IMG/VR virus record: IMGVR_UViG_3300032046_005540
Coordinates: 104,268-168,267 of that record
Origin: a virus
Strand: one strand, 5' to 3'
Length of the DNA stretch: 64,000 nt
Within the stretch, counting starts at the first letter, position 1; every line of letters starts with the position of its first letter. The notes below the pieces were generated by a model that was not told the origin of the DNA, searched no databases, and saw only the letters and a list, made by a program, of their open reading frames with translations. Below are positions 1 to 64,000 of the stretch, one piece after another. Both the position numbers and the translations under genes were made by a program.

Positions 1-621
1 CATTGCAAGTTTTGAAGGAAATTGACCTCCAGTTGTTTGATCTAATTCAGTCATTCCATAAGGAATTCCTTTGTATTTTTCTGGATGTTCTTTTTTATCT
101 AAATATTCTTTCCATCTTATCTCAGGATCTTCATCAAGAAGAAGTCTACGAGTAACTTCATTTGAAGAATCGAATGTTTTAATATTTAAAATCTTTCCAG
201 TAATATCTGACAAAGAATTAGAAATATTTCGGTCATTTGCTAAATCTTCTACCATATCAAAAGCAGTATTGTATAGTTCTCTTTTAATTTCTAATTCTTT
301 CAACTCATCCAAATAAAACCTGAACCCAGAATCATCTACAAATGTTTTTGATAACTCTCCATGTAAAGTTAATAAAGTAAATTGAAGATCAGTAGAAAAC
401 TCTTTTTCATTTCTTTTCAAAAACTTCTCTAAAATATCGTAAGATAAAGTTTTATGATATTTTTCAAAATATCTACTTATTAAGTCAAATAACTTTTTAT
501 GATTTTCATCACAAAATGTTGAAACTTTAATTTTAGAAAGAGTTTCCTCTATATAACTAACATCTTTAAGTAGATATGAAAGAATAGTTTTTTCAACTAC
601 ATTATCATTAAATTTTACCAT
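1..621 (-). CDS. dnaB: DnaB-like replicative helicase, N-terminal part (runs off the window edge)
   Basis: Manual translation from ATG at 621: MVKFNDNVVEKTILSYLLKD...KGIPYGMTELDQTTGGQFPSKLAM; the GIPxGxxxLDxxTGG motif precedes Walker A in DnaB; a DnaC-like gene lies 2 kb upstream. Confidence 0.8.
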   Translation of the reverse strand, partial: MVKFNDNVVEKTILSYLLKDVSYIEETLSKIKVSTFCDENHKKLFDLISRYFEKYHKTLSYDILEKFLKRNEKEFSTDLQFTLLTLHGELSKTFVDDSGFRFYLDELKELEIKRELYNTAFDMVEDLANDRNISNSLSDITGKILNIKTFDSSNEVTRRLLLDEDPEIRWKEYLDKKEHPEKYKGIPYGMTELDQTTGGQFPSKLAM

Positions 622-623
622 AT

Positions 624-1361
624 TTATTCACTTTTTTTAGACTTTGGAAAGTTTACAAAAAATGGCATCGCAACATCAAAAGTAAGTCTTGGATCTTTAA
701 AACTTTTAACTACTTCATAATAAGATTTCAAAGGCATTCCATTCCACTTTTTTTCATTCCACAACTTATTTAACTTTGTACCCTTTGCAGGCCTACAATA
801 CATTGCGTGAACTTGAATAATATTAGGAAGAGACAAAGATTGTTCTAATGATTCTCTAAACTCCTTTATAGCAGTTTCATTATCTGTTACATAAGGTTTT
901 GCTAATATATAAATAATATACTCAAAATTTCTATTTTCACTAACTAACTTTTTTACATCTTCAAAATCAAAACCCTTTCCAATCTCTTTACTTCTATTAG
1001 GAAATACCGTCTCTAAACCAATACAAACTTCCATTTCAATTTCAGGTTTTTCATTTGGAATAAATTCAGGTCTTGATTCTACTCTTAATTTTTTAACGCC
1101 ATTTTCTTTTAAATACTTGATAACATCTCTCCAAGAAACTTGCATTTGTTCTAAATCAAAAAAGGATCCAGAATTAAAAATTCTAAAGTATTCAGGATAC
1201 CCTCCATATGTTTCTTTACATGTTTTGAATTGGTCCCAAATATCTTCAGGAGTTGTTTCTGGATCCGTATCTTTTTTGAATCCACAGAAAATGCATCTAC
1301 CCCATCTACAAGGCTTTACTCTTAAGCAAATTGTATTTTTATCCATCCAAACACATTTCAT
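624..1361 (-). CDS. Radical SAM protein, RaSEA-like (archaeosine biosynthesis)
   Basis: CxxxxCxxC-type cluster motif CRWGRCIFC, plus IFNSGSFFD, VESRPEFI and IGLET as in the RaSEA/TIGR01210 family. Confidence 0.8.
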   Translation of the reverse strand: MKCVWMDKNTICLRVKPCRWGRCIFCGFKKDTDPETTPEDIWDQFKTCKETYGGYPEYFRIFNSGSFFDLEQMQVSWRDVIKYLKENGVKKLRVESRPEFIPNEKPEIEMEVCIGLETVFPNRSKEIGKGFDFEDVKKLVSENRNFEYIIYILAKPYVTDNETAIKEFRESLEQSLSLPNIIQVHAMYCRPAKGTKLNKLWNEKKWNGMPLKSYYEVVKSFKDPRLTFDVAMPFFVNFPKSKKSE

Positions 1362-1506
1362 TCATATCCTCCCTCTCTTCTAATCTCCTCAACTCAATAT
1401 CTATCTCTTTAAGTTTTTTACTTTTTTTATCAAGTTCTTTTTCCAAATGAACAATTTGAAGTTCTAATTGACCTTTCTTTCTTTTCAAACAATTGTAGTC
1501 TTTCAT
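1339..1506 (-). CDS. Small coiled-coil hypothetical protein (55 aa)
   Basis: Manual ORF MKDYNCLKRKKGQLELQIVHLEKELDKK...; ATGA overlap with the upstream stop; fills the gap. Confidence 0.5.
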   Translation of the reverse strand: MKDYNCLKRKKGQLELQIVHLEKELDKKSKKLKEIDIELRRLEEREDMNEMCLDG

Positions 1507-2294
1507 ATTATCCCCTTTATTTTTTCAGCTTCGGTAGGAGTATCAATCCCACACAATTTAATAATTTCTAAAAATGGTTCATACCTATGAAAATTCCTAT
1601 ATTCGTCAAATTTATTAATTGAAAAATACTTTTTACATCTTAAATAAACTTGCCACAAATCCGGATACGAATTATTATATTTAAGAACAAACGGATGTTC
1701 CCAAAATTCTTCAGGAACTACTCCAATAGTAGTAATTACTACTTTATAATATTCGTCTAAATTTTCTATTTTCGCATATATCTCCTTATGAGTTTTTGAA
1801 GTGTTATAAGGTCTTTCAGCAGAACAAGACAAAAGTAAACATTTCTTTTTATCAGTTTTAAAACTACTCATTTGATCTAACAATTCACGAATATACAACC
1901 TATTATAAGAATGGAAACTTGATACCATTATCTTTTTATCTTCAGGTAAAATATCTTTAGTAACCCCTTTCAAATCAACTTGCATTAGAATATCAGAACA
2001 AATAGGAGTAAAAGAAGCAAACATTTCTATTAAATCACGAAGACAACCTTTTTCTTTTGCCCTCTCTATCCAATTCAAAATTTCTTCAATAGAATAAATA
2101 GACCATAATCCATAATTAATATCTTTGTGAACACTTTCTTTTTCAACCTCATGACCAAAATAAATCAAAAACGGAACTTGACTTAATGGTGCGTTCTTTA
2201 CAAACCACTTCTCTTTCAACCCACGAGAAGCAAAAGATTTGAGTGCGGTTCCATTATAAACAAAAGGATATTTTTTAAAATCAACGGTTTTCAT
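1503..2294 (-). CDS. ArcS-like / DUF5591-domain protein (archaeosine synthase-like)
   Basis: LLLSCSAERPYNTSKTH resembles the ArcS LLPCSxxKPYSxSxSH motif, followed by GVVPEE; near the RaSEA-like gene. Confidence 0.7.
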   Translation of the reverse strand: MKTVDFKKYPFVYNGTALKSFASRGLKEKWFVKNAPLSQVPFLIYFGHEVEKESVHKDINYGLWSIYSIEEILNWIERAKEKGCLRDLIEMFASFTPICSDILMQVDLKGVTKDILPEDKKIMVSSFHSYNRLYIRELLDQMSSFKTDKKKCLLLSCSAERPYNTSKTHKEIYAKIENLDEYYKVVITTIGVVPEEFWEHPFVLKYNNSYPDLWQVYLRCKKYFSINKFDEYRNFHRYEPFLEIIKLCGIDTPTEAEKIKGII

Positions 2295-2461
2295 ATTGCC
2301 TTAATAAAAGTTTTTATTGCTTTACAAATTTCACAATGAGTAACAAAAGACTTTGCAGGTTTATTCTTTCTTTTAAATCCTAAAAATTTTCCTCTCCATT
2401 CCGCCACTATATCGATTTTTACATTACCACATTGCTCACATTTGTATGAAATAGCTTTCAT
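2291..2461 (-). CDS. Small zinc-ribbon protein (56 aa)
   Basis: Manual ORF MKAISYKCEQCGN...HCEICKA with two CxxC pairs; GGAGG RBS; ATGA overlap with the next gene. Confidence 0.6.
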   Translation of the reverse strand: MKAISYKCEQCGNVKIDIVAEWRGKFLGFKRKNKPAKSFVTHCEICKAIKTFIKAI

Positions 2462-2462
2462 T

Positions 2463-2777
2463 TTATTTACCTCCTAAATTTTCAAATTCCTCGCAAGCTT
2501 TTTTAAAAACTTCTTTTTTTGTTTTTCTATTATAAATAAAACTTTTACTGCCTAAACATTCTTCTACTTCATTCTCTTCGATTTTTTTAAATATTATAAA
2601 TTCAGGTTCATAATATTTTGAATCTCCTCTACCACACCAAGCAGTTTTTCCACCTACCTTACATAACATACCAATTTCTGTTTCTTTTATAATTTCTACA
2701 TTCGCTCCGAAATCTACCCCAGGCACTTCTATACAATTTTTTCCTTTTTCGTTAGTATATCTTTTTATAGTAGCCAT
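2463..2777 (-). CDS. Hypothetical protein
   Basis: ORF track; tightly packed with neighbours. Confidence 0.7.
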   Translation of the reverse strand: MATIKRYTNEKGKNCIEVPGVDFGANVEIIKETEIGMLCKVGGKTAWCGRGDSKYYEPEFIIFKKIEENEVEECLGSKSFIYNRKTKKEVFKKACEEFENLGGK

Positions 2778-3520
2778 TATTTTTCTCCTAACAATTCTTT
2801 TTTAATATCTTTTAAAATCTCAGGACGAAAACTTTCACCAACTAAAGGAACATTGATCAATCTCTCTGAAAAAATTTCATAAATAGTTTTACCAAAGCCT
2901 TCTAAAACTTTTGAAGGTTCCTTATTAGAAGTTACAATAAATGGTTTTCCCGAATAATACCTTTTCTTAAACAACTCATCTAACAAAGTATCAATCAATT
3001 CTGTTTTATATTTTTTGTCTATTTCATCTACGAGTAAAAAATCCACATCTTCTATAATATAGAAAAGAAATTCTTTTGTTCTCATATCTCTTAATGCGGT
3101 ATGAGCTAAATTTATCAATTCCGAAAGAAGAATAAAATGAGCTTTATATTTTTGAGTCAAAGCCTTTTTCAAAATTGAACATCCAATAAAACTTTTACCA
3201 ACACCATAAGAACCATGAATAAACAAACCAGAACCTGTTTCGACAACTTTAGATAAATTTTCCGAATACTTACCAATAATTTCTAATGAACCGCTATTTT
3301 TATCTAAAAATGGTGAAGTAAAGTATTTAAAATCAAGTTCCAAATCCCAATAACTTCTAGGAATATTTGCATTAAGCATATCTACATAACGCCGAAACTC
3401 ATCAATACAACTACACAATTTAAAACCTTCAGGAGTTAAATAACGACCTTTACCTTCACATTTAGAACAATTGTCTAAAATCTTTATTTTTAATTTTTCT
3501 ACATCTTGAACGGAATACAT
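2777..3520 (-). CDS. dnaC: DnaC/IstB-like helicase loader ATPase
   Basis: N-terminal CxxC...CxC; Walker A GSYGVGKS; Walker B LLVDEID; IVTSN. Confidence 0.85.
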   Translation of the reverse strand: MYSVQDVEKLKIKILDNCSKCEGKGRYLTPEGFKLCSCIDEFRRYVDMLNANIPRSYWDLELDFKYFTSPFLDKNSGSLEIIGKYSENLSKVVETGSGLFIHGSYGVGKSFIGCSILKKALTQKYKAHFILLSELINLAHTALRDMRTKEFLFYIIEDVDFLLVDEIDKKYKTELIDTLLDELFKKRYYSGKPFIVTSNKEPSKVLEGFGKTIYEIFSERLINVPLVGESFRPEILKDIKKELLGEK

Positions 3521-3549
3521 TTATTCCTCTTTACTTTTATCAAAACAGA

Positions 3550-3705
3550 TTAATTACCTTCTTTAATTCCCAGTTCCTTCCATTCTCTTTTTTTCAATAT
3601 ATCACAAGCTTCACCTAAACATAAGTTAAATTTTTCACATATTTGACATATATCCAACCCTTCTTTGAATGCTTTATAAACTTGATCTTCTAATGTCTGT
3701 TCCAT
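3550..3705 (-). CDS. Small HTH-like hypothetical protein
   Basis: Likely start MEQTLE after an AAGGAG RBS; short helical protein. Confidence 0.5.
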   Translation of the reverse strand: MEQTLEDQVYKAFKEGLDICQICEKFNLCLGEACDILKKREWKELGIKEGN

Positions 3706-3716
3706 TTTTATCTCCT

Positions 3717-4259
3717 TTATCTTATAATAACCTTTGTTCCAACCATTACATTTCTCCATACTATTTCTAAATCTATATCCTCTAATCTAATACAACCATG
3801 CGAAACTCTTCCCTGAACTCTTGCTCCTCTAATACCATGAATTCCCACTTCACCTCCTAAATCTAACTTATACTTTCCTAAATGATTCCTTATAATTCTA
3901 CTTGGATCATTAGGTGGAGGAATTGGTTTTCCTTCTTCTATAAATGCCCAATCTGGTTTTCTCCAAATTGGATTTCGAATTTTAGCTACAACCTTTCTTT
4001 CTCCCGAAGGAGTTCCAAATTTCCAAACTTTGTTTCCATATTTAAGAATTTTCCCTGTTCCTATTCCACATTTAGCTTTCCAAATTGTATCAGCATCTAT
4101 TATCAAATATAAAGTCTGAGAGGTCTTATCAATTAATATATAAGTTTTAGTTGAGTCTATTGTTCGGTCATGGTAATCTACTATTCCAACTCCATAACTT
4201 TTTTGGAAGCTAAAAAGTAAACTAAAAATAATAAGACTTAAAAAAATAGTTTTAGACAT
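3717..4259 (-). CDS. L,D-transpeptidase (YkuD family) with signal peptide
   Basis: Hydrophobic N-terminus; TPSG; GIHG...SHGCIRL catalytic motif; VGTKVII terminus. Confidence 0.9.
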   Translation of the reverse strand: MSKTIFLSLIIFSLLFSFQKSYGVGIVDYHDRTIDSTKTYILIDKTSQTLYLIIDADTIWKAKCGIGTGKILKYGNKVWKFGTPSGERKVVAKIRNPIWRKPDWAFIEEGKPIPPPNDPSRIIRNHLGKYKLDLGGEVGIHGIRGARVQGRVSHGCIRLEDIDLEIVWRNVMVGTKVIIR

Positions 4260-4270
4260 AATTCATCTAT

Positions 4271-4378
4271 TCAAGAAAATAACCAATCTATAAATTTACT
4301 AACAAACCACCAAATACCAAAAACCATTAATATACCTATAATAGGAATAAACAAAAGTAATACACCTTTAAATATCAT
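4271..4378 (-). CDS. Small single-TM membrane protein (35 aa)
   Basis: Manual ORF MIFKGVLLLFIPIIGILMVFGIWWFVSKFIDWLFS. Confidence 0.45.
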   Translation of the reverse strand: MIFKGVLLLFIPIIGILMVFGIWWFVSKFIDWLFS

Positions 4379-4529
4379 ATACTTTTCCTTTTCGTTGTTT
4401 TCTTCTTATCAAAAAATACACTAACAAAAATACAATAACAACAGGATTTTGAATACATAACCAAAGAGTAGCTACACAAAGTATAATTGTTAAAAAGATA
4501 TGTAAAAATTTTAAAAATATATTAATCAT
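4368..4529 (-). CDS. Small membrane protein (53 aa) with basic C-terminal tail
   Basis: Manual ORF MINIFLKFLHIFLTIILCVATLWLCIQNPVVIVFLLVYFLIRRKQRKGKVYDI; TAATG overlap with the upstream stop. Confidence 0.5.
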   Translation of the reverse strand: MINIFLKFLHIFLTIILCVATLWLCIQNPVVIVFLLVYFLIRRKQRKGKVYDI

Positions 4530-4729
4530 TACTTTTCTTCTTTTTTCTTAAGACGAACAAATTTCATTCCTTGGTTTTCATAAACTTCAGCAGAACCTTC
4601 CAACAACAATATTGGTAATTCATTAAGATCCACAAATCCGTTTGAATATCTTCCATCAATCCAACGGATATCTTCTTTTTCTAAAATCTTCAAAATGTTC
4701 TTTTTTGTCATTAGTTCTCCTTTTACCAA
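4529..4729 (-). CDS. Hypothetical protein
   Basis: ORF track; packed between neighbours. Confidence 0.55.
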   Translation of the reverse strand: MVKGELMTKKNILKILEKEDIRWIDGRYSNGFVDLNELPILLLEGSAEVYENQGMKFVRLKKKEEK

Positions 4730-4953
4730 TTAATGAAGTCATCTTTCTCTTTTGCAACCTCTTCGTTAAGAGAGTCTAAAGATATCTTTATACAATCTTT
4801 AAAACCATAAGCATACATTTTATCGTCTACAACTTCTCCCTTTTCGTCAAAAGCGAAGAATGAACCTACAAAACAAACTTCTCCTTTGTATTTCTCTATA
4901 AAATCTTCAATTGCTTTTTCTATTGCTTGAAAGTTATTTTTTGCTTTTTTCAT
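4723..4953 (-). CDS. Hypothetical acidic protein
   Basis: ORF track; GAGGTG RBS. Confidence 0.65.
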   Translation of the reverse strand: MKKAKNNFQAIEKAIEDFIEKYKGEVCFVGSFFAFDEKGEVVDDKMYAYGFKDCIKISLDSLNEEVAKEKDDFINW

Positions 4954-5506
4954 TTTTATTCACCTCCTCTTTTCCTAAAGATTTTTTCAACTTCTCTTTT
5001 AACTCTTCTCCAGATAATTGACTCTTCGGTAAATTTTCAATTTTAGTATCCTCTATCCTATTATACACCCTTTCACTTCGCTTGGAGACAAAATTTTTAT
5101 AATTTTTTAGTTGATCGTCACTTGTTATCAATCCCATCTTAATTTTGTAATTCTCGTTTGCAGTTTCAAATAAAAAATCAATAAAGTCCTTAAATTGTTC
5201 TTTGGATAAATTTTTGTTCCTTTTCCAAAAGTTAGTAATTTTGAACGCCTCCAACCTAAAGGAAGCTGAAGATTCCATAACATATGTTTCTCCATAAGCT
5301 TCTTTATACTTCTTTAGAAAATAACGGATAAAGTGTTGACAATTCCATTCTTCCACATGAATATTCAAATCCATATCTTTGTGGTTCTTTGTGGAAAACA
5401 CTTTAGGTTCTTCAAAGTCAAGCTGGTTCTTTAGGCGTTTAAGCTCCTTTTGCTGCTTTTCTAAAGTATGTAGTAGTAGGTTATATTCGATAGGGTCAAT
5501 TTGCAT
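4934..5506 (-). CDS. Hypothetical helical protein, possibly replication-associated
   Basis: ORF track; lies upstream of the DnaC-like gene. Confidence 0.6.
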   Translation of the reverse strand: MQIDPIEYNLLLHTLEKQQKELKRLKNQLDFEEPKVFSTKNHKDMDLNIHVEEWNCQHFIRYFLKKYKEAYGETYVMESSASFRLEAFKITNFWKRNKNLSKEQFKDFIDFLFETANENYKIKMGLITSDDQLKNYKNFVSKRSERVYNRIEDTKIENLPKSQLSGEELKEKLKKSLGKEEVNKNEKSKK

Positions 5507-5526
5507 TTAAGTTTCTTATTCCACTT

Positions 5527-5847
5527 TTAATTTTGAAGATATTTATCTATTACCTTTTTAAACTCTTCGTTCATTAAAACATTATTTTTTTCAAGTAACT
5601 TTTCCGCTAACTCTTTAAAAATATCTAAAGGTAATCCCGTCCCTAAAAGCCCTTTTTTAAAAGGAACACTTTGTCCTTTTGCGTCTTTTACATTTTTCCA
5701 ATCTAATACACTATATTTTAAAAAAGTCAAAATTCGATTTATAGGGGAACCTTTTAATTTAAGCCAATTTATACCAGCTACAGGAGTAAGTTTTTGACAA
5801 ATAAAAGTTGCACCCTCAATTTCAATAGTAAATTTTTCATTAATCAT
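5527..5847 (-). CDS. Hypothetical protein resembling tail-assembly chaperones
   Basis: VLDWKNVKDAKGQSVPF recalls the xxxWxNVxDxxGxxxPF pattern of phage tail chaperones; AAGGAG RBS. Confidence 0.45.
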   Translation of the reverse strand: MINEKFTIEIEGATFICQKLTPVAGINWLKLKGSPINRILTFLKYSVLDWKNVKDAKGQSVPFKKGLLGTGLPLDIFKELAEKLLEKNNVLMNEEFKKVIDKYLQN

Positions 5848-5903
5848 AAAATTATATTCTCCTTTCTATTCTATAAATAGTTATGAATAATCCCCTTTAT
5901 TTA

Positions 5904-6347
5904 TTATTTAATGATCTCTCGGTCTTCGGCAACCCAATCTAACCAACTAACTCCTGTATGGGGGTTATTTCCAGCATCAACCAAAAAATGTTTGAAATAT
6001 TTCTTCTCTGGATAGTTAAGGTTTGTTTGATTTAAGAATGCTTCTTTTGAATCAAATATCTCTATAAAAACCCATCCGTTACTCTCTGCCATATAGTTAG
6101 TTTTAAGATAAGAGGCAAGCGTTAGAACTTCTTCTTTAGTAGCTTTTTCAGATACTAAAATTACTTTTCGTGATCCAAGTCCATAGTCCCTAAATACTTC
6201 ATATTTAATGAGAAGTTGTTCTACTTTTTCTTGCAATTGATATTGCCCAGATGGCAAGTTGTTATTTTTAGGATCATTTCCACAAGAAAGACTGAAAAGA
6301 AATATTCCTAACAAAAAAATACCCAAAACTTCTTCTATCCATTTCAT
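5904..6347 (-). CDS. Putative lipoprotein
   Basis: Likely start MKWIEEVLGIFLLGIFLFSLSC-GND (hydrophobic stretch plus lipobox-like Cys) after AGGAGG. Confidence 0.65.
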   Translation of the reverse strand: MKWIEEVLGIFLLGIFLFSLSCGNDPKNNNLPSGQYQLQEKVEQLLIKYEVFRDYGLGSRKVILVSEKATKEEVLTLASYLKTNYMAESNGWVFIEIFDSKEAFLNQTNLNYPEKKYFKHFLVDAGNNPHTGVSWLDWVAEDREIIK

Positions 6348-6373
6348 AACTTTTCCTCCTTTTTTTAATGCTT

Positions 6374-7081
6374 TTACATCCTTCCAATAGGTAGAACACA
6401 ACCAATACCTATACCTACATCCCAATTACCATGATTTTTAGAATACATATCATAACCAAAATTCAAATTTAAAGGGCCCATTCCAACAATACATCCAAAA
6501 GATATTCCTAATTTATTATTAGACTTCATTGATTCTTCATCTGGATTATCTTTAAGAAGATAGTCATTTTGCCAAACCCTAAATGTATCATCATGATATT
6601 TTCGATAATTTGTCCAACCATACCATCTTAAAGCCACATACGGGATTACTATATTACCCCCATATTTTTTAAAAATTTCTGGAGTATAGTTATCTCCCAA
6701 TAAAATAGAATGAGATACACCTATACCTACAGAACGAGATTCTTTTTGAATTCCCATGAATTTACTTTTATAAAAATGTTCCACTCTATCTATAGAAAAA
6801 TTATAAACTTTATTCTGATCAACAAATTTACTAACTTTCCCATCAAAATATAAACCCCACTCATGAGGTCCTGTAACTACAAAATAAAATCCTAAAGGTT
6901 GCTCTGGAAATCCTCCCACATAACCTACACCTATATAACTTGGGGTACTTTCCAACTCTGCTCCATGAGATTTTGAAACTCCTAACAAACATACACATCC
7001 TGCACATACACAGAATAACAAGAAAATCAATGCTAATACTACTCCTATTGTTGCTCCAAATCCTTTTCTTACACTACCCAT
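6374..7081 (-). CDS. Exported protein, possible outer-membrane beta-barrel
   Basis: Long hydrophobic N-terminus; alternating Gly/aromatic strands (YIGVGYVG, WGLYFDGK, LNLNFGYD, WDVGIGIG). Confidence 0.55.
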   Translation of the reverse strand: MGSVRKGFGATIGVVLALIFLLFCVCAGCVCLLGVSKSHGAELESTPSYIGVGYVGGFPEQPLGFYFVVTGPHEWGLYFDGKVSKFVDQNKVYNFSIDRVEHFYKSKFMGIQKESRSVGIGVSHSILLGDNYTPEIFKKYGGNIVIPYVALRWYGWTNYRKYHDDTFRVWQNDYLLKDNPDEESMKSNNKLGISFGCIVGMGPLNLNFGYDMYSKNHGNWDVGIGIGCVLPIGRM

Positions 7082-7109
7082 GACTTACCTCCTTATTTAA
7101 TGTTAATAT

Positions 7110-7123
7110 ATTATACACAAAAT
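7110..7123 (-). promoter_or_regulatory. Extended -10 promoter motif ATTTTGTGTATAAT, copy 1
   Basis: Exact 14-mer (TGn-TATAAT) about 30 nt upstream of the ATG at 7081, followed by AAGGAGG; four identical copies seen. Confidence 0.75.
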
Positions 7124-7162
7124 CATAGGAGGGAGTGCTATTTATTTACTTTTTTAAAGTCT

Positions 7163-7687
7163 CTATAATACAATTTTTAATACTTTCTTCTCCTTTAAAT
7201 CTAATTCATTCTCCAATCTACTATTCAAATGTCTTTTCATATCAAAACATCCTTTTGCCCCTTTAAACCAAAACTCAAATCTGTCTTCATGCAATTCTGC
7301 TTTTTTCAAAATTCTTTTTGTATTATGATAAGGAGCCAAAACAACAACCCGATTATATTTTGAAAAATCAGGGTGACTTTGTTTTATTTTTTCACTCATT
7401 TCATTCATAGTTTTCTTATTAAATTCATCAATTCGTTGCCTTTCTTCTTTAGATATATCTCTCATATATCGGGGGTATTCTTGCCAAGTATCATTGTATG
7501 GTTCAATTAAAGTATCAGGATTTAAAAACCCATATTTAGAAGATAAAATTACAATATCTGCTTTCAATTGTTCTGCGATACTTTTACATAATCTAAATTG
7601 AGGAGATATAGAATAACATTCTATCGCTTTTGTGGGTGCTTTTGTTTTACTTTTAGAACAACCAATAATACATAAAATTTTATTCAT
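7163..7687 (-). CDS. DUF6884-like protein
   Basis: IIGCSKSK...ILSSKYGFL...IEPYND pattern. Confidence 0.65.
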   Translation of the reverse strand: MNKILCIIGCSKSKTKAPTKAIECYSISPQFRLCKSIAEQLKADIVILSSKYGFLNPDTLIEPYNDTWQEYPRYMRDISKEERQRIDEFNKKTMNEMSEKIKQSHPDFSKYNRVVVLAPYHNTKRILKKAELHEDRFEFWFKGAKGCFDMKRHLNSRLENELDLKEKKVLKIVL

Positions 7688-7694
7688 TTCTAAC

Positions 7695-8075
7695 CTAACC
7701 TCTATTAAGTGGGGGGTGTGTAAAATGATCTCCTTCGAATTTTTTCAACAACATATTTTCTAAATCTCTCGCTTCTTTTTTAGTATCAACAGAAATAATT
7801 AAAACATACTTTTTCCCTTTTACTCGTAAAAATCTATTTATTCTTTTATTTGTTTCTTGAGATGGTCCAGGATTATAATATCCACTCCACCTTATTCTTA
7901 CATCATCGTCTGCTTTTCCAAGATATAAAATATCCGATCCTCCCACTGGATGATTAAGAACTTTATCCCAAAAAATAACATAAACCGCAGGGCATTTAGG
8001 AAATGTTCCAATGTTTTCCCTAGTAAGAAGAAAACATTTACACTCATACATTTCCTGTAACTCTTTGCTGTTCAT
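7695..8075 (-). CDS. GIY-YIG nuclease family protein
   Basis: AVY...LYLGKA...RxR, later LE...PPLN. Confidence 0.75.
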   Translation of the reverse strand: MNSKELQEMYECKCFLLTRENIGTFPKCPAVYVIFWDKVLNHPVGGSDILYLGKADDDVRIRWSGYYNPGPSQETNKRINRFLRVKGKKYVLIISVDTKKEARDLENMLLKKFEGDHFTHPPLNRG

Positions 8076-8106
8076 AATCTCCTCCTTTGTTTTTGTTCTT
8101 TAATCT

Positions 8107-8120
8107 ATTATACACAAAAT
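8107..8120 (-). promoter_or_regulatory. Extended -10 promoter motif ATTTTGTGTATAAT, copy 2
   Basis: Same 14-mer upstream of AGGAGG and the ATG at 8075. Confidence 0.75.
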
Positions 8121-8187
8121 ACAGGAGATAGATGCCCCCTATTATAATAAAATACAATAAAATCCACTAAATTTAACACTTTTATTA

Positions 8188-9669
8188 TCAACGTTTTACC
8201 TCTTTTATTACCACCCTAAACAATGCCTCTGATTTATAAAGTCTTTTCCGCTTATTACTATGAGTCTTTAAATACTTATAAGGATCAAGAAAGTCAACCA
8301 CTATCGCTGAAGTCTTTTCTTCAGTTTCTGTTTTGTAAGGTGTTAAACACCTAAGACGCTGAAATACTTTGATAGCAGACTTCCCTCCAGCAGCAATTAC
8401 TACAACATCTAAATTTTGAACGTCAATCCCCTCATCGCCTAAAGTTGTAATCAAACATAACAACCTTTTATCTTTTAAATCCTGAAATGTTTTTATTCTA
8501 AAATCAGTTTCGTCATTACCTTGTAAAAATATAGAGCTAGGAATTAACTCTTGAAGAATTTCTCCATGCTTTATTTTACTAACTAATACCATTGAAGACT
8601 TTCCTCTTTCCATCAAATTCTTTACCACTCTACTTATAATGTTATTACGAAGGGTATTCTCCACAATACATTCTTTATAAATCGTCGTATAAGCCTTACT
8701 TGAAGGTCCAATGTTTTTAGGAAGTTTAATTAAATGTATAGTAGGAGCAACTAAAAACCCACCTTTGATCAAGTCAGAATAACTAATTTCATATATCAAA
8801 GGACCAACTAAACCTTCAATATATAAATCAGTATTATCCTCTCTAAATAAAGTTCCACTTCCACCGATTATATATTCTGCTTCTTTAATTTGGGTTAAAA
8901 CAAATCTGTAACTTGCTGCCGAACAATGATGTGACTCGTCCACCCAAACAAATTTCATCTCCTTAATTAACTTTTTTACATTTTCTTTTTCAGCAACTTT
9001 TGTAAGAGAAACCTCTTTCTTTTCTTTAGGTTCTAATGTATACTTTTTATCATAAGCAGAAATTGCAGATTGAATTGTTATAATCGTAACTCCGTCAAAT
9101 TTAATATCACATTGACCATCTCCAACTATTCCTACAGGAACTTGAGGCAGAAACTTTTGAAACTTTTCTTTCGTTTGATATGCAATATCAATACTTTGAC
9201 AAAAAATAACAAAAGGAAAGATATTCAATCGGGCACAAACCATAGTCATTAATACCGTCTTTCCACTTCTAATCCTTGCCCAAATTCTTCCTCTTTTATG
9301 TTTTAGGATAGCTTCAACTGCATCCTTTTGATAAGGCCTTTCTTCAACACCTACTAACTCAAGAAGCTCTCCTTTTGTATAAATAGGTCTAAAATCTTCT
9401 ATTTCATATGGAATAGAACTAGATTTTAAAACTTCTAAAACAATTGGTAGATGACCAGTTAAAAACTTACCAGAAGCTTTTGAAAACAAATGTTGTTGCC
9501 CATCCCATTGTTCTCGAACATATTTATTTTTTGAGGTAGCTTTTATAAAGAAACTATGTTGCACTTCATAAGCAAGTAAATTGTAGAGATCTTCAAAAAT
9601 TTCTTTGGAAGGACTGAGAGGAATAAGTTGGGAATACACTACACCTATCTTTACTTTGTAATTTTCCAT
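8188..9669 (-). CDS. SF2 DExH helicase (UvsW-like)
   Basis: RPYQ; RSGKT; DESHH; SGT; EGIDV; QRLR. Confidence 0.9.
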   Translation of the reverse strand: MENYKVKIGVVYSQLIPLSPSKEIFEDLYNLLAYEVQHSFFIKATSKNKYVREQWDGQQHLFSKASGKFLTGHLPIVLEVLKSSSIPYEIEDFRPIYTKGELLELVGVEERPYQKDAVEAILKHKRGRIWARIRSGKTVLMTMVCARLNIFPFVIFCQSIDIAYQTKEKFQKFLPQVPVGIVGDGQCDIKFDGVTIITIQSAISAYDKKYTLEPKEKKEVSLTKVAEKENVKKLIKEMKFVWVDESHHCSAASYRFVLTQIKEAEYIIGGSGTLFREDNTDLYIEGLVGPLIYEISYSDLIKGGFLVAPTIHLIKLPKNIGPSSKAYTTIYKECIVENTLRNNIISRVVKNLMERGKSSMVLVSKIKHGEILQELIPSSIFLQGNDETDFRIKTFQDLKDKRLLCLITTLGDEGIDVQNLDVVVIAAGGKSAIKVFQRLRCLTPYKTETEEKTSAIVVDFLDPYKYLKTHSNKRKRLYKSEALFRVVIKEVKR

Positions 9670-9674
9670 TTTAC

Positions 9675-9896
9675 TTAGACTTTTTCTACACCTTCTATAC
9701 TTTTAATAGAGTCTTTATAATACAAAACAGTTCTTTCTTTAATATAAGAATCCTTACTTGGTATAAACTTCATACCAATAGAATCTAAGTCATTCCAAAC
9801 AAGAATTCCAAAAAATAACTCTCCATTTTCATTTTTAAAAGTAACTTTTACTTTACTATTTATAAGAGAATCCAAAAATTCTTTACTATTCATCAT
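9675..9896 (-). CDS. Sm/Hfq-like protein
   Basis: FLDSLINSKVKVTFKNENGELFFGILVWND...VLYYKDSIKSI aligns by eye with Hfq Sm1 and Sm2 (YKHAISTI). Confidence 0.6.
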   Translation of the reverse strand: MMNSKEFLDSLINSKVKVTFKNENGELFFGILVWNDLDSIGMKFIPSKDSYIKERTVLYYKDSIKSIEGVEKV

Positions 9897-10170
9897 ACAC
9901 CGCCTTTCTCATAGTATCTATATCATTTTGTGGAAATTCTTCACTTGTAAGATAAATAACACCAATAGGTGTTTCTACTAATACTTTCAAAAGAAGCCCT
10001 CGATAACTTGTACAATTTGTAAAATCAACCAAAGAACATTTCTCTTTTAAAATTTTTTGTAATTCCTCTAATGTATCCGGATGTAAATAAAGGTATTTAG
10101 GCCTTTCTCCAGTCGCTTCAATAAACTTTTCTATTGCTTCCTCTAATTTATCTAACATATAAGTATCCAT
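9886..10170 (-). CDS. Hypothetical protein
   Basis: ORF track; AAGGAG RBS. Confidence 0.65.
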   Translation of the reverse strand: MDTYMLDKLEEAIEKFIEATGERPKYLYLHPDTLEELQKILKEKCSLVDFTNCTSYRGLLLKVLVETPIGVIYLTSEEFPQNDIDTMRKAVYDE

Positions 10171-10348
10171 TTTTCTCCTTTACTTAAAATACAATCGCTA
10201 AACAAAACATTAACTTTATTTCTTTTCTTCTTTTGGATATAATCCTTTTTCTCGAAGGCGCTGTAATAAGTTTTCAAATGGTCTATAAGTATGGCCTTGT
10301 AGTCTTTTTTCTTTCTTTTCAAACCTTTTATCTTTATTCATTTCTTAC

Positions 10349-11119
10349 TCACTTTATTTCTTTAAGATGATTAAACATAGATTGAGGAATCGATAAGTAA
10401 ACACCATCTACAATATTTTTAACAACATCAATAACCTTATTTGCTTGCAGTAAAGTATAAGTTGTAAAATCTTTATCCGAAATCTCTTTAAATGTATTTA
10501 AATAATCTTCAGGAATAACAACACCAGGAATTTTTGATAAATTATCTAAATGATTTTTAGATTTTGGAATCATTATACCTAATAACACAGGTAAATTATA
10601 TGGTTCTATTTCTTTTAAAAATTTTAATGCTTGACTTATAGTAAATACAGGTTGCGTTTGAAGGTAATCAGCACCAGCATCTATTTTACTTTGTAAATAT
10701 TTGTGATCTATATTATTCGGATCTACGGCAACACCAACCAAAATATTATAAGACTTTACTAACTTAATTACATCAACTATACACGCCCCACTCCAAAATC
10801 CTTTACTATGAGGATCCCCAGATAAAACAAGTATTATATTTACACCAATTGATGCTGCCTGAAGCATATCAGATCTTATTATAACTTCAGATCTCCCAGA
10901 AAGAGGATAATGAACAATTACTTTAAAGCCTTCGGATATCAAATATTGTGCAGTATAAAGAGCTGGTAATTTAGGTTTTCCCATTGGATTAGAAACAACA
11001 CTAATAGTATCAATACCTACTTCTTTAAGTATTTTAATATGTTGAGATAGTTCTTTTAAATTTCCACTACCCGGAGGAATAATTTCAACAACTTTTGTAA
11101 AATTTGAAAACAATTTCAT
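10349..11119 (-). CDS. metF: Methylenetetrahydrofolate reductase-like flavoprotein
   Basis: VEIIPP; LVLSGDP; KIDAGADYLQTQPVF; PVLLGIM; IPGVVIPE. Confidence 0.85.
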   Translation of the reverse strand: MKLFSNFTKVVEIIPPGSGNLKELSQHIKILKEVGIDTISVVSNPMGKPKLPALYTAQYLISEGFKVIVHYPLSGRSEVIIRSDMLQAASIGVNIILVLSGDPHSKGFWSGACIVDVIKLVKSYNILVGVAVDPNNIDHKYLQSKIDAGADYLQTQPVFTISQALKFLKEIEPYNLPVLLGIMIPKSKNHLDNLSKIPGVVIPEDYLNTFKEISDKDFTTYTLLQANKVIDVVKNIVDGVYLSIPQSMFNHLKEIK

Positions 11120-12105
11120 ATTTGCCTCATTACTTCTAAATATTGGTTAACTCTAGTGGTAATTGTATGATTTTTCATTACTTCTTCCTGACCACATTTT
11201 GCTATTTGTTCTCTTTCATCGTCATGTTCTAAATAATATATAACTTTAAATTTTAAATCTTCAATTGTTCCATCATAAGTTACTAAATGTTTCCCAGGAA
11301 TAAAAAACTTTTCAAGATTATCCATAGGAGGACAAATGAAAAAACATCCACAACCCATTGCTTTAAAAATTCTATCCGAAATTTTCCAACCCATATTATC
11401 TTTTATTACATGAAGAGTATCAAATGTTATTTTAGATTGCCTATAAACATTAGTCATTTCAGAACCATAAAGACATTGGTCGGAAGAATTTTCAGATATA
11501 TTTCCAATAACCTTAACTTTACAAAAATCTTTTAAAGTATTAATACATTCCTCTCTCCTAAAAATGTTACGGCCTCTTTGCGAATTGCCTATAAAACAAA
11601 TGTCATAAATTTCATAATTAGTATCTAACCTTTCAATTAAAGGTTTATAATATGTTTGATCATAATATTGGGGCAAAAACACTGCATTTTTTGCATAATC
11701 TTTTAATATTTCTGCCATTCCTTCAACTGATGTTATAATTAAATCAAATACTCCTTTATATCTACCCCAATATCCTAAATCATTTTTTGGTTTATAAGCA
11801 TCAGCATTCCATAAAACTAACTTAAATCCCAATTGTGATATTTTTTCAAAAAACTCTCTTGGTTCAACTCCTGCTCCAGTTACAAATACATAATCTGGAT
11901 TAAATAATTTTACTGATTCAACCATATGAGTTTCATAGTTATATTTGGCAGTACCAGGAGGCAAAGGATGTTCATAGGGTAAACATCTTTCTGGCTCAAT
12001 TAAACATTTAACTAAAACTTCATAGCCCAAATCTTTCATTTCCCGAGCAATCAAAAGACCATTTTGATAAGGCAAATTACAATAAACAAATGTTACTATT
12101 TTCAA
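11116..12105 (-). CDS. CgeB-like glycosyltransferase (GT-B)
   Basis: ICFIGN; SDRIFKAMGCG; YYLEHDDEREQIA...HT. Confidence 0.85.
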   Translation of the reverse strand: MKIVTFVYCNLPYQNGLLIAREMKDLGYEVLVKCLIEPERCLPYEHPLPPGTAKYNYETHMVESVKLFNPDYVFVTGAGVEPREFFEKISQLGFKLVLWNADAYKPKNDLGYWGRYKGVFDLIITSVEGMAEILKDYAKNAVFLPQYYDQTYYKPLIERLDTNYEIYDICFIGNSQRGRNIFRREECINTLKDFCKVKVIGNISENSSDQCLYGSEMTNVYRQSKITFDTLHVIKDNMGWKISDRIFKAMGCGCFFICPPMDNLEKFFIPGKHLVTYDGTIEDLKFKVIYYLEHDDEREQIAKCGQEEVMKNHTITTRVNQYLEVMRQI

Positions 12106-13127
12106 AAATCACCCCCATCAATCACTTTTTGAAAAACATCTAAATACTGGGATTTTAAAACATTCCAAGAAAATTTATTCTCAATAATTTCTCTATTCCT
12201 TTTAGATACTTCTTTTAAATCAATGTTCATTACAAAATTTATCTTAAAAACGAAATCATCTAAATCTGGTTCATAAACAACCTTTTCTTCACCAAAATGT
12301 GAATTATTTTTAACTTTTATAAGAAATTTTTTATCTTCAACAACTTCATTCATTGGAGGAGCATCAGTTGTTATAACAGGAAAACCACAAGCCATTGCTT
12401 CATATATAGGAAGGCCATTTCCTTCAAAATGTGATGGTGCTAAATAAATATCTCCTTCTTTATAAAGATCCATTATTTCAGGTTTTTCACCTACTCTTAA
12501 ATCAACACCCTCAAGGCAGCCATATTTTTCAAGAGGAACTTGAGAATTTATAATTAACTTCACCTTCTCTTTATCTAACTTTTGAAAAGCTCTTAAAACT
12601 AAATCAGTACCTTTTCTTTTAAAATCTACATAACCAGCATTATGTAATAATACTTTGTTTTCCCCTCTTTGAATAAATTTAAAATAATCTGTATCAATAG
12701 GATAAGGTAAATAATAACATTTCCATCCTTTAGATTTTATTATATTATAACTCCACTTATTAACACAAAGCCACAAATCTACAAAATCTTTATACTTTTC
12801 AAGAATAGGTGTTCTTACACTATCTAACATAGGAATATAAACAATTTTAATTCCTTTTTCTTTTAAAATTTTTAAATAATCCCAACAAAAAGGATATTCT
12901 ATTATCAAAACAACATCTAAACCAAAATTTATAAATTTTTCTAAAGCTTCTTTACTCAGATTTTCTTTTGAAGTTATTACAAAACTACATCTTAAATCAT
13001 TTAAATTAGTGCCTTTTGCTTCCCATCTTATAACAAGTTGACTATTAATTTCAAGATGTTTCCTAAAAAATTTTAACATTACTCCTAAACCAGAGTTATT
13101 AGCATATCCTATTGTGCCTATTCTCAT
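12102..13127 (-). CDS. GT4-like glycosyltransferase
   Basis: RKG; PSHFEGNGLPIYEAMACGFPVITTD (Ex7E motif). Confidence 0.9.
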   Translation of the reverse strand: MRIGTIGYANNSGLGVMLKFFRKHLEINSQLVIRWEAKGTNLNDLRCSFVITSKENLSKEALEKFINFGLDVVLIIEYPFCWDYLKILKEKGIKIVYIPMLDSVRTPILEKYKDFVDLWLCVNKWSYNIIKSKGWKCYYLPYPIDTDYFKFIQRGENKVLLHNAGYVDFKRKGTDLVLRAFQKLDKEKVKLIINSQVPLEKYGCLEGVDLRVGEKPEIMDLYKEGDIYLAPSHFEGNGLPIYEAMACGFPVITTDAPPMNEVVEDKKFLIKVKNNSHFGEEKVVYEPDLDDFVFKINFVMNIDLKEVSKRNREIIENKFSWNVLKSQYLDVFQKVIDGGDF

Positions 13128-14080
13128 AATTTTAGTTTTTTCTTAATAATTGAAAGGTATCTACCAACACTTTTATCAATAGTATATTTATCAAAAATTT
13201 CTTTTTGCCCTTTTAATGCTATCTTTTCTCTCGCATCTTCGTGTTTTAAATAATAATCAATTTTCTCTAACATTTCTTCTTTAGTATGAAAAACATCAAG
13301 ATGTTTTTTAAGAATAAAAAGCTCTTCAATTCCTGGAATATATTCAGTTAAAAGAAAACATCCACATCCCATAACCTGATACATTCTAACAGAAAATTGT
13401 AGGTTGTAATTTAATTCTCCTCCAGAAATCATATTCAAACCTATTTTAGATTTCTTATAACAATCTGCTATAAATTTTCCATCATAATTAATAACACTTC
13501 CTAAAGAACTAAATCCCCATCCAACAATTATTGTTCTATATCCCTTTTTAACTATTTCTTTAAGGTATTCTTCTCTTTGTAGAGAACAAGGCGTTTTATT
13601 ACCTACAAAAATAACATCATCTGCTTTTGCTAAAATATTATCTGATTTATAATAAGTATGATCAAAAAAATGAGGACTCCAAACAACTTTATCTGTATAA
13701 GGTTTTGCAATCTCAATATGCCCTTTCATTGTAGTTATAAATAAATCAATAATATCAAACGCTTCTAAAAATAAATGTTTTGAATTTTTTTGATTAAGCC
13801 AATAAGCATCTGGATGCCATATTACAATTTTTGCTCCCAAACTTTTTAAACATTTAATAATATCAAAGCCTCGATTTATTCCTCCAGTCTGAAATACAAA
13901 ATCAGGTTTAAATTCTAAATAAAGAATTCTAATTTGTTCTGCTGATTGATCAAAAAATCCAATAACAATTTCATGCCCTTGTCTTTTTAACTCTTCTACA
14001 ATTCTAATACCATCCTGATATTCATTCAAACCATTGCAAGTTTTAAAAGGAAACCTTTTTACAATCACTAATATCTTCAT
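13124..14080 (-). CDS. CgeB-like glycosyltransferase
   Basis: VIFVGN; SKIGLN; RMYQVMGCGCFLLTE; YYLKHEDAREKIA. Confidence 0.85.
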   Translation of the reverse strand: MKILVIVKRFPFKTCNGLNEYQDGIRIVEELKRQGHEIVIGFFDQSAEQIRILYLEFKPDFVFQTGGINRGFDIIKCLKSLGAKIVIWHPDAYWLNQKNSKHLFLEAFDIIDLFITTMKGHIEIAKPYTDKVVWSPHFFDHTYYKSDNILAKADDVIFVGNKTPCSLQREEYLKEIVKKGYRTIIVGWGFSSLGSVINYDGKFIADCYKKSKIGLNMISGGELNYNLQFSVRMYQVMGCGCFLLTEYIPGIEELFILKKHLDVFHTKEEMLEKIDYYLKHEDAREKIALKGQKEIFDKYTIDKSVGRYLSIIKKKLKL

Positions 14081-15018
14081 AAATATACTCTCTTTTTAAT
14101 TACATCTAAATATTGATTTACACGGGCATCAATGTCATGTTTTTCCATTACCTCTTGATATCCTTGTATAGCTATTTTTTCTCTAATCTTTGGATGTTCC
14201 AAATAATAATCAATTTTTTCTATCATTTCTTCTTTAGTATGGAAAACATCGAGGTGAACTCCAGGAATAAACATTGTTTCAATATTAGGAATGTATTCAG
14301 TTAAAAGGAAACATCCACTTCCCATAACTTGATACACTCTAACTGAAAATTGTAAATCACAATTAAATATACCTCCAGAAACTATATTTAATCCTATTTT
14401 AGAACTTTTATATGCTTTCGCAATATGCTCTCCATTCCAATCTGCTTTAGTTTCTTCATCATTAATAGTAAAACCATGCCCGACAACTTTTAACTTATAC
14501 TTTTTCTCAAGCTCTTTTAAATATTCTTCTCTTTGAGGAGATGCTTCAGTTTTTCCTCCAATAAAACAAATGCCATTTTCTTGCTTAATATTCTTATTTG
14601 TTTTAAAAAAAGTTGAATCAAAATAGTGAGGAGCCCAAACTACCTTATCAGTATAAGATTTTGAAACTTCAACATGACCTCTCATTGTAACTAAAAACAA
14701 ATCAAACACGTTAAAAGCATCTAAAAAATAAGATCTGGAAGGTTCTCTAAATAACCAATAAGCATCAGGATACCACATTACTAATTTTGCACCTAAATCT
14801 TTTAAACTATTTTGAACTCCAAGGTTACCTTTTGAATGTCCCATTCCTGTTTGAAATACAAAATCAGGCTGAAATTTTCTATATCTTGATATATAATCTT
14901 CTATTGATTTTCCAAAAGAAGCAGTATGAGTTTCATGACCCAATCGAGATAACGACTCTTGTATTCGTATTCCATCAGAAAAAGAATTTTTAGTTTCTAT
15001 GATTAACATTATTTTCAT
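14077..15018 (-). CDS. CgeB-like glycosyltransferase, tandem paralogue of 13124..14080
   Basis: Likely start MKIMLII; shares FVFQTG, WxPDAYWL, QFSVRxYQVMG. Confidence 0.85.
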   Translation of the reverse strand: MKIMLIIETKNSFSDGIRIQESLSRLGHETHTASFGKSIEDYISRYRKFQPDFVFQTGMGHSKGNLGVQNSLKDLGAKLVMWYPDAYWLFREPSRSYFLDAFNVFDLFLVTMRGHVEVSKSYTDKVVWAPHYFDSTFFKTNKNIKQENGICFIGGKTEASPQREEYLKELEKKYKLKVVGHGFTINDEETKADWNGEHIAKAYKSSKIGLNIVSGGIFNCDLQFSVRVYQVMGSGCFLLTEYIPNIETMFIPGVHLDVFHTKEEMIEKIDYYLEHPKIREKIAIQGYQEVMEKHDIDARVNQYLDVIKKRVYL

Positions 15019-15020
15019 AT

Positions 15021-15767
15021 TTACATACCTTCTACAAAAGGATCTACATCTCTCCATAAGAGTAAAATACATGGCCAATCTTTAGTTTTATTCATTAATT
15101 GTTTACTAGATCTTAAATCAATTATACCATCCTTACATATTCTACCATATGAAAAACCTAATTTTTCAACTAAATTAAAAAATTGTAATTCAGTAAAACC
15201 AGCTAATTCGTAATGACGATTACTGAGTTCACACACCATTACTAATTTAGAACTGCGATTAATAAGATTTTGAAGTCCTTCAATTACCCCAACCTCAGCA
15301 CCATCTACAACAATTTTAATAAAATCTGCTTTCTCAACATTTTGTAAAATATCATCTCCAACAGCTACTTCTAAATCTAATTCTTTTTTATTTTTATAAT
15401 AAGAAACTCCAGTCTTATTATGTAATCCAAAATTAAAAGGTTTAATATTTTTATATAATTCTGAATTCTTTACAAGAACCTCATAAGTACCGAAAAATGG
15501 TTCAAAAGCATAAATAATTCCTGTTTCTCCTATTTTTTGAGAAGCCATTACAGAATATATTCCTACATTTGCACCAACATCAATACAAGTCATTCCTGGT
15601 TTTAAATATTTACCTACAACATCAAGTTTTTCATTTTCATAAGTACCTAACTTAATACATTTGCTAACAAAATAATCACTACCCACTCTAACTTTTTCAT
15701 CTTTTTTGGCTTCATCATCTTTATCAAGAAGCCACATTTTTCCTACAAAAGTATCAACTAATTCCAT
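15021..15767 (-). CDS. FkbM-family methyltransferase
   Basis: IDVGANVGIYS; YAFEP; FIKIVVDGAE (variant of KIDVEGAE); likely start MELVDTF. Confidence 0.85.
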   Translation of the reverse strand: MELVDTFVGKMWLLDKDDEAKKDEKVRVGSDYFVSKCIKLGTYENEKLDVVGKYLKPGMTCIDVGANVGIYSVMASQKIGETGIIYAFEPFFGTYEVLVKNSELYKNIKPFNFGLHNKTGVSYYKNKKELDLEVAVGDDILQNVEKADFIKIVVDGAEVGVIEGLQNLINRSSKLVMVCELSNRHYELAGFTELQFFNLVEKLGFSYGRICKDGIIDLRSSKQLMNKTKDWPCILLLWRDVDPFVEGM

Positions 15768-15778
15768 TATTATTCTCC

Positions 15779-16519
15779 TTACGGTTTTTGTAAAACTACT
15801 CCTACAGGCATGCATCTCGACACATACATTGGATATGTTTTACAAAATTTTGAAAAAAGAGTATCAAAATTATCAAAATTATCTTTATCATTTAATAATT
15901 TTAAACCAGTATCTTCAATTAATTCTTTAATTTTGTCTGGAGTATAACATGTAATAATTGGATCCGCAGGACTTCCATACCATGTCTTAAACTCTTTGTA
16001 AGCTTCTAAAGTAAAAACAATTCTACCCCCAGGTTTTAAAATTCTATCTAATTCTTTAAATATAATTTTTGCATCTTCTATTGGATTATGCTCTAAAGAA
16101 CTACAAGAAACAATATGATCAAAAAAATTACTTTCAAAATTTGTACATTTTAAATTTTGACAAGAAAATCTCAGGTCTACATCAAATTGTTTTTCTTTTT
16201 CTTTTGACCACTCTTCAATATGACTACCTCTTCTATCTACAGTATATAATTCATAACGTTTTGCTAAAAAAATTTGAAAAACTCCTCTACCACATCCAGC
16301 ATCCAAAATTTTATCTTTTGGAAGAAATGCAGCCTCTGGTATTGCTTTTACTGGAAGATGCCAGTATATCCAAGGATAGTCTAACATATATTGGCTTATA
16401 GCAAGGCTTTCTTCAGCTTCTTTAATGCTATGGCTTGTTCTACATATTTCAATCAATTCCTCATTTACTCTTTGATATTCAAATGTATTTTTCAAATCAA
16501 TATCTAATAATTCTATCAT
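15779..16519 (-). CDS. Class I SAM methyltransferase
   Basis: ILDAGCGRG; FDHIVSCSSLEH; RILKPGG. Confidence 0.9.
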   Translation of the reverse strand: MIELLDIDLKNTFEYQRVNEELIEICRTSHSIKEAEESLAISQYMLDYPWIYWHLPVKAIPEAAFLPKDKILDAGCGRGVFQIFLAKRYELYTVDRRGSHIEEWSKEKEKQFDVDLRFSCQNLKCTNFESNFFDHIVSCSSLEHNPIEDAKIIFKELDRILKPGGRIVFTLEAYKEFKTWYGSPADPIITCYTPDKIKELIEDTGLKLLNDKDNFDNFDTLFSKFCKTYPMYVSRCMPVGVVLQKP

Positions 16520-16536
16520 TATTTTACTCCTCTTAT

Positions 16537-17259
16537 TTATTTTGTTTTTGAAAAAATTACTCCTAAAGGAATAAATTCCCTACTTTTACATACCGAATAT
16601 TCATTAAATATATCTACAATAATTTCTTCAATTTGATTAAAATTATTACCAGAATTAAACAAATATAAATTTGTATTTTCAATTAATTCTTTTATTTCTT
16701 TTTCAGTATAACAAGTTATAATAGGATCTCTAACAGATGGATAAATAACTTTAAATTTTTTCCAAGCAACCAAAGTAAAAATAATTAATCCCCCAGGCTT
16801 CAAAATTCTATCCATTTCTTTAAATATTAATTTAACATCCTCAAAAGAATTATGTTCTAATGAACTACATGAAACTATATAATCAAAAAAATTATCTTCA
16901 TAATTAGTATTTTTTAAATTTTCTTCTTTAAAATTAATTTTTATATTAAATTGTTTTTCTCTTTTTACTATCCAAGAATTATAGATTTCTTTTCTCTTAT
17001 CACAATTATAAACTTCTGCTCCTTCCAAAGCTAAATATAATTGAAGCGTTCCTATTCCTCCTCCAGCATCCAAAATTCTCTTTCCTGAAATTTCTGGTAA
17101 ATGAATTATAATCCAAGGATAATCAAGCATATATGATGATATTGCTAATCCTTTTTTACCTTGCAATTTAGTTACTTGTGTATAAATATTAAGTAATTTT
17201 TTACTTATTTCTTGATATTCTTTTCTATTTTTAATGTTAGAGTTTAATAACTCAATCAT
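16537..17259 (-). CDS. Class I SAM methyltransferase, tandem paralogue of 15779..16519
   Basis: ILDAGGGIG; shares YMLDYPWI, SCSSLEHN, DPIITCYT. Confidence 0.9.
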   Translation of the reverse strand: MIELLNSNIKNRKEYQEISKKLLNIYTQVTKLQGKKGLAISSYMLDYPWIIIHLPEISGKRILDAGGGIGTLQLYLALEGAEVYNCDKRKEIYNSWIVKREKQFNIKINFKEENLKNTNYEDNFFDYIVSCSSLEHNSFEDVKLIFKEMDRILKPGGLIIFTLVAWKKFKVIYPSVRDPIITCYTEKEIKELIENTNLYLFNSGNNFNQIEEIIVDIFNEYSVCKSREFIPLGVIFSKTK

Positions 17260-18503
17260 TATTCTCCTCCATATACTTTATTTACAATTTCAATCAAATT
17301 TTCCGAAACATAATCAATTTCAGACATTGTTATTTCTGTTGCAGTAGGGATATAAAATCCTGTTTCCATATATTCTTCAGCTTTTGGATATCTTTGTCCT
17401 TTAAATTTTTCATAATAAACTGGCTGAAGATGCATTGGAACAAAAAAAGGTCTTGTTTGAATTCCTTTATCCGCTAACATCTTTCTTACTAAATTTTTCT
17501 TTCTACCATCTCTAGGAGATAAAATCACCTCAAACATCCAACAAACTGGACATACATCTGACTCTGGAGGATAGTTTGGTATTACTATGTGCTTTTCTCC
17601 TTGAAAATTTCTAATATATGAATTCCTTGTTATCTTCCTTCTCTCTATTATTTCATCTAATCTTACTAATTGAGCCCTTCCCAAAGCTGCCTGAAGAGCA
17701 GTTAATCTATAATTAAATCCAACAAGTCTATGATAATAATGTCTTTCAGAACCAAAAGCATGATTTATTAAAGTTCTAACACGATTAGCAACATCAGCAT
17801 CATTTGTTGTAATCATTCCTCCTTCCCCGCATGAGACTAATTTCGATGCGTGTAAAGAATATGCAGCAATATCTCCTATTCCTCCAACTATCTTACCTTT
17901 ATAAGATGCGCAATGACCTTCAGCAGCATCTTCAACTACAAGGAGATTATAGTTATTTGCAATTTCTAAGATTTTTTCCATCTTACAAGGATACCCAGAA
18001 ATATGAACTGGAATAATTGCTTTTGTTTTTTTAGTAACTTTATTTTCAATTTTATTCACATCAATATTTAAATGTTCATCAGCATCTACTAAAACTGGAG
18101 TAGCTCCACAATAAATTACTGTTGCAATAGTAGCTATAAAAGTATAAGCTGGAATAATAACTTCATCTCCAAGTCCTATACCAAAAGTTGTTAATGCTAA
18201 ATGTAAAGCGCTAGTTCCATTAGAACAAGCTACTGCATAATTAACGTCCATCTTATCAGCAAATTCTTTTTCAAACTTTTTCACTTCTGGCCCTATGGAA
18301 GAAATCCATCCAGACTCTACTACATCATAAATGTATTTCTTTTCCAAACTACCAATAAAAGGTTCACAAACATAAATTTTAGCTTTCCCCATTGGTCTTT
18401 TATCTTTCAAAATTTCTTTAACTTCAGGTTCAATATCTGGAAAAACTAATCCAAGTTCTTTTTCAAATTCCATAGAAGCTTTTTCAGGCAATTTTAAAAG
18501 CAT
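17259..18503 (-). CDS. DegT/DnrJ/EryC1/StrS nucleotide-sugar aminotransferase (perosamine synthase-like)
   Basis: SNGTSALHLAL; EDAAE; SKLVSCGEGGM (PLP lysine); GFNYRL. Confidence 0.92.
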   Translation of the reverse strand: MLLKLPEKASMEFEKELGLVFPDIEPEVKEILKDKRPMGKAKIYVCEPFIGSLEKKYIYDVVESGWISSIGPEVKKFEKEFADKMDVNYAVACSNGTSALHLALTTFGIGLGDEVIIPAYTFIATIATVIYCGATPVLVDADEHLNIDVNKIENKVTKKTKAIIPVHISGYPCKMEKILEIANNYNLLVVEDAAEGHCASYKGKIVGGIGDIAAYSLHASKLVSCGEGGMITTNDADVANRVRTLINHAFGSERHYYHRLVGFNYRLTALQAALGRAQLVRLDEIIERRKITRNSYIRNFQGEKHIVIPNYPPESDVCPVCWMFEVILSPRDGRKKNLVRKMLADKGIQTRPFFVPMHLQPVYYEKFKGQRYPKAEEYMETGFYIPTATEITMSEIDYVSENLIEIVNKVYGGE

Positions 18504-18516
18504 TTTTTCTTTCCTT

Positions 18517-19020
18517 TTATTTAATAGCCACAACACAAATATTAGTTTGAGAACAATGCCGACTATAAGGGGGTTTATTAATTTGTTTTATATTTTTAAA
18601 TCCCGCTTCTGTCATAAACATAGAAAGATATTCAAAATCAAATGCTATGTATTTACGCATTCCTTCTTCATCCTTTCCAAAGAACCCCTGAACTAATCTT
18701 CCCATTGGAAGTATTCCATCAATAACTGGAATTTTTCCAGCAAGATATTGTTGCATAATAGGAACCATATTATCTACTTCTATAATAATTTGACTTCCAG
18801 GTTTTAAAACACGATACCAATTTTTTAAAGCAATTGACACATTACTTCTTGAAAAAGTATGTAAACAATGAGATGCATAAATAAAATCCACAGAATTATT
18901 TTCAAAAGATTTCAAATAAATAATATCTTCAATCTGAACACCTTCAAAAGGGACAAGGTCAATGTTTATAAACCCAGGAAGAATTGTTTTATGACAACCA
19001 AGATTTAGTTTTATTTCCAT
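18517..19020 (-). CDS. Short SAM methyltransferase
   Basis: KLNLGC; FINIDL; VDFIYASHCLH; WYRVLKPG. Confidence 0.85.
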   Translation of the reverse strand: MEIKLNLGCHKTILPGFINIDLVPFEGVQIEDIIYLKSFENNSVDFIYASHCLHTFSRSNVSIALKNWYRVLKPGSQIIIEVDNMVPIMQQYLAGKIPVIDGILPMGRLVQGFFGKDEEGMRKYIAFDFEYLSMFMTEAGFKNIKQINKPPYSRHCSQTNICVVAIK

Positions 19021-19032
19021 TCTTTTTTTTCT

Positions 19033-19617
19033 TTAAATATTAATTTCAATCAAAAAAGCACGTTTTCCAGTTGGAATATCTATTTTCTTTGCTATTATAC
19101 GTTTAATTTTATAAGGCTTATTAATAAATTCAAAATCTTTTTCTAAGAAAAAGTGTTTATGATCTGGGCTCCAAAAACTGCCCAAAACTAGAGTAGTTAA
19201 AACAACTTTATGTTTAGCTAATTTTATCATATTAAAAATAGCCTTTTTATAATCCACAATATGTTCAACAACCTCAAGGGCAACCACAACATCATACGAT
19301 TTTGATAAATTAACATTAAGTATATCTTGAAGATAAAAAGTATAATCATAATTTTTCTCTTTACAAACTTCCTTCATTGTTACTAAATCATCTTCTTTAA
19401 TATCCAACATTTCAACTTTTTTCCCTCGACTTAATAAATATAAAGAAAAATCTCAAAGTCCTGGGCCAACCTCTAAAAAAGTATCAAATGGATTTATAAT
19501 TTCAAGAACTCTTTGATGTAATTCACTTAAAGGGGCTTGTCCATATTCATCCCACCCTTCTTCAAAAGGTTTTTCTAACATTGCATATAAACAATCTTTA
19601 GTAGAATATTTTATCAT
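19033..19617 (-). pseudogene. SAM methyltransferase interrupted by an in-frame TGA at 19453-19455
   Basis: Manual translation from ATG 19617 (ATGA-coupled to the upstream GT): ...FLEVGPGL*DFSLYLLSRGKKVEMLDI... in frame with ORF 19033..19410 (YDVVVALEVVEH). Confidence 0.8.
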
Positions 19618-20672
19618 TTTATAATCTTTTCTAAAATAGTAAGAATTTGTTGAGCTACTACATTAGGGGCAGCATTATTTTTTATCCATTCGTGTCCTTC
19701 TGTAGCAAAGGCTACCGCCTCTTCGTAGTTACTATAAATCCACTTTATCTTATCCCCCATTGCTTGCCAATATCCTGGTTCTATATAATATGAATATGAT
19801 CCTTCAGTAACTCTTTGAACAGGATAATCAAATATAATTGAAGGTTTCTTACAATATAATGCTTCTGTCGAAGGAGTACCAGCAGCAGTGTCCCACATTT
19901 GAGTAAAAATATGAAGTTTACATTTCTTCATCAATTCTGCTTTTTTCTTATCCTGAATATATCCTAAAAACTCCACATCTGCTCCTAAATCTTTTGTAAG
20001 TTTTTCTAATTCTCCTCTTAAACCCCCATCAGAAGCAATTACTAACTTCTTACCCGCGTAATGGCAAGCTCTAATTGCAAGATCAACTCTTTTCATAGGA
20101 GCTAATCTACTAACCATAAAAATAAAATTTTCTGTTTCTTGCCCAGGAATTAAATCAAAAAGTTCTATATCCGTTGGATAAAAATTACAAAAACAATCCT
20201 TTCTTCCAATTAATTTTTTAACCTGTTCTGGAATAACTGGATTTATTCCAGTTAAATAATTAATTTTTTTATAAGCTTCTAAAAAAGGTCTTTGAATTAT
20301 ACAAAGGCGTTGATATTCTTGAGGAGAAATATATTCTAAATTTGAGCCTTCAGCAATATCAAGAATTTGTTGTAAAGCAGGAATTTTATATCTTTCTTGG
20401 TATTTAAAAGTTTCTATAGAACTTCCTTGCTGAGTTCCAAAAATTACATTAAACTTTTCGCTTTGCCAAATATTTTCAAATTCACTCCAAGTATAAAAAC
20501 GAATATTATTTTTAGTAAATTCATCATCATTAGTTCTATCCGAAACAGCATTGCTATACTGCGGATTAATGAAAACAACATTATGCCCTTGTTTTGAAAA
20601 ATAAATTGAATACTTGTTTAACTGTACAATATTCCCTGATGAAATTACTAATATTTTCATTTTATTTTCCAT
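19614..20672 (-). CDS. GT4-like glycosyltransferase
   Basis: VSRLAPMKRVD; FLGYI; EALYCKKP. Confidence 0.85.
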   Translation of the reverse strand: MENKMKILVISSGNIVQLNKYSIYFSKQGHNVVFINPQYSNAVSDRTNDDEFTKNNIRFYTWSEFENIWQSEKFNVIFGTQQGSSIETFKYQERYKIPALQQILDIAEGSNLEYISPQEYQRLCIIQRPFLEAYKKINYLTGINPVIPEQVKKLIGRKDCFCNFYPTDIELFDLIPGQETENFIFMVSRLAPMKRVDLAIRACHYAGKKLVIASDGGLRGELEKLTKDLGADVEFLGYIQDKKKAELMKKCKLHIFTQMWDTAAGTPSTEALYCKKPSIIFDYPVQRVTEGSYSYYIEPGYWQAMGDKIKWIYSNYEEAVAFATEGHEWIKNNAAPNVVAQQILTILEKIIK

Positions 20673-21648
20673 TCAACACCTCTTCATAAACTTTAGAATA
20701 TTGTCTACCAATTGTTTCATATGAAAAATATTTTTCAATCCATTTTCTAGCTCTATTTTCAAGATCATATGAAAAATCATAATCTTTAATAATTTTTATA
20801 AGATCATTTCCAAGAGTTTCCTCAGATGAACTTAATACAGGAATATGTTCCCCAATTTTTCCATCAGAAAGTTCCATACACCTTTTTTCACTAACATAAG
20901 TAACTACAGGAATTCTCATAGCCATTGCCTCAAGACTAGACCTGCCAATATAACCAACAATCTTACTAATCTTAATTCCATGATAATAACAACTTGAAGT
21001 GCTAAGACGCTCCAAAAATTCCTTATGAGAAATTGCTTTAGATGCATTATCCCAACATATTTCTTTTTTTCCTAAAATATGTTTTTCAAATAACTCTCTA
21101 TCTTCTTGGGAAGTTCTAAATGCAAATCCAAAATAAGTCGTAATTTTACCAGTCATTTTTATATAGCTTGGAATCAAAGATTTTGTATCTACAGCATGAG
21201 GAATAAATGTAGAATCTATTCCATCTTTAAATCTTAACATAGGATTTTGAACAACCAATTTCCATCCTTTAGATTTCATAATTGGATTTAATACTTTATG
21301 ATCGTTTCTATATTCTGTTCCAGTCATTGTAACTACAATTGGTTTGTCTAAAGGAATTTCAATTCCTGACCAATCAGAATTTGTAGGAATATTATTCCAC
21401 ACATTAATAATATCAGCACTTCTTATTAAATCCATAACCAAATCATAATTTTCAAGTTTATTAGCAACTGCTCCAGGATGAGAATAACAATGGCATGGAA
21501 TTATAATATCATGAGGAAAATCCCAAGGATGCTTACTAAGAGAGATATGCCTTGTATAGAACTCCTCAGAAACTGAATTTACTGCTTTTGAAACTTGACA
21601 ACCAGATCCCGCATAATCACTTTGACATAAAATTACAACATTTTTCAT
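20662..21648 (-). CDS. GT-B glycosyltransferase
   Basis: FIPHAVDT; GRSSLEAMAMRIPVV; RARKWIEKYFS. Confidence 0.8.
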   Translation of the reverse strand: MKNVVILCQSDYAGSGCQVSKAVNSVSEEFYTRHISLSKHPWDFPHDIIIPCHCYSHPGAVANKLENYDLVMDLIRSADIINVWNNIPTNSDWSGIEIPLDKPIVVTMTGTEYRNDHKVLNPIMKSKGWKLVVQNPMLRFKDGIDSTFIPHAVDTKSLIPSYIKMTGKITTYFGFAFRTSQEDRELFEKHILGKKEICWDNASKAISHKEFLERLSTSSCYYHGIKISKIVGYIGRSSLEAMAMRIPVVTYVSEKRCMELSDGKIGEHIPVLSSSEETLGNDLIKIIKDYDFSYDLENRARKWIEKYFSYETIGRQYSKVYEEVLNGK

Positions 21649-22577
21649 TTCACCAATTCCTCTAAAATACCTTTAGCTATATTAAAATTTATTTTTAATA
21701 CTTTTTGAGAAACATTATAACTTGCCTCACAAAGATCAGTATAAAGATCTGGAGAACTCAAAATTAAATCTATTCTCTTTTTTATTTCAACAGAATTATT
21801 TGGATTTTTAACTTTACATATTTCACTTAACATATACTCATAAGAATACCAATATACAGAAGGACTAACAATTACTGGTATTTTAAGTAACCCCAATTCT
21901 AATACAAAATAGCAAAAGCTTTCTGATAAAGATACTTGAAGACCTAATTTCATTCCTCGAAGTATATTATAATATTTTTCATTAGATACCCAATCAGACC
22001 AAATCCAATCTTGTTTAAAAAGAGATTTACTTAATTCAAACAATTCTGGTTTAGAACCAAAAGTATATAACCCTTCATCTTTATATTTTGAAGTTGCTAC
22101 CGCTAAAGCCTGATTATAAAAATTTTTGTTTCCTCTATTTATTCCTCCACAGCATATTCCTCTTCTACTTTCAAATTGAGGTTCAGGTAATTTTTTATTA
22201 AACAATGGGGGAAGCCATTTAATTTTATCTCCCCAAATAGAACTTAAAGCATCTGCATCTGGTTTATGAAGTAAAAACAAATAATCTAAAATACCTTTGT
22301 TTACTTCTTGGATTTTTCCATTCAACAAATTCAATTCATTTGAAAATTCACACTGAAGAATTGGCGAGCAAAAAAGGAAACTTGTTTTATAATTAAAATC
22401 TTCTTTTCTTAAAGGGCTATAACCGAAACCGATAACTAATTTTGTATCAGGAGTTGGATTAAAGGTTTCAAATGTTTGAAGTTCAACTTCTGGAATTAAA
22501 CTCAACCCCTCAAAACACGAAAAAGCTCCCCCAAAACCAAGACATTGTTTTGGTATAACTGCAATAATTTTAGGCAT
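21645..22577 (-). CDS. Divergent GT-B glycosyltransferase
   Basis: NKN; LQVSLSESFCYFVLE...IPVIVSP (Ex7E motif). Confidence 0.75.
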   Translation of the reverse strand: MPKIIAVIPKQCLGFGGAFSCFEGLSLIPEVELQTFETFNPTPDTKLVIGFGYSPLRKEDFNYKTSFLFCSPILQCEFSNELNLLNGKIQEVNKGILDYLFLLHKPDADALSSIWGDKIKWLPPLFNKKLPEPQFESRRGICCGGINRGNKNFYNQALAVATSKYKDEGLYTFGSKPELFELSKSLFKQDWIWSDWVSNEKYYNILRGMKLGLQVSLSESFCYFVLELGLLKIPVIVSPSVYWYSYEYMLSEICKVKNPNNSVEIKKRIDLILSSPDLYTDLCEASYNVSQKVLKINFNIAKGILEELVK

Positions 22578-23351
22578 CTATTTTCCTATATAAGGTTTTA
22601 AATATTGAACAATTCTTTCTGTATTATTTAAAATATCGTTTTCCCAAAATCTTAATAAAATAAAATTACTTTCTTTTGCTATTTGCTTATGTTTCTCTTC
22701 TCTTTGTTTATTTTTTATTTGAACAAAATTTAATTTTTCAAATTTTTTAGGATTCCCATGCCAATAGTCTCCATCAACTTCAATGAGAATGTTAGTATTT
22801 GAAAGATGAAAGTCAAAAAGATGATTTCCTAATCGAAATTGATGTTCAAAAGGAATACCTAAAGAATTTAATATTTCTTTCATTTTTAATTCAGGTTTAG
22901 TATCTTTATAAGGGCCTTTATAATTTTTCATTTTAAATAAAACTGATTCTCGCATTTTTTGTTTTGCCTCTTCAGAATTAATAAAACCCAAAGTTTCTTT
23001 TCTTTTTAAACGAGCTTTACTTAACTTTTGTTTTGTTTCATCAGAACGAAGTTTACTATATTTAGCTACTCTTTCATCTGTTTCTTTTGTTAGATCTTTA
23101 TTCCAAGCCTGCTTACCATACATAGGATTATTTTTACCAGATTGATTTCTTCCATACATAGGATTCTTATCACCTTTATTAGCACAACTATAACATCTAA
23201 TAGATTTTCTATCAATTTCTTTCCCGCAATCAATACAATATAAAGGATATTTTCCAGACCAAAGAGGATTTAATTCTCCTTTTTTTGCACAAGAAGAACA
23301 ACGTTTTCCAAATCCTTTAATTTCTTTTTCACAATCTATACACTTATTCAT
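22578..23351 (-). mobile_element. Free-standing homing-endonuclease-like gene (Zn ribbons, NUMOD3-like repeats, DUF559/Vsr-like domain)
   Basis: CIDC twice; NPMYG repeats; TKPELKM...FDF...IEVDGDYWH...LRFWE. Confidence 0.8.
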
Positions 23352-24280
23352 TATAATACCTTCTCAATTTCCTTTAAATATTCCCGAACTCTAATATTAA
23401 TTGTATGGTCTTCTAAAACTCTCTGTTGACCACTTCTTGCTATTTGTTCTCTTTCATCTTCATGCTCCAAGTAGTAATCAATCTTATCATATAAATCTTT
23501 TTCACCATCAAATACTACTAAATGTTTTCCATTATCAAATAATTGATTTAAATCTATAATATTTTGAGTTAAACAAAACGATCCACAGCCTAAAATCTTA
23601 TATATACGATCAGACATTTGAAGAGAACAAGGATTTAGCACTGTAATAAAATTCAAAGCAATTTTTGAATTCCTATATATATTTGCAATTTCTTTAGTTT
23701 CCACAGCAATACTTGGAACATTAAATCCTCTTCCAACAACTTTTATTTTATATTTTTCATACAACTTAGGAATACACTCATTCCGATCTGGAGAAATACC
23801 CCCGTTATTATTTCCGATAAAACATATATTATATATTTCACATTTTGGATCCAATCTTTCAATATTTGGTTTATAATAAGTTTGATCATAATATTGAGGT
23901 CCCCAAACAACTTTTTTAGCAAAACCTTCAAGTTGAGGAACAATTCCTTTTACTGCAACTAAAATTAAATCAAACTTTCCTTTTACCTGTTTAAAAAACT
24001 CAGTATCTGGAGAAAAGGTAGGCCCATACGCATCTGGATACCATAAAACTAATTTATGTCCTAATTGTTTTAAAGGCAATAAATGTTGAGGAGAAGCAGT
24101 TCGTCCACCACATTGTAAAACGAAATTAGGTTTATATTGTTCTACACTTTTAACAATTTCAGAAGAAGGAGCACCGACTGGGAAAGTAAAAACTTCATGT
24201 CCTTCTTCTCTAAAAACTCTCGCCATAAGCAAACCATTCTGATTTGTCGAGTGTAAAGGAGCTAAAATAAATATTTTCAT
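23351..24280 (-). CDS. CgeB-like glycosyltransferase, paralogue of 11116..12105
   Basis: Shares QYYDQTYYKPxIERLD, ICFIGN, SDRI, YYLEH. Confidence 0.85.
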   Translation of the reverse strand: MKIFILAPLHSTNQNGLLMARVFREEGHEVFTFPVGAPSSEIVKSVEQYKPNFVLQCGGRTASPQHLLPLKQLGHKLVLWYPDAYGPTFSPDTEFFKQVKGKFDLILVAVKGIVPQLEGFAKKVVWGPQYYDQTYYKPNIERLDPKCEIYNICFIGNNNGGISPDRNECIPKLYEKYKIKVVGRGFNVPSIAVETKEIANIYRNSKIALNFITVLNPCSLQMSDRIYKILGCGSFCLTQNIIDLNQLFDNGKHLVVFDGEKDLYDKIDYYLEHEDEREQIARSGQQRVLEDHTINIRVREYLKEIEKVL

Positions 24281-24288
24281 TTTAATCC

Positions 24289-24807
24289 TCAATAAGGATA
24301 AATTTTCGAAATCTTTTTTGCTTGAACACCTAAATCATAAAAATATGCATTAGATCTTGGATCTCTTCCACCAATTTCAAAACCAGCACTTTCAACCAGG
24401 TCATCTAATCTTTTTCTGTCAAATGTTAATCGATGAACATTCTCTCCATACTCTTGATTTCCAAATAGTAATCTACTAAATTCTGCACAAGGTATTTTAC
24501 CTTCTATATAATCTTTAGCAATTTTTTCAGCATCAGGACAATAAATTCTCAATACCCCTTCTGATTTCAAAATTCTATACCACTCTGCTAATGTTTTTAT
24601 TATTTTATTTGGATGAATATGCTCTATTGTATGAGATATTCTAATTTCATCTACTGAGTCATCTTTAAACATTGGTAAGTCTGTAATATCATGTATAATA
24701 TCAACTCCCGGAAGATTCCTTATATCAATATTAGTAAAACCTATTAATATAGGAGATCCAGGACCTCCTTCATACTTTTCTGCTCCTCCTAAATTTAATT
24801 TCAACAT
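24289..24807 (-). CDS. Short SAM methyltransferase, related to 18517..19020
   Basis: KLNLGG; VDEIRISHTIEH; EWYRILK; CPD. Confidence 0.85.
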   Translation of the reverse strand: MLKLNLGGAEKYEGGPGSPILIGFTNIDIRNLPGVDIIHDITDLPMFKDDSVDEIRISHTIEHIHPNKIIKTLAEWYRILKSEGVLRIYCPDAEKIAKDYIEGKIPCAEFSRLLFGNQEYGENVHRLTFDRKRLDDLVESAGFEIGGRDPRSNAYFYDLGVQAKKISKIYPY

Positions 24808-25505
24808 ATTTTTCCCAAAACTTCAATTTCTTTTAAATCTTTTATAACAATCAATTTTAAATCTTTATATCCATATTCATTTAACAATTTTCTTCTTTTT
24901 GTATAATACTGTTTATCAGTTAATTTAAAATCAAATGAATGAAATTCAACTACAATTTTATCATTTATTAAAAAATCAAACCTATTTAAAAAATTATGTT
25001 TAACTTTAAAACCTAATTCTTTTAGTTTTATATAACAATCTTTTTCTGATAAAGAAGGGAAAAATTCATTGTCATAATAACATTTCTTACCATGACTATT
25101 TCTTAATGAGCGTTGGATAGCTTCTGGAGTACTATATATAAAATTTTCTCTTTTTTTCAATGTATCACTAATTTTCTTTTTTGTTTTTTCAGAATGGGGA
25201 ATATCTTTATTCCAAGAAGATATGCCTATATGAGATTTGCTCATATTTCTTTTCCATTCTTTAGAAAAAGGAGGACGTTTTTTACCTTTTCTTGACTTAC
25301 TTATTTTTTCTCTAACTTCTGGTCTTTTTGCCGGATTATTTTCACCAACAAGTTTTCCTTTATTCTTTTTACTTATTTTCATTTTTGTTTTATTAGAATG
25401 ATGTTCCCCATAAAAAGGATTTCTTACACCTTTGTGAGAACAAACAGCACATCTCTTAGCTAATCTACTAATTTCTTTTTCACAATCAATACAATAATTT
25501 TTCAT
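24801..25505 (-). mobile_element. Free-standing NUMOD3-containing putative endonuclease, second class
   Basis: CIDC...CAVC; NPFYGEHHSNKTKMKIS; C-terminal FPSLSE...RFDFL...VVEFH shared with 55644..56204. Confidence 0.7.
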
Positions 25506-25506
25506 A

Positions 25507-26448
25507 TTATATTTTTTCTAAAAGCTTTACAACTTTATTATTATTATTTTCCATCACTGAAACTGCTATATTCTTTGATAAGATACACAAATCTTTATAC
25601 AAAATAGAATCAAAATAAATTTTTTTGATCTTCTCTCCTATTAAAATAGGGTTATCAAGATTTTCAATAAAACAAAACTTTTTTAAAGTAGAATCTTCAA
25701 CATACCAAGATATACTAGGACTAACAACTGAAGGAATACTCAACATTGCAAGTTCCCAAGTCGAATAATTAAAACTTTCGCTAAACGAAATCTGTATTCC
25801 CAATCTTACAGTATTCATTAAATCTAAAAGTTGTTGCCTTTGTAATCTTGGGTATAACGTAATATTCTTCATATCAAATAAATTTGCAAAAAATTGGCAC
25901 ATTTGAACTTTTTCTTGTCCTGTTATAACAAAAGGATCTTCAACGCTTGAATATTTTATTGCTCCAAACATTGTTGCTAAATTTTTATGTTTATCTGAAG
26001 TCCCAAAAAAACAAATACTTTTCCTATCTTCTACATTAAAACTATTTTTTGGTTGCAAATCCCATTGTAAAGCAGGAGGTAAATAAATAATTTTTTCATT
26101 TTTAAAAAGATAAGTTAGCCTTTCTGAAAGTAAAAATATATAATCAATATCTCCACTTTTTAACATATTCTTATATCTTAACAAAGCATCCAAATCCCCA
26201 TTCAAACTTGAAGGAACCACATGAGCCTGAGCTAAAGGAGAACAAAAAAGAACTCCTATTTTCCTTCCTTTCTTCCTTAATCTCAATAAATCAATTTCTC
26301 CAATACCACAAGAAATAATCAAATCTCCATCTTGATCTTGGAGTTGTTCCCAAGGAATATGTTTAGTTTTCCCAGTAACTTCTAAATGTTTTAAGGCCCA
26401 ATAAGCACCAGTATCTTGCCATGCTTGAGGGCAGGTTGTAATTATCAT
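25507..26448 (-). CDS. Divergent GT-B glycosyltransferase, paralogue of 21645..22577
   Basis: LFCSP; LPP; HKN; QISFSESFNYSTWEL; IPSVVSPSISWY. Confidence 0.75.
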   Translation of the reverse strand: MIITTCPQAWQDTGAYWALKHLEVTGKTKHIPWEQLQDQDGDLIISCGIGEIDLLRLRKKGRKIGVLFCSPLAQAHVVPSSLNGDLDALLRYKNMLKSGDIDYIFLLSERLTYLFKNEKIIYLPPALQWDLQPKNSFNVEDRKSICFFGTSDKHKNLATMFGAIKYSSVEDPFVITGQEKVQMCQFFANLFDMKNITLYPRLQRQQLLDLMNTVRLGIQISFSESFNYSTWELAMLSIPSVVSPSISWYVEDSTLKKFCFIENLDNPILIGEKIKKIYFDSILYKDLCILSKNIAVSVMENNNNKVVKLLEKI

Positions 26449-26462
26449 ATTTTTTTACTATT

Positions 26463-26642
26463 TTAACTGCTCAAAGCAATTAGTTCACAAAGTTCGTCTA
26501 TGTTTTCTCTTATTTTTCTAATTTCTTCTTTAATCAATCCCCTTATATCTGGTTCTTTATAGGGTAATCCTTCTGTATACAACTCAATTTCTTGAATATT
26601 AAGTTGCAATTTTGTTATTAACATCCCAAATTTAGATATCAT
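26463..26642 (-). CDS. Small hypothetical protein (59 aa)
   Basis: Manual ORF MISKFGMLITKLQLNIQEIELY... after AAGGAG. Confidence 0.5.
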   Translation of the reverse strand: MISKFGMLITKLQLNIQEIELYTEGLPYKEPDIRGLIKEEIRKIRENIDELCELIALSS

Positions 26643-26979
26643 TATTATCTCCTTTTGGTCCTTTATAATATGTCCCTATCTTTTTTCTATATGCTTTTAC
26701 TCTCCTATATAAAACTTTTGAAAGTTCTTCTGCCTGTTCAGCATTTAACAAAATTTCATCGAAACTAAGTTCAGGTGTTTTCCATCCTTTAATATATTGC
26801 CAACATCTTTTTACCCTTTGCCACAAATTAGCAGGATCACTATATTGAATTTCAAAATAAAATACATCATCATTTTCATAAAATTTTTTATCTACACGAA
26901 CAACCATTTTATCTTCACATCCGGCACACGAACAGTATAATTCAAGTAGATCATCATAATAAGGTTTTATGGTTTTCAT
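26632..26979 (-). CDS. Hypothetical protein
   Basis: ORF track; GGAG RBS. Confidence 0.65.
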   Translation of the reverse strand: MKTIKPYYDDLLELYCSCAGCEDKMVVRVDKKFYENDDVFYFEIQYSDPANLWQRVKRCWQYIKGWKTPELSFDEILLNAEQAEELSKVLYRRVKAYRKKIGTYYKGPKGDNNDI

Positions 26980-26992
26980 AAAGTCTCCTAAT

Positions 26993-27937
26993 TCAATTTA
27001 TAACTTTTTCAAAAATTTGTTTCCATTTATAAATAAATCGTTCAGGGGGAAATACTTCTTTAACAAGTTGTTTTCCTCTTTGCCCAATTTTTTTTGCTCT
27101 CTCTGGATTTTCTAGTAACTCAATTATCTTTTTTCTTAAATCAGTAGCATTATTTGAAGTTAAAGCATTTATTCCATCTTTTAACAACAAATGCATTTCG
27201 CAACAATCTGTTGAAACTACGGGTGCACCAACTGCCATTGCCTCTAGCAAACTCATAGGAATGGGGGAGGCTGTGGCGGAATTAAAGTAAGCCCCAGCTT
27301 TTACTAATAGCTTTTTTATTTCATCATTGGGCATTAATCCTTTACAAGCCTCCCCTATATTTTCATTACTATAACCATAAACTCTAACATCTTTTAATCC
27401 CCAAGTTGAATTAACCCAAAGTAAATAACCACAACACCAATCTCTGTTTGGAAATTCGTTGCAAACAGTTATTATTGACTTTTCTCCTCCTTCATAATTT
27501 GGAAATTCATTTACATCTATTGCATGATAAATTACAGAATTTTTATCATCCTCTTTCATTCCCCAAGCTTGCATACTTGATTTTGTTATAAAAATAGTAT
27601 GATCAATAAATTTCTCTCTGTTTTCTTTCCAAGTATTCACATTCCAATCGTTATATGGCCAAGTATGCTCTGTAAAAACTCTTGGAATTAATTGAAAACC
27701 TTCCTCATAAGAAGAAATAATAGTTGGATGACGATGAATAAGCATTAAATCAAAATCTTTTTGTTTATCTAAAGCTTCTTCTTTAGAAATCTCAAAAACA
27801 TTATTGGGTTTTGATACTTGTTCATCCCAACAAACTTTATTATTCTCATCTATAATATGATAAAATTCAACTTCTAGAATAGAAGCTAAATTCTTCTGAT
27901 ATGTAGAATGGGCGAAATGGGATAAAATTTTTAACAT
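26993..27937 (-). CDS. GT4-like glycosyltransferase
   Basis: IYHAID; SPIPMSLLEAMAVGAPVVST; KKIGQRG. Confidence 0.85.
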   Translation of the reverse strand: MLKILSHFAHSTYQKNLASILEVEFYHIIDENNKVCWDEQVSKPNNVFEISKEEALDKQKDFDLMLIHRHPTIISSYEEGFQLIPRVFTEHTWPYNDWNVNTWKENREKFIDHTIFITKSSMQAWGMKEDDKNSVIYHAIDVNEFPNYEGGEKSIITVCNEFPNRDWCCGYLLWVNSTWGLKDVRVYGYSNENIGEACKGLMPNDEIKKLLVKAGAYFNSATASPIPMSLLEAMAVGAPVVSTDCCEMHLLLKDGINALTSNNATDLRKKIIELLENPERAKKIGQRGKQLVKEVFPPERFIYKWKQIFEKVIN

Positions 27938-27940
27938 TAT

Positions 27941-29095
27941 TTATATATTCTCCAAAAACAAATTTAATCTCTCAGCACTTTCTGTCCAAGTCAATTTTCT
28001 ATCTATAAGTTCTTGTCTTTGCTCCAATGCTTTTTCTTTAGCCATTTCATTCTTTTCAAATGAACGAACCATTACTCTCTCAAACTCTTGCCAGTCAGGA
28101 ATTGTAATTTGTTGTGGCGGCTCGTAGACGTGTTGCCAGAAAAGTTCTCTACGTAATTGTTCCCATTTATAGTTTAAAATAACAGTTTTCTCTGGATTTA
28201 AATATGTATCAGGAGCAGTTCCTCCAGTTGTAATTATAGGTAACCCACTTGCTATTGCTTCTATAATAGGCATTCCAAAAGCTTCTCCTGAACTTGGCAA
28301 AATAAACACATCAGCATTATGATACAATTTACTCATATCTTCTGGTGTTAATGCCCCATGAACTAAATAAACTTTAGGCCCCTCCCCCAAACCTAATCCA
28401 GCGTGATTTCTTACAGCATTTATTTTTTCAATACATTGAATTTTATCAATAGTCCCAGCACCTTTTCCATATACTTTTAAAATTAAACCAACATCTTTAT
28501 TAGTTCTAAATGTTTTAAGAAAAGATAAAATCATTTGAGATATATTTTTACGATCTCCAGGAGTCCATTGACCAATACTTAAAAAATTAAATTTTGTAGA
28601 AATTTCTTCTTTTGGAAGTAAAGGTTGTTTATCTAAAGTATACATATCAAAATCAACTCCAAATGGAATTGTAGTAATAGGAACCTTAACACCACTTTCC
28701 ATAAATGTCTTTACATTAAAAGGTGTAGGAACTATACATCCATCTAAACGATTTAAAATATAAGCCCAAGTTGGAGTAATTTTATCAGTTTCCAGCATAG
28801 TAAATCCAAAATATTTTTTATAATTATGAGGCCATTGAAATTCAATAGGAATAGACATATGAATAAGAATACTTTCTTCAGGAGGGTATTCTTTTCTTCG
28901 TAGGAGATCAAGAATTTCACGATCTTCAGGAGATAATTCAATATCTCCAGCAGTTAACCATTGAAGATTTTGTAAAGCAATATCGTAGGAATCTTTGTAT
29001 TTTTTATAAAAAGCTAAAATCAAACTTCTACTTACTGAACCATACCCTGAAAAATTATCTACAGTGGCTCTAAACACTACTTTCTTTTTATTCAT
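27941..29095 (-). CDS. GT4-like glycosyltransferase
   Basis: SGYG; ETDK; RKN; PSSGEAFGMPIIEAIASGLPII. Confidence 0.9.
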   Translation of the reverse strand: MNKKKVVFRATVDNFSGYGSVSRSLILAFYKKYKDSYDIALQNLQWLTAGDIELSPEDREILDLLRRKEYPPEESILIHMSIPIEFQWPHNYKKYFGFTMLETDKITPTWAYILNRLDGCIVPTPFNVKTFMESGVKVPITTIPFGVDFDMYTLDKQPLLPKEEISTKFNFLSIGQWTPGDRKNISQMILSFLKTFRTNKDVGLILKVYGKGAGTIDKIQCIEKINAVRNHAGLGLGEGPKVYLVHGALTPEDMSKLYHNADVFILPSSGEAFGMPIIEAIASGLPIITTGGTAPDTYLNPEKTVILNYKWEQLRRELFWQHVYEPPQQITIPDWQEFERVMVRSFEKNEMAKEKALEQRQELIDRKLTWTESAERLNLFLENI

Positions 29096-29270
29096 CTATA
29101 CTCTCCTTCTTCTATTTCTTTTCTAAAGACAATGAACATATCTAACTACAATTTTCTTTGGGCTAATTTTTATTAGTCCCTTTTTGTTTAATATTAATGT
29201 ATTTCTAATTTCTATTCTACCCAAATCACGGTCAATTATTATATTAGATCTCATTTTAATTCCTTTCTTT

Positions 29271-30488
29271 TTATTTTGTTTCTGGAATTGTGGTAATTGT
29301 GTATTGAGGATATTTTTTCCAACTTACTACAGTTTCTTTCAAAACATTTTCAATATTTTCAACCATCTTCTCTGAAGAATAATTATCAACAATATGTTGT
29401 CTACATTTAGATGCCTTATCTTTTAACAATTCCTTATTAGAATAAGCTTCCTCTAAAGCTTCTAATACATCTTCATCCGATACAAATCTTTGATCAATAT
29501 AAGGAACTTGTTGACTACCAAATTGACTAATAACTTTAGGTTTAACTAACCAACCATTTTCTTCTGTAATTATTCCACCAGATCCAGCGGTCTCTGCGGC
29601 TATACATGGCGTTCCACAAGCCATAGATTCAGCTAAAGGTAATCCAAAACCTTCTGCATATGCAATGTTTATACTTATATCAAACATATTATATAAATGA
29701 GTTAAAAAAGTATCATCCTGACCTCTTGGTTCACTCACCGCAACTGGAAGATCTGGATATAATGTATTTCGAAGATATAACAAATTAGTTCCTTCAGGAT
29801 CAAAAGGACTTGAATGCAAAAACAATAAAACATCTTTTTTATCTTTTGCAAATTTTGAAAATATTCTATAAAGATCTAATATTCTTTTACGTAAAATATT
29901 TCTTCCTACATATCCAACTATAAATTTAAAATCTACAAGTTGAGGTTGATTTTTAAAAATCTCTTTTTTAAAATTAGAAACTGTTTCCTCTGGAAGAATT
30001 TTAAACACTTCAGTATTTACTCCCATAGGAGCATAAAAAATAGGGGTATCTTTATAATTATTGATTAGTAATTCATAAATAAATTTAGATCCGGCGGCAA
30101 TTGCATCTGTAGAACGGTAAAATATAGTATTAAATTTAGGAAAAGGTTGATCATCCCATAAATGATAGAAAACTAAAGGGCAAGCATTACGAATTTCATT
30201 ATCAATTTCAAAAACATGAGTTAAATGTCTTGGATCCGAATTTATAATCATTACATCTGGTTTATGTTCTTTTAAAACAAAACGGATATCATTAATGTTC
30301 GCATAATTATAAACAGAGTAAAGCACCATCCCATTCCAAGGATATGCTTTAAAAGGTCCTGGATTTATAGAACCTGCAAGTATAATAATTTGATGACCTT
30401 TTGCTCTTAAACCTGTTAACAAATCTTTTCCTACTTTACCATAACCAGTTGGAATTGTAGGGGAATCAGAAAGGTATAAAATCTTCAC
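29271..30488 (-). CDS. GT4-like glycosyltransferase (GTG start)
   Basis: SDSPTIPTGYG; VGRNILRK; EGFGLPLAESMACGTP; AGGAGG RBS. Confidence 0.9.
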   Translation of the reverse strand: MKILYLSDSPTIPTGYGKVGKDLLTGLRAKGHQIIILAGSINPGPFKAYPWNGMVLYSVYNYANINDIRFVLKEHKPDVMIINSDPRHLTHVFEIDNEIRNACPLVFYHLWDDQPFPKFNTIFYRSTDAIAAGSKFIYELLINNYKDTPIFYAPMGVNTEVFKILPEETVSNFKKEIFKNQPQLVDFKFIVGYVGRNILRKRILDLYRIFSKFAKDKKDVLLFLHSSPFDPEGTNLLYLRNTLYPDLPVAVSEPRGQDDTFLTHLYNMFDISINIAYAEGFGLPLAESMACGTPCIAAETAGSGGIITEENGWLVKPKVISQFGSQQVPYIDQRFVSDEDVLEALEEAYSNKELLKDKASKCRQHIVDNYSSEKMVENIENVLKETVVSWKKYPQYTITTIPETK

Positions 30489-30576
30489 TAAAGCCTCCTT
30501 TGACTTTAATTAACTTTATTTTAAAAATACTCCATCACTATTAAATACAATTCAAAACCTCTATTTTAACAAAATT

Positions 30577-31488
30577 TTATGTTACATGAATGATAACACC
30601 ACCAACAGAAGTAGAACCTCCTACAATTGTATAAATTCTAATAAAATACAAAGAAGTAACGGATAATGTAGATATAGGAAGAAGTAAATCATAAAAACCA
30701 CTACCTGCTGGAAAACTTGTAGAAGTTGTAAGAACTACACTTTCTGTTAATGAATTAAGAATATCAACTTGAAGAGTTCCCGGAGCAACAGCAGTCAAAA
30801 CATAAAATCTTACAGTCATAAGAGTACTATCTGCTGAATGTTTATATGCTATTTCAGCTTTCTTTCGTGTTCCACTATTATCAACCCAATACATAGGCCA
30901 AGCCATATTATTTAAAACAGTGCCTGCTTGACGATCTTTATTCCAAGCTTCATCAACTATTGGAATCGCAACTAATTGAGATCTTAATAACAAAAGAGGA
31001 CGTTGATCTGCGCCTAAATAAGATAAACATATTCCTCCACTTTCATCACTAGGAGCAGAACCTTCTCTAAGAATTCTATAACTATCATATGCTCTAGTAT
31101 AATGAAAGGCTCCACTATCATCATTTTCAGAAATACTATATTGCACATCATAATAAATATTTACATAATCTCCAGAACCACTTGCTGTTTTTGAAGGCCA
31201 AGCTGGATGATAGTAAGGATCAGTAGCAATACTACCACTTGCAGTTATACTATCTGGAACATATATTATTCTCCCATATTTATCAATAGCAATTCCTGAA
31301 TTAACAACACTTCCACTAACTTGTAAATCATTATAGGATAAAGAAGGTATTGCAACTCCAGGCTGTTCTATAAGAGCAGCTAAAGTATCCCTAAATAATC
31401 TAATTTTTGAATATTCTATATTATTAAGATCCTGTTCAAAAACATTTTGATCTTCAAAAAATATACTTTTAAAACCATTGTAAGACAT
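30577..31488 (-). CDS. Tail fibre / baseplate-attached protein, paralogue 3
   Basis: Shared N-terminal domain FFxDQ..DLNNIEY...QPGVAI...AxDKxGRxIYVP; divergent beta-rich C-terminus; likely start MSYNGFK. Confidence 0.65.
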   Translation of the reverse strand: MSYNGFKSIFFEDQNVFEQDLNNIEYSKIRLFRDTLAALIEQPGVAIPSLSYNDLQVSGSVVNSGIAIDKYGRIIYVPDSITASGSIATDPYYHPAWPSKTASGSGDYVNIYYDVQYSISENDDSGAFHYTRAYDSYRILREGSAPSDESGGICLSYLGADQRPLLLLRSQLVAIPIVDEAWNKDRQAGTVLNNMAWPMYWVDNSGTRKKAEIAYKHSADSTLMTVRFYVLTAVAPGTLQVDILNSLTESVVLTTSTSFPAGSGFYDLLLPISTLSVTSLYFIRIYTIVGGSTSVGGVIIHVT

Positions 31489-31502
31489 TATACCCTCCAC
31501 AA

Positions 31503-32510
31503 TCAAATAACATCAATAACCATCTCTGAAATCATAGCAACATCTGTTGGATTAACATTTGCTAAAGATACGGTAACATCATATAATACATTAGATAGTA
31601 AAGTTGTAGGTAAATTAATAGAAAAAGAATAACTTCCAGCACCCGCAAAATTATAAGTATCAAAAACAGTAGCAATTATAACCTTAACACTTCCGGGATC
31701 AGAAGCTGCAGAAGCCGTAAAATGAATATTCACTTGTGCTTCTCCATAATATCTAAAAGATGTTCTTGCTTTTAAAATAAGAACTCCCGTGTCTGGTCCT
31801 AAATCTCCAGATTGCCATGCAATAGCAGCAAAAGAATTATTAGCAACATCTGTTGCAACAATTGATTTTCTAAAAATTTCCCTTGCTGGTGTAGTAAATG
31901 TTTGTATAGCACATAATAAAAGAGGTCGAATATCATTAATACTTCCACTACTTGGTATATCTCCATCAGTATTAATAGGAAAACTTGCTAAACATAAACC
32001 ACCACTATTTTCACTAGGTAAAACATTCTCAACAGAAATCCTATAACTATCATATTCCCTAGTATAAAAAGAGGTCCCTTCATCATTTGTTCCTGAAATA
32101 CCCTGTTGAGTTGTATAATAAATATTTACATAATATGTAGTAAGTTCTTCCGGTAATTGATTATGAGCAATATTTTGCCTATCTGGCCATGCTGGATGGT
32201 AATAAGGATCAGTATAAATACTACCACTTGCAGCAGTAGAACTAGGAACATAAATTAATCTACCAAATTTATCAACAGCATATCCAGGATTAATAGTAAA
32301 ATGTTTTGCATCAACATATTCTACTTTCAACGCAGACTCACTAAGAGAATGTATTGCTACTCCAGGTTGTATTATCATTGACTTAATAGAATTTCTAATA
32401 GTTTCAAGTTTTGTATATTCTATATTATTAAGATCTTGAGAATACATTAGTTGATCGTCAAAGAATTTACTTCCAGCACCTCTATAAAGATCAGTAATAG
32501 TTAATACCAT
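31503..32510 (-). CDS. Tail fibre / baseplate-attached protein, paralogue 2
   Basis: Same N-terminal domain; follows the baseplate genes. Confidence 0.65.
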   Translation of the reverse strand: MVLTITDLYRGAGSKFFDDQLMYSQDLNNIEYTKLETIRNSIKSMIIQPGVAIHSLSESALKVEYVDAKHFTINPGYAVDKFGRLIYVPSSTAASGSIYTDPYYHPAWPDRQNIAHNQLPEELTTYYVNIYYTTQQGISGTNDEGTSFYTREYDSYRISVENVLPSENSGGLCLASFPINTDGDIPSSGSINDIRPLLLCAIQTFTTPAREIFRKSIVATDVANNSFAAIAWQSGDLGPDTGVLILKARTSFRYYGEAQVNIHFTASAASDPGSVKVIIATVFDTYNFAGAGSYSFSINLPTTLLSNVLYDVTVSLANVNPTDVAMISEMVIDVI

Positions 32511-32519
32511 TTTTCCTCC

Positions 32520-33566
32520 TCAATCTACATCAATAACAAGATCTCTTACATAAAAAGTTCCCGCATACGTAAAAGTTCGCATCCAAATTTCTACAGAATA
32601 CAAAGTACTTGGAGTTAATCCAGAAACATCTAAAGAAAAATCACATATCTGAGAATTAACAATAACATTATAAGAACCCGAAGTCATTAAAATATGTCCT
32701 GGACTAGTATAAATATAAGCATAAACATATGCATTAGTTGAAGGTTGAGAATAACTTGGAACACAAAATCTAACATTCATTGCTGTTGATCCCGAACGAT
32801 GTTGATAACTAATATCAGCTTTTGTTTGATTATATGCAGTTGCAGTTGCTGCCCAATAATTATTACTAGCCAACGCATTTGCTAAATTAGTAGCTATTCG
32901 GGACAATGCAAAAACTCTTCGAGAACTTGGAACAGAACCACTCGCAGCTACATTTGAATATACTTCCAAAAGAGGTCTCATATCAGTAATTTCGCTAAAT
33001 CTAATATTACCACTATTATTTACTTCAAAACTACCTAAACATACTCCTAAACTTCCTGACCCAAAACTACTTGAAGTTCCAGCTTGAAAATCTTCACAAG
33101 CAATATAATAACTATCATAATCACGAGTATAATAAGATTCTCCTTCATCATCCGATTCAGTAATATCTTGTTGAGTGTTATAATAAATATTTACATAATA
33201 TCTTGTAGAAACACTTGGCACTTTGCTATGAGGTAAATTTTCTCTATCAGGATATTTTGGATGATACTCTGGATCGTCAATAGTATTTCCATATTGAGAA
33301 ACATCATTTGGAACATAAATTAATCTACCAAATTTATCTATTGCAAATCCTGGATTAACAGTAAAATGTTTAGAATCAACATATTCTACTTTCAAAGAGG
33401 AATCAGAAAGAGACTCGATAGCTACTCCAGGCTGTTTTATACAAGCAGCTAATGAATCTCGAATAGTTTTAAGTTTTGTATACTCAATGTTATCGAGATC
33501 TCTATGAATATAATTAACATATTGATCATTAAAAAATATACTTCCAGCACCTTCATATGATACCAT
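32520..33566 (-). CDS. Tail fibre / baseplate-attached protein, paralogue 1
   Basis: Same N-terminal domain; directly after the gpI-like wedge gene. Confidence 0.65.
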   Translation of the reverse strand: MVSYEGAGSIFFNDQYVNYIHRDLDNIEYTKLKTIRDSLAACIKQPGVAIESLSDSSLKVEYVDSKHFTVNPGFAIDKFGRLIYVPNDVSQYGNTIDDPEYHPKYPDRENLPHSKVPSVSTRYYVNIYYNTQQDITESDDEGESYYTRDYDSYYIACEDFQAGTSSSFGSGSLGVCLGSFEVNNSGNIRFSEITDMRPLLEVYSNVAASGSVPSSRRVFALSRIATNLANALASNNYWAATATAYNQTKADISYQHRSGSTAMNVRFCVPSYSQPSTNAYVYAYIYTSPGHILMTSGSYNVIVNSQICDFSLDVSGLTPSTLYSVEIWMRTFTYAGTFYVRDLVIDVD

Positions 33567-33578
33567 TTTTTAACTCCT

Positions 33579-34988
33579 TTACAAAATAATAGATGTATAA
33601 TATGGATCTGCAGAACCACTTTCATATGCTTTTACTGAAAACTGGTGTAATTTAAAACTATCAACAAACCAAGTAAATACATGCACTCTATATTGATAAT
33701 ATCTTTCAACGCTTCCTTTATAAATAACTTGCCCTGAATATACTTCTGACCAAGCACCAGCTGGAGGTAAAGCGTTAAATGATCTTGCTTCAACTCTAAT
33801 TTGGCAATCATACCCTAAATCTGGAACCCAATCATAAGCCCAATCATAATCACTATAAATTAAATTAGATTCTGTAAGATCAATTATAGGACTTGTATAA
33901 ATATTATTAACAATAGCCCCACTTGATTTTACAAAACCCCCAGTTCCAGGAACAGTCATTGTAGTTGAACCACTAAAAGCAGAATCAATAGTTGGAACTA
34001 AATTACCAACTGCTCCACAACTAACTTCAAATACACTTGGATCATAAAAAGAACCACTCGAACCAGAACTAAGTTGAGCTGTTGTTGTTACTGCAGAATA
34101 ATAATTTTCATAATAAACTCTTAAATCAGTATGAGCAGGCTTTACATCTCTCAATGCCTTTTCAATAGCAGTTTGCCTATCTTTTTGAGGTTCAGGTAAC
34201 CAAACAATAATATCTGCTGCAAACTTTCCTTCTAACTTATCATATAATCTTGTATTTTTCCCAAGCTTACTAAAAGTAACTACATAATTACTTCCTGAAG
34301 AAAAACTATGTGGAGGTGCAGTAATTGGATAATAAACTAATAAATAATCCCACCAAGAACCTCCGTAATAATTAGTAAGAATTTGAGTTAAATCAGCAGA
34401 ACCTGATTCTAAAAGTAAAGCACCACTCCATTCATTTTTAAACCAATTTTTACCAGCATCTATAATATAATACGGACTAGTACTAGCAACAGAAACAACT
34501 CCTATCTCTGTTTTCAATTTCCAACGTGGTATTTGATAATATTCTTTTGTATCTGGAGTTATTAAAGTAAAAGCGTGCCCTACTCTTTTCATTGCATTAA
34601 TAGTTCCTCCAGTCATTGCTGCTTGCATTAAAAAGTTTATTTCCTTTCGATAACTTGGAATAGATCCAGATCCATAATAACCAATTATATAAGAACCAGA
34701 CGCATAAGAACCTGAAAGAGGAGTATATAAATCTTCATTAGCATTTTGGTAGAAAAACTTTCGTTGCCCAAAATATGTTCCAAAATTATCATAAAGCTTT
34801 TGAGTAGAAGCAGTATCAATACTTAAATCCTCATACACTTCTTCAAGATCAATACTTCCTGAAGCAAATTCATTCGCATACGTTCTGATAACTTTGTATA
34901 GATGAGTATCATCAGAAAAATATGCTGCATAGTATTTAGTTATTAAACCACGTAATTTTTTTATAAAAGAATTTAACGAGGTAGCCAT
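33579..34988 (-). CDS. Baseplate wedge protein (P2 gpI-like) with insertions
   Basis: Follows baseplate J; YR...GGT...; VKPAHT motif. Confidence 0.7.
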   Translation of the reverse strand: MATSLNSFIKKLRGLITKYYAAYFSDDTHLYKVIRTYANEFASGSIDLEEVYEDLSIDTASTQKLYDNFGTYFGQRKFFYQNANEDLYTPLSGSYASGSYIIGYYGSGSIPSYRKEINFLMQAAMTGGTINAMKRVGHAFTLITPDTKEYYQIPRWKLKTEIGVVSVASTSPYYIIDAGKNWFKNEWSGALLLESGSADLTQILTNYYGGSWWDYLLVYYPITAPPHSFSSGSNYVVTFSKLGKNTRLYDKLEGKFAADIIVWLPEPQKDRQTAIEKALRDVKPAHTDLRVYYENYYSAVTTTAQLSSGSSGSFYDPSVFEVSCGAVGNLVPTIDSAFSGSTTMTVPGTGGFVKSSGAIVNNIYTSPIIDLTESNLIYSDYDWAYDWVPDLGYDCQIRVEARSFNALPPAGAWSEVYSGQVIYKGSVERYYQYRVHVFTWFVDSFKLHQFSVKAYESGSADPYYTSIIL

Positions 34989-34997
34989 TATTACTCC

Positions 34998-36410
34998 TTA
35001 ACTTTTTACAGAAACAGTAACTACTCCAGCTTGGGCATAAGAATCCCAAGGAATTACTAAATTCCCATCTGCATCTTGTGTAATATTTCCAGTTGCTATA
35101 TTTTCTTGAAACTTTGTAAGAGGAACTAAAACATCATCTACTCCTTCAACTGCAGCAATTATTGCTATAATATCTGACTGCTGAACTTCCTGGCCAATTA
35201 AATAACTATTTAGTTTTTCTGTTATTGCAGTTTGAACGCTTGTAGCTAAAGTTGAAGCATCATACCCAGCAAATAATTCAACAGTAGCAGTAACATCTAT
35301 CCAGCGAACTTTTGCTTCCTTAACTAAAACATCTGCACCAACAATCTTTGCACTATCTCCATCAACTGCTGCCTGTAAAGTAGAAATTAATGCATTATAT
35401 ACATAAGTTATTATAATAGTTTCACCATCAGCAAGAATTGGTAAAAAGTAAAATTCATCATTACCACGAACCGACCCAGCATAAACACTAGAATCTTTTA
35501 CAATAGTATAATGAGTACCTTCAGTTAAATTTCCAGTAACACTTCCAACAGCAGAAAAACTTCCACTTACTGTATAAAGATGAACTGGTTGTGAATTAAA
35601 AGTATGATAGTCTGCTCCAGAATAATAAATAAAAGTATCAATTGATTGATTAGAAACTCCACCTCTTACATAAATATCGACAGCACCAAAAGATGATCTT
35701 AATGTATATGCTTCCCCAGGACCTACAACTAAAGCATCTGTAACATTTTCATCTTTCATTACTTGTTCATAATAACCTGCCTTTGTTCCTACATTATTTC
35801 CTAATAAAACACTTTTTACTCGTAATGTTAAAGCTGAAATAGATTCTTCATCTTCTCCTGTAGTTATTGTAGCTTCATTAAAACATCCAGAAACATCTGC
35901 AACAGCAGTAACTAAAACACAAATAGCACCAGCATCAACATTAGCTTGGGATCCTCCAGCAACTGCTCTTATTGGAGCTTCTGCTTCCCACTGACCAGTA
36001 TCAGGATTAAAACTTCCAGGATTTGATATAGTAACAGTTTGTAATGTAACAAATTGTTGAGCACCAACTTCTGCTCCAGGTTTAGTACTTATTGTAGTTC
36101 CTGCTGGAATAGTTGCAGTAGTTCCAGATCTATTATAAAAAGTTACTGTTCCTGTTGCCCGAACTGCGGCTTTTCTTTCCAGTTGTAAATTCTCTGCTAA
36201 TTTTACTAAATCATCTGTAGAAGCTAAATCTGGAGATTGAGCTTTCGAAATTACATCCAATTCAGCATAAAAATTATCTAATTCATTTGCAACCGGATTA
36301 ATTATAACATCTCTTGTAAAAGTTCCTTCTTTCGTGTCCACACTTGGATGTAGCCTTTTCAAAAAGTTAATCATACTTTGAACAATATTTGAAAAACTCT
36401 TTCTCGCCAT
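34998..36410 (-). CDS. Baseplate J-like protein
   Basis: RKAAVRATGTVTF; IPAGT; GEDEES...LRV; GAVDIYV; VEGVDDV. Confidence 0.9.
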   Translation of the reverse strand: MARKSFSNIVQSMINFLKRLHPSVDTKEGTFTRDVIINPVANELDNFYAELDVISKAQSPDLASTDDLVKLAENLQLERKAAVRATGTVTFYNRSGTTATIPAGTTISTKPGAEVGAQQFVTLQTVTISNPGSFNPDTGQWEAEAPIRAVAGGSQANVDAGAICVLVTAVADVSGCFNEATITTGEDEESISALTLRVKSVLLGNNVGTKAGYYEQVMKDENVTDALVVGPGEAYTLRSSFGAVDIYVRGGVSNQSIDTFIYYSGADYHTFNSQPVHLYTVSGSFSAVGSVTGNLTEGTHYTIVKDSSVYAGSVRGNDEFYFLPILADGETIIITYVYNALISTLQAAVDGDSAKIVGADVLVKEAKVRWIDVTATVELFAGYDASTLATSVQTAITEKLNSYLIGQEVQQSDIIAIIAAVEGVDDVLVPLTKFQENIATGNITQDADGNLVIPWDSYAQAGVVTVSVKS

Positions 36411-36422
36411 AAATTTCTCCTT

Positions 36423-37334
36423 TTATAAAGAAACACTGCCTTGTAATATTGCCATAGATCCTTCAACATTTGTTATTCTTACTTTAAAACCTAATTGCCT
36501 TGGATCTCCTTCAATTTCATAAATTTCAATATTTTCTATTTTATCAATTAATTCTTTTAAAGAAAATTTATATCCTCTCTCAATACCATCACGTTGTAAA
36601 TAACGTAATCTTAAAACAGCATCCATAATAGACTGTTTTAATTTAGTCTCTCGAAATCCTTCAGTTTGTAATGCTCCTACACTATTAATAACATAAGATC
36701 CATAATCTGCATAAAATGGATTATCACCTTTAGAAGTTATTGTAATTTTTACTAATTCTTGCAAAAGTTTTTCTACTTCACTAACAGTAAGAACATCGCC
36801 CAAAGGACTAAATTTTATATCATAATAAAAACCTTTTCCTAAACATCTTGGACAAGTATTTAAAGTAAATTTTCCGCTTGGTAAATTGTGATCACAAATA
36901 TGCTCTAATTTAACATCATACAATACTAATTTTGTTTCATCTTTAGTTTTTAAACTAAAATTTGAAACAACTTTTGAAATTTTTGCAAACGAAAAAGAAT
37001 CTGGCGATGTTGCTGGAATAATTTTTGCATCTGATAAAATAATCTGTTGTCTTATATAAAAAACAGAGGCATCAGATATAATCGTTTGTTGCAAGGTACT
37101 TATAATATTAGCATTTGATATAATTAATTGTTGAACTCCTGTTTTAATATTAGCATCAGATAAAATAATTTGCTGAATATTTTCAACTAAAATATTAGTA
37201 TCAGATATAATTAATTGTTGAATCGTTACTTTTATATTTGCATCTGAAGTAATTAATTCTTGCCGTGTTTGAGGAACAAATTCATATGCACCTATATCAT
37301 ATCCACATATTTGTATTGGTCTAACATGAATCAT
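36423..37334 (-). CDS. gp25-like baseplate wedge protein with N-terminal QQxIxSDA repeats and CxH..CxxC finger
   Basis: About six QQ repeats; CDH...CPRCLGKG; KLLQELVKITIT..GDNPFYADYGS; directly before baseplate J. Confidence 0.7.
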   Translation of the reverse strand: MIHVRPIQICGYDIGAYEFVPQTRQELITSDANIKVTIQQLIISDTNILVENIQQIILSDANIKTGVQQLIISNANIISTLQQTIISDASVFYIRQQIILSDAKIIPATSPDSFSFAKISKVVSNFSLKTKDETKLVLYDVKLEHICDHNLPSGKFTLNTCPRCLGKGFYYDIKFSPLGDVLTVSEVEKLLQELVKITITSKGDNPFYADYGSYVINSVGALQTEGFRETKLKQSIMDAVLRLRYLQRDGIERGYKFSLKELIDKIENIEIYEIEGDPRQLGFKVRITNVEGSMAILQGSVSL

Positions 37335-37345
37335 ATTATATCCTC

Positions 37346-38344
37346 TTACAAAGGTCGTGTATTACCATCATGATCGGTGTATATTCCAACATCTGTAGCA
37401 GTGCTTATACAAGGAGAAGATCCTAATAAATAATAATCTGAATTCGAAACGTCAAAAAATTTTGGATCTCCTTCTTTTCCATTAGCTTCCTTCCCATTTA
37501 AAGAACCCGAGCCCGCCTGAAATACTGTTAAATTATCAAATTCACAATCTCCTGCTTCAACCCAAACATCCACATAAACAAATTGCCCATTAGTATATTG
37601 ATAAAAATTATAATCTATATGAAATTTATTATTCCAATCAGATACATGTTGGGGGTAATACTTAATCAAATAATAACTCAAAGAACTTAAAACTCCAGCA
37701 AAAATATTATTTTTAATATATATATCAAATAATGCATTATTTGGAGAATATATCACTAAACATTGAGTATTATAGCTTGCATCCTTATCTGTTCCGAAGA
37801 CAGTATTATAATAAAAATGCCCTGTTTCACCATTAACAAAATAAAATGCTACAGCAGGTACAGAATGAATTTTGCCTTCTGCAAAAATATTATTATAAAC
37901 CTGAACCTGATTACATCCATAACCCCCGCCCCCAAATTGAGAGGAATATTTTGTTCTACAATTTCTAACTATTGTATATATACCTACAATACTCACATCA
38001 TTAATAGCACTACTCCCATTATCAACATAAAACCCATCCATAGTAATATAATCTCTTTGAAAATTTGCTCTTTTAATTTTGATTTCTCCTGAATCTCCTG
38101 TATAAATTCCAAATCTATCAGCAATATATTCTATTCTACTTCCAGAACTACCATTATTTACAGGTTGAATTCCTCTTTCTATATCAGTTGACTCAAGATA
38201 ATAAGAACCTGATCCAACATATACAGTATCTCCAGCAACCATATTCATATTAGCATTTCTTAGAGTCTTCCAGGCTCCACTTCCACTCAGCCCATTATTG
38301 TAATCACTTCCACACCATCGTCTAATATAATAAGTGTAAGTCAT
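37346..38344 (-). CDS. Right-handed beta-helix (pectin-lyase-like) protein
   Basis: YY...GSD..NGLS...AWKTL...AGDTVYVGSG; YNNIF, YYNTV, KNNIF rungs; DPKF...SPCI. Confidence 0.75.
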   Translation of the reverse strand: MTYTYYIRRWCGSDYNNGLSGSGAWKTLRNANMNMVAGDTVYVGSGSYYLESTDIERGIQPVNNGSSGSRIEYIADRFGIYTGDSGEIKIKRANFQRDYITMDGFYVDNGSSAINDVSIVGIYTIVRNCRTKYSSQFGGGGYGCNQVQVYNNIFAEGKIHSVPAVAFYFVNGETGHFYYNTVFGTDKDASYNTQCLVIYSPNNALFDIYIKNNIFAGVLSSLSYYLIKYYPQHVSDWNNKFHIDYNFYQYTNGQFVYVDVWVEAGDCEFDNLTVFQAGSGSLNGKEANGKEGDPKFFDVSNSDYYLLGSSPCISTATDVGIYTDHDGNTRPL

Positions 38345-41052
38345 ACTAACACCTTCCCAGTAATTTCTAACTCTTTTCCTTCTACTGTCAAAATATATAT
38401 TGTGAATTCTAACTCCGTAGTAGAAATTTCTGTGATTTCAACTTTTTTAACACTGTCAATCAATTCTCTCGGCGAAAAATAACCGTCTCCAACACCTTTG
38501 TTTGCTTCTCTTTTTTGATATTTCATTAAATTAAAAATAGAATTTAGTAAATCTGATTTTATTATTGGTTTTAAATCATCTATTGGAACTTGTCCTACCC
38601 TCTTTTTAAGATTTGCTCCATATTCAGGGTGAAAAGGATTAAAATCTGTTATTGTAATCTTTTCTAATTCTTGAGCCAATTTTGTTTCATCCCATACTTG
38701 AGGAACTAATCCTCCAGCATCAAATTGAATATCATAATAAAAACCAGTTCCTAAACATCTAGGACAAGTATTTAAAGTAAATTGACCTCTATTTGGTAAA
38801 TAATGAGTACAAGGCCATTTTAATTGAGGTTCTCTATAAGGAGTTCTACGTATTAAAATAGGCCCTATTTTAGGAATACTCCAAGCAAATGGAGGTTCTA
38901 TAGGTTTTATAAAAACTTCATCACATCCAATATCAAATCCAAGTCCCATCGGGCGATTTTGTAAATCATAATCAATATAAACACCTACATTATAAGAAGA
39001 CCCATCCCAATCTGTCCATTGTATAAGTGCATTATCAACACAAGGAGAAAGCACTTTTATATGAAATCCATCTCCTTCAAACAAAGGATTTCCTTCATAA
39101 GAATTTAAATCTTGAGATGATCCTGATTGCCATAAAGTTAAAGTATCCCAATAGTTTGCTCCTTCATATGCAAATACTTGTCCCACATCTCCATATTGAT
39201 AAAAGTTACCATCAAAAATACATTCATCAATAGAACCTGCTGGTATTGAAATAACGGGGTCTGATCCAACGGAAGGAGCACTACTTTCTTTTACACATTT
39301 CATTATATTATTTATAACTATATCATACCTACTACCATTAAAACAATAACCTCCTACAACTGCTCTTCCATGGGGATGAATAAAAGTATTATGAAAATAA
39401 AAATTAGCACAACCATTTGCAGTATACATTGCATATCTAGCATAATTTATTGCTCCAAAAAATGGACTCGCCCACGCTACGTTATTAATAAATTTACATC
39501 CCCAAACCCCACCACAAAAAAATCCATGATCCACTCTACATTGTTCAAATTCTAACCCATGTCCTCCCCAAGATACTACTCCTGCATGTACAGTATCAAT
39601 ATATGTAAAAAAATCATAAAAATAAATATTAGAAACTCTAATATGGTGTCTTGGCATCGTAAGATAATAAGGGTATTGGGCAGACATATTTAAAAAGAAT
39701 TTTATTTTTATATCTCCAGGAAGATCTCCAGTATAAATTCCTTTTTTATCTCCTACCCACGTGGTATATGATCCTGAAATTGATGCATAAAAGCCTTCAT
39801 CATATGTTCCAGAACCTATATATACAATATCATAAGGGCTAACAGTATCTGTAGCTTTCCTAATAGTTTTCCAAGCATTACTTGGACTTAAACCATCATT
39901 TGCATTATCTCCACTTGTTCTTACATAATAAGTTTTAGTATAAAGTTCTGGAATATCTTGAAATTCATAACATCCTTTACAAACTGAAGATCCAGATCTT
40001 AAATTATATTCTATATCAAAATATGGAACAAGACCAAATGATCCAGTTGGAGCACCTGTGTTTACACAAGGAGATAAATTAAATAACTTGTACCCAGATG
40101 CATTTTGATAAAATCCTCTTAAATATGTCCATCCTTCTGTAGCATTTCCATCTAATCCTGTATCTGCTTGCCACTGTGTTAAATTTTTTATACCATAACC
40201 AAAATTTCCTTCATAATATTCATAATGATTATAATCACAATATTGCCAAATTACATTTCCTCCACAGTAATAATTATATACTCCACCACATTTATTACTA
40301 AAATTAATGAAAATATTATTAATGCTTGAAACATATATTGGATCAGTTGCAGTCATAGCAACCACTCCAGTCACCCCGACCACAGCAGACATTTGCAAAG
40401 TGCAATTAATTATTTTTAAATCAATAGCTACATGAAAAGAATTGTTATTATTTGAGGAAACACACCCAATAATTTTTTCTGCATAACCCAATAAACAATT
40501 TGTAAATTGACCATTGGCATTACCAATACCACTACTTTCTGCAATTTTACATTTATCTAAATATCCTATACAATTTCCAGGATTTTTACCAACAGAACTT
40601 TCTATATTTACCGAACCTCCATAATAATAAATCCCTCCAGACCATACACCATAATGTGAAAAAATATCAAAACCCTCAACATTTATAACAGCATCTTGAA
40701 TTATAACAAAATCAACTTGCACAGGTCCAGGAGTATCATCTGTAAGCCATTGACAATTTGGATCTGCTAAAAAATAAACAGGAATTGTTGAAAGCCCTCC
40801 TTGTTTTGCCCAGATATGGTTTCCTGTAGAACTATAAGGATCTTCTCCAGATGTATAAGTTCCAGGACCTACATGAATAGTATCTCCTTCTCTTATAATT
40901 CCTGAATAAATTGCTGCATTACACGGAGCAAATGTCTGCCAAGCATCGTCTTTACTAGTTCCACTATTTGAATCATTTCCATTTTGTTTAGAAATATACC
41001 AATCGGCAGCTATTTCAGCGTTAGAAGTAATAATTTGTTGTTTAATAACCAA
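38341..41052 (-). CDS. Double beta-helix protein fused to a C-terminal gp25-like wedge domain (TTG start)
   Basis: Two beta-helix units (GNDSNSG..AWQT; GDNANDG..AWKT); C-terminal CTH...CPRCLGTG...KLAQELEKITIT.FNPFHPEYG. Confidence 0.75.
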   Translation of the reverse strand: MVIKQQIITSNAEIAADWYISKQNGNDSNSGTSKDDAWQTFAPCNAAIYSGIIREGDTIHVGPGTYTSGEDPYSSTGNHIWAKQGGLSTIPVYFLADPNCQWLTDDTPGPVQVDFVIIQDAVINVEGFDIFSHYGVWSGGIYYYGGSVNIESSVGKNPGNCIGYLDKCKIAESSGIGNANGQFTNCLLGYAEKIIGCVSSNNNNSFHVAIDLKIINCTLQMSAVVGVTGVVAMTATDPIYVSSINNIFINFSNKCGGVYNYYCGGNVIWQYCDYNHYEYYEGNFGYGIKNLTQWQADTGLDGNATEGWTYLRGFYQNASGYKLFNLSPCVNTGAPTGSFGLVPYFDIEYNLRSGSSVCKGCYEFQDIPELYTKTYYVRTSGDNANDGLSPSNAWKTIRKATDTVSPYDIVYIGSGTYDEGFYASISGSYTTWVGDKKGIYTGDLPGDIKIKFFLNMSAQYPYYLTMPRHHIRVSNIYFYDFFTYIDTVHAGVVSWGGHGLEFEQCRVDHGFFCGGVWGCKFINNVAWASPFFGAINYARYAMYTANGCANFYFHNTFIHPHGRAVVGGYCFNGSRYDIVINNIMKCVKESSAPSVGSDPVISIPAGSIDECIFDGNFYQYGDVGQVFAYEGANYWDTLTLWQSGSSQDLNSYEGNPLFEGDGFHIKVLSPCVDNALIQWTDWDGSSYNVGVYIDYDLQNRPMGLGFDIGCDEVFIKPIEPPFAWSIPKIGPILIRRTPYREPQLKWPCTHYLPNRGQFTLNTCPRCLGTGFYYDIQFDAGGLVPQVWDETKLAQELEKITITDFNPFHPEYGANLKKRVGQVPIDDLKPIIKSDLLNSIFNLMKYQKREANKGVGDGYFSPRELIDSVKKVEITEISTTELEFTIYILTVEGKELEITGKVLV

Positions 41053-41061
41053 AGTATCTCC

Positions 41062-41580
41062 TTACATCACATTTAAAAGTTCAATCCAGCGATCTATTAA
41101 AGCTAATCGAGCCGTTAATTGTTGTTGTGCCCTTGTTGATAAATTTAAAGCCGCATTCGCACTGTTCAGGCGATAGTGTATTTCTGATAAAATATCCTCC
41201 ACATCTGAGAATCCTTCTATCCTTAATCCAGAAACTCCTGCTCCTTTAATCATACTTCGTAACAATTCTTGTAGTTGTGGGCAGTTTTGTACTACATCTC
41301 CGAAATGAGTTACATTAATTATATTTTTCACTGCTCCTAATTTATTGCCAACTGCAACAAACAAATTGTTAAATTTTTCCGAAAGCATATTATTTCTCTG
41401 AATTTGAAAAGCCAATTTGTTTACTTTTAGTTCTAACAAACTTCTTTGCTGTTGCAAAAATAGTTTCAAAGCATTTCGAACAGGATAAGATAAAGATAAA
41501 AGGGCAACAAGGAAACAAGTAGAAAATCCTGTTTTTTTATGAAGTTCATCGACTAATTCCTGTGTTATAGTATCAATCAT
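41062..41580 (-). CDS. Hypothetical coiled-coil protein in the baseplate module
   Basis: ORF track; helical, heptad-like composition. Confidence 0.65.
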   Translation of the reverse strand: MIDTITQELVDELHKKTGFSTCFLVALLSLSYPVRNALKLFLQQQRSLLELKVNKLAFQIQRNNMLSEKFNNLFVAVGNKLGAVKNIINVTHFGDVVQNCPQLQELLRSMIKGAGVSGLRIEGFSDVEDILSEIHYRLNSANAALNLSTRAQQQLTARLALIDRWIELLNVM

Positions 41581-41610
41581 TTTTTTCCTAAATTTTTTAT
41601 TTGTTTATTT

Positions 41611-42717
41611 TTATATTACAATTCTTAACTCATTTTTTACTTCTTCTGCATTATTCAAAATATCATCTTCCCAAAACCTTAATAAAACAAATCCACTATC
41701 TTTTGCTACCTTATTTTTAATAAAATCTCTTTGTTTTATTTCTTTTTGCCTTTCATTTAATTTACTAAACTTTTTAGGATTCCCATGCCAGTAGTCTCCA
41801 TCTACTTCTACCAAAATGTTTGAATTACTAATATAAAAATCAAATGAATATCCTTTCAAACGATATTGATGTTCAAAGGGAATGTTTAATTCATTAAGAA
41901 TCTCTTTCATTTTAAGTTCTGGTTTAGTATCTTTAAAAGGACCTTTATACTTTTTTATATTTTGTGCTCCTATTTCTTTATACGTCCTTAAAACATACCC
42001 ATTTCTTTTAACAACACTTGTTATCGTAGCATTACCACAACTCCACTTTTGTGCTAAAGTAGTAGTGCTTGGCTTCTCTTCTGAAAAATATTCATTACAA
42101 ATTTCTACTTCTTGTTCTTTTGAAAATTTATGTTTCTTTTGTTTTGTTTCCTCAGAAAATTTTCTACCTGTTAATGTTTTACTTATTTTTTCTTTTGTAA
42201 CATTGAGCATAGGGTTATGTTTTTTACCTTTAGTTGAATTACTTACTTTTTTTACTCTTTCATCAGTTTCTTTAGTAAGGTCTTTATTCCAAGCTTTACG
42301 TCCCATACAAGATATACTTAAATTATTTCTTTGTTCTTCAGAACGTTTTTGTCCTTTAAGTTTATCACTTCCTCTTCTTACTCTTTCATCTGTTTCTTTT
42401 GTTAATCCAATATTCCAAGCTTTTTGACCTTTGTGACATTCACTACTATTTCTTAATTTATATCCATTCTTTTTAATGATATTACTTATAGTTACATTAC
42501 TACAATTCCATTTTTTAGCTAAAACATATGTGTTTACTTTTTTATCAGAAAAATATTCAGCACAAATTTGCAATTCTTGCTCTTTTGTAAATGTACAAAG
42601 GTTTCTTTTATGTTCTTCAGAAAGAGGAATATTCTTATTCCAGGCTTTTTGACCTTTATGTGATATACTTGATTTTCTTTTATGTTCTTCAGTTTGTTTA
42701 TACCCTTTTATAAACAT
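41611..42717 (-). mobile_element. Free-standing homing-endonuclease-like gene (two HTH-like modules, NUMOD3-like repeats, DUF559/Vsr-like domain)
   Basis: ICxEYFS module twice; WNxxLTKETDERV twice; VEVDGDYWH; LRFWE. Confidence 0.8.
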
Positions 42718-42729
42718 ATGTCTTTCCTA

Positions 42730-43827
42730 TCATTCTAACTTAACTTTTGTAGATATTTCATTAATAGATTGTTGAACTGGAACACCAGTAAATCCTGAAG
42801 CTGGGTCAGGATGTGTATGCCCATTATAAGTAGTTATAAAATCTGAAAGAACCACAGCCTTTTCGTTTCCTGCTCCCCCCAACAATATATTATCACAAAC
42901 TACTTTTAGTTTTTTATCATTTGCAAGTGACATGGAAACATTCCCTTCCTTGTCTACTGTAAATTCAAATCCTATAGTGCTTTTGGTTCTTATTTGAATA
43001 CATATTTCGTTTCCAGATTCTGCGTGGTTGTCAGTGGTTTCTTCCGGTGAATATACAGTATTTAACCCAGAACCAGTCCTTTTAATTTTCGTTCCTAGAA
43101 TAACTTCAACAAATGGATTATCTACTTCAGGAGCTGTAGTAGGATCTACATCTGCTGTTTCCAAAACTCTTAATCTAAATTCTGTAAATGCTTTACCTCC
43201 ATTTAAAATAGAAGTATTATTCCTTGTAACTAAAACCATTTCTGAATTCTGAGTAGGATCTGGATATGTAGGCATTTCCCGTTTCACTAAACCAAAATCA
43301 AGAACTCCAGCTTCAGTAGTACATTGATAAGTCATACTATTTTGATGAATTACATTATCAGTAGGATCTAATTCCCACCAATCTCCAGTTCCGTCTCGAA
43401 AAACAATTTTCCCAGAGTTTGACATATAAATTTCAGATCCTGTAGGAATAGGAATAGGAAATTGTTGATTTTGATCCGTTTCAAAACCAGAATAACTTCT
43501 CCAAAGTTTTTCTCCTGGTTGTAATTGTTTAGCCTCTCCTGCTTGAACTTGTTTAGCATACCCTATAGGCATATATCTATCAATTTCAGGAATATCTCCT
43601 TCTCTCATCGCAACAAGTATAACTGCTCCTGGAACTGGAAAATCAAAAGAACCAAATGCTGCTTGACTTATAACAATATTATCTCTTCCACTTGGATGAT
43701 CTAACCATTTAATAGCAACAGTCCCTTTTTCAGCATTTACACTTGTTATAACTGCAAGACGATGATATGGAGTTCTAGATAGTAAATGTCCACCAAAAGG
43801 TCTCTCATTTGGAAAGTATCTCCTCAT
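42730..43827 (-). CDS. Baseplate central spike (gpV/gp138-like)
   Basis: N-terminal OB-like region (PVPGAVILV); C-terminal YNGHTH HxH apex motif; follows the hub gene. Confidence 0.8.
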   Translation of the reverse strand: MRRYFPNERPFGGHLLSRTPYHRLAVITSVNAEKGTVAIKWLDHPSGRDNIVISQAAFGSFDFPVPGAVILVAMREGDIPEIDRYMPIGYAKQVQAGEAKQLQPGEKLWRSYSGFETDQNQQFPIPIPTGSEIYMSNSGKIVFRDGTGDWWELDPTDNVIHQNSMTYQCTTEAGVLDFGLVKREMPTYPDPTQNSEMVLVTRNNTSILNGGKAFTEFRLRVLETADVDPTTAPEVDNPFVEVILGTKIKRTGSGLNTVYSPEETTDNHAESGNEICIQIRTKSTIGFEFTVDKEGNVSMSLANDKKLKVVCDNILLGGAGNEKAVVLSDFITTYNGHTHPDPASGFTGVPVQQSINEISTKVKLE

Positions 43828-46205
43828 GACTTAACTCCTCCCCCTCTTATAGTTAACTTTGCTTTAGTATAAGGTTCTGGATCTACAAAACCTGTTTCTC
43901 CTCGAACCATACAATATCTCAAAGGGTCTTTTCCTTCTACATAACCTATAGGTTGATATTTAGAAATTTCATCTTCTACAGAAACATTAAGTGAGACCAA
44001 TCCATAATAATGTGTTTCGTATTGACCACCTTTAGATTTTATTTTCACAAAATCTGCATCGCTTTCTATAACAATTCCATTATGAGTTGCATATACTTCA
44101 GCTTGTTTTACTTTTAAAGTCGGATTTGTTAATTTTAAAGAGCTTAAATCTATTCCGTTAGGTAATTGTTCATTTTCTCCCGAACTATTAACTCTATATC
44201 TTGTTTGCCCTGGATAAGAAGTTTCAACCTTATTATTATTGGAAGCACCAAAAGGCCAAATAAGAGGATCATCTTTACTACTTTTTGAAGTAACTGCTGC
44301 ATGAACAGCTGTTGATTCCATAGTAACATTTCTTCTTCCAACTTCTCCATCAGTAGCAGAATATCGAGTATACGCTAAAGTTTCTGGAAGACGTTCCCAA
44401 GGCTTTCTTCCATAAGTTAATCCTAAAGTTGTAGTAAATGTTTCACCAAAAGCAAAATTATGAGTTATTGAATGAACATAATATATCATATTACGAAAAG
44501 GTATATATACTGGCATTGCCATTCTTATTTCAGGTCTTCCAACTATTGTAATAGTTCCAGTTCTTCTTTCCGCAAATGTTCTAAAAAGTAATGATTGTGC
44601 ATAATAATAACAATCAGCAGCAGTTCTTACAAATGGATGACTTACCGTAAGCATTCTTCTACCATATTTAAAAATAAGTCCAGAATCCTCATAAAAATTT
44701 ACATAATTAAAAGGATATTGGACTCCTTCAATCATATCCATCTGCCCTACAACTAAAATAGAAGTAATTAAAGATTCATCACTTTCGGTATTCCCCCAAC
44801 TAAGAATATCTTCATTTCTCAAAATATAAACTTCCGGTATATCTTCAGTAAGTATATGTCTATTATCAAATCTTGGTTGATGATACCAAATATCTCCATT
44901 AGCATCAGCATAAAATTCAAAATTAGATGTTTTTGCTATTTCATAAATAATTTCTAAATGAGTTCTATATTCATTATCATAACTATCATAAGTAGTTCTA
45001 GCAAATCTTTTATAAGGAGTCTTTTGTAATTCTCCCATATCAGAATATTCTTGCTTTTCCATAGGAATTTGAATATGTATTCTTGATTTCTGAAACAACT
45101 TATCCAAATCAGATACATCTTCACTTACAACAATTCCTTCTTTAGTATTTTCAAAAGTAAGAGGACTAAGAATAGGAGTTTTTCCTCTAACTGAAGTAAA
45201 AAGTAAAGAAGACTCAGGACTTAACATAGGATTAAATTCAAATTCGCCAACTCCCCTCACTTTTAAACCTTCTGCGTCAATTCCCCCTAAAACTAAAAGT
45301 TTAATAATCTGCCAAGGTTCCATACCAGTAAAACGCTTCGACCACATTCTCATAGTATCAGCACCAGCATCTGGAAGACCTTCAGTAAGAGTTGAAGGAT
45401 TTACATTAGCATAAGTCATTTTTAACCATTTAGTAACATCTTCTCCAGAAATTGTTATTTTTGAAAAATTTTCAGAGTATTCATCACTAATTGAATTTAC
45501 AATTCCAGTAAAAGCAACAATATATTCATAAGGAATGCTTTCATTATAAAATCTTCGAGAAAATAAAACTACAACCCGATCCATAGGACTAAAAACACAT
45601 CTTCCCTGATCCACCATTCCTTCATATTTTTCATAAAAATCTAAATTTGGACGAGAGTCTTTAACAACAGAGTCAAGATCCGTTCCTGTTAACTCAACAA
45701 AAGTATCAACACTTTCTAATTGTTCTTTTGCATGTTCTTCTAACCATTCTTTATTTTGAGCTTTTTTCCAATAACCAATAAGACCATCTTTTTTATTTTG
45801 ATATCTTTCTAAAATACAAACATCTCCATTAGGTAAAAGAAAAAATCTCTTAAACTCTTCGTGATTTAACCACTCTAAAGCATTTTTATAAGGATAAGAA
45901 GATTTTAATGAAACTGATTTTTTTCCATATATATCTAAAGGAGGATCATTTAAATTTTTAATTTCAAAATCAAGATCATCTTTTATAAAATATCTTTCGT
46001 TTTTGTTATTTAAAGTAATACTAAATGTTCCTGGTTGAGAAGTAATATTTAAAGTAGTATTAATACTAATAATATCACTTATATCCGGAGCGACAATTTT
46101 TTTAGCCTCTCTTAACTTTCCGGAGCCAGTCCATTTTTCATCTAAAAAATAAACAAGAGCTTTTGGAAAATAATGATTAATTCTATGTTTAGTTTCATCT
46201 ATCAT
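43824..46205 (-). CDS. Baseplate hub (gp27/gpD-like) with a degenerate C-terminal M23-like domain
   Basis: PGTFSITL; FTGIV; FEFYADANG; GRPEIR; YYVHSITHNF; C-terminal WP...GID...VYATHNG...IGYV...VDP. Confidence 0.75.
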   Translation of the reverse strand: MIDETKHRINHYFPKALVYFLDEKWTGSGKLREAKKIVAPDISDIISINTTLNITSQPGTFSITLNNKNERYFIKDDLDFEIKNLNDPPLDIYGKKSVSLKSSYPYKNALEWLNHEEFKRFFLLPNGDVCILERYQNKKDGLIGYWKKAQNKEWLEEHAKEQLESVDTFVELTGTDLDSVVKDSRPNLDFYEKYEGMVDQGRCVFSPMDRVVVLFSRRFYNESIPYEYIVAFTGIVNSISDEYSENFSKITISGEDVTKWLKMTYANVNPSTLTEGLPDAGADTMRMWSKRFTGMEPWQIIKLLVLGGIDAEGLKVRGVGEFEFNPMLSPESSLLFTSVRGKTPILSPLTFENTKEGIVVSEDVSDLDKLFQKSRIHIQIPMEKQEYSDMGELQKTPYKRFARTTYDSYDNEYRTHLEIIYEIAKTSNFEFYADANGDIWYHQPRFDNRHILTEDIPEVYILRNEDILSWGNTESDESLITSILVVGQMDMIEGVQYPFNYVNFYEDSGLIFKYGRRMLTVSHPFVRTAADCYYYAQSLLFRTFAERRTGTITIVGRPEIRMAMPVYIPFRNMIYYVHSITHNFAFGETFTTTLGLTYGRKPWERLPETLAYTRYSATDGEVGRRNVTMESTAVHAAVTSKSSKDDPLIWPFGASNNNKVETSYPGQTRYRVNSSGENEQLPNGIDLSSLKLTNPTLKVKQAEVYATHNGIVIESDADFVKIKSKGGQYETHYYGLVSLNVSVEDEISKYQPIGYVEGKDPLRYCMVRGETGFVDPEPYTKAKLTIRGGGVKS

Positions 46206-47762
46206 TTATAAATTTACCTCAAACTTTTGGCCTTTGTCATTATACATTATATATGATTTTTTTCTCATATTTAAACTACTAATTTTTAGATTACTTAATT
46301 CATCAAAAAAAGAAGCATCAAAATCTATTATCAAATAATCTCCATACTTACCCCCAAGTGAATGAGCGGTATTTATTACTTGATCTATTGCAATCATTTT
46401 CTCTTGAGGAGTTTTAGCTTGTTCTAACATATTTTTAAATTTTTTAAACAATTGAACTCTACTTCCTTTCCAGTAACCTAAAGTAGTCAAAAATCCAGAA
46501 ATTACTCGATCAAGAAGTTCTTCGTCATAAATACCTTTTGCTTCTTGAATATATAATCTTCTTACTTCTTGTTTTGTAACATAAACCCAAGAACCAAGGG
46601 GTGGAGAGTTAGGATCAATATTTTCTTCACCATTTGCTTTTTTCCTCATATTTAAACTAAATGATATTCCTTCCAATTCTTTTACTCTTTCTTTAGCTTC
46701 TCTACGAACATTGGGATCTGGATCTTTTGTTAATTCTTCTAATGTTATTGGAAAAGTTCCCCGGTTAGTAGCAACCCGATAACGAATTTCAGGATCTGGA
46801 TTTTTAGCAAGTTCTGCTAAAGCTTCAGGAGGAGTAGAAGGATTATAGGCAATATTCATAAGGATATTTTCATTTTTATCTTTTGCAAGTTCTGCTAAAG
46901 CTTCAGGAGGAGTAGAAGGATTATAGGCAACAAACCAACGAATATAATAATCTTTATTTTTTGATAATTCAGCTAAAATTTCTGGAGGTGTTGTAAGACT
47001 TTCTGCAACACTCCAACGAACATCTTCATCTTCATCTTTTGCTAATTCTCTAAATACTTCAAGAAAAGCATTAGGACTTTTTACTAATTTTATTTTCTCA
47101 GATTCAGGTATAGTTAAATATTCTTCTGGGGCTACAACTTCCTGACCTCTTATTTGTAAATCTTCTGTTACAAACTTTTGAATATCAGAAGAAAGATATG
47201 GAATTAGTTGTTCTGGAGTAGCTTGGGCTTTAATATTTAAAGCATCTGAAAACCATTTTTCAACTTTAGGAAAATCGTGAAAAATTAGCCCCTTACTATG
47301 TTCAATGTCATTAATGTGATCTATTATAATTATAAGTTGTTTAGTATCAGCCGTATTAATTAGTTGAATTAAAGATTCAGTAATATCTTCCCAAGCAAAA
47401 CCCCAAAATCCTTTTTTCCATCTTCCCGTTTTATATATATAAGCAATTTGCTCTAAAGTTAAATCTTTAATTTTTATATTTCGATGTATAAGATCCTTCA
47501 ATTCAAATCCAAGTTCTTTTTTCCAATTTTTTTGACCACCAACTAAATAAGTTTCAAACCACTTTTCTAATTCAGCATAAACCATTTTTGTAATTAAAGG
47601 AACATATTCTTCTTTTACTTGCTGAACAATCATATCTTTATATTCTTTAGCATAAGGATTTTGTTCTAAATATTGAGCAGAAAGAAGGCTAACACCATAA
47701 AAATCAAAAAATAGTTGTTTATCAAGTTGAGAGGTTTTACGAAAACTTAATGAATATAACAT
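46206..47762 (-). CDS. Multi-module protein with leucine-rich-variant/HEAT-like repeats
   Basis: About five 26-aa repeats of the type VRxxVAxNPSTPPExLxELAKD. Confidence 0.75.
   Translation of the reverse strand: MLYSLSFRKTSQLDKQLFFDFYGVSLLSAQYLEQNPYAKEYKDMIVQQVKEEYVPLITKMVYAELEKWFETYLVGGQKNWKKELGFELKDLIHRNIKIKDLTLEQIAYIYKTGRWKKGFWGFAWEDITESLIQLINTADTKQLIIIIDHINDIEHSKGLIFHDFPKVEKWFSDALNIKAQATPEQLIPYLSSDIQKFVTEDLQIRGQEVVAPEEYLTIPESEKIKLVKSPNAFLEVFRELAKDEDEDVRWSVAESLTTPPEILAELSKNKDYYIRWFVAYNPSTPPEALAELAKDKNENILMNIAYNPSTPPEALAELAKNPDPEIRYRVATNRGTFPITLEELTKDPDPNVRREAKERVKELEGISFSLNMRKKANGEENIDPNSPPLGSWVYVTKQEVRRLYIQEAKGIYDEELLDRVISGFLTTLGYWKGSRVQLFKKFKNMLEQAKTPQEKMIAIDQVINTAHSLGGKYGDYLIIDFDASFFDELSNLKISSLNMRKKSYIMYNDKGQKFEVNL
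46807..46930. repeat. Perfect 46-bp direct repeat (46807-46852 and 46885-46930) within the LRV repeats
   Basis: gcaagttctgctaaagcttcaggaggagtagaaggattataggcaa occurs twice, 78 nt (26 codons) apart. Confidence 0.85.
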
Positions 47763-47771
47763 TTTATCCTC

Positions 47772-48608
47772 CTAATCACTTTTTCTTTCTCCTTCAGCAA
47801 GTTGACGTAAATATTTCAAAGTATCCGCATTACGAACAAGAGTTTGCTGTATTTCTTGTTGAGCTCTACTAACAGAAGTTGCTTCATATTCTACTGCAAA
47901 TTCTACTCTATATTCAAACTGAAAAGGTTTTTCTCCAACTTCTTCATATCCAAAACTTCTTAAGTGCCCTACAAAAATATTTCCTCTATATTCTAACCCT
48001 AACATTTGCATAAAACCAAGTTCTTGTTGAGTTTGATCTTCTTCATATAATATTTCAAAATCTTTAAATATCCTATAAGCTTCAGAATTATCTTCTGTTG
48101 GACTTGGAATATCGGTTATTGATTGAACATTTTCTGGAGGAGTCGGAGTTACATTTCCAGTCGTTCCTCCAAACGCAATAGTAGATATATCTGGTCCCCA
48201 ATGTTGAAATTCAAAACCACCTCTAGTTCTTATTTTAGTAATTAATTTATTTTTTGCAATGCTAATATTTCGAGGATTTATGTGAAAAGTAAAATATGCC
48301 TTGGCCCCAACATTTTCTTCTTTCTCTTTTCCCATTACATCAAATCTTTCACTATTTCTTATAATAAAAGGAGTATTTTTTTCATCAACATCTCTATAAA
48401 CTCTATAAACCATACCAGCATCTACTTTTTTAGTTAAATCAGTATCATCATTAATTTTTTCCATTGATCCTTCAATAATATATTCTGCTCCTCTTGGAAA
48501 TAATGGATTACTTCGAGTGGCTACATTTATATATCCAGAAACCGTTGCTCCTTTTTCTTCCCTTACTTTATTTAATTTCCAAATTCTTATAATTTCTCTT
48601 TTTCCCAT
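47772..48608 (-). CDS. Tail tube initiator / baseplate-associated protein
   Basis: Directly after tape measure; FHINP..I...K...IRTRGG...QHWG...I.FGGT. Confidence 0.65.
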   Translation of the reverse strand: MGKREIIRIWKLNKVREEKGATVSGYINVATRSNPLFPRGAEYIIEGSMEKINDDTDLTKKVDAGMVYRVYRDVDEKNTPFIIRNSERFDVMGKEKEENVGAKAYFTFHINPRNISIAKNKLITKIRTRGGFEFQHWGPDISTIAFGGTTGNVTPTPPENVQSITDIPSPTEDNSEAYRIFKDFEILYEEDQTQQELGFMQMLGLEYRGNIFVGHLRSFGYEEVGEKPFQFEYRVEFAVEYEATSVSRAQQEIQQTLVRNADTLKYLRQLAEGERKSD

Positions 48609-48630
48609 AAATTACCTTTCATTTACTTTT

Positions 48631-50589
48631 TTATGCCCCTCCATGTATTAAATCAGAAATACTTGGCTGTTTTCCTAAAGGAATTGCGATTATTGGAAAT
48701 TTTATAATAATTTCTTCCTTACCTTTTGTTATCTCCGGAATCCCCGCTTCTATTGTTCTTATTCTTTCGAGGGGAAGAGCTCGTTCACCAACCCCTTTTC
48801 TATATTTTTCATAAGTATAAGCAATTTCCCTTTTTAAATCTTCAGGAGAAAGATATCCTCCTTTTACTTCTTCCATAGCTTTTCGTGCAAGTCTTTCTTC
48901 ACCAGTTTCACGTAATCTTTGAGCTCCTAATAGTCCTGTTAATGCAGTATATTCTCCTGCTGCAGTTGTTTTTAACCATTCCTTTTTTTCTCTTTCTTCT
49001 GCTTTTGTTTTAGCCCATTCCTGAGCCGCTGTAACAGCTTTCACAACTTGGTCAAGAGATATCATAGAAGTGGTAAGTAAAGCTAAATAGGGTATTAACC
49101 TTGCAAATCCCAAAGTAGTAGCTCCTAATCCAGCTCCAAGTCCTGCTGCTCCGACACCTAATCCTCCAGCACCTCCACCAAATCCTACTCCTCTTAAAGC
49201 TAAAGCAGTCATTATAGCTCCAGGGACAGCACCTAAAACAGCACCTCCAATACCTCCAGCAGCACCAGCAACCCCTCCTAACCCTTGGGATCTCAAATAA
49301 TCCATAAATTGTAAGAAAGGATAATACCATTCTCGCATTCCTTTAGTACTTGTTTCCATCGTCTTTCTTAATTCATCAAGAGCATTAGTAAGTTCTTGTG
49401 TAGGAGTTTTCATTTCCTCAATAGACTTTGTAAAAACTTCACCACCTTTTTCTAATGTGGGGACTACTCGTTGAAATTGCATAAGTTCCATATCCATAAA
49501 TTGTTTAAAACCTATAGATTGTATTGCTTTATTAGAAAACATTTTTAAGGTTTCTTTTCCAGCAATTGCGAAAACTTGCCCAAAAAGCTCTGGAGCGGCT
49601 GTTGTTTGAAAAACATCTGCCTGCTGCGCAACTCCTAAACCTCTGAAGGTAGAAGCCTCCCCATATCTTTTTTTAGCTGCCACATCTAATGCTTCTTTAG
49701 TTTCGGGAGAAACATCTTCCCAAGCTCTGCCCAACATCATTGCCATTTTTACTCTAAGGTTGAACCCTCCTGCAGTCATTTGAGATTGAGCTAATGTTTG
49801 CATAACATTTTGTGCTTCTCTTGCGGTTATAGTTCCTTTCTTTAAATCATCAGTAAATAAATTCGTAAATGCCATTGCATCACGAATTGAAAAACCATAT
49901 TGTTGTATTTGAGAAGTCAACCCAAAAACAGTATTTTTATAAAGTTCTAAAGGAACTCCCGCGGCCGCTGCATTCAAAGCCATTGTTTCATAAGAATCAG
50001 CAATATTATCTATTGACATTCCTAGTTGTTCATGCATAGTAACAAAATCTCTTGGAAAAGACTTACTTATGCCTAAAGAATATTTAACAAAAAGAGGAAG
50101 CATTTGATTAATTTCTTGTTCCGACCACATCCTCTGCTCAGTTAACGCTTTCATAATCTCTTCAGCCGCAGATCTTGCTGCTTTACCTCCCATCCCGGAA
50201 GCCGTAGAAAGTTGCTCATAATATTTAGTAATTGATACTACACCTATTCCAAGAGCTCTATTTAATTCAGACTGTTTCTTTTCAAGGTTGTCCATTTCTC
50301 GCAACATTACTGCCATACCACCAACTGCTAAACCTAATCTTGTAGTAAATAAATGTAATTGTTGGGAATTCTCAAAGATAAGAGGTCCAAGTCTTGCACT
50401 CTCTTTATTCATGACCCCAAGCTGATTTAAAAAGGTATTAATATGCCCCCCAGCATAAGACCAGCCAAAGAGTCTAAATAAAGCTTCGAAAGAATTTGTT
50501 AAAGTAGTAACACCTACAGCAGCTTCTTTTCCACCAGGCCCTAACTTACCTAATTGTTCTGACATTCCAGCTAATTCTTCACCAACCAT
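48631..50589 (-). CDS. Tape measure protein
   Basis: Helical Ala/Met/Gln-rich protein with a Gly/Ala hydrophobic stretch; sits between chaperones and hub. Confidence 0.75.
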   Translation of the reverse strand: MVGEELAGMSEQLGKLGPGGKEAAVGVTTLTNSFEALFRLFGWSYAGGHINTFLNQLGVMNKESARLGPLIFENSQQLHLFTTRLGLAVGGMAVMLREMDNLEKKQSELNRALGIGVVSITKYYEQLSTASGMGGKAARSAAEEIMKALTEQRMWSEQEINQMLPLFVKYSLGISKSFPRDFVTMHEQLGMSIDNIADSYETMALNAAAAGVPLELYKNTVFGLTSQIQQYGFSIRDAMAFTNLFTDDLKKGTITAREAQNVMQTLAQSQMTAGGFNLRVKMAMMLGRAWEDVSPETKEALDVAAKKRYGEASTFRGLGVAQQADVFQTTAAPELFGQVFAIAGKETLKMFSNKAIQSIGFKQFMDMELMQFQRVVPTLEKGGEVFTKSIEEMKTPTQELTNALDELRKTMETSTKGMREWYYPFLQFMDYLRSQGLGGVAGAAGGIGGAVLGAVPGAIMTALALRGVGFGGGAGGLGVGAAGLGAGLGATTLGFARLIPYLALLTTSMISLDQVVKAVTAAQEWAKTKAEEREKKEWLKTTAAGEYTALTGLLGAQRLRETGEERLARKAMEEVKGGYLSPEDLKREIAYTYEKYRKGVGERALPLERIRTIEAGIPEITKGKEEIIIKFPIIAIPLGKQPSISDLIHGGA

Positions 50590-50606
50590 AAAACTCCTTT
50601 ATAAAT

Positions 50607-50645
50607 AAAAAAAAGCAGGTAACCTATAAAAGCATTACCTGCTTT
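50607..50645 (-). terminator. Rho-independent terminator
   Basis: 11-bp stem AAAGCAGGTAA/TTACCTGCTTT, 12-nt loop, U-tract on the minus strand. Confidence 0.8.
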
Positions 50646-50699
50646 GAGTTCTTCTCAAAAGCTTGGTTATTTATAAAATCTTCGTTCAAAAAACTTTGT

Positions 50700-51194
50700 T
50701 CAAAAAACCTCGTTCAACATCCCATTTGATAATAAATTTTCATAAACCTCTTTAAAAGATTGCAAAAATTCTTTTTCAGAGTAACTATCTTCAAGGTCAT
50801 CTTCACAGAGGATTTCATAATAACGGCGGGCTAATTCATCCTTAGTAAATCCCGGATGGTTTTTAATTTGGCAAAGAACTGTCGAAGGACTTACTATTCC
50901 TTTATTTAACGGTAGTTTTTCAAAATATTTATGCCCTTTAGCAGTTATTACAGGAACTTTCTCCATTTCATTTTCCTTCACAATTTCATCAGAAGGGTCT
51001 AAACATTCTGGTTTAAAAAGAAGATGCCATGCCGAAGTATCACGAGTTCTATCTAACCTTACTTCAATTATAGAAGGAAAAATAGCTACTACTGTTCCTG
51101 TTTTTCCTACAGGATCAACAATACCATTATCTCCATTACGGGCTCTTTCATTAATCTTAACCTTCATTCTTCCCTTTACTTCACTTTGTTTCAT
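50700..51194 (-). CDS. Hypothetical protein (SH3/KOW-like N-terminus), moron-like insert
   Basis: GMKVKI-like start and GKTGTVV; has its own promoter motif and a downstream terminator. Confidence 0.65.
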   Translation of the reverse strand: MKQSEVKGRMKVKINERARNGDNGIVDPVGKTGTVVAIFPSIIEVRLDRTRDTSAWHLLFKPECLDPSDEIVKENEMEKVPVITAKGHKYFEKLPLNKGIVSPSTVLCQIKNHPGFTKDELARRYYEILCEDDLEDSYSEKEFLQSFKEVYENLLSNGMLNEVF

Positions 51195-51222
51195 CTCTCC
51201 TCCTTATTTTATTGTTCAATAT

Positions 51223-51236
51223 ATTATACACAAAAT
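51223..51236 (-). promoter_or_regulatory. Extended -10 promoter motif ATTTTGTGTATAAT, copy 3
   Basis: Same 14-mer; about 30 nt identical to copy 4; AAGGAGG follows. Confidence 0.75.
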
Positions 51237-51311
51237 TTAAAGAAAAGAACAATTTTCTTAGATATAATCCTTTTTGATTTTGGGGTATAATTAAAGACAT
51301 TTTACTACCTC

Positions 51312-51581
51312 CTAAATAACTATTTCAAACTTATATCCTCTATCATTATACATTGTAATTTTTTTAGATTGCTTTCTTTTAATAATGCTACTACAAGAAG
51401 ACCAATAAATGTTATTTTGTAATTTTTCTTTAGGTTCATTCTTCTTATTTGAACACATCCCCCACAATATAAGAAAGGCTAATCCAACAGGAGTTACTGC
51501 AACTCCTACAATAAGTATAATAAAAAGAATTACAAAAAATCCTTTGCATAATTTTTCTATTATATTTAAAAAGTTTAACAT
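51312..51581 (-). CDS. Small membrane protein, moron-like insert
   Basis: About 30-residue hydrophobic stretch; own promoter motif. Confidence 0.65.
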   Translation of the reverse strand: MLNFLNIIEKLCKGFFVILFIILIVGVAVTPVGLAFLILWGMCSNKKNEPKEKLQNNIYWSSCSSIIKRKQSKKITMYNDRGYKFEIVI

Positions 51582-51606
51582 TTATTGCTCCTTTCTTATC
51601 TAATAT

Positions 51607-51620
51607 ATTATACACAAAAT
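51607..51620 (-). promoter_or_regulatory. Extended -10 promoter motif ATTTTGTGTATAAT, copy 4
   Basis: Same 14-mer upstream of AAGGAG and the ATG at 51581. Confidence 0.75.
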
Positions 51621-51640
51621 TTAAAGAAAAGAGTAACTTT

Positions 51641-52276
51641 TTACATATAATCCATCTCAACACTATCCCCTTCATCCTGACTTTCAAGATATTCTTGAGT
51701 TTTTTCATCAAACAAAACATTTTCTCGAGTGCTTTCTTCTGATTGTTTTACTCGATCATACAACTCTTTATCTAACCAAGGCTGCAACATTTCAAAAACA
51801 TTTTTAATTAATTCAACTATGTATTTATTTTTATCTTTATTACTTTTTACTGAATTATAAAAGATCCACAACAATTGAGCATTATTATATTTTGAAGAAT
51901 TTAAAACTTTATCAATTCCAGAACTTTTAGATACTTCCCATAAAAACTTAGATTGAACATCATTCTCTACAATATCCTCAACTATTTTATTTAAACCTTT
52001 AATCCATTCATTGTAAACTTTAGTATACTTTTCAAATATTTTATCAACTACAAAAAAGTTTAAAGATCTTAAAAAAGCTTCTTTTTCTTTCTCAGATTTA
52101 TTTGGAATAATCAAAACAGAAGCTAAAAGTTTAACACATTCCTCTAAAGTCTGAGGAAAAGGTTTTTCATCAATTTTTAAAGTTAAAGACCAATCAACTT
52201 TTTTAAAAGGTTTAATTGTTATTACAGGTAATATATTTTCAAAAATAGCATTTTTTACTTGCTCTTTACTAAACAT
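51641..52276 (-). CDS. Probable second tail assembly chaperone
   Basis: Position between tube/chaperone and tape measure only. Confidence 0.5.
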   Translation of the reverse strand: MFSKEQVKNAIFENILPVITIKPFKKVDWSLTLKIDEKPFPQTLEECVKLLASVLIIPNKSEKEKEAFLRSLNFFVVDKIFEKYTKVYNEWIKGLNKIVEDIVENDVQSKFLWEVSKSSGIDKVLNSSKYNNAQLLWIFYNSVKSNKDKNKYIVELIKNVFEMLQPWLDKELYDRVKQSEESTRENVLFDEKTQEYLESQDEGDSVEMDYM

Positions 52277-52285
52277 AAATTCTCC

Positions 52286-52319
52286 AAAAAAAAGCGAGCA
52301 GTTTTCTATTTCTGCTCGC
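52286..52319 (-). terminator. Rho-independent terminator overlapping the chaperone stop codon
   Basis: Stem GCGAGCAG/CTGCTCGC, 10-nt loop, T8 tract on the minus strand. Confidence 0.7.
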
Positions 52320-52869
52320 CTTTAGGTTCTACATAAGCTCTAACTTGAACAGAAGGATCTTTAGATTCTTCATCAAGCTTTTTTACTTCTTCAACAACTT
52401 TTTGTGCTTCTACTTCTTTTTCTTTTGTTTCTTCCTTAGTCTCTTCTCCTTTTCCCAATAAAAAAGTTTGTTGTTCTTCTTGCAATTTATTATACTCAGC
52501 ATCGATAACATTTACAACAACTGAATCCCACTTTTTAATAAGGATTTTTTTATAATCAAGAACCGAAATAGCAGTTTCCTTATCAAGATCGTGATCCTTA
52601 TTATAAGCATCCACTTGTTCCTGAGTAATAAAAGGTTCTCCATTAATAGAAATTATACATCTTGCAAGCAATTCAACTTTAGCAAGCCAAGCAATTACAC
52701 TAAAAGGAGTATCTGCAAGAGCTTTTGCTATCTCAATATTCTTTCCTACATCTAACAACTCAATTTCAACTTCCCAATCTTGAACTTTGGATCCTTTCCA
52801 AGTTCTAAAAGGTTTAACTTTTTTCTTTGCCATACGAGTTATGTATGTCAAAACTTCACCATAATTCAT
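52306..52869 (-). CDS. Probable tail assembly chaperone
   Basis: Directly after the tube gene; LARCIISINGEP; charged C-terminus. Confidence 0.6.
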   Translation of the reverse strand: MNYGEVLTYITRMAKKKVKPFRTWKGSKVQDWEVEIELLDVGKNIEIAKALADTPFSVIAWLAKVELLARCIISINGEPFITQEQVDAYNKDHDLDKETAISVLDYKKILIKKWDSVVVNVIDAEYNKLQEEQQTFLLGKGEETKEETKEKEVEAQKVVEEVKKLDEESKDPSVQVRAYVEPKGEQK

Positions 52870-52897
52870 TTCTTCCTCCTTTACTTTAATAAACTAA

Positions 52898-53380
52898 TTA
52901 TGCAACCCGAGTAGGTCTTACCGTCATTGTTTCAACATTAGTAATTGCTCCTGTAGAAATAGTTTTACCCCAATCAGTAATCCAACAATCCTCATAAGTT
53001 GTATAAACAATTCCTGCATTACCATCAGCCTTCCCCGGAGGACCAGTTACCGCATTATTAAAAAGATTTGTTTGCGGATGATGAATTGCTTCTTTAATAT
53101 CTACAGATCTAATTTGATTTTGAATATCTTTAGTCACAATTCCGAAATGATCAAACAAAACTTTATTATATAATCGAACTTTCTCAAGTCTTATTGTATA
53201 ATCAGTAACTCCAGGAACGATCTCTTTTATTTGGCCTCCGTTAGTTGCGATTTCTCTTACAACATCAACCGTCCTTGTTTGCGTTGGATTAAAACTTCGA
53301 AGAGTACCAACAGGAATATCATCGATAGATACATCATAGGAAAACCATACTTCGCTAGCAGTGAATGGAAGTCTTGCCAT
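52898..53380 (-). CDS. Tail tube protein
   Basis: 160 aa, follows sheath; EIVPG; YEDCWITDW; likely start MARLPF after GGAGG. Confidence 0.8.
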   Translation of the reverse strand: MARLPFTASEVWFSYDVSIDDIPVGTLRSFNPTQTRTVDVVREIATNGGQIKEIVPGVTDYTIRLEKVRLYNKVLFDHFGIVTKDIQNQIRSVDIKEAIHHPQTNLFNNAVTGPPGKADGNAGIVYTTYEDCWITDWGKTISTGAITNVETMTVRPTRVA

Positions 53381-54260
53381 AATTTTCACCTCCAATTAAA
53401 TTTTTTAATTTCATTTTTACTTCTTCAGTATTATTCAAAATATCATCTTCCCAAAATCTTAGAAGAATGAAGTTATTGCTTTTAGCTACTTCATTATGTT
53501 TAATATCTCTTTCTTTTACTTTTAATTGCATTTTATTTAACTTTTGAAACTTTAAAGGATTACTATGATAGTAATCTCCATCTACTTCTATAAGAACATT
53601 AGAATTGAGAATATGAAAATCAAATAAACAATGCTCAAGTCGATATTGATGTTCAAAAGAAATGTTTAAAGAAGTCAAAATCTCTTTCATTTTAAGTTCA
53701 GGTTTTGTATTTGTAAAAGGACCTGAATGATTTTGAATATGAAGTAATGCACTTTTACTCATTTTTTCTTTTGTTTTTTCAGAATGAGGCCCTAATTTTT
53801 TACCTTCACGAGATTTTGATTGTTTTCTTTTTATTTCAGAAGCTTTCTCTTCCCCATAAAATTCTTCATAAGTTTTTTCTCTTCGAGGACCTCCTATTTT
53901 TTCACAAGATTCTTTAGGCCAATTCTTTTTATGAGGTCGCGGAGGTTTTCTATTTCTTTGTGCTTCTAAAAAATTAACCCGAAAAACAGGGTCAGACATT
54001 GTTTTTTTAACACTCTTACTTGTTTTTTCGTGCTCTTCTTTTCGAGACCATCTAACAAAAGAACTTGCTTTTAACTTTTTTTTATGTTCTTCAGATTTTG
54101 GCTTACCTTTATTTGCTTCACTTTTTGATCTTGTAGGAATATTATATTTTCGCATCCACCGTAACACAGTTGCATCTGAAATATCTAACAAATTTCCAAT
54201 TTGTTTTAATGTTAATCGTTTTCGAATATAATATTCTTCGAGTATTTCTTTACTTATCAT
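53355..54260 (-). mobile_element. Free-standing homing-endonuclease-like gene between sheath and tube
   Basis: N-terminal HTH; NUMOD3-like KSEEHKKKL; TYEEFYGEEKA; IEVDGDYYH; LRFWE. Confidence 0.8.
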
Positions 54261-54283
54261 TTTAATCCTTATAATTATTAAAA

Positions 54284-55654
54284 TTACACATACAAATAAA
54301 AAGTCACGCGAATGTAGTCAAGTGGATAAAGGAACTTTATTGCACCGGTCACGTCTACTTGTCTTGGATCTACTAAACTTTGAACCGCCTTAATTGGAAC
54401 CTCTCCAGTTAGGGGATCTGTTTTTGTTCCATAAGCATAAATATATCCATTTCTAACCATTGCGTTCCAAATAGCCTTTAATGCTTCTTCAACCAATCCA
54501 GGAGTTTCTGGCCCTATCACAATTCCTTTACCAATAAACCTTTCATCAAGTTTATTTCTTGTAATCCTGCGAACATAATCATCACTTGCTATAATAGAAA
54601 CTTCAACCGTATCCGCAGAAGTTGGATCAGTAGTTAAAGCATGTCTAACTTTTACAACTCCAGACACACTATAACACACCAAAACTCCATTTGCTCCTAG
54701 CCGATTCATATCATATGGTTCATATTCCTCATCTAAAAGAGAGAAGCCTACAAGAGTTTTTCCTGTTACTGGATATACAACTTTCTCTTGACTCGTAATA
54801 GCACCAGCAACTGCGGCCGCTATATAAGAACCATCTAAAGTCAAATCATTTCTATCCACATTATCTCCAGGAAATACTAAAATAGCACGACTACTTGCTA
54901 ATGCGTTTGCTTTAGTAATATGATTATCAACAGTCGAAGAAGAGCTCATTCCCAAAATACATTCTCTTTCATGTCCAATTAAAGGTTGAGATTCTAACAA
55001 ACAATGATTAACAAAATAAGCTTGTTGTGTAGAATCAACGGTAATTGGAACTACATATGCAACATTCTTTTTCTTTCTTAACTTGTTTACTGCAGTTTGC
55101 CAATCAGAATCAGCAGAACCACTAACTTGAACACACATAACAGCAGGAGCACCATTTTCTAATGCTAAATTTGCAGCCATTGTCATAGAACCATCAGCGG
55201 CTGCACTTTCCTCTCCATAAAAAGCAAGCACATCATCTGAATCTACAAACGTTGTAGGATCAAACTGAGTTGCATCTACTGGATAGGTATAAGAAACATA
55301 ATATGTTTCTCCTTCTCTTGGCTGACCATCTCCAGGAGTTCCACTATTCCATTCTATATATCCTAAATTATTCTCATCAGTTCCAGCACCATAAGTCCAA
55401 TTTCCTATCCAATTTGAATAACTTCCAGAAACACCAGGAATAGCAGCAACTTGACTAACAGTAACATTAAAATGTTGTAAAAAATCTTGATTTGAAGACC
55501 CAGAACCAGCTGCTCTGACCACAGCTTCATCTATTACTGTTCTAATACTTGGACCAGTTGCTATAATTGCTGGAATTCTGACCTCCTCAGAAATATTAAT
55601 TATTCTTTGATTAGCAATACTAACGACTTCCACTCCAGGACTTTTATATACCAT
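54284..55654 (-). CDS. Contractile tail sheath protein
   Basis: YKSPGV start; ALENGA; AAAVAG; VRHALTT; FIG; YPLDYIRVTF terminus. Confidence 0.9.
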   Translation of the reverse strand: MVYKSPGVEVVSIANQRIINISEEVRIPAIIATGPSIRTVIDEAVVRAAGSGSSNQDFLQHFNVTVSQVAAIPGVSGSYSNWIGNWTYGAGTDENNLGYIEWNSGTPGDGQPREGETYYVSYTYPVDATQFDPTTFVDSDDVLAFYGEESAAADGSMTMAANLALENGAPAVMCVQVSGSADSDWQTAVNKLRKKKNVAYVVPITVDSTQQAYFVNHCLLESQPLIGHERECILGMSSSSTVDNHITKANALASSRAILVFPGDNVDRNDLTLDGSYIAAAVAGAITSQEKVVYPVTGKTLVGFSLLDEEYEPYDMNRLGANGVLVCYSVSGVVKVRHALTTDPTSADTVEVSIIASDDYVRRITRNKLDERFIGKGIVIGPETPGLVEEALKAIWNAMVRNGYIYAYGTKTDPLTGEVPIKAVQSLVDPRQVDVTGAIKFLYPLDYIRVTFYLYV

Positions 55655-56204
55655 TTGAAACCTCCTTTAATAAATTATTTTCGATTTCTTTTAAATTCTT
55701 TATAACAATCAATTTTAAATTTTTATATCCATAATTATCTAATAATTCTCTCCTTTGCATATAATACAAATCATCTGTTAACCTTTTTATATCAAAAGGA
55801 TGAAACTCAACTACAATTTTATCATTTACTAAAAAATCAAATCTTCCTTCAAAATTATGTTTAACTCTAAACCCCAATTCTTTTAATTTTATATAACAAT
55901 CCCTTTCTTGTAAAGAAGGAAAAAATTCATTATTATAATAACAGTTAGTACCAAAACCATTTTTTAAAGCTTTTTGGATTCTTTCCGGAGTCAATGCTTT
56001 TTGTTTTGTTGCTTCATAACAAGGTCTATGTTTACCATAATTAGGATTGTTTTTACCAGAATAATGATTATGTTTACCTATATTTCCTACACGGCATTTT
56101 TCTTTTGCTTCTTCTGTTTGTTTATGTCCTTTCTTTGAACAACTACGGCATCTTTTCGCATATCTACTAATTTCTTTATTACAATCTATACATTTATTTT
56201 GCAT
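55644..56204 (-). mobile_element. Free-standing putative endonuclease, second class
   Basis: CIDC..CRSC; NNPNYG; FPSLQE...RFDFL...VVEFH, close to 24801..25505. Confidence 0.7.
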
Positions 56205-56224
56205 TTTTAACTCTCAAAATATTT

Positions 56225-57301
56225 TTAAGGATCAAAACTCTTAATATCCGGTACAACTTTCTTTACAGTATCTGCTCTAAAATCCTCCTGCCAGAACCCG
56301 TAAACCTCCACAGTATATAAAACTGAAAATATTCTATCATTTCCTCTTTCTCTTACACTTTCTGCTGATTCTGAAATATTTATAATTTTAACACCAACTT
56401 CAGTAGTCTCACTCATAAAATCGAAATCAACATTCAATGTTGGAGGATATGTTATTGCTTCTTTTCTTTTTAAATCAGCATGTTTTAAAGCATTTAAATA
56501 CATAAAAACAATATTTTTTACAGAACGCATACTATGAATATCTTTTGCTTCAATTCTAAATATTAAATTTGACTTAATTCCTCCTCCTAATCTTATATAA
56601 ACTGGGCCTTGAACTACTGCGAAAAGAGTTGAGCTAGATGATAAACTCCAAGCTCCTGAACCATATTTAGTAGCCAAATAAGGATATGGAGTTAAAGTAG
56701 CATCTGGATTTGTATCTTTTGCAACATAATATATGCAATCACTTGGCGCTTCTAAAGTTAAAAAATATAATTGATTTTGTAACAAAGTAATTTGTGGATA
56801 TAACTCACACCACTTCCACACAAAATCGGTATCCTCAAAAGCATCTATAGTTCCAGAAGCAATTGCAACTCCTGGAAAACTTGCACTTGCTGAAGATAAA
56901 TTTAAAGTTATATCTCCATTCAATCTACTTGCATATTTTAAAGCAATTCCTACATCTCTTAATTTCAAATCTTCATTTAACTGAATCCCAAACGCACGTT
57001 TATACCCATTTCCTAAAATTTCATAAGATAAAGGTTGAGATCCAAATCTTTCACTTATCCATAAATTATCTACTCTATCATTTATTGCCCAAGGATCACC
57101 AGCACCAGGTCCTCCTTCAATTGAAATATATGGATAGTTTTCAGGTTCCCTTGGTAAATGATCATACACCTGAGGCGTGTTTCCTTCAGTTAATTCTACT
57201 ACTTCGTTATCCTCATTCACCCAAATCGTATTTTGAGCAAATATCTTTCGAAATGATTTTGCAAAATAGTCTATAATATCATGCATCTGCAAATATTTCA
57301 T
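56225..57301 (-). CDS. Probable tail terminator/completion protein with an inserted beta-rich domain
   Basis: Position before sheath; YPYISI; central beta-rich insertion. Confidence 0.55.
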   Translation of the reverse strand: MKYLQMHDIIDYFAKSFRKIFAQNTIWVNEDNEVVELTEGNTPQVYDHLPREPENYPYISIEGGPGAGDPWAINDRVDNLWISERFGSQPLSYEILGNGYKRAFGIQLNEDLKLRDVGIALKYASRLNGDITLNLSSASASFPGVAIASGTIDAFEDTDFVWKWCELYPQITLLQNQLYFLTLEAPSDCIYYVAKDTNPDATLTPYPYLATKYGSGAWSLSSSSTLFAVVQGPVYIRLGGGIKSNLIFRIEAKDIHSMRSVKNIVFMYLNALKHADLKRKEAITYPPTLNVDFDFMSETTEVGVKIINISESAESVRERGNDRIFSVLYTVEVYGFWQEDFRADTVKKVVPDIKSFDP

Positions 57302-58284
57302 AAGATTTTCCCCAAAATATTTTTAATATTTTCTATATTATTTAAAATATCGTCTTCCCAAAATCTTAGAAGAATAAAGTTATTATTTATAGCTATTTCA
57401 TTGCATCTATTATCTTTTTCTTTTTGTTCTAATTGCATTTTGTTCAATACTGAATATTTTTTAGGATTTCCATGGTACCAATCTCCATCAACCTCTATTA
57501 AAACATTAGTATTTAAAATATAAAAGTCAAAATTATGATTTCCCAATCTAAATTGATGTTCAAAAGGAATGTTTAATTCATTAAGAATTTCTTTCATTTT
57601 AAGTTCTGGGGCAGTATCTTTATAAGGCCCATGTTGAGTTTTTATCCGAATTAAAGCACTTTTACTCATTTTTTCTTTAGTTTCATTAGAAAAAGGACTA
57701 TGGTTTTTATGCATCTTCTTTTTTGTTATAATAGAAGGGTGTTTATTTTCTAATTTTTTACTCATTTTTTCAACTCGTTCATCTGTTTTTCTTGTAAGAT
57801 TTTTATTCCAAGCTTTGCGACCTTTTCGAGATATGCTCATATTTCTTTTCCATTCTTCAGAAAAAGGAGGACGTTTTTTACCTAATTTTTTATCTCTCAT
57901 TTTTTGTTTTGCTTCTTCAGTATGTTTTTTATTTTTGCTTTTCATTGTTATACTTTGTTTTCTTTTTTGTTCTTCAGATTTAGGTTTACCTTTATTTTTT
58001 TCGCTTATTTTCTTTTTTGTTTCCTCAGATCGAGGTTTATTATAAAAAGGGTGATTTTTACCACTTATTGCTTCACTATGTGTTCTTAATTTGTAATTGT
58101 TTCTTATAATAATTTTTCTGATAGTTTCTGGAACACAAGTCCACTTCTTAGCTAAAATAGTAGTACTTGGTTTTTCTTCTGAAAAATATTCATTACAAAT
58201 TTGTTGTTCTTCCTCTTTTGAAAATATTTTTTGCAATTTTAAACCCTTTTTACAAAGTTTCAACCCTTTTATATCTAACGTCAT
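57298..58284 (-). mobile_element. Free-standing homing-endonuclease-like gene (HTH-like module, NUMOD3 repeats, DUF559/Vsr-like domain)
   Basis: ICNEYFS module; RSEETKKKIS-type repeats; IEVDGDWYH; LRFWE. Confidence 0.8.
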
Positions 58285-59128
58285 TTTTTTCTAATAATAT
58301 AACTTCAAATTCTTGATGCAAGAAAATCCCGCGAAGGAAACTATCCATTTTATTCACTATCTCATATACCTTATCTACATTATCCCCAATAGTCCCTTTT
58401 ATTATATCGTAGTTTTTAACATAAGGAGTTGATAACGCCCAATGGCGATTCTTTTGCTGTTCAACAAGCCCTTCTTTATTTAAAATAATTCTATAATCAG
58501 TTTTAGGTACTCGAACTAAAATTGTATTCGCAGGATTATATTTAGAAGCAACACAATTATATTTAACCCAACCTATAGGAAATCCCGCTCCATAACAAAT
58601 TTCACAATTCATATCTGGCTGATTAGTAGAATAATCTACACATTCACATAATACTTTATATGAATAAGTTATAGCCCCTGAAGGAATGTATCCAGAATTC
58701 AAATAAAGCTTTATTTGTTTTTTTGTAGAAACTCCTACTCCTACAATTTCTTCTAAAGCAAATTCATTATCATATAATAAATCATTTTTATCAAAAACTC
58801 TTACTAATGGAATTCCACTTTCAAACAAAGAAAAAGATCCAGAACCATCATTAGTATAACTTCTCAAATCTGGATGATTAGCATCTCCTGGACTCCACAA
58901 AATTTTCATATGCTGAGGAGTTGTTTGATCCCAAGATGAAATAGTTCCATTAACCACACTTCCGGAGGTCATTCTTTGATATAAATAGAATGGTTCACCA
59001 CCTAAAACTATTTGCAAAGAATGATTTTCTTTTATATAATCTAAAACTTCTTTATCTAAACCTAGTCCACAATCTTCATATAAAGGCTCATTTAACTGTA
59101 ATGGATTACTACTATTATAAATAGGCAT
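58250..59128 (-). CDS. Probable head-closure / neck protein
   Basis: GGEPFYLYQR; CEC...CEICYGAGF; position in the neck module. Confidence 0.6.
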   Translation of the reverse strand: MPIYNSSNPLQLNEPLYEDCGLGLDKEVLDYIKENHSLQIVLGGEPFYLYQRMTSGSVVNGTISSWDQTTPQHMKILWSPGDANHPDLRSYTNDGSGSFSLFESGIPLVRVFDKNDLLYDNEFALEEIVGVGVSTKKQIKLYLNSGYIPSGAITYSYKVLCECVDYSTNQPDMNCEICYGAGFPIGWVKYNCVASKYNPANTILVRVPKTDYRIILNKEGLVEQQKNRHWALSTPYVKNYDIIKGTIGDNVDKVYEIVNKMDSFLRGIFLHQEFEVILLEKNDVRYKRVETL

Positions 59129-60095
59129 TACTTATTCTTTCTTGTAAAATGTTTTTTACTTCTTTTGCATTATTTAAAATATCATCTTCCCAAAAACGTA
59201 AAAGAATAAATCCTTTATCTTTTGCTAATTGTTCGTTTTTAATATCTCTTTGTTTAGTTTCTTTTTGTATTTTATTTAATTTAATAAACTTTTTAGGGTT
59301 GCTATGCCAATAGTCTCCATCTACTTCTATAAGAATATTGGTGTTTAAAATATGAAAATCATATAAATGATTTCCTAATCTAAATTGGTGGCCAAAAGGA
59401 ATATTAAGAGATGTTAATATTTCTTTCATTTTAAGTTCTGGTTTAGTATCTTTAAAAGGTCCTAAATTAGTTCGAGACAATGCTTTTTCTCTCATTTTCT
59501 GTTTTTCTTCCTCAGAACGTTTTTGTCCTTTCTTTTTTTCGCTTGCTCTTTTTATTCTTTCATCTGTTTCTTTTGTTAGGCCTATACTCCAAGATTTTTG
59601 TCCTAAATGAGAATCATGCATTTTTTGTTTTGTTTTTTCTCCTTTGTGAGAGTCACTATAAGTTCTTAATTTATATCCATTTTTTATAATAATATTTCTA
59701 ATAGTTGCGTGGTTACATTTCCACTTCTCACCTAAAACTGTAATACTGGGGCTTTCTTTTGAAAAATATTCTTTACAAATTTGATGTTCTTCTTCTTTTG
59801 TAAATATGCATCGTTTTCTTTTTATTTCTTCAGGTATTTTACGTCCTTCTAAACTTTTGCTTATTTTTTGCAACCCTTTATTAGTTTCTTTTGTAAACCC
59901 TTTACTCCAAGATTTTTGTCCTATATGAGATTCACTTAAATTTCTTAAAACATAACCGCTTCTTCGAATAACATTTTGAATAGTTGCTCCGTCACAATTA
60001 TATTTTTTAGCTAAAGTAGCAGTACTTGGTTTTCTTTCAGAAAAATAATCACTACAAATTTGTTTTTCTTGTTCTTTTGTAAATAGGTTTTTCAT
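59115..60095 (-). mobile_element. Free-standing homing-endonuclease-like gene (two HTH-like modules, DUF559/Vsr-like domain)
   Basis: ICxxYFS module twice; LTKETDER; IEVDGDYWH; LRFWE. Confidence 0.8.
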
Positions 60096-60118
60096 AATGT
60101 TTAATTACTTCTTAAATA

Positions 60119-60907
60119 TTATTGACTTCCAGCAAATTTGCTACAACCCCTGAGGGCCCGGCTGAGCGATCTAGGAAAACCAACAGTTGAAGAAAATAAT
60201 CCTCGCATTCCTACATGATTAAATGCATACATCTGTTTTACTTTTCTTATTCTTTCTTGATATGCTGAAGCTAAAGATGAATAAATCGATAAATACTTTC
60301 CAGATCTATCTCTGGTAATACTTATTCCATTATCATTATATGCAAAATGTTTTCCAGCTTCTAATATTTCCAAACCAATTAAAGCGTGAATAATTGCTCC
60401 TAATTCAACTTCTCTATAATAAACTGTAGGTAGCGTTTTAAAACTAAACGCTGTTACCAATGGCGGCTCGGCATTAAACCAATCCAACCCATTTTGTAAA
60501 AAGTCCAACATTTCTCTATCACTTAAATATTTATTTCTATATCCTCCAGCATCTAAATGCATATACAATTTAGATCGCATAGCATCTAATAAAGCACCTT
60601 CTACAATAGCTTCTGCTGGATCTTTTAATTTACAAATATTAGGAACATCTTGAGTAGTATATACACCATTAATCCATCCAGACCACCATGCACCATAATA
60701 GCCATAATCCCAACTTGCATCAGGAGTTATTGAATAGTAATATATTCCTGTAGAATCATGAATACCTACTCCTGAAGCTATCTTTAAGGTTCCGTCTTGA
60801 TACATAATCTTTACAGTTACGGAACCGGAAGCATCTATTAAATTAAAATTATTATCTTTAAATTCTGCCCAAAGTCTTTCTGCCTGACCTCTAAATATAA
60901 ATTGCAT
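60119..60907 (-). CDS. Probable head-tail adaptor with an N-terminal Ig-like domain
   Basis: Beta-rich N-terminus (TGIYYY...GYYGAWW); helical C-terminus FNAEPP...YNDNGISITRDRS; first gene of the neck module. Confidence 0.6.
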   Translation of the reverse strand: MQFIFRGQAERLWAEFKDNNFNLIDASGSVTVKIMYQDGTLKIASGVGIHDSTGIYYYSITPDASWDYGYYGAWWSGWINGVYTTQDVPNICKLKDPAEAIVEGALLDAMRSKLYMHLDAGGYRNKYLSDREMLDFLQNGLDWFNAEPPLVTAFSFKTLPTVYYREVELGAIIHALIGLEILEAGKHFAYNDNGISITRDRSGKYLSIYSSLASAYQERIRKVKQMYAFNHVGMRGLFSSTVGFPRSLSRALRGCSKFAGSQ

Positions 60908-60917
60908 GAATTATCCT

Positions 60918-63788
60918 TTAATTTATATTTTGATTTTTCTTACCATCTGTCGAATCAATGTATCCTTCATTTTCTTTTGTTTGTATATAATTTTCATCAC
61001 CTAACGTAGACTGAATATTTCCTTCTTCTTTTCCTGACTGAATAGAACCTTCTTCACCTCTTGTAGATTGAATAAAAGGTTTTTCTCCTTTGCTATCAAT
61101 CTGTCCTTGACCTTTACCTCCTATAAAAGCATTTGAAGTTATAACTTGTTGAATTCTTCCAACAATAATATTTGTATCAGATGTAATTAACTGTTGAAGG
61201 GTTACAAAATAAATATAAGCATCAGAAGTAATTACTTGCTGATTATTTAAAACTTCAATATTAGCATCAGATGTAATTACTTGTTGAAGGGTTGCAAAAT
61301 AAATATAAGCATCTGAAACAATTATCTGTTGATTATTTAAAACTTTAACATTAACATCAGATATAAGTATCTGCTGGATATTTGGAATTACTACATTAGC
61401 ATCAGAAACAATTATTTGCTGATTACTAGGAATTACAACATTGGAATCAGATATAATCTGTTGTTGAACATTATATTTTAAAACATTAGCATCAGATGTA
61501 AGTATCTGTTGTTGTAAAATTATTACATTGGAATCAGATGTAATTGTTTGTTGTTTATTAAGAATTACTACATTAGCATCTGAAGTAATTAATTGTTGTC
61601 CTAGTAATATAATATAAGCATCAGATGTAATTATTTTTTGAGTTGTAGCAAAAATATCAGCATCAGAAGTAAGAGTCTGTTGTTTATTTAAAATTACTAC
61701 ATTAGTATCAGATTCTATCGTTTGCTGAATATTTAAAGTTTTAATATTAGCATCTGAAGTAATTACCTGTTGAATATTTAAAACTTTAATATCAGCATCA
61801 GATACAATAATTTGCTGCCTACTTATAGATACAACATTACTATCAGAAGTAATTAATTGTTGTTGCTGAGGAATTATTACATTAGCATCTGAAATAATTA
61901 TTTGCTGATGCTCTAAAGTTTTAACATTGGCATCTGACTCTATAGTCTGCTGCTTGTTTAAAACTTCAATATTAGCATCAGATATAAGTAGTTGCTGTTT
62001 ATTTACAACTACAACATTAGTATCTGAAATAATTGTTTGTTGATGGCCTAAAGTTTTAACGTTAGAATCAGATTCTATAGTCTGCTGCTTGTTTAAAACT
62101 TCAATATTAGCATCAGATACAATTATCTTTTGTATATTCTGTTTAAAAATATTAGCATCTGATATAATGATTTGTTGATTATCAAGAATTACTACACTAG
62201 CATCAGATTTTATTACCTGCTGTGTGTTCCTTCTTAAAATATCTGCATCAGATGTAATTAATTGACGTACAAACAATTTTGAAATACTTGCATCTGATAT
62301 AATTAACTGCTGTGTGTTCCTTCTTAAAATATCTGCATCAGAAACAATTATTTGTTGTTGGTCTAAAGTCTTAACATTAGCATCAGATAATATAGTCTGC
62401 TGAATGCTTAAAGTCTTAACATTAGCATCAGATACAATTATCTGCTGATTACTAGGAATTAAAACATTAGCATCAGATACAATTATTTGTTGATTATCAG
62501 TTTCAACTACATTAGCATCAGAAGTAATTATCTGTTGTATATTCTGTTTTAAAATATTAGTATCAGATGTAATTGTTTGTTGTTTATTAAGAACTACTAC
62601 ATTAGCATCTGATAATATCGTTTGCTGTTTATTAGAAATTAAAACATTAGTATCTGATAATATAATCTGTTGTGTATTTTCTTTAACTACATTAGCATCT
62701 GATATAATTATCTGTTGAACATTCTCAGTTACTATATTAGTATCTGAATTTAAAGTCTGTTGATTATTTAAAACTTTAATATTAGTATCAGAAACAATTG
62801 TCTGTTGTTTATTTTCAATTATTATATTGCTATCTGAAACAATTATCTGTTGTTTATTCTCAATTAGTACATTACTATCAGATCCAAGTATTTGCTGAAT
62901 GTTTTCCGTTTTAACATTAGCATCTGTTATAAGTATCTGTTGCTTATTTAGAACTACAACATTAGCATCTGAAATAATTATCTGTTGAACATTTAAAACT
63001 TTAACATTAGCATCAGAAACAATTATCTGCTGATTGCTTAAAGTCTTAACATTAGCATCAGAAACAATTATCTGCTGATTATTAGGAATTACAACATTGG
63101 CATCTGAATTAATAATCTGTTGAACATTTTCAGTTACTATATTAGCATTAGAAGTAATTATCTGTTGATTATTTAAAACTTCAATATTAGCATCTGATAA
63201 TATAGTCTGTTGAATGTTTTCAACTTTAATAACAGCGTCTGAATTAATAATCTGCTGAACATTTTCAGTTACTATATTAGTATCTGAAACAATTATCTGC
63301 TGTTTATTTAAAACTTTAATATTAGTATCAGAAGTAATTGTCTGTTGAATGCTTAAAGTCTTAACATTAACATCAGATAATATAGTCTGCTGAATGCTTA
63401 AAGTCTTAACATTAGCATCAGATAATATAGTCTGCTGATTACTAGGAATTAAAACAGTAGCATCAGAAACAATTATCTGCTGATTGCTTAAAGTCTTAAC
63501 ATTAGCATCAGAAACAATTATCTGCTGATTGCTTAAAGTCTTAACATTAGCATCAGATAATATAGTCTGCTGATTACTAGGAATTAAAACATTAGCATCA
63601 GATAATATAGTCTGCTGATTACTAGGAATTAAAACAGTAGCATCAGAAACAATTATTTGTTGTTGGTCTAAAGTCTTAACATTAGCATCAGATCTAATTA
63701 ATTGCTGTTTTGTTTGTATTTCTCCAGTTCCATCCCAGATACGTCCATCATCCCATTTGTTTATGTCCCAAATATAGATATTAGTCAT
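60918..63788 (-). CDS. Large tandem-repeat protein (about 55-60 copies of 15-aa QQxIxSDANVxxxxx), probably virion-associated
   Basis: Repeat visible over about 870 of 956 aa; adjacent to neck genes. Confidence 0.8.
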   Translation of the reverse strand: MTNIYIWDINKWDDGRIWDGTGEIQTKQQLIRSDANVKTLDQQQIIVSDATVLIPSNQQTILSDANVLIPSNQQTILSDANVKTLSNQQIIVSDANVKTLSNQQIIVSDATVLIPSNQQTILSDANVKTLSIQQTILSDVNVKTLSIQQTITSDTNIKVLNKQQIIVSDTNIVTENVQQIINSDAVIKVENIQQTILSDANIEVLNNQQIITSNANIVTENVQQIINSDANVVIPNNQQIIVSDANVKTLSNQQIIVSDANVKVLNVQQIIISDANVVVLNKQQILITDANVKTENIQQILGSDSNVLIENKQQIIVSDSNIIIENKQQTIVSDTNIKVLNNQQTLNSDTNIVTENVQQIIISDANVVKENTQQIILSDTNVLISNKQQTILSDANVVVLNKQQTITSDTNILKQNIQQIITSDANVVETDNQQIIVSDANVLIPSNQQIIVSDANVKTLSIQQTILSDANVKTLDQQQIIVSDADILRRNTQQLIISDASISKLFVRQLITSDADILRRNTQQVIKSDASVVILDNQQIIISDANIFKQNIQKIIVSDANIEVLNKQQTIESDSNVKTLGHQQTIISDTNVVVVNKQQLLISDANIEVLNKQQTIESDANVKTLEHQQIIISDANVIIPQQQQLITSDSNVVSISRQQIIVSDADIKVLNIQQVITSDANIKTLNIQQTIESDTNVVILNKQQTLTSDADIFATTQKIITSDAYIILLGQQLITSDANVVILNKQQTITSDSNVIILQQQILTSDANVLKYNVQQQIISDSNVVIPSNQQIIVSDANVVIPNIQQILISDVNVKVLNNQQIIVSDAYIYFATLQQVITSDANIEVLNNQQVITSDAYIYFVTLQQLITSDTNIIVGRIQQVITSNAFIGGKGQGQIDSKGEKPFIQSTRGEEGSIQSGKEEGNIQSTLGDENYIQTKENEGYIDSTDGKKNQNIN
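61110..63710. repeat. Degenerate 45-nt coding tandem repeat array
   Basis: aacattagcatcaga recurs at about 45-nt period; near-identical units between 63350 and 63690. Confidence 0.85.
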
Positions 63789-63842
63789 AGAATTGACCTT
63801 TTAAATCTATTTGATTAGATTATTTTTTAATTTTTACTCATT

Positions 63843-64000
63843 CTAATCTTTATTCGTTTTCAAAAACAACTTACCATCAGGAAATATTTGCAAAATCCTT
63901 TGAAAGTTTTTACCATTAACTAAAGTTTGCCATCCTAAAAGATACGAATGAATTTTAGGCTCTTCTAATTTTTGAACAGTAAAATTCGTCTGCATTCTTT
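63843..64000 (-). CDS. 3' end of a hypothetical protein (start may lie outside the window)
   Basis: Manual frame ...YLLGWQTLVNGKNFQRILQIFPDGKLFLKTNKD*. Confidence 0.55.
   Translation of the reverse strand, partial: RMQTNFTVQKLEEPKIHSYLLGWQTLVNGKNFQRILQIFPDGKLFLKTNKD

Follow-up and report, generated by a model that had tools for sequence, protein, structure and literature searches.

A 168-kb phage genome encodes, among its replication genes, an adjacent pair of small proteins, an ArcS2-like DUF5591 protein of 263 aa and a RaSEA-like radical SAM protein of 245 aa, which we interpret, at a probability of roughly 60%, as a minimal, virus-adapted archaeosine synthase that would carry out the final two steps of 7-deazaguanine DNA modification in this phage. 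Most likely, as judged from the gene families present, the phage places archaeosine, or a base closely related to it, in its own DNA via a radical-enzyme route that has yet to be described for phages. Phage 7-deazaguanine DNA modifications are a leading model for anti-restriction hypermodification, and the likely purpose here is protection from host restriction. What is new is the RaSEA partner together with its DpdA3 context, the miniaturised phage ArcS2 itself having already been published (PMC10516641).

Two catalytic cores within a replication gene chain

The window (the whole stretch of 64,000 nt that was analysed) begins with one chain of overlapping genes running from a DnaC-like loader to DnaB, of which the ArcS2-like and RaSEA-like genes are part:

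1..621, minus strand: DnaB replicative helicase, N-terminal 207 aa (PF00772, TIGR00665)
624..1361, minus strand: RaSEA-like radical SAM protein, core only, 245 aa; best family TIGR01210
1339..1506, minus strand: putative 55-aa coiled-coil ORF that bridges the RaSEA-like/ArcS2-like gap and overlaps both genes
1503..2294, minus strand: ArcS2-like protein, stand-alone DUF5591/ArcS core, 263 aa; DUF5591 and NF040592 matches
2291..2461, minus strand: 56-aa ORF with a four-Cys zinc ribbon, its stop overlapping the start of the ArcS2-like gene
2463..2777, minus strand: 104-aa ORF in the overlapping chain, no family match
2777..3520, minus strand: DnaC/IstB-like AAA+ helicase loader (PF00308, PF01695, NF005992 E 4.5e-20)

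The sequence-only reading had placed the two genes within 624-2294 with the lengths given here, and both ORFs and family matches agree; it had also stated that only the 55-aa ORF sets them apart, as the ORF at 1339-1506 bears out. Its placement of the pair between DnaC-like and DnaB-like genes holds, with the qualification that the 104-aa and 56-aa ORFs additionally separate the DnaC-like gene from the ArcS-like one. On the other side, the full DnaB (463 aa; genome ORF L005:15498-16889) starts 2 nt past the RaSEA-like stop. The 55-aa ORF is not conserved in relatives, one of which (G002) has a 70-nt gap within the pair and a RaSEA-like ORF with an unrelated 56-aa N-terminal extension. The zinc-ribbon ORF possibly encodes an accessory protein; an ArcS2-like homologue (P0016, 323 aa) bears an N-terminal CxxC...Cx4C extension, and this zinc-ribbon extension has no detectable sequence similarity to the 56-aa ribbon. 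Scans for promoters and terminators found no signal above chance level, and by megablast the region matched none of 50,697 phage records. Low ORF density at 20-40 kb of the genome was considered as a sign of recoding and rejected, giant ORFs being located there.

The 263-aa protein combines the remnant of a TGT barrel with the catalytic C1/DUF5591 core of an archaeosine synthase. Pfam DUF5591 matches it at E 1.3e-8 (35.2 bits, above the cut-off of 26), and the NCBIfam ArcS model NF040592 at E 2.3e-14 over model positions 208-344 of 575. Against its being a canonical ArcS, the protein falls below the NF040592 equivalog cut-off (52.9 vs. 440 bits) and also under that of NF053620 (48 vs. 600 bits). 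Canonical ArcS has four domains (TGT-like N domain, C1, C2 and PUA), of which DUF5591/C1 and a partial barrel are present; the earlier remark that no TGT or PUA domain is evident stands, as neither gave a Pfam match in this protein. The canonical C1 signature PC-x3-KPY-x2-S-x2-H here reads SC-x3-RPY-x2-S-x2-H, with C, P, Y, S and H kept and both alterations (P>S and K>R) conservative. Across 20 homologues, DPANN fusions included, C157, P162 and Y163 never vary, and S166 and H169 hardly do. The AF2 model (pLDDT 88) has the expected fold, and VIA-align matches it to AF0587 (2Q07) at Z 11.7 and to ArcTGT 1IQ8, over residues 191-424 only, at Z 7.2. Vibrio phage nt-1 ArcS2 shares 26% identity with the protein (E 1e-6).

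The 245-aa protein matches TIGR01210 (RaSEA) at E 4.4e-30 over model positions 16-244 of 313; its 105 bits lie under the curated cut-off of 212.15, with bona fide RaSEAs at 354-362, which counts against the assignment. A profile search with DUF5591 and TIGR01210, suggested along with the original identification, gave ArcS/DUF5591 and RaSEA as the best families and no unrelated radical SAM family. The [4Fe-4S] cluster motif is present (C18-x4-C23-x2-C26), as are the RaSEA family-invariant residues S64-G65-S66-F67, E95, R97, G115-L116-E117 and K129; the Cys-rich C-terminal tail of RaSEA (consensus HNCxxCD...CxC) is absent, the chain ending at residue 245.

The AF2 model of this protein (pLDDT 96.3) shows an Elp3/QueL-type radical SAM barrel, and an alternative is a QueL-type salvage enzyme that would free preQ1 from queuine and have no relation to the DUF5591 gene. 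Queuine lyase 6P78 (QueL of Clostridium spiroforme), another radical SAM enzyme comparable in size and fold, which breaks a C-N bond in the side chain of a 7-deazaguanine, is the sole solved structure matched by sequence (E 7.7e-10), matches structurally at TM 0.59-0.63, and has in common with the phage protein the PCxWGxCxFC (Cx4Cx2C) and NSGSFF motifs. However, its 41.7 bits are about half the score of the bona fide RaSEAs P0024 and P0027 (90 and 82 bits), and it faces no competing RaSEA structure in the PDB, where searches matched no RaSEA or ArcS structure to either protein of the pair. QueL also acts on free-base queuine in salvage and has no DUF5591 partner, whereas the DUF5591 gene always adjoins the radical SAM gene in the three phages that carry it; moreover, the phage makes its preQ0 de novo, and the genes scanned showed no QueF, leaving preQ1 without visible use. 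We therefore regard a QueL role as very improbable.

In a phylogenetic tree, the phage RaSEA-like proteins form their own phage-only clade (SH-aLRT 99), separated from the tRNA enzymes by a long stem of 1.23 substitutions per site, documenting a phage clade for a protein family seen otherwise in archaea. The RaSEA-like protein found nothing at 1e-3 by tblastn against phage records, and an alignment of the phage clade searched against genome contigs matched archaeal MAGs only, at <=36% identity, with no prophage copy.

preQ0 genes, DpdA3 and recurrence of the pair

That dpdA, folE and queCDE are missing from the window, as the sequence-only reading had noted, is literally correct; the window just starts 3.4 kb short of folE/queCDE. 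In the remainder of the genome, where transglycosylase and preQ0 genes had been proposed as a search target, FolE2, QueD, QueE, QueC and a DpdA3-type gene are all present. The first four are encoded at 97447-101481, 3.4-7.4 kb downstream of the pair, and by family assignment make up a complete pathway from GTP to free-base preQ0: FolE2 matches above its cut-off, QueD has the CxxxHGH motif, QueE scores 201 bits, and QueC reaches 180 bits with the Pfam model and 150.3 with TIGR00364, exactly the cut-off of the latter. The transglycosylase lies further along:

genome 86431-87225: DpdA3-type transglycosylase, 264 aa, assigned by tblastn to named DpdA3s, 17.7 kb downstream of the pair

PF01702 (TGT) matched nothing in the whole genome, the DpdA3-type gene included. 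The DpdA-less route that this null suggested was rejected, as tblastn shows the 264-aa ORF to be DpdA3-type, with 24% identity over 92% coverage (E 3e-9) to Cellulophaga phage phiST CGPG_00065, a named DpdA3 in PMC10516641, and 23% over 84% coverage (E 2e-7) to a "DNA guanine transglycosylase" of Flavobacterium phage immuto_2-6A.

The ArcS2-like and RaSEA-like pair occurs in three phages (the present one and two other contigs), all with DpdA3 and QueC, and stays adjacent in 3/3 though at differing genomic places. The gene order in one of the two relatives is QueC-HNH-x-DpdA3-RaSEA-ArcS2, and in L019 the pair directly adjoins DpdA3. Beyond phages, a separate DUF5591 gene is found in 36 of 80 metagenome RaSEA loci, mostly abutting, and a fused one in 5 of 80, with single-chain RaSEA+DUF5591 proteins of 400-450 aa in DPANN archaea (Aenigmarchaeota MAGs); this adjacency and these fusions support a functional pairing. 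Together, the protein families, the preQ0 and DpdA3 genes, and the position of the pair beside DpdA3 in related phages lend support to the original reading of a miniaturised two-step route.

The ancestral role of both families is to modify RNA, and the pair could act on host or phage tRNA in the archaeal manner. Nevertheless, neither a PUA nor any other RNA-binding domain is present in the protein, the window has no tRNA genes, the genome has no ArcTGT/TGT (PF01702) to put preQ0 into tRNA, and DpdA3, to which the pair is linked, belongs to a family of DNA enzymes. The phage genome also carries bacterial-type host markers (RecA, a sigma factor and YkuD), implying host tRNAs without preQ0, and we consider an RNA target hardly credible.

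Proposed pathway and alternative products

In the DNA route that we favor, the DpdA3-type transglycosylase would exchange G for the deazaguanine base, and the ArcS2-like protein would attach an amine donor to the nitrile once preQ0 is positioned on deoxyribose-5'-phosphate in DNA. As in the case of T. kodakarensis ArcS, this donor would be lysine, through its epsilon-amino group. The RaSEA-like enzyme would then cut the C-N bond of the adduct, leaving a formamidine and giving 2'-deoxyarchaeosine (dG+) in DNA. Both the product (dG+) and the relay group (lysine) are our inference. Complete replacement of G has been linked to the DpdA3 subfamily, and the genome may therefore be heavily or fully substituted. 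The modification would also be locked in, as the Lys adduct prevents reverse base exchange, for which it is no longer a substrate, as shown for ArcTGT (PMC11298593). ArcS requires only a preQ0 nucleoside 5'-phosphate and not tRNA, the free base not being used (PMC11298593).

The efficiency of T. kodakarensis ArcS on the 5'-P-preQ0 nucleoside, and its inactivity on the free base (PMC11298593), would equally suit a free-nucleotide route, in which a PRTase makes preQ0 5'-monophosphate, ArcS2 and RaSEA finish the base in the pool, and kinases feed the polymerase. Consistent with this, a 6-oxopurine-type PRTase gene lies between QueE and QueC (PF00156 E 4.5e-22; best NCBIfam matches XPRT and HGPRT), and P-loop kinase and NDK genes flank the DpdA3-type gene; a literature search for 7-deazaguanine, phage and phosphoribosyltransferase gave nothing relevant. 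However, no phage ribonucleotide reductase was found to supply the deoxy form, the ArcS Km for the nucleotide is 433 uM, the L019 cluster lacks a PRTase yet has the pair, and the phage does possess a DpdA3 transglycosylase, with which the pair is linked. The PRTase could, moreover, merely recycle guanine freed by base exchange, and we judge the nucleotide route distinctly unlikely.

The DpdA2 and ArcS2 of nt-1, expressed in E. coli, removed dPreQ0 and produced only 4-7 dG+ per 10^6 nt (PMC10516641). This low yield with dPreQ0 gone fits a missing second step, and a RaSEA partner offers an explanation for an ArcS2 that consumes dPreQ0 with almost no dG+. Nevertheless, nt-1, in whose genome no RaSEA homologue was found, does form some dG+ (PMC10516641), which means that dG+ does not strictly depend on the radical step. 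Taken furthest, the pair would be a minimal archaeal tRNA-archaeosine finishing complex captured by a bacterial virus and run on DNA, where, together with DpdA3, it would exchange the bulk or the whole of the genomic G for archaeosine or a lysine-type amidine adduct. Its radical SAM step, acting on 7-deazaguanine already in DNA, would be the "missing second enzyme" behind poor ArcS2-only dG+ yields; we put forward this fuller version tentatively, as rather less than an even bet.

Several observations count against this pathway to dG+. Both proteins score far under their equivalog cut-offs, and the RaSEA-like one has no Cys-rich tail. DpdA3 and the pair are 17.7 kb apart in the present genome, and DpdA3 has had no success in any heterologous test. 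The Lys of the KPY signature is Arg in all viral ArcS2-like copies, and the L019 copy has Trp in place of the final His of the motif, the same as in nt-1.

These motif changes (K>R, plus H>W in L019) bear on the possibility that the same module makes another product, such as a persistent preQ0-amino-acid amidine or a derivative arising from a different amine donor or a different radical rearrangement, which would constitute a new DNA hypermodification. The long stem of the phage RaSEA clade and its lack of a Cys-rich tail also point this way, as does the Sulfolobus virus STSV-2, which has DpdA and ArcS2 and unexpectedly contains dCDG, not dG+ (PMC10516641). Conversely, every residue that never varies among RaSEA and the fusions is kept, the tail is also absent in the DPANN fusions, which ArcS-type domains tie to tRNA archaeosine, and the RPY-type ArcS2 of nt-1 does give dG+ (PMC10516641). 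On balance, we consider a different product rather unlikely.

Relation to known archaeal and viral systems

The published phage dG+ scheme involves ArcS2 or Gat-QueC alone. A RaSEA partner would carry into DNA modification a lysine-relay radical mechanism known only for archaeal tRNA, and RaSEA in phages finds no mention in the literature searched. A close counterpart is the archaeosine synthase complex that ArcS and RaSEA form in Euryarchaeota (T. kodakarensis; Yokogawa et al. 2019, cited in PMC11298593), in which the same two families are encoded side by side, with the radical SAM Cys triad conserved, the C1 signature kept in part and a predicted chemistry alike (amine onto the preQ0 nitrile, then radical C-N cleavage to the amidine). 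The phage proteins differ in being much reduced, the ArcS2-like protein at 263 vs. ~575-700 aa and without a complete TGT-like N-domain, C2 or PUA, and the RaSEA-like protein at 245 vs. ~340 aa and without the Cys-rich tail. The phage pair is also encoded, together with a DNA transglycosylase, by a bacterial virus, with DNA and not tRNA position 15 as its predicted substrate.

Stand-alone viral ArcS2 with DpdA has been published for nt-1 (DpdA2) and STSV-2 (Hutinet et al. 2019, 2023; PMC10516641), the Hutinet paper (PMC10516641) being the only one that our ArcS2 literature search returned. Like these, the present phage has a stand-alone DUF5591 core with an RPY-type motif alongside DpdA and preQ0 genes. 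Unlike nt-1 and GR7B, in whose complete genomes TIGR01210 found no RaSEA homologue, the phage lineage studied here has one; its transglycosylase is DpdA3-type and not DpdA2 as in nt-1, and its ArcS2-like protein has ~100 more N-terminal residues than that of nt-1, aligning with ArcTGT from residue 191 onward.

The small size of the pair (263 + 245 aa) and its predicted solubility suit reconstitution and structural work. Reduction to two cores alone is shared with the DPANN fusions (Aenigmarchaeota MAGs), whose RaSEA half ends near model position 241 of 313; in contrast to the phage pair, these are single-chain archaeal proteins of a separate clade that retain the canonical KPY...H motif, and their presumed target is tRNA.

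Reduced ArcS and RaSEA homologues in one gene chain

The sequence-only reading described an ArcS-like and a RaSEA-like gene, separated by a 55-aa ORF, between DnaC-like and DnaB-like genes, and ORF positions together with Pfam/NCBIfam matches show this description to be correct. Over the window's first 8 kb every gene lies on the minus strand, stops and starts overlap or abut from the DnaC-like gene to DnaB to form one chain, and a terminator scan of window positions 1-4500 found no terminator-like sites.

Genes at the start of the window (window coordinates)
3717-4259, minus: YkuD-type L,D-transpeptidase domain protein (E 6e-20)
2777-3520, minus: DnaC/IstB-like loader
2463-2777, minus: 104-aa ORF
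2291-2461, minus: four-Cys zinc ribbon, 56 aa, overlapping the ArcS2-like start
1503-2294, minus: ArcS2-like ORF, 263 aa (Pfam DUF5591, NCBIfam ArcS)
1339-1506, minus: coiled-coil ORF, 55 aa
624-1361, minus: RaSEA-like ORF, 245 aa (TIGR01210)
start at 621, minus: DnaB

The position of the YkuD-type gene within the replication module is unusual.

HMM comparison against DUF5591 and TIGR01210 returned ArcS/DUF5591 and RaSEA as the best families. At 35.2 bits, the 263-aa protein lies above the gathering score of Pfam DUF5591 (26), and it matches positions 208-344 of the 575-position NCBIfam ArcS model (E 2.3e-14); Pfam/NCBIfam profile searches found no TGT or PUA domain in it. The ArcS C1 signature PC-x3-KPY-x2-S-x2-H reads SC-x3-RPY-x2-S-x2-H in this protein and PC-x3-RPY-x2-S-x2-H in close relatives, and across 20 homologues, archaeal fusions included, C157, P162 and Y163 never vary and S166 and H169 hardly do. 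In its AlphaFold model (pLDDT 88), residues 136-260 match AF0587 (PDB 2Q07, a DUF5591-PUA protein; Z 11.7) and residues 1-210 match ArcTGT 1IQ8 residues 191-424 (Z 7.2), matches that identify the protein as a TGT-barrel remnant plus C1. With the ArcS2 of Vibrio phage nt-1, which has been tested by experiment, it shares 26% identity (E 1e-6).

The 245-aa protein matches positions 16-244 of 313 in TIGR01210 (E 4.4e-30), at 105 bits against a cut-off of 212. The cluster triad C18-x4-C23-x2-C26 is retained, as is every residue that varies hardly or not at all among 87 family members, but the Cys-rich tail at the C-terminus of canonical RaSEA is lacking; the 56-aa zinc ribbon might stand in for it. 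A 323-aa ArcS2-like homologue (P0016) has an N-terminal CxxC...Cx4C extension, which shares no detectable sequence similarity with the ribbon, the link being positional only. The RaSEA-like model (pLDDT 96.3) folds as a radical SAM barrel whose nearest counterparts are the radical SAM domains of Elp3 and queuine lyase, and queuine lyase 6P78 is the sole solved structure matched by sequence (41.7 bits). Since the protein scores 90 and 82 bits against two bona fide RaSEAs, P0024 and P0027, which themselves pass the equivalog cut-off (354 and 362 bits), it is nearer to RaSEA. Neither protein is canonical ArcS or RaSEA by curated cut-offs or architecture; the two are a virus-specific minimal form of both.

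Association of the two genes across phages and archaea

Four lines of sequence evidence argue that the ArcS2-like and RaSEA-like genes probably form a functional pair. Both are present in two other phage contigs. In IMGVR_UViG_3300032046_006283 they are 75% and 68% identical to the window copies and relocated ~3 kb downstream of an NDK-kinase-DpdA3 block, with QueC also present, while in Ga0209777_10002403 (RaSEA-like protein 42% identical) the order is QueC, HNH, ORF, DpdA3-type, RaSEA-like, ArcS2-like, PolA, RecA ... FolE2. Internal order and neighbours vary, but the two genes stay side by side and keep DpdA3 and QueC with them.

The RaSEA family is small (a search of 1.84 billion representatives gave 257 matches with E<=1e-3). 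Its metagenome loci carry a separate, usually abutting DUF5591 gene in 36 of 80 cases and a fusion in 5 of 80. Single-chain RaSEA(N)+DUF5591(C) proteins of 400-450 aa exist, with named members from Aenigmarchaeota MAGs, and on the model their RaSEA half ends where the phage RaSEA-like protein does. A tree of 51 family members groups the eight phage-type proteins in one clade (SH-aLRT 99), apart from the fusion clade (SH-aLRT 99) and canonical archaeal enzymes. In a scan of 185,579 species genomes, all of the best 80 matches came from archaeal MAGs and none exceeded 36% identity. RaSEA-family proteins of 310-390 aa from six metagenome loci of mixed GC (L062, L078, L081, L087, L090 and L096; 56-57% at three, 37-40% at three) form a clade of their own (SH-aLRT 100), with no DUF5591 gene in the fetched stretches.

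preQ0 genes and a DpdA3-type gene elsewhere in the genome

The IMG/VR phage record spans 168,267 bp (CheckV completeness estimate 90%, GC about 28%), of which the window takes up bases 104268-168267. Downstream past the window's left edge, in the same transcription direction, follow DnaB, a primase zinc-finger protein, a sigma-like protein, QueD, FolE2, RNase HII, QueE, a phosphoribosyltransferase, QueC, a DUF366 protein, a HAD phosphatase, dUTPase and a UDG-fused family A polymerase.

Genes outside the window (genome coordinates; L005 and L008 are stretches of the same genome)
101053-101481: QueD, CxxxHGH motif present
100233-101102: FolE2, 252.7 bits against a cut-off of 215
99271-99972 (L005:11272-11973): RNase HII, inside the preQ0 cluster between FolE2 and QueE
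98603-99274: QueE, 201 bits to the QueE model
98136-98603 (L005:10137-10604): purine-type phosphoribosyltransferase, 155 aa (PF00156; best NCBIfam matches XPRT, HGPRT)
97447-98133: QueC, TIGR00364 150.3 bits, exactly its cut-off
96539-97108 (L005:8540-9109): DUF366 protein, Pfam E 3e-54; PDB 2DDZ (hypothetical protein) E 1e-25
92615-95134 (L005:4616-7135): family A DNA polymerase, N-terminal uracil-DNA-glycosylase-superfamily domain (PF03167, E 1e-32) fused to exonuclease and polymerase domains
86431-87225: DpdA3-type ORF, 264 aa, by tblastn to phiST CGPG_00065
80688-81314 (L008:2689-3315): HD-domain protein, 208 aa, in the replication/recombination module and kept in a related phage

A whole-genome Pfam TGT profile search came up blank, and the 264-aa ORF has no Pfam or NCBIfam match; tblastn aligns 92% of the ORF with CGPG_00065 of Cellulophaga phage phiST (E 3e-9), the protein named DpdA3 by Hutinet et al. 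2023 (PMC10516641). The dpdA, folE and queC/D/E genes sought beyond the window were thus found, as FolE2, QueD, QueE, QueC and the DpdA3-type gene, and the phage therefore has a full preQ0 route and a DNA transglycosylase. The DUF366 gene lies two genes downstream of queC, followed by the BT0820-type HAD phosphatase and dUTPase. As a candidate dNTP hydrolase, the HD-domain protein could run down dGTP. RecA, a sigma-type factor, YkuD and a polymerase sharing 30-32% identity with its counterparts in large Bacillus phages mark this as a virus of bacteria rather than archaea, and the YkuD-type L,D-transpeptidase indicates a peptidoglycan-bearing host.

A predicted route to 2'-deoxyarchaeosine

Gene content points to synthesis of preQ0 from GTP by FolE2, QueD, QueE and QueC, after which DpdA3 would swap G for the deazaguanine base in DNA. 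By homology, the ArcS2-like protein would then attach an amine, by analogy lysine, to the nitrile, whereupon the RaSEA-like protein would cleave the adduct by radical chemistry, leaving the amidine of 2'-deoxyarchaeosine (dG+). Genome context and comparative evidence support the earlier interpretation of archaeosine or a related base for DNA, with dG+ as the predicted product.

That the pair acts instead at the nucleotide level appears improbable. The purine-type phosphoribosyltransferase between QueE and QueC, and the kinase and NDK adjoining the DpdA3-type gene, would fit such a role, but no ribonucleotide reductase was found in the phage genome, and the cluster of contig Ga0209777_10002403 (L019) has the pair without the phosphoribosyltransferase. 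ToyH-type enzymes phosphoribosylate a 7-deazaguanine base, and the phage enzyme could by analogy do likewise, or could instead recycle guanine freed by DpdA in base exchange; we found no paper on such a phage enzyme.

Action on DNA also draws on published chemistry. Thermococcus kodakarensis ArcS does not require tRNA shape and uses preQ0 nucleoside 5'-monophosphate well but not the free base (Fujita et al. 2024, PMC11298593), so that dPreQ0 carried in DNA could plausibly serve as substrate for an ArcS consisting of the core alone; the lysine adduct is not exchanged back by ArcTGT (PMC11298593), a reason for a two-step lock. A stand-alone ArcS core in phages is already known: Hutinet et al. 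2023 (PMC10516641) describe viral ArcS2, found in Vibrio phage nt-1 and Sulfolobus virus STSV-2, as the DUF5591 core on its own. In E. coli, nt-1 DpdA2 alone gave 926-1607 dPreQ0 per 10^6 nt, whereas with ArcS2 nearly all dPreQ0 was gone and dG+ reached only 4-7 per 10^6 nt; DpdA3 has so far not been functional in heterologous tests (PMC10516641). The word RaSEA is absent from that study, and our literature search found no paper joining RaSEA, ArcS and phage, so that, as far as searchable, the RaSEA partner, its phage-only clade and its DpdA3 association are undescribed.

The complete genomes of nt-1 and Vibrio phage GR7B both contain DUF5591, and neither has a TIGR01210 homologue. In ArcS2 phages without RaSEA (vB_VcorM_GR7B, L012, MT366760.1 94-103 kb; L010/L181), two QueC-like genes flank ArcS2, and GR7B also carries, about 6 kb downstream, a radical SAM gene whose annotation is lysine 2,3-aminomutase; the GR7B-type arrangement may be a different way to finish or feed the reaction.

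Follow-up and report, generated by a model that had tools for sequence, protein, structure and literature searches.

A ~20-kb glycan-assembly block in the 168-kb genome of an uncultured phage is best read, with slightly more confidence than doubt, as encoding a membrane-independent pathway that would glycosylate the phage's own virion proteins in the cytoplasm. The block occupies positions 10349-30488 of the window (the whole stretch of DNA analysed, 64,000 nucleotides) and comprises 23 ORFs, namely 12 glycosyltransferases (GTs) of GT-B fold, six SAM-methyltransferase ORFs, a DegT aminotransferase, a methylenetetrahydrofolate reductase (MTHFR), two homing endonucleases and a single unassigned ORF.

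Gene content and solubility of the block

As described in the initial annotation, all block genes are co-oriented (minus strand), neighbours mostly overlap by 1-4 nt, and 88 bp separate the first gene from the preceding distal-tail ORF. On its downstream side the block abuts a helicase and replication genes. ORFs were assigned by Pfam, except for three GTs with sub-threshold matches, which were assigned by fold or atlas comparison. GT-A, GT-B and GT-C are used below as gene labels for the first, second and third GTs. In gene order, the block contains:

29271..30488, minus, GT-A, retaining GT4, first gene (PF00534/PF13439)
27941..29095, minus, GT-B, second retaining GT4 (PF00534/PF13692)
26993..27937, minus, GT-C, GT4, third gene (PF00534; conserved in relatives G001, 70%, and G002, 42%)
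26632..26979, minus, unknown 115-aa ORF (no Pfam match; BLAST finds nothing in G001 or G002)
25507..26448, minus, GTy2, divergent GT-B-fold GT (sub-threshold Pfam GT match; paralogue of 21645-22577, 29% identity)
24801..25505, minus, free-standing NUMOD3 homing endonuclease (PF07460)
24289..24807, minus, small SAM methyltransferase, 172 aa (PF08241; 33% identity to its paralogue 18517-19020)
23351..24292, minus, CgeB-like GT, copy 4 (PF13524, 92 bits; G001 orthologue 80% identical)
22578..23351, minus, free-standing NUMOD3 + Vsr/DUF559-type homing endonuclease (Pfam)
21645..22577, minus, GTy1, divergent GT-B-fold GT (sub-threshold Pfam GT match; predicted fold)
20662..21648, minus, GTx1, divergent GT4-like GT of a mostly viral family (PF00534 sub-threshold; atlas match)
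19614..20672, minus, GT4b glycosyltransferase (PF00534, 77 bits)
19036..19617, minus, SAM methyltransferase pseudogene, 194-aa frame (tblastn/blastn against G001; first called as ORF 19033-19410)
18517..19020, minus, small SAM methyltransferase, 167 aa (PF08241)
17259..18536, minus, DegT/DnrJ/EryC1 PLP aminotransferase, predicted NDP-keto-6-deoxyhexose substrate (PF01041, 370 bits)
16537..17259, minus, class-I SAM methyltransferase (49% identical to its paralogue 15779-16519)
15779..16519, minus, class-I SAM methyltransferase (paralogue of the preceding)
15021..15815, minus, FkbM-family methyltransferase (PF05050, TIGR01444)
14077..15078, minus, CgeB-like GT (PF13524)
13124..14080, minus, CgeB-like GT (PF13524)
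12102..13127, minus, GT4a glycosyltransferase (PF00534)
11116..12105, minus, CgeB-like GT (PF13524)
10349..11119, minus, MTHFR, last gene (PF02219, 66 bits; YitJ-type, 123 bits)

The two endonucleases and the 115-aa ORF had been overlooked in the initial inventory. Its count of 12 GT-B enzymes, four of them CgeB-like, is right: nine are recognised by Pfam, and the three sub-threshold ORFs are verified as GT-B fold. The family fold of GTy1 and GTy2 (pLDDT 82.6) has WaaG, ManT (the methylmannose-polysaccharide mannosyltransferase) and SenB as top PDB matches, while GTx1 falls with GT1/GT4 clusters of the atlas that are 81-95% viral (score 0.98, TM ~0.8). The CgeB-like copies in the 11116..15078 run are paralogues, 30-52% identical. 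GT-A and GT-B are predicted to be catalytically intact retaining GT4s from their R-K and E-x7-E motifs: none of 25 GT-A homologues departs from R200-K201 or E279-x7-E287, and GT-B conserves R182-K183 (27/27), E271 (27/27) and E279 (25/27). The AF2 model of GT-A has a pLDDT of 94, and its closest PDB entry by sequence and fold alike is chlorovirus B736L (3oy2), at 17% identity. The GT4 fold itself gives no clue to the acceptor.

All six methyltransferase ORFs of the initial annotation, including the FkbM type, are present, but one is interrupted by a TGA nonsense codon (19453-19455) on a Gly of the SAM-binding motif I, GxGxG; TGA is an ordinary stop in 41 of 195 ORFs. The upstream junction of this pseudogene with GT4b (~19617-19619) is the site of two MetE-core genes in G001, whose place within that cluster supports a methyl-supply role for MTHFR. 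With one methyltransferase broken and the MetE genes absent, the pathway of the studied phage may be partly decaying. MTHFR, uncommon among phages (4 of 50,697 records), shares 4 nt with the GT gene before it and keeps its position in G001. The DegT protein is LegC/PseC-like, yet under the equivalog cut-offs, and GDP-perosamine synthase is the closest PDB entry (292 bits). Both enzymes had been named initially, and the gene content supports the proposed combination of an amino sugar with methylation.

Hydropathy confirms that block proteins lack TM-like segments (highest KD19 value 1.84, within the DegT core). The reported lack of flippase, polymerase or GtrAB-like genes extends to the whole genome (~90% complete), in which no priming transferase, transporter, ligase, multi-pass membrane protein or ORF with more than three hydrophobic segments was found. 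These results support a soluble, cytoplasmic assembly block. The accompanying premise, that serotype-type loci need membrane components, leaves room for host export machinery, although the phage genome encodes none. Neither an SDR dehydratase nor a nucleotidyltransferase was found in the genome (~90% complete), so that sugar precursors must be supplied by the host.

Phage ownership and distribution of the core pair

The block belongs to the phage. Its gene content resembles that of bacterial polysaccharide loci, which could suggest a host locus mis-joined onto a phage contig, but this artefact is effectively refuted. GC is uniform (27-31%) and strand bias is unchanged across the block junctions. 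The same tail-block-helicase order is kept in G001 and G002, two independently assembled relatives, a 79% GT-A homologue occurs on a 43.5-kb MAG contig (L092), and the core GT is viral. The homing endonucleases of the block have at least 10 paralogues genome-wide: the one at 24801-25505 has paralogues elsewhere in the genome at 33-78% identity and is missing from the same junction in G001, and the one at 22578-23351 matches 13 further sites of the genome by tblastn (28-69% identity) and is likewise lacking in G001. Both are best explained as insertions into the block.

GT-A and GT-B form, by their distribution, a conserved, phage-specific pair. Viral contigs with the pair number at least 590, versus 8 MAG contigs (185,579 prokaryote genomes searched), these MAG contigs being the only prokaryote matches; the GT-A family was not found in any bacterial isolate searched. 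In nearly all sufficiently long loci among 80 fetched, GT-B directly follows the GT-A homologue. GT-A is carried by phages of unrelated hosts, from Flavobacterium to marine and freshwater lineages; the cultured Flavobacterium phage immuto (NC_055915), for instance, has the core at 30% identity within an 11-kb block. GT-C, by contrast, is conserved only within the phage's own family (G001, G002), and outside the core pair the block content is shuffled or swapped between relatives. This turnover resembles that of O-antigen loci.

The adjacency of tail and GT genes, which the initial annotation proposed to follow in relatives, holds within the phage's own family but not in most carriers, where an exonuclease and PhoH precede the pair (in immuto, a PD-(D/E)XK nuclease does). 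This DNA-metabolism neighbourhood speaks against virion proteins as acceptor. In S-CBS4, by contrast, the stretch from the portal to the head protease gene holds a remote homologue together with a GT and a methyltransferase, which favours virion proteins.

Candidate acceptors and rival readings

Two sets of structural proteins are candidate acceptors:

30577..34988, minus, four distal-tail ORFs, downstream of Baseplate_J (34998-36410); no family match
54284..55654, minus, tail sheath (phrog_2839); 3 Ser-Gly-Ser (SGS) versus 0.22 expected

The former had been called fibre-like, which fits their position after Baseplate_J but finds no family match; this lack of a recognised family also counts against the virion reading. 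They contain 19 SGS versus ~1.2 expected, and G001 keeps 9 of these 19, where the background is 26% (p = 0.04). SGS is the most enriched tripeptide of the tail block (33 versus 3.8 expected). Its observed/expected ratio reaches 3.8-4.6 among members of the phage's own family and 2.2-2.7 in the unrelated carriers immuto, G004 and G005, versus 1.2 in T4 and 1.2-1.4 in siphoviruses with remote GT homologues only. This comparison has three independent positives and, as negative control, a single myovirus (T4). In unrelated carriers the SGS-rich proteins are tail sheaths (4-5 SGS in those of three such phages) and a tail spike. The [S/T]-G-S excess touches both the sheath and the distal tail proteins in pair-carrying phages and is absent from T4, although SGS could instead be a structural motif of tail proteins. 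The proposal that virion proteins are the acceptor draws indirect support from the phage-specific pair, the lack of a link to DNA hypermodification and this excess, and is weakened by a tail adjacency that is not general.

ABC-transporter-dependent O-antigen synthesis (E. coli O8/O9a WbdA-D) typically relies on peripheral GT4s and a methyltransferase that ends the chain, a set-up that the soluble GT4s and methyltransferases of the block would fit. A polymer built on a host lipid carrier and exported by a host ABC transporter or flippase could remodel the host envelope, for superinfection exclusion or grazer evasion. The O-antigen-like replacement of content between relatives agrees with this, and large GT sets of cyanomyoviruses ('LPS genes') are interpreted as changing the host surface (PMC12801897). 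We nevertheless consider it unlikely, given a genome that lacks the membrane components listed above and a GT-A family with next to no bacterial members, and none among the isolates searched. That phages of unrelated hosts share GT-A argues for a phage-borne acceptor, and the phage looks virulent, which would leave little time for surface remodelling. Quite unlikely is the placement of a methylated glycan on a modified genome base that blocks restriction, as known from T-even phages and, for 5hmC glycans, from the work of Pyle et al. Phage GTs of GT-A and GT-B type can place di- or oligosaccharides on DNA (bioRxiv 10.1101/2023.12.21.572611), replication genes adjoin the block, nucleases precede the pair in other lineages, and the phage, whose DNA is taken to be modified, encodes QueC and radical-SAM/DUF5591 genes. 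However, no ThyA-family hydroxymethylase or C5-cytosine methyltransferase was found in the genome (~90% complete; the Tet_JBP search, its control silent, carries no weight), the pair is present in complete genomes without QueC (G005 lacks both QueC and ThyA), and no T4-type DNA glucosyltransferase is among the best 40 fold matches listed for GT-A. The core pair thus appears unlinked to known DNA-hypermodification routes. Twelve GTs and five methyltransferases also go far beyond the pathways in that preprint, and the [S/T]-G-S excess would be left without explanation.

In the methylmannose-polysaccharide pathway, a GT4 enzyme and SAM methyltransferases act by turns in the cytoplasm, and the mycobacterial mannosyltransferase of this pathway is among the top fold matches of GTy1. 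Another cytoplasmic acceptor, be it a free polymethylated polysaccharide (cf. mycobacterial MMP/MGLP), a small metabolite of the kind glycosylated by GT4s such as MshA and BshA, or host proteins modified for takeover, is nonetheless very unlikely: it offers no rationale for the tail-gene adjacency conserved in the phage's own family, leaves the sequon-like excess over, and does not account for a strain-level gene turnover typical of exposed antigens.

Known counterparts and proposed pathway

Mycobacteriophage virion-glycosylation systems have few genes, whereas the block combines 12 GTs with an aminotransferase, methyltransferases and a folate enzyme in 23 ORFs. According to PMC12619734 and PMC12801897 (citing Freeman et al. 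2023, Cell Host Microbe), soluble phage-encoded GTs glycosylate capsid and tail proteins of the phage that encodes them; they act in the cytoplasm and need no membrane machinery, as is predicted here. Their glycans are described as sitting on the C-terminal ends of capsid and tail-tube subunits (PMC12619734), unlike the internal [S/T]-G-S candidates of sheath and distal tail. GT-A has no mycobacteriophage match at E <= 1e-5, so the enzymes belong to a different family. In giant viruses, clusters of 6-33 genes with clade-specific content build the Megavirinae fibril glycan (PMC10117803) and chloroviruses have capsid glycans and encode the GT B736L (PMC9614988). They share clustered, virus-encoded cytoplasmic GTs with amino-sugar and methylation enzymes, and B736L is the best solved relative of GT-A, although at low identity. 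Their hosts are eukaryotic and they usually have their own nucleotide-sugar pathways, which G002 encodes and the studied phage does not. Aquatic myoviruses (13 GTs in S-SCSM2R; 'LPS genes' in P-SSM2 and S-SCSM1; PMC12801897) and immuto are likewise large virulent myoviruses rich in GTs, epimerases and aminotransferases. The cyanophage sets, however, are dispersed and include GT-A-fold families, whereas here the 12 GTs are contiguous after tail genes and accompanied by a methyl-supply enzyme.

DNA glycosylation by T4 alpha/beta-GT or 5hmC glycan clusters (bioRxiv 10.1101/2023.12.21.572611) also uses soluble phage GT-B-fold enzymes, sometimes sequentially. It requires a ThyA-family hydroxymethylase, or C5-MT with 5mYOX, nearby; none was found here, and these handles and the core GT pair do not co-occur. 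Bacillus spore crust and exosporium are glycosylated by CgeB and Sps enzymes, with an anthrose glycan on BclA. This is a cellular differentiation system that similarly decorates the surface of a large protein assembly from the cytoplasm, with CgeB-like GTs, a DegT-type aminotransferase, sugar methylation and no flippase; the likeness tested is the PF13524 domain match only.

Gene content, solubility, phage ownership, conservation pattern and motif statistics are direct observations, from which we pass to an acceptor, step order and benefit that we infer. In virion-protein glycosylation, the targets in the infected cell would be tail sheath, baseplate and distal tail proteins. GT-A and GT-B would put the first two sugars on Ser/Thr, probably within [S/T]-G-S, GT-C would act next, and nine more GT-B-fold enzymes would lengthen and branch the chain. 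DegT would divert a host NDP-4-keto-6-deoxyhexose to an amino sugar, the other nucleotide sugars being host-derived too, and the five intact methyltransferases would yield methylated sugars. MTHFR would supply 5-methyl-THF to methionine synthase (the host's in the studied phage, phage-encoded in G001), sustaining SAM. Because relatives swap the variable part of the block, each strain would show its own glycan, which, speculatively, may act as a shield or a mimic of the host surface.

Gene content and setting of the block

The glyco-block is a genuine glycan-assembly operon of the phage. It lies in the final 64 kb of one IMG/VR virus record of 168,267 bp, which is ~90% complete according to CheckV and carries 190 of its 195 ORFs on the minus strand. 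The tail sheath is only ~30% identical to the sheaths of mycobacteriophage cluster C and of Myrna, and the phage is therefore considered a new lineage. The features that frame or interrupt the block are as follows.

Features of the block and its surroundings (window positions)
54284-55654, tail sheath, upstream of the block
34998-36410, Baseplate_J, upstream of the block, among myovirus tail genes with baseplate components
30577-34988, four distal-tail ORFs following Baseplate_J, without family match
10349-30488, minus strand, the 20-kb block
26632-26979, within the block, ORF of 115 aa with a Cys-rich N-terminus, no family match and no counterpart in the relatives G001 and G002
24801-25505 and 22578-23351, within the block, free-standing NUMOD3 homing endonucleases, missed by the initial annotation
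downstream of the block, helicase, DnaC-like ATPase, DnaB and a radical-SAM/DUF5591 pair

The downstream replication genes also include a YkuD L,D-transpeptidase domain protein (3717-4259) and a DUF6884 protein (7163-7687). HNH endonucleases occur among the tail genes (41611-42717 and 53355-54260), and free-standing homing endonucleases of NUMOD3 or Vsr-DUF559 type form an expanded family of >10 copies over the 168-kb genome. A 229-aa ORF with a weak, sub-threshold ThyX-like match (L086, G000:C1:78042-78155; 14 bits) may represent a divergent thymidylate synthase of the flavin-dependent type.

Misassembly, in which a host locus would have been mis-joined to the phage, is rejected on three grounds. 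GC content stays at 27-36% with no step at the block edges; the two homing endonucleases, alone among the cluster proteins, have paralogues elsewhere in the phage genome; and the order distal-tail ORFs, glyco-block, helicase is the same in two independently assembled relatives (G001 and G002). The probability of such an artefact is practically negligible.

The contiguous array comprises 23 ORFs, including the 12 GT-B-fold glycosyltransferases recognized in the initial annotation, nine of which are recovered with Pfam and three through fold or atlas comparisons. The nine clear cases are four CgeB-like ORFs (PF13524, 81-97 bits against a cut-off of 25) and five GT4 enzymes (PF00534), also above cut-off. 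The three further ORFs have sub-threshold GT scores in Pfam, and profile searches against the PDB are too weak for them. In the 21645/25507 family, the predicted structure (pLDDT 82.6) has a GT-B fold with WaaG, the mycobacterial methylmannose-polysaccharide mannosyltransferase and SenB as best PDB matches, and ORF 20662-21648 is related to mostly viral GT1/GT4 clusters (atlas 0.98, TM ~0.8). DegT (370 bits) and MTHFR are real by family match, as are all six methyltransferases, but one of the latter (125 aa) is an interrupted 194-aa gene (19036-19617, minus strand), cut by a TGA at 19453-19455 in place of a Gly within the GxGxG SAM-binding motif; the gene is intact in G001. Alignment of this TGA to Gly raised the possibility of recoding (code 25, TGA = Gly), which is ruled out because TGA is an ordinary stop that ends 41 of the 195 ORFs. 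The TGA is thus a nonsense mutation, reflecting either recent inactivation or a sequencing error.

The architecture described initially also stands: an 88-bp gap to the upstream ORF, co-orientation and frequent overlaps of 1-4 nt. Hydrophobicity analysis finds no TM-like segment in any cluster protein, and the reported absence of flippase, polymerase and GtrAB-like genes extends from the locus to the whole genome (195 ORFs). The 'fibre-like' label of 30577-34988 agrees with its place beside the tail genes, but that position is its sole basis.

Generic sigma-70 promoter and terminator scans perform no better than on shuffled sequences. A genome-wide k-mer search reveals a recurrent intergenic extended -10 motif, TGTGTATAAT, whose form TTTTGTGTATAATA is found at window positions 51232, 51616, 8116 and 7119 and at ~12 further sites upstream of the window, ~30 nt ahead of start codons and alongside strong AAGGAGG Shine-Dalgarno sites. 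The same search finds no intergenic TGTGTATAAT between 50.7 kb and 8.2 kb, so that the block and the tail genes share a promoter-free stretch, a layout that does not by itself fix when they are expressed. The motif, together with the strong AAGGAGG sites, suggests a Gram-positive-like or otherwise strongly Shine-Dalgarno-using host; the nearest cultured carrier of the core pair, by contrast, infects Bacteroidota.

A conserved enzyme pair with variable surroundings

The block opens with two glycosyltransferases, GT-A (29271-30488) and the GT-B enzyme (27941-29095). The model of GT-A (pLDDT 94) has a GT-B fold, and R200, K201 and E279-E287 are invariant among its homologues; the GT-B enzyme keeps R182, K183 and E271-E279. 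The hallmarks of GT4 enzymes of GT-B fold (two-Rossmann fold, R/K phosphate-binding residues, E-x7-E) are found, and since both proteins hold the R-K dyad and E-x7-E, they are predicted to be two active retaining GT4 enzymes. Retention of catalytic motifs in both rules out a pair of the GtfA/GtfB type, as in accessory-Sec O-glycosylation, in which one partner is non-catalytic. The best solved relative of GT-A, by sequence profile and by fold, is B736L of chlorovirus NY-2A, a 405-aa viral glycosyltransferase that binds GDP-mannose (PMC9614988). There is also a match to PF20706, 'GT4 in conflict systems', a family whose source paper predicts generic effector glycosyltransferases only and is silent on the acceptor (PMC8195603).

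The profile of GT-A homologues covers at least 590 viral contigs, and among the best 80 loci a GT-B enzyme homologue directly follows GT-A in nearly every one that extends far enough. A comparable search of 185,579 prokaryote species genomes yields eight loci, every one from a MAG and on a phage-sized or short contig, with no isolate among them. One of them (L092, JAGMCF010000218.1, 43.5 kb) encodes a 79% identical GT-A relative and has been assigned to a Candidatus Cloacimonadota MAG, probably through mis-binning of a phage contig, and may hint at habitat or host. Most pair-carrying loci have only two or three GT-B-fold ORFs within the fetched ~21 kb, and six or seven are found solely in the family of this phage.

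Comparison of relatives shows how the periphery changes. In G001, whose GT-A is 74% identical, a block of 22.4 kb with GT-A and MTHFR at its ends contains nearly the same gene families in reshuffled order; it has a second FkbM and lacks the endonucleases. It also carries two paralogous MetE-core genes (PF01717, catalytic domain of cobalamin-independent methionine synthase; L088:18825-19793 and G001:C1:19790-20758), located at the exact junction of GT4b (19614-20672) and the broken methyltransferase in the window, where there are none. The more distant G002 (39%; locus L090/L091, 62000-101000) keeps the locus position, GT-A, the GT-B enzyme, GT-C (26993-27937) and three further glycosyltransferases, and in place of the remainder has a PseB/CapD-type 4,6-dehydratase, RmlD-like and other SDR enzymes, two GT2s, a GNAT and another DegT. 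Since this locus encodes its own amino-sugar route, G002 is expected to make, and to include in its glycan, a sugar of bacillosamine or pseudaminic type. With its constant core and strain-variable periphery, the phage locus thus behaves like an O-antigen locus.

In the genome under study (~90% complete), neither an SDR dehydratase/epimerase nor a nucleotidyltransferase is found, so the host must provide the nucleotide sugars as well as the keto-sugar on which DegT acts. The nearest relative of DegT is GDP-perosamine synthase; the protein is LegC/PseC-like and falls under both equivalog cut-offs. From the Pse/Leg/Bac set (4,6-dehydratase, PLP aminotransferase, N-acetyltransferase), this phage has the aminotransferase alone. 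MTHFR, rare in phages (4 of 50,697 records), overlaps the last glycosyltransferase by 4 nt here and in G001; MetK is not found. The MetE-core genes of G001 and MTHFR form a phage methyl-cycle module, which reads as a methyl supply for the methyltransferases.

The acceptor of the glycan

The tail proteins offer a candidate acceptor motif. Ser-Gly-Ser (SGS) is the most enriched tripeptide of the tail block (33 observed, 3.8 expected), with 19 copies in the four ORFs that immediately precede GT-A, while the sheath accounts for three; the top atlas lead for the tail ORF richest in SGS reaches only 0.76 (P2 gpI). Genome-wide, the observed/expected ratio is 3.8 in this phage, 4.6 in G001 and 3.8 in G002. 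Carriers of the pair that are unrelated to this phage have values of 2.7 (immuto), 2.2 (G004) and 2.3 (G005); immuto is the Flavobacterium phage vB_FspM_immuto (NC_055915), whose own block spans 11 kb. The ratio drops to 1.2 in T4, the sole negative-control myovirus, and to 1.2-1.4 in two siphoviruses with remote glycosyltransferase homologues only. An excess of TGS is likewise seen in immuto, G004, G005 and G001, and scrambled S/G tripeptides stay near 1. The SGS-rich proteins of the unrelated carriers that can be named with PHROGs are tail sheaths and a tail spike, and 9 of 19 SGS sites are kept in G001 against a background of 26% (p = 0.04). In Synechococcus phage S-CBS4, a remote homologue lies with a second glycosyltransferase and a methyltransferase between the portal and head-protease genes. 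Gene neighbourhood also provides counter-evidence: the proximity to tail genes is kept in G001 and G002, but the pair follows exonuclease and PhoH genes in a large distant lineage and a PD-(D/E)XK nuclease in immuto, and tail adjacency is therefore specific to the family of this phage.

Judged from sequence, the role of the block has slightly better than an even chance of being the cytoplasmic glycosylation of virion surface proteins. The GT-A/GT-B core would start the glycan on these proteins and the remaining enzymes would elaborate it into a methylated amino-sugar form.

Three other destinations of the sugars have been weighed. Delivery to the host envelope through host exporters is rather unlikely, as the phage genome encodes no membrane machinery and the core glycosyltransferase family is phage-specific yet common to phages of unrelated hosts, both of which argue for an acceptor brought by the phage. 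At most three hydrophobic segments occur in any of the 195 ORFs, and the proteins with two or three of them are of holin size (67-140 aa). A serotype-converting Gtr system (GtrA flippase, GtrB, polytopic transferase) is excluded by this lack of multi-segment membrane ORFs, and a Wzx/Wzy or ABC-transporter locus by the absence from the 195 ORFs of a phage-encoded priming phosphoglycosyl transferase, flippase/polymerase or transporter, host components aside. DNA is an improbable acceptor. Known DNA glycan systems require a ThyA-family hydroxymethylase, or a C5-MT with 5mYOX (bioRxiv 10.1101/2023.12.21.572611), and, in contrast to 5hmC/5hmU systems, these hydroxymethyl-handle genes (PF00303 for ThyA, PF00145 for C5-MT) are absent from the ~90% complete genome in searches with working controls; for PF12851, the control gave no match either. 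This phage has the radical-SAM/DUF5591 pair and QueC, the latter serving as marker after the search for DpdA with PF01702 was discarded for giving no match even in this genome. Of eight genomes that carry the pair, two have ThyA and four have QueC; G005, complete with terminal repeats, has neither. Another cytoplasmic acceptor is quite improbable.

A broader proposal can be made tentatively, at somewhat less than an even chance. GT-A and the GT-B enzyme would constitute a widespread phage-specific O-glycosylation system, present in unrelated aquatic and anaerobic lineages and writing sugars on [S/T]-G-S motifs of sheath and fibre proteins. In this family, it would be extended to the most complex virion-glycan pathway known in a tailed phage, in which 12 glycosyltransferases would be combined with decoration by amino sugars and multiple methyl groups and with a folate/methionine methyl supply of its own, the variable part turning over between strains.

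Relation to known systems and significance

To our knowledge, virion glycosylation of tailed phages is documented for actinophages only, with small gene sets. The block would work like the mycobacteriophage system, but no mycobacteriophage is among the 14 matches of GT-A in a tblastn search of 50,697 phage records. It would likewise resemble the glyco-clusters of giant viruses, with clustered glycosyltransferases and sugar-modifying enzymes and B736L as nearest structure (PMC10117803, PMC9614988). The number of glycosyltransferases alone is not unprecedented, because large sets are on record in aquatic myoviruses, such as 13 in S-SCSM2R (PMC12801897). Novelty lies in the contiguous 23-ORF array, in a phage-specific core pair that comes with a candidate sequon, in gene turnover of the O-antigen kind and in the genes for folate/methionine methyl supply.

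The association of a phage MTHFR, joined by MetE in a relative, with an operon rich in methyltransferases would represent a new type of auxiliary metabolic gene, providing methyl supply for virion decoration. With its candidate sequon, the conserved pair opens the idea to testing, either in immuto as a cultured phage or by co-expression. Whatever the acceptor, the pair is phage-specific and recurs in hundreds of contigs, which makes this uncharacterised core function worth assigning. If the role of the block is virion glycosylation, some environmental phages spend >10% of their genome on a strain-variable sugar coat, which would bear on host recognition, phage antigenicity and resistance to proteases, grazers and defence lectins.
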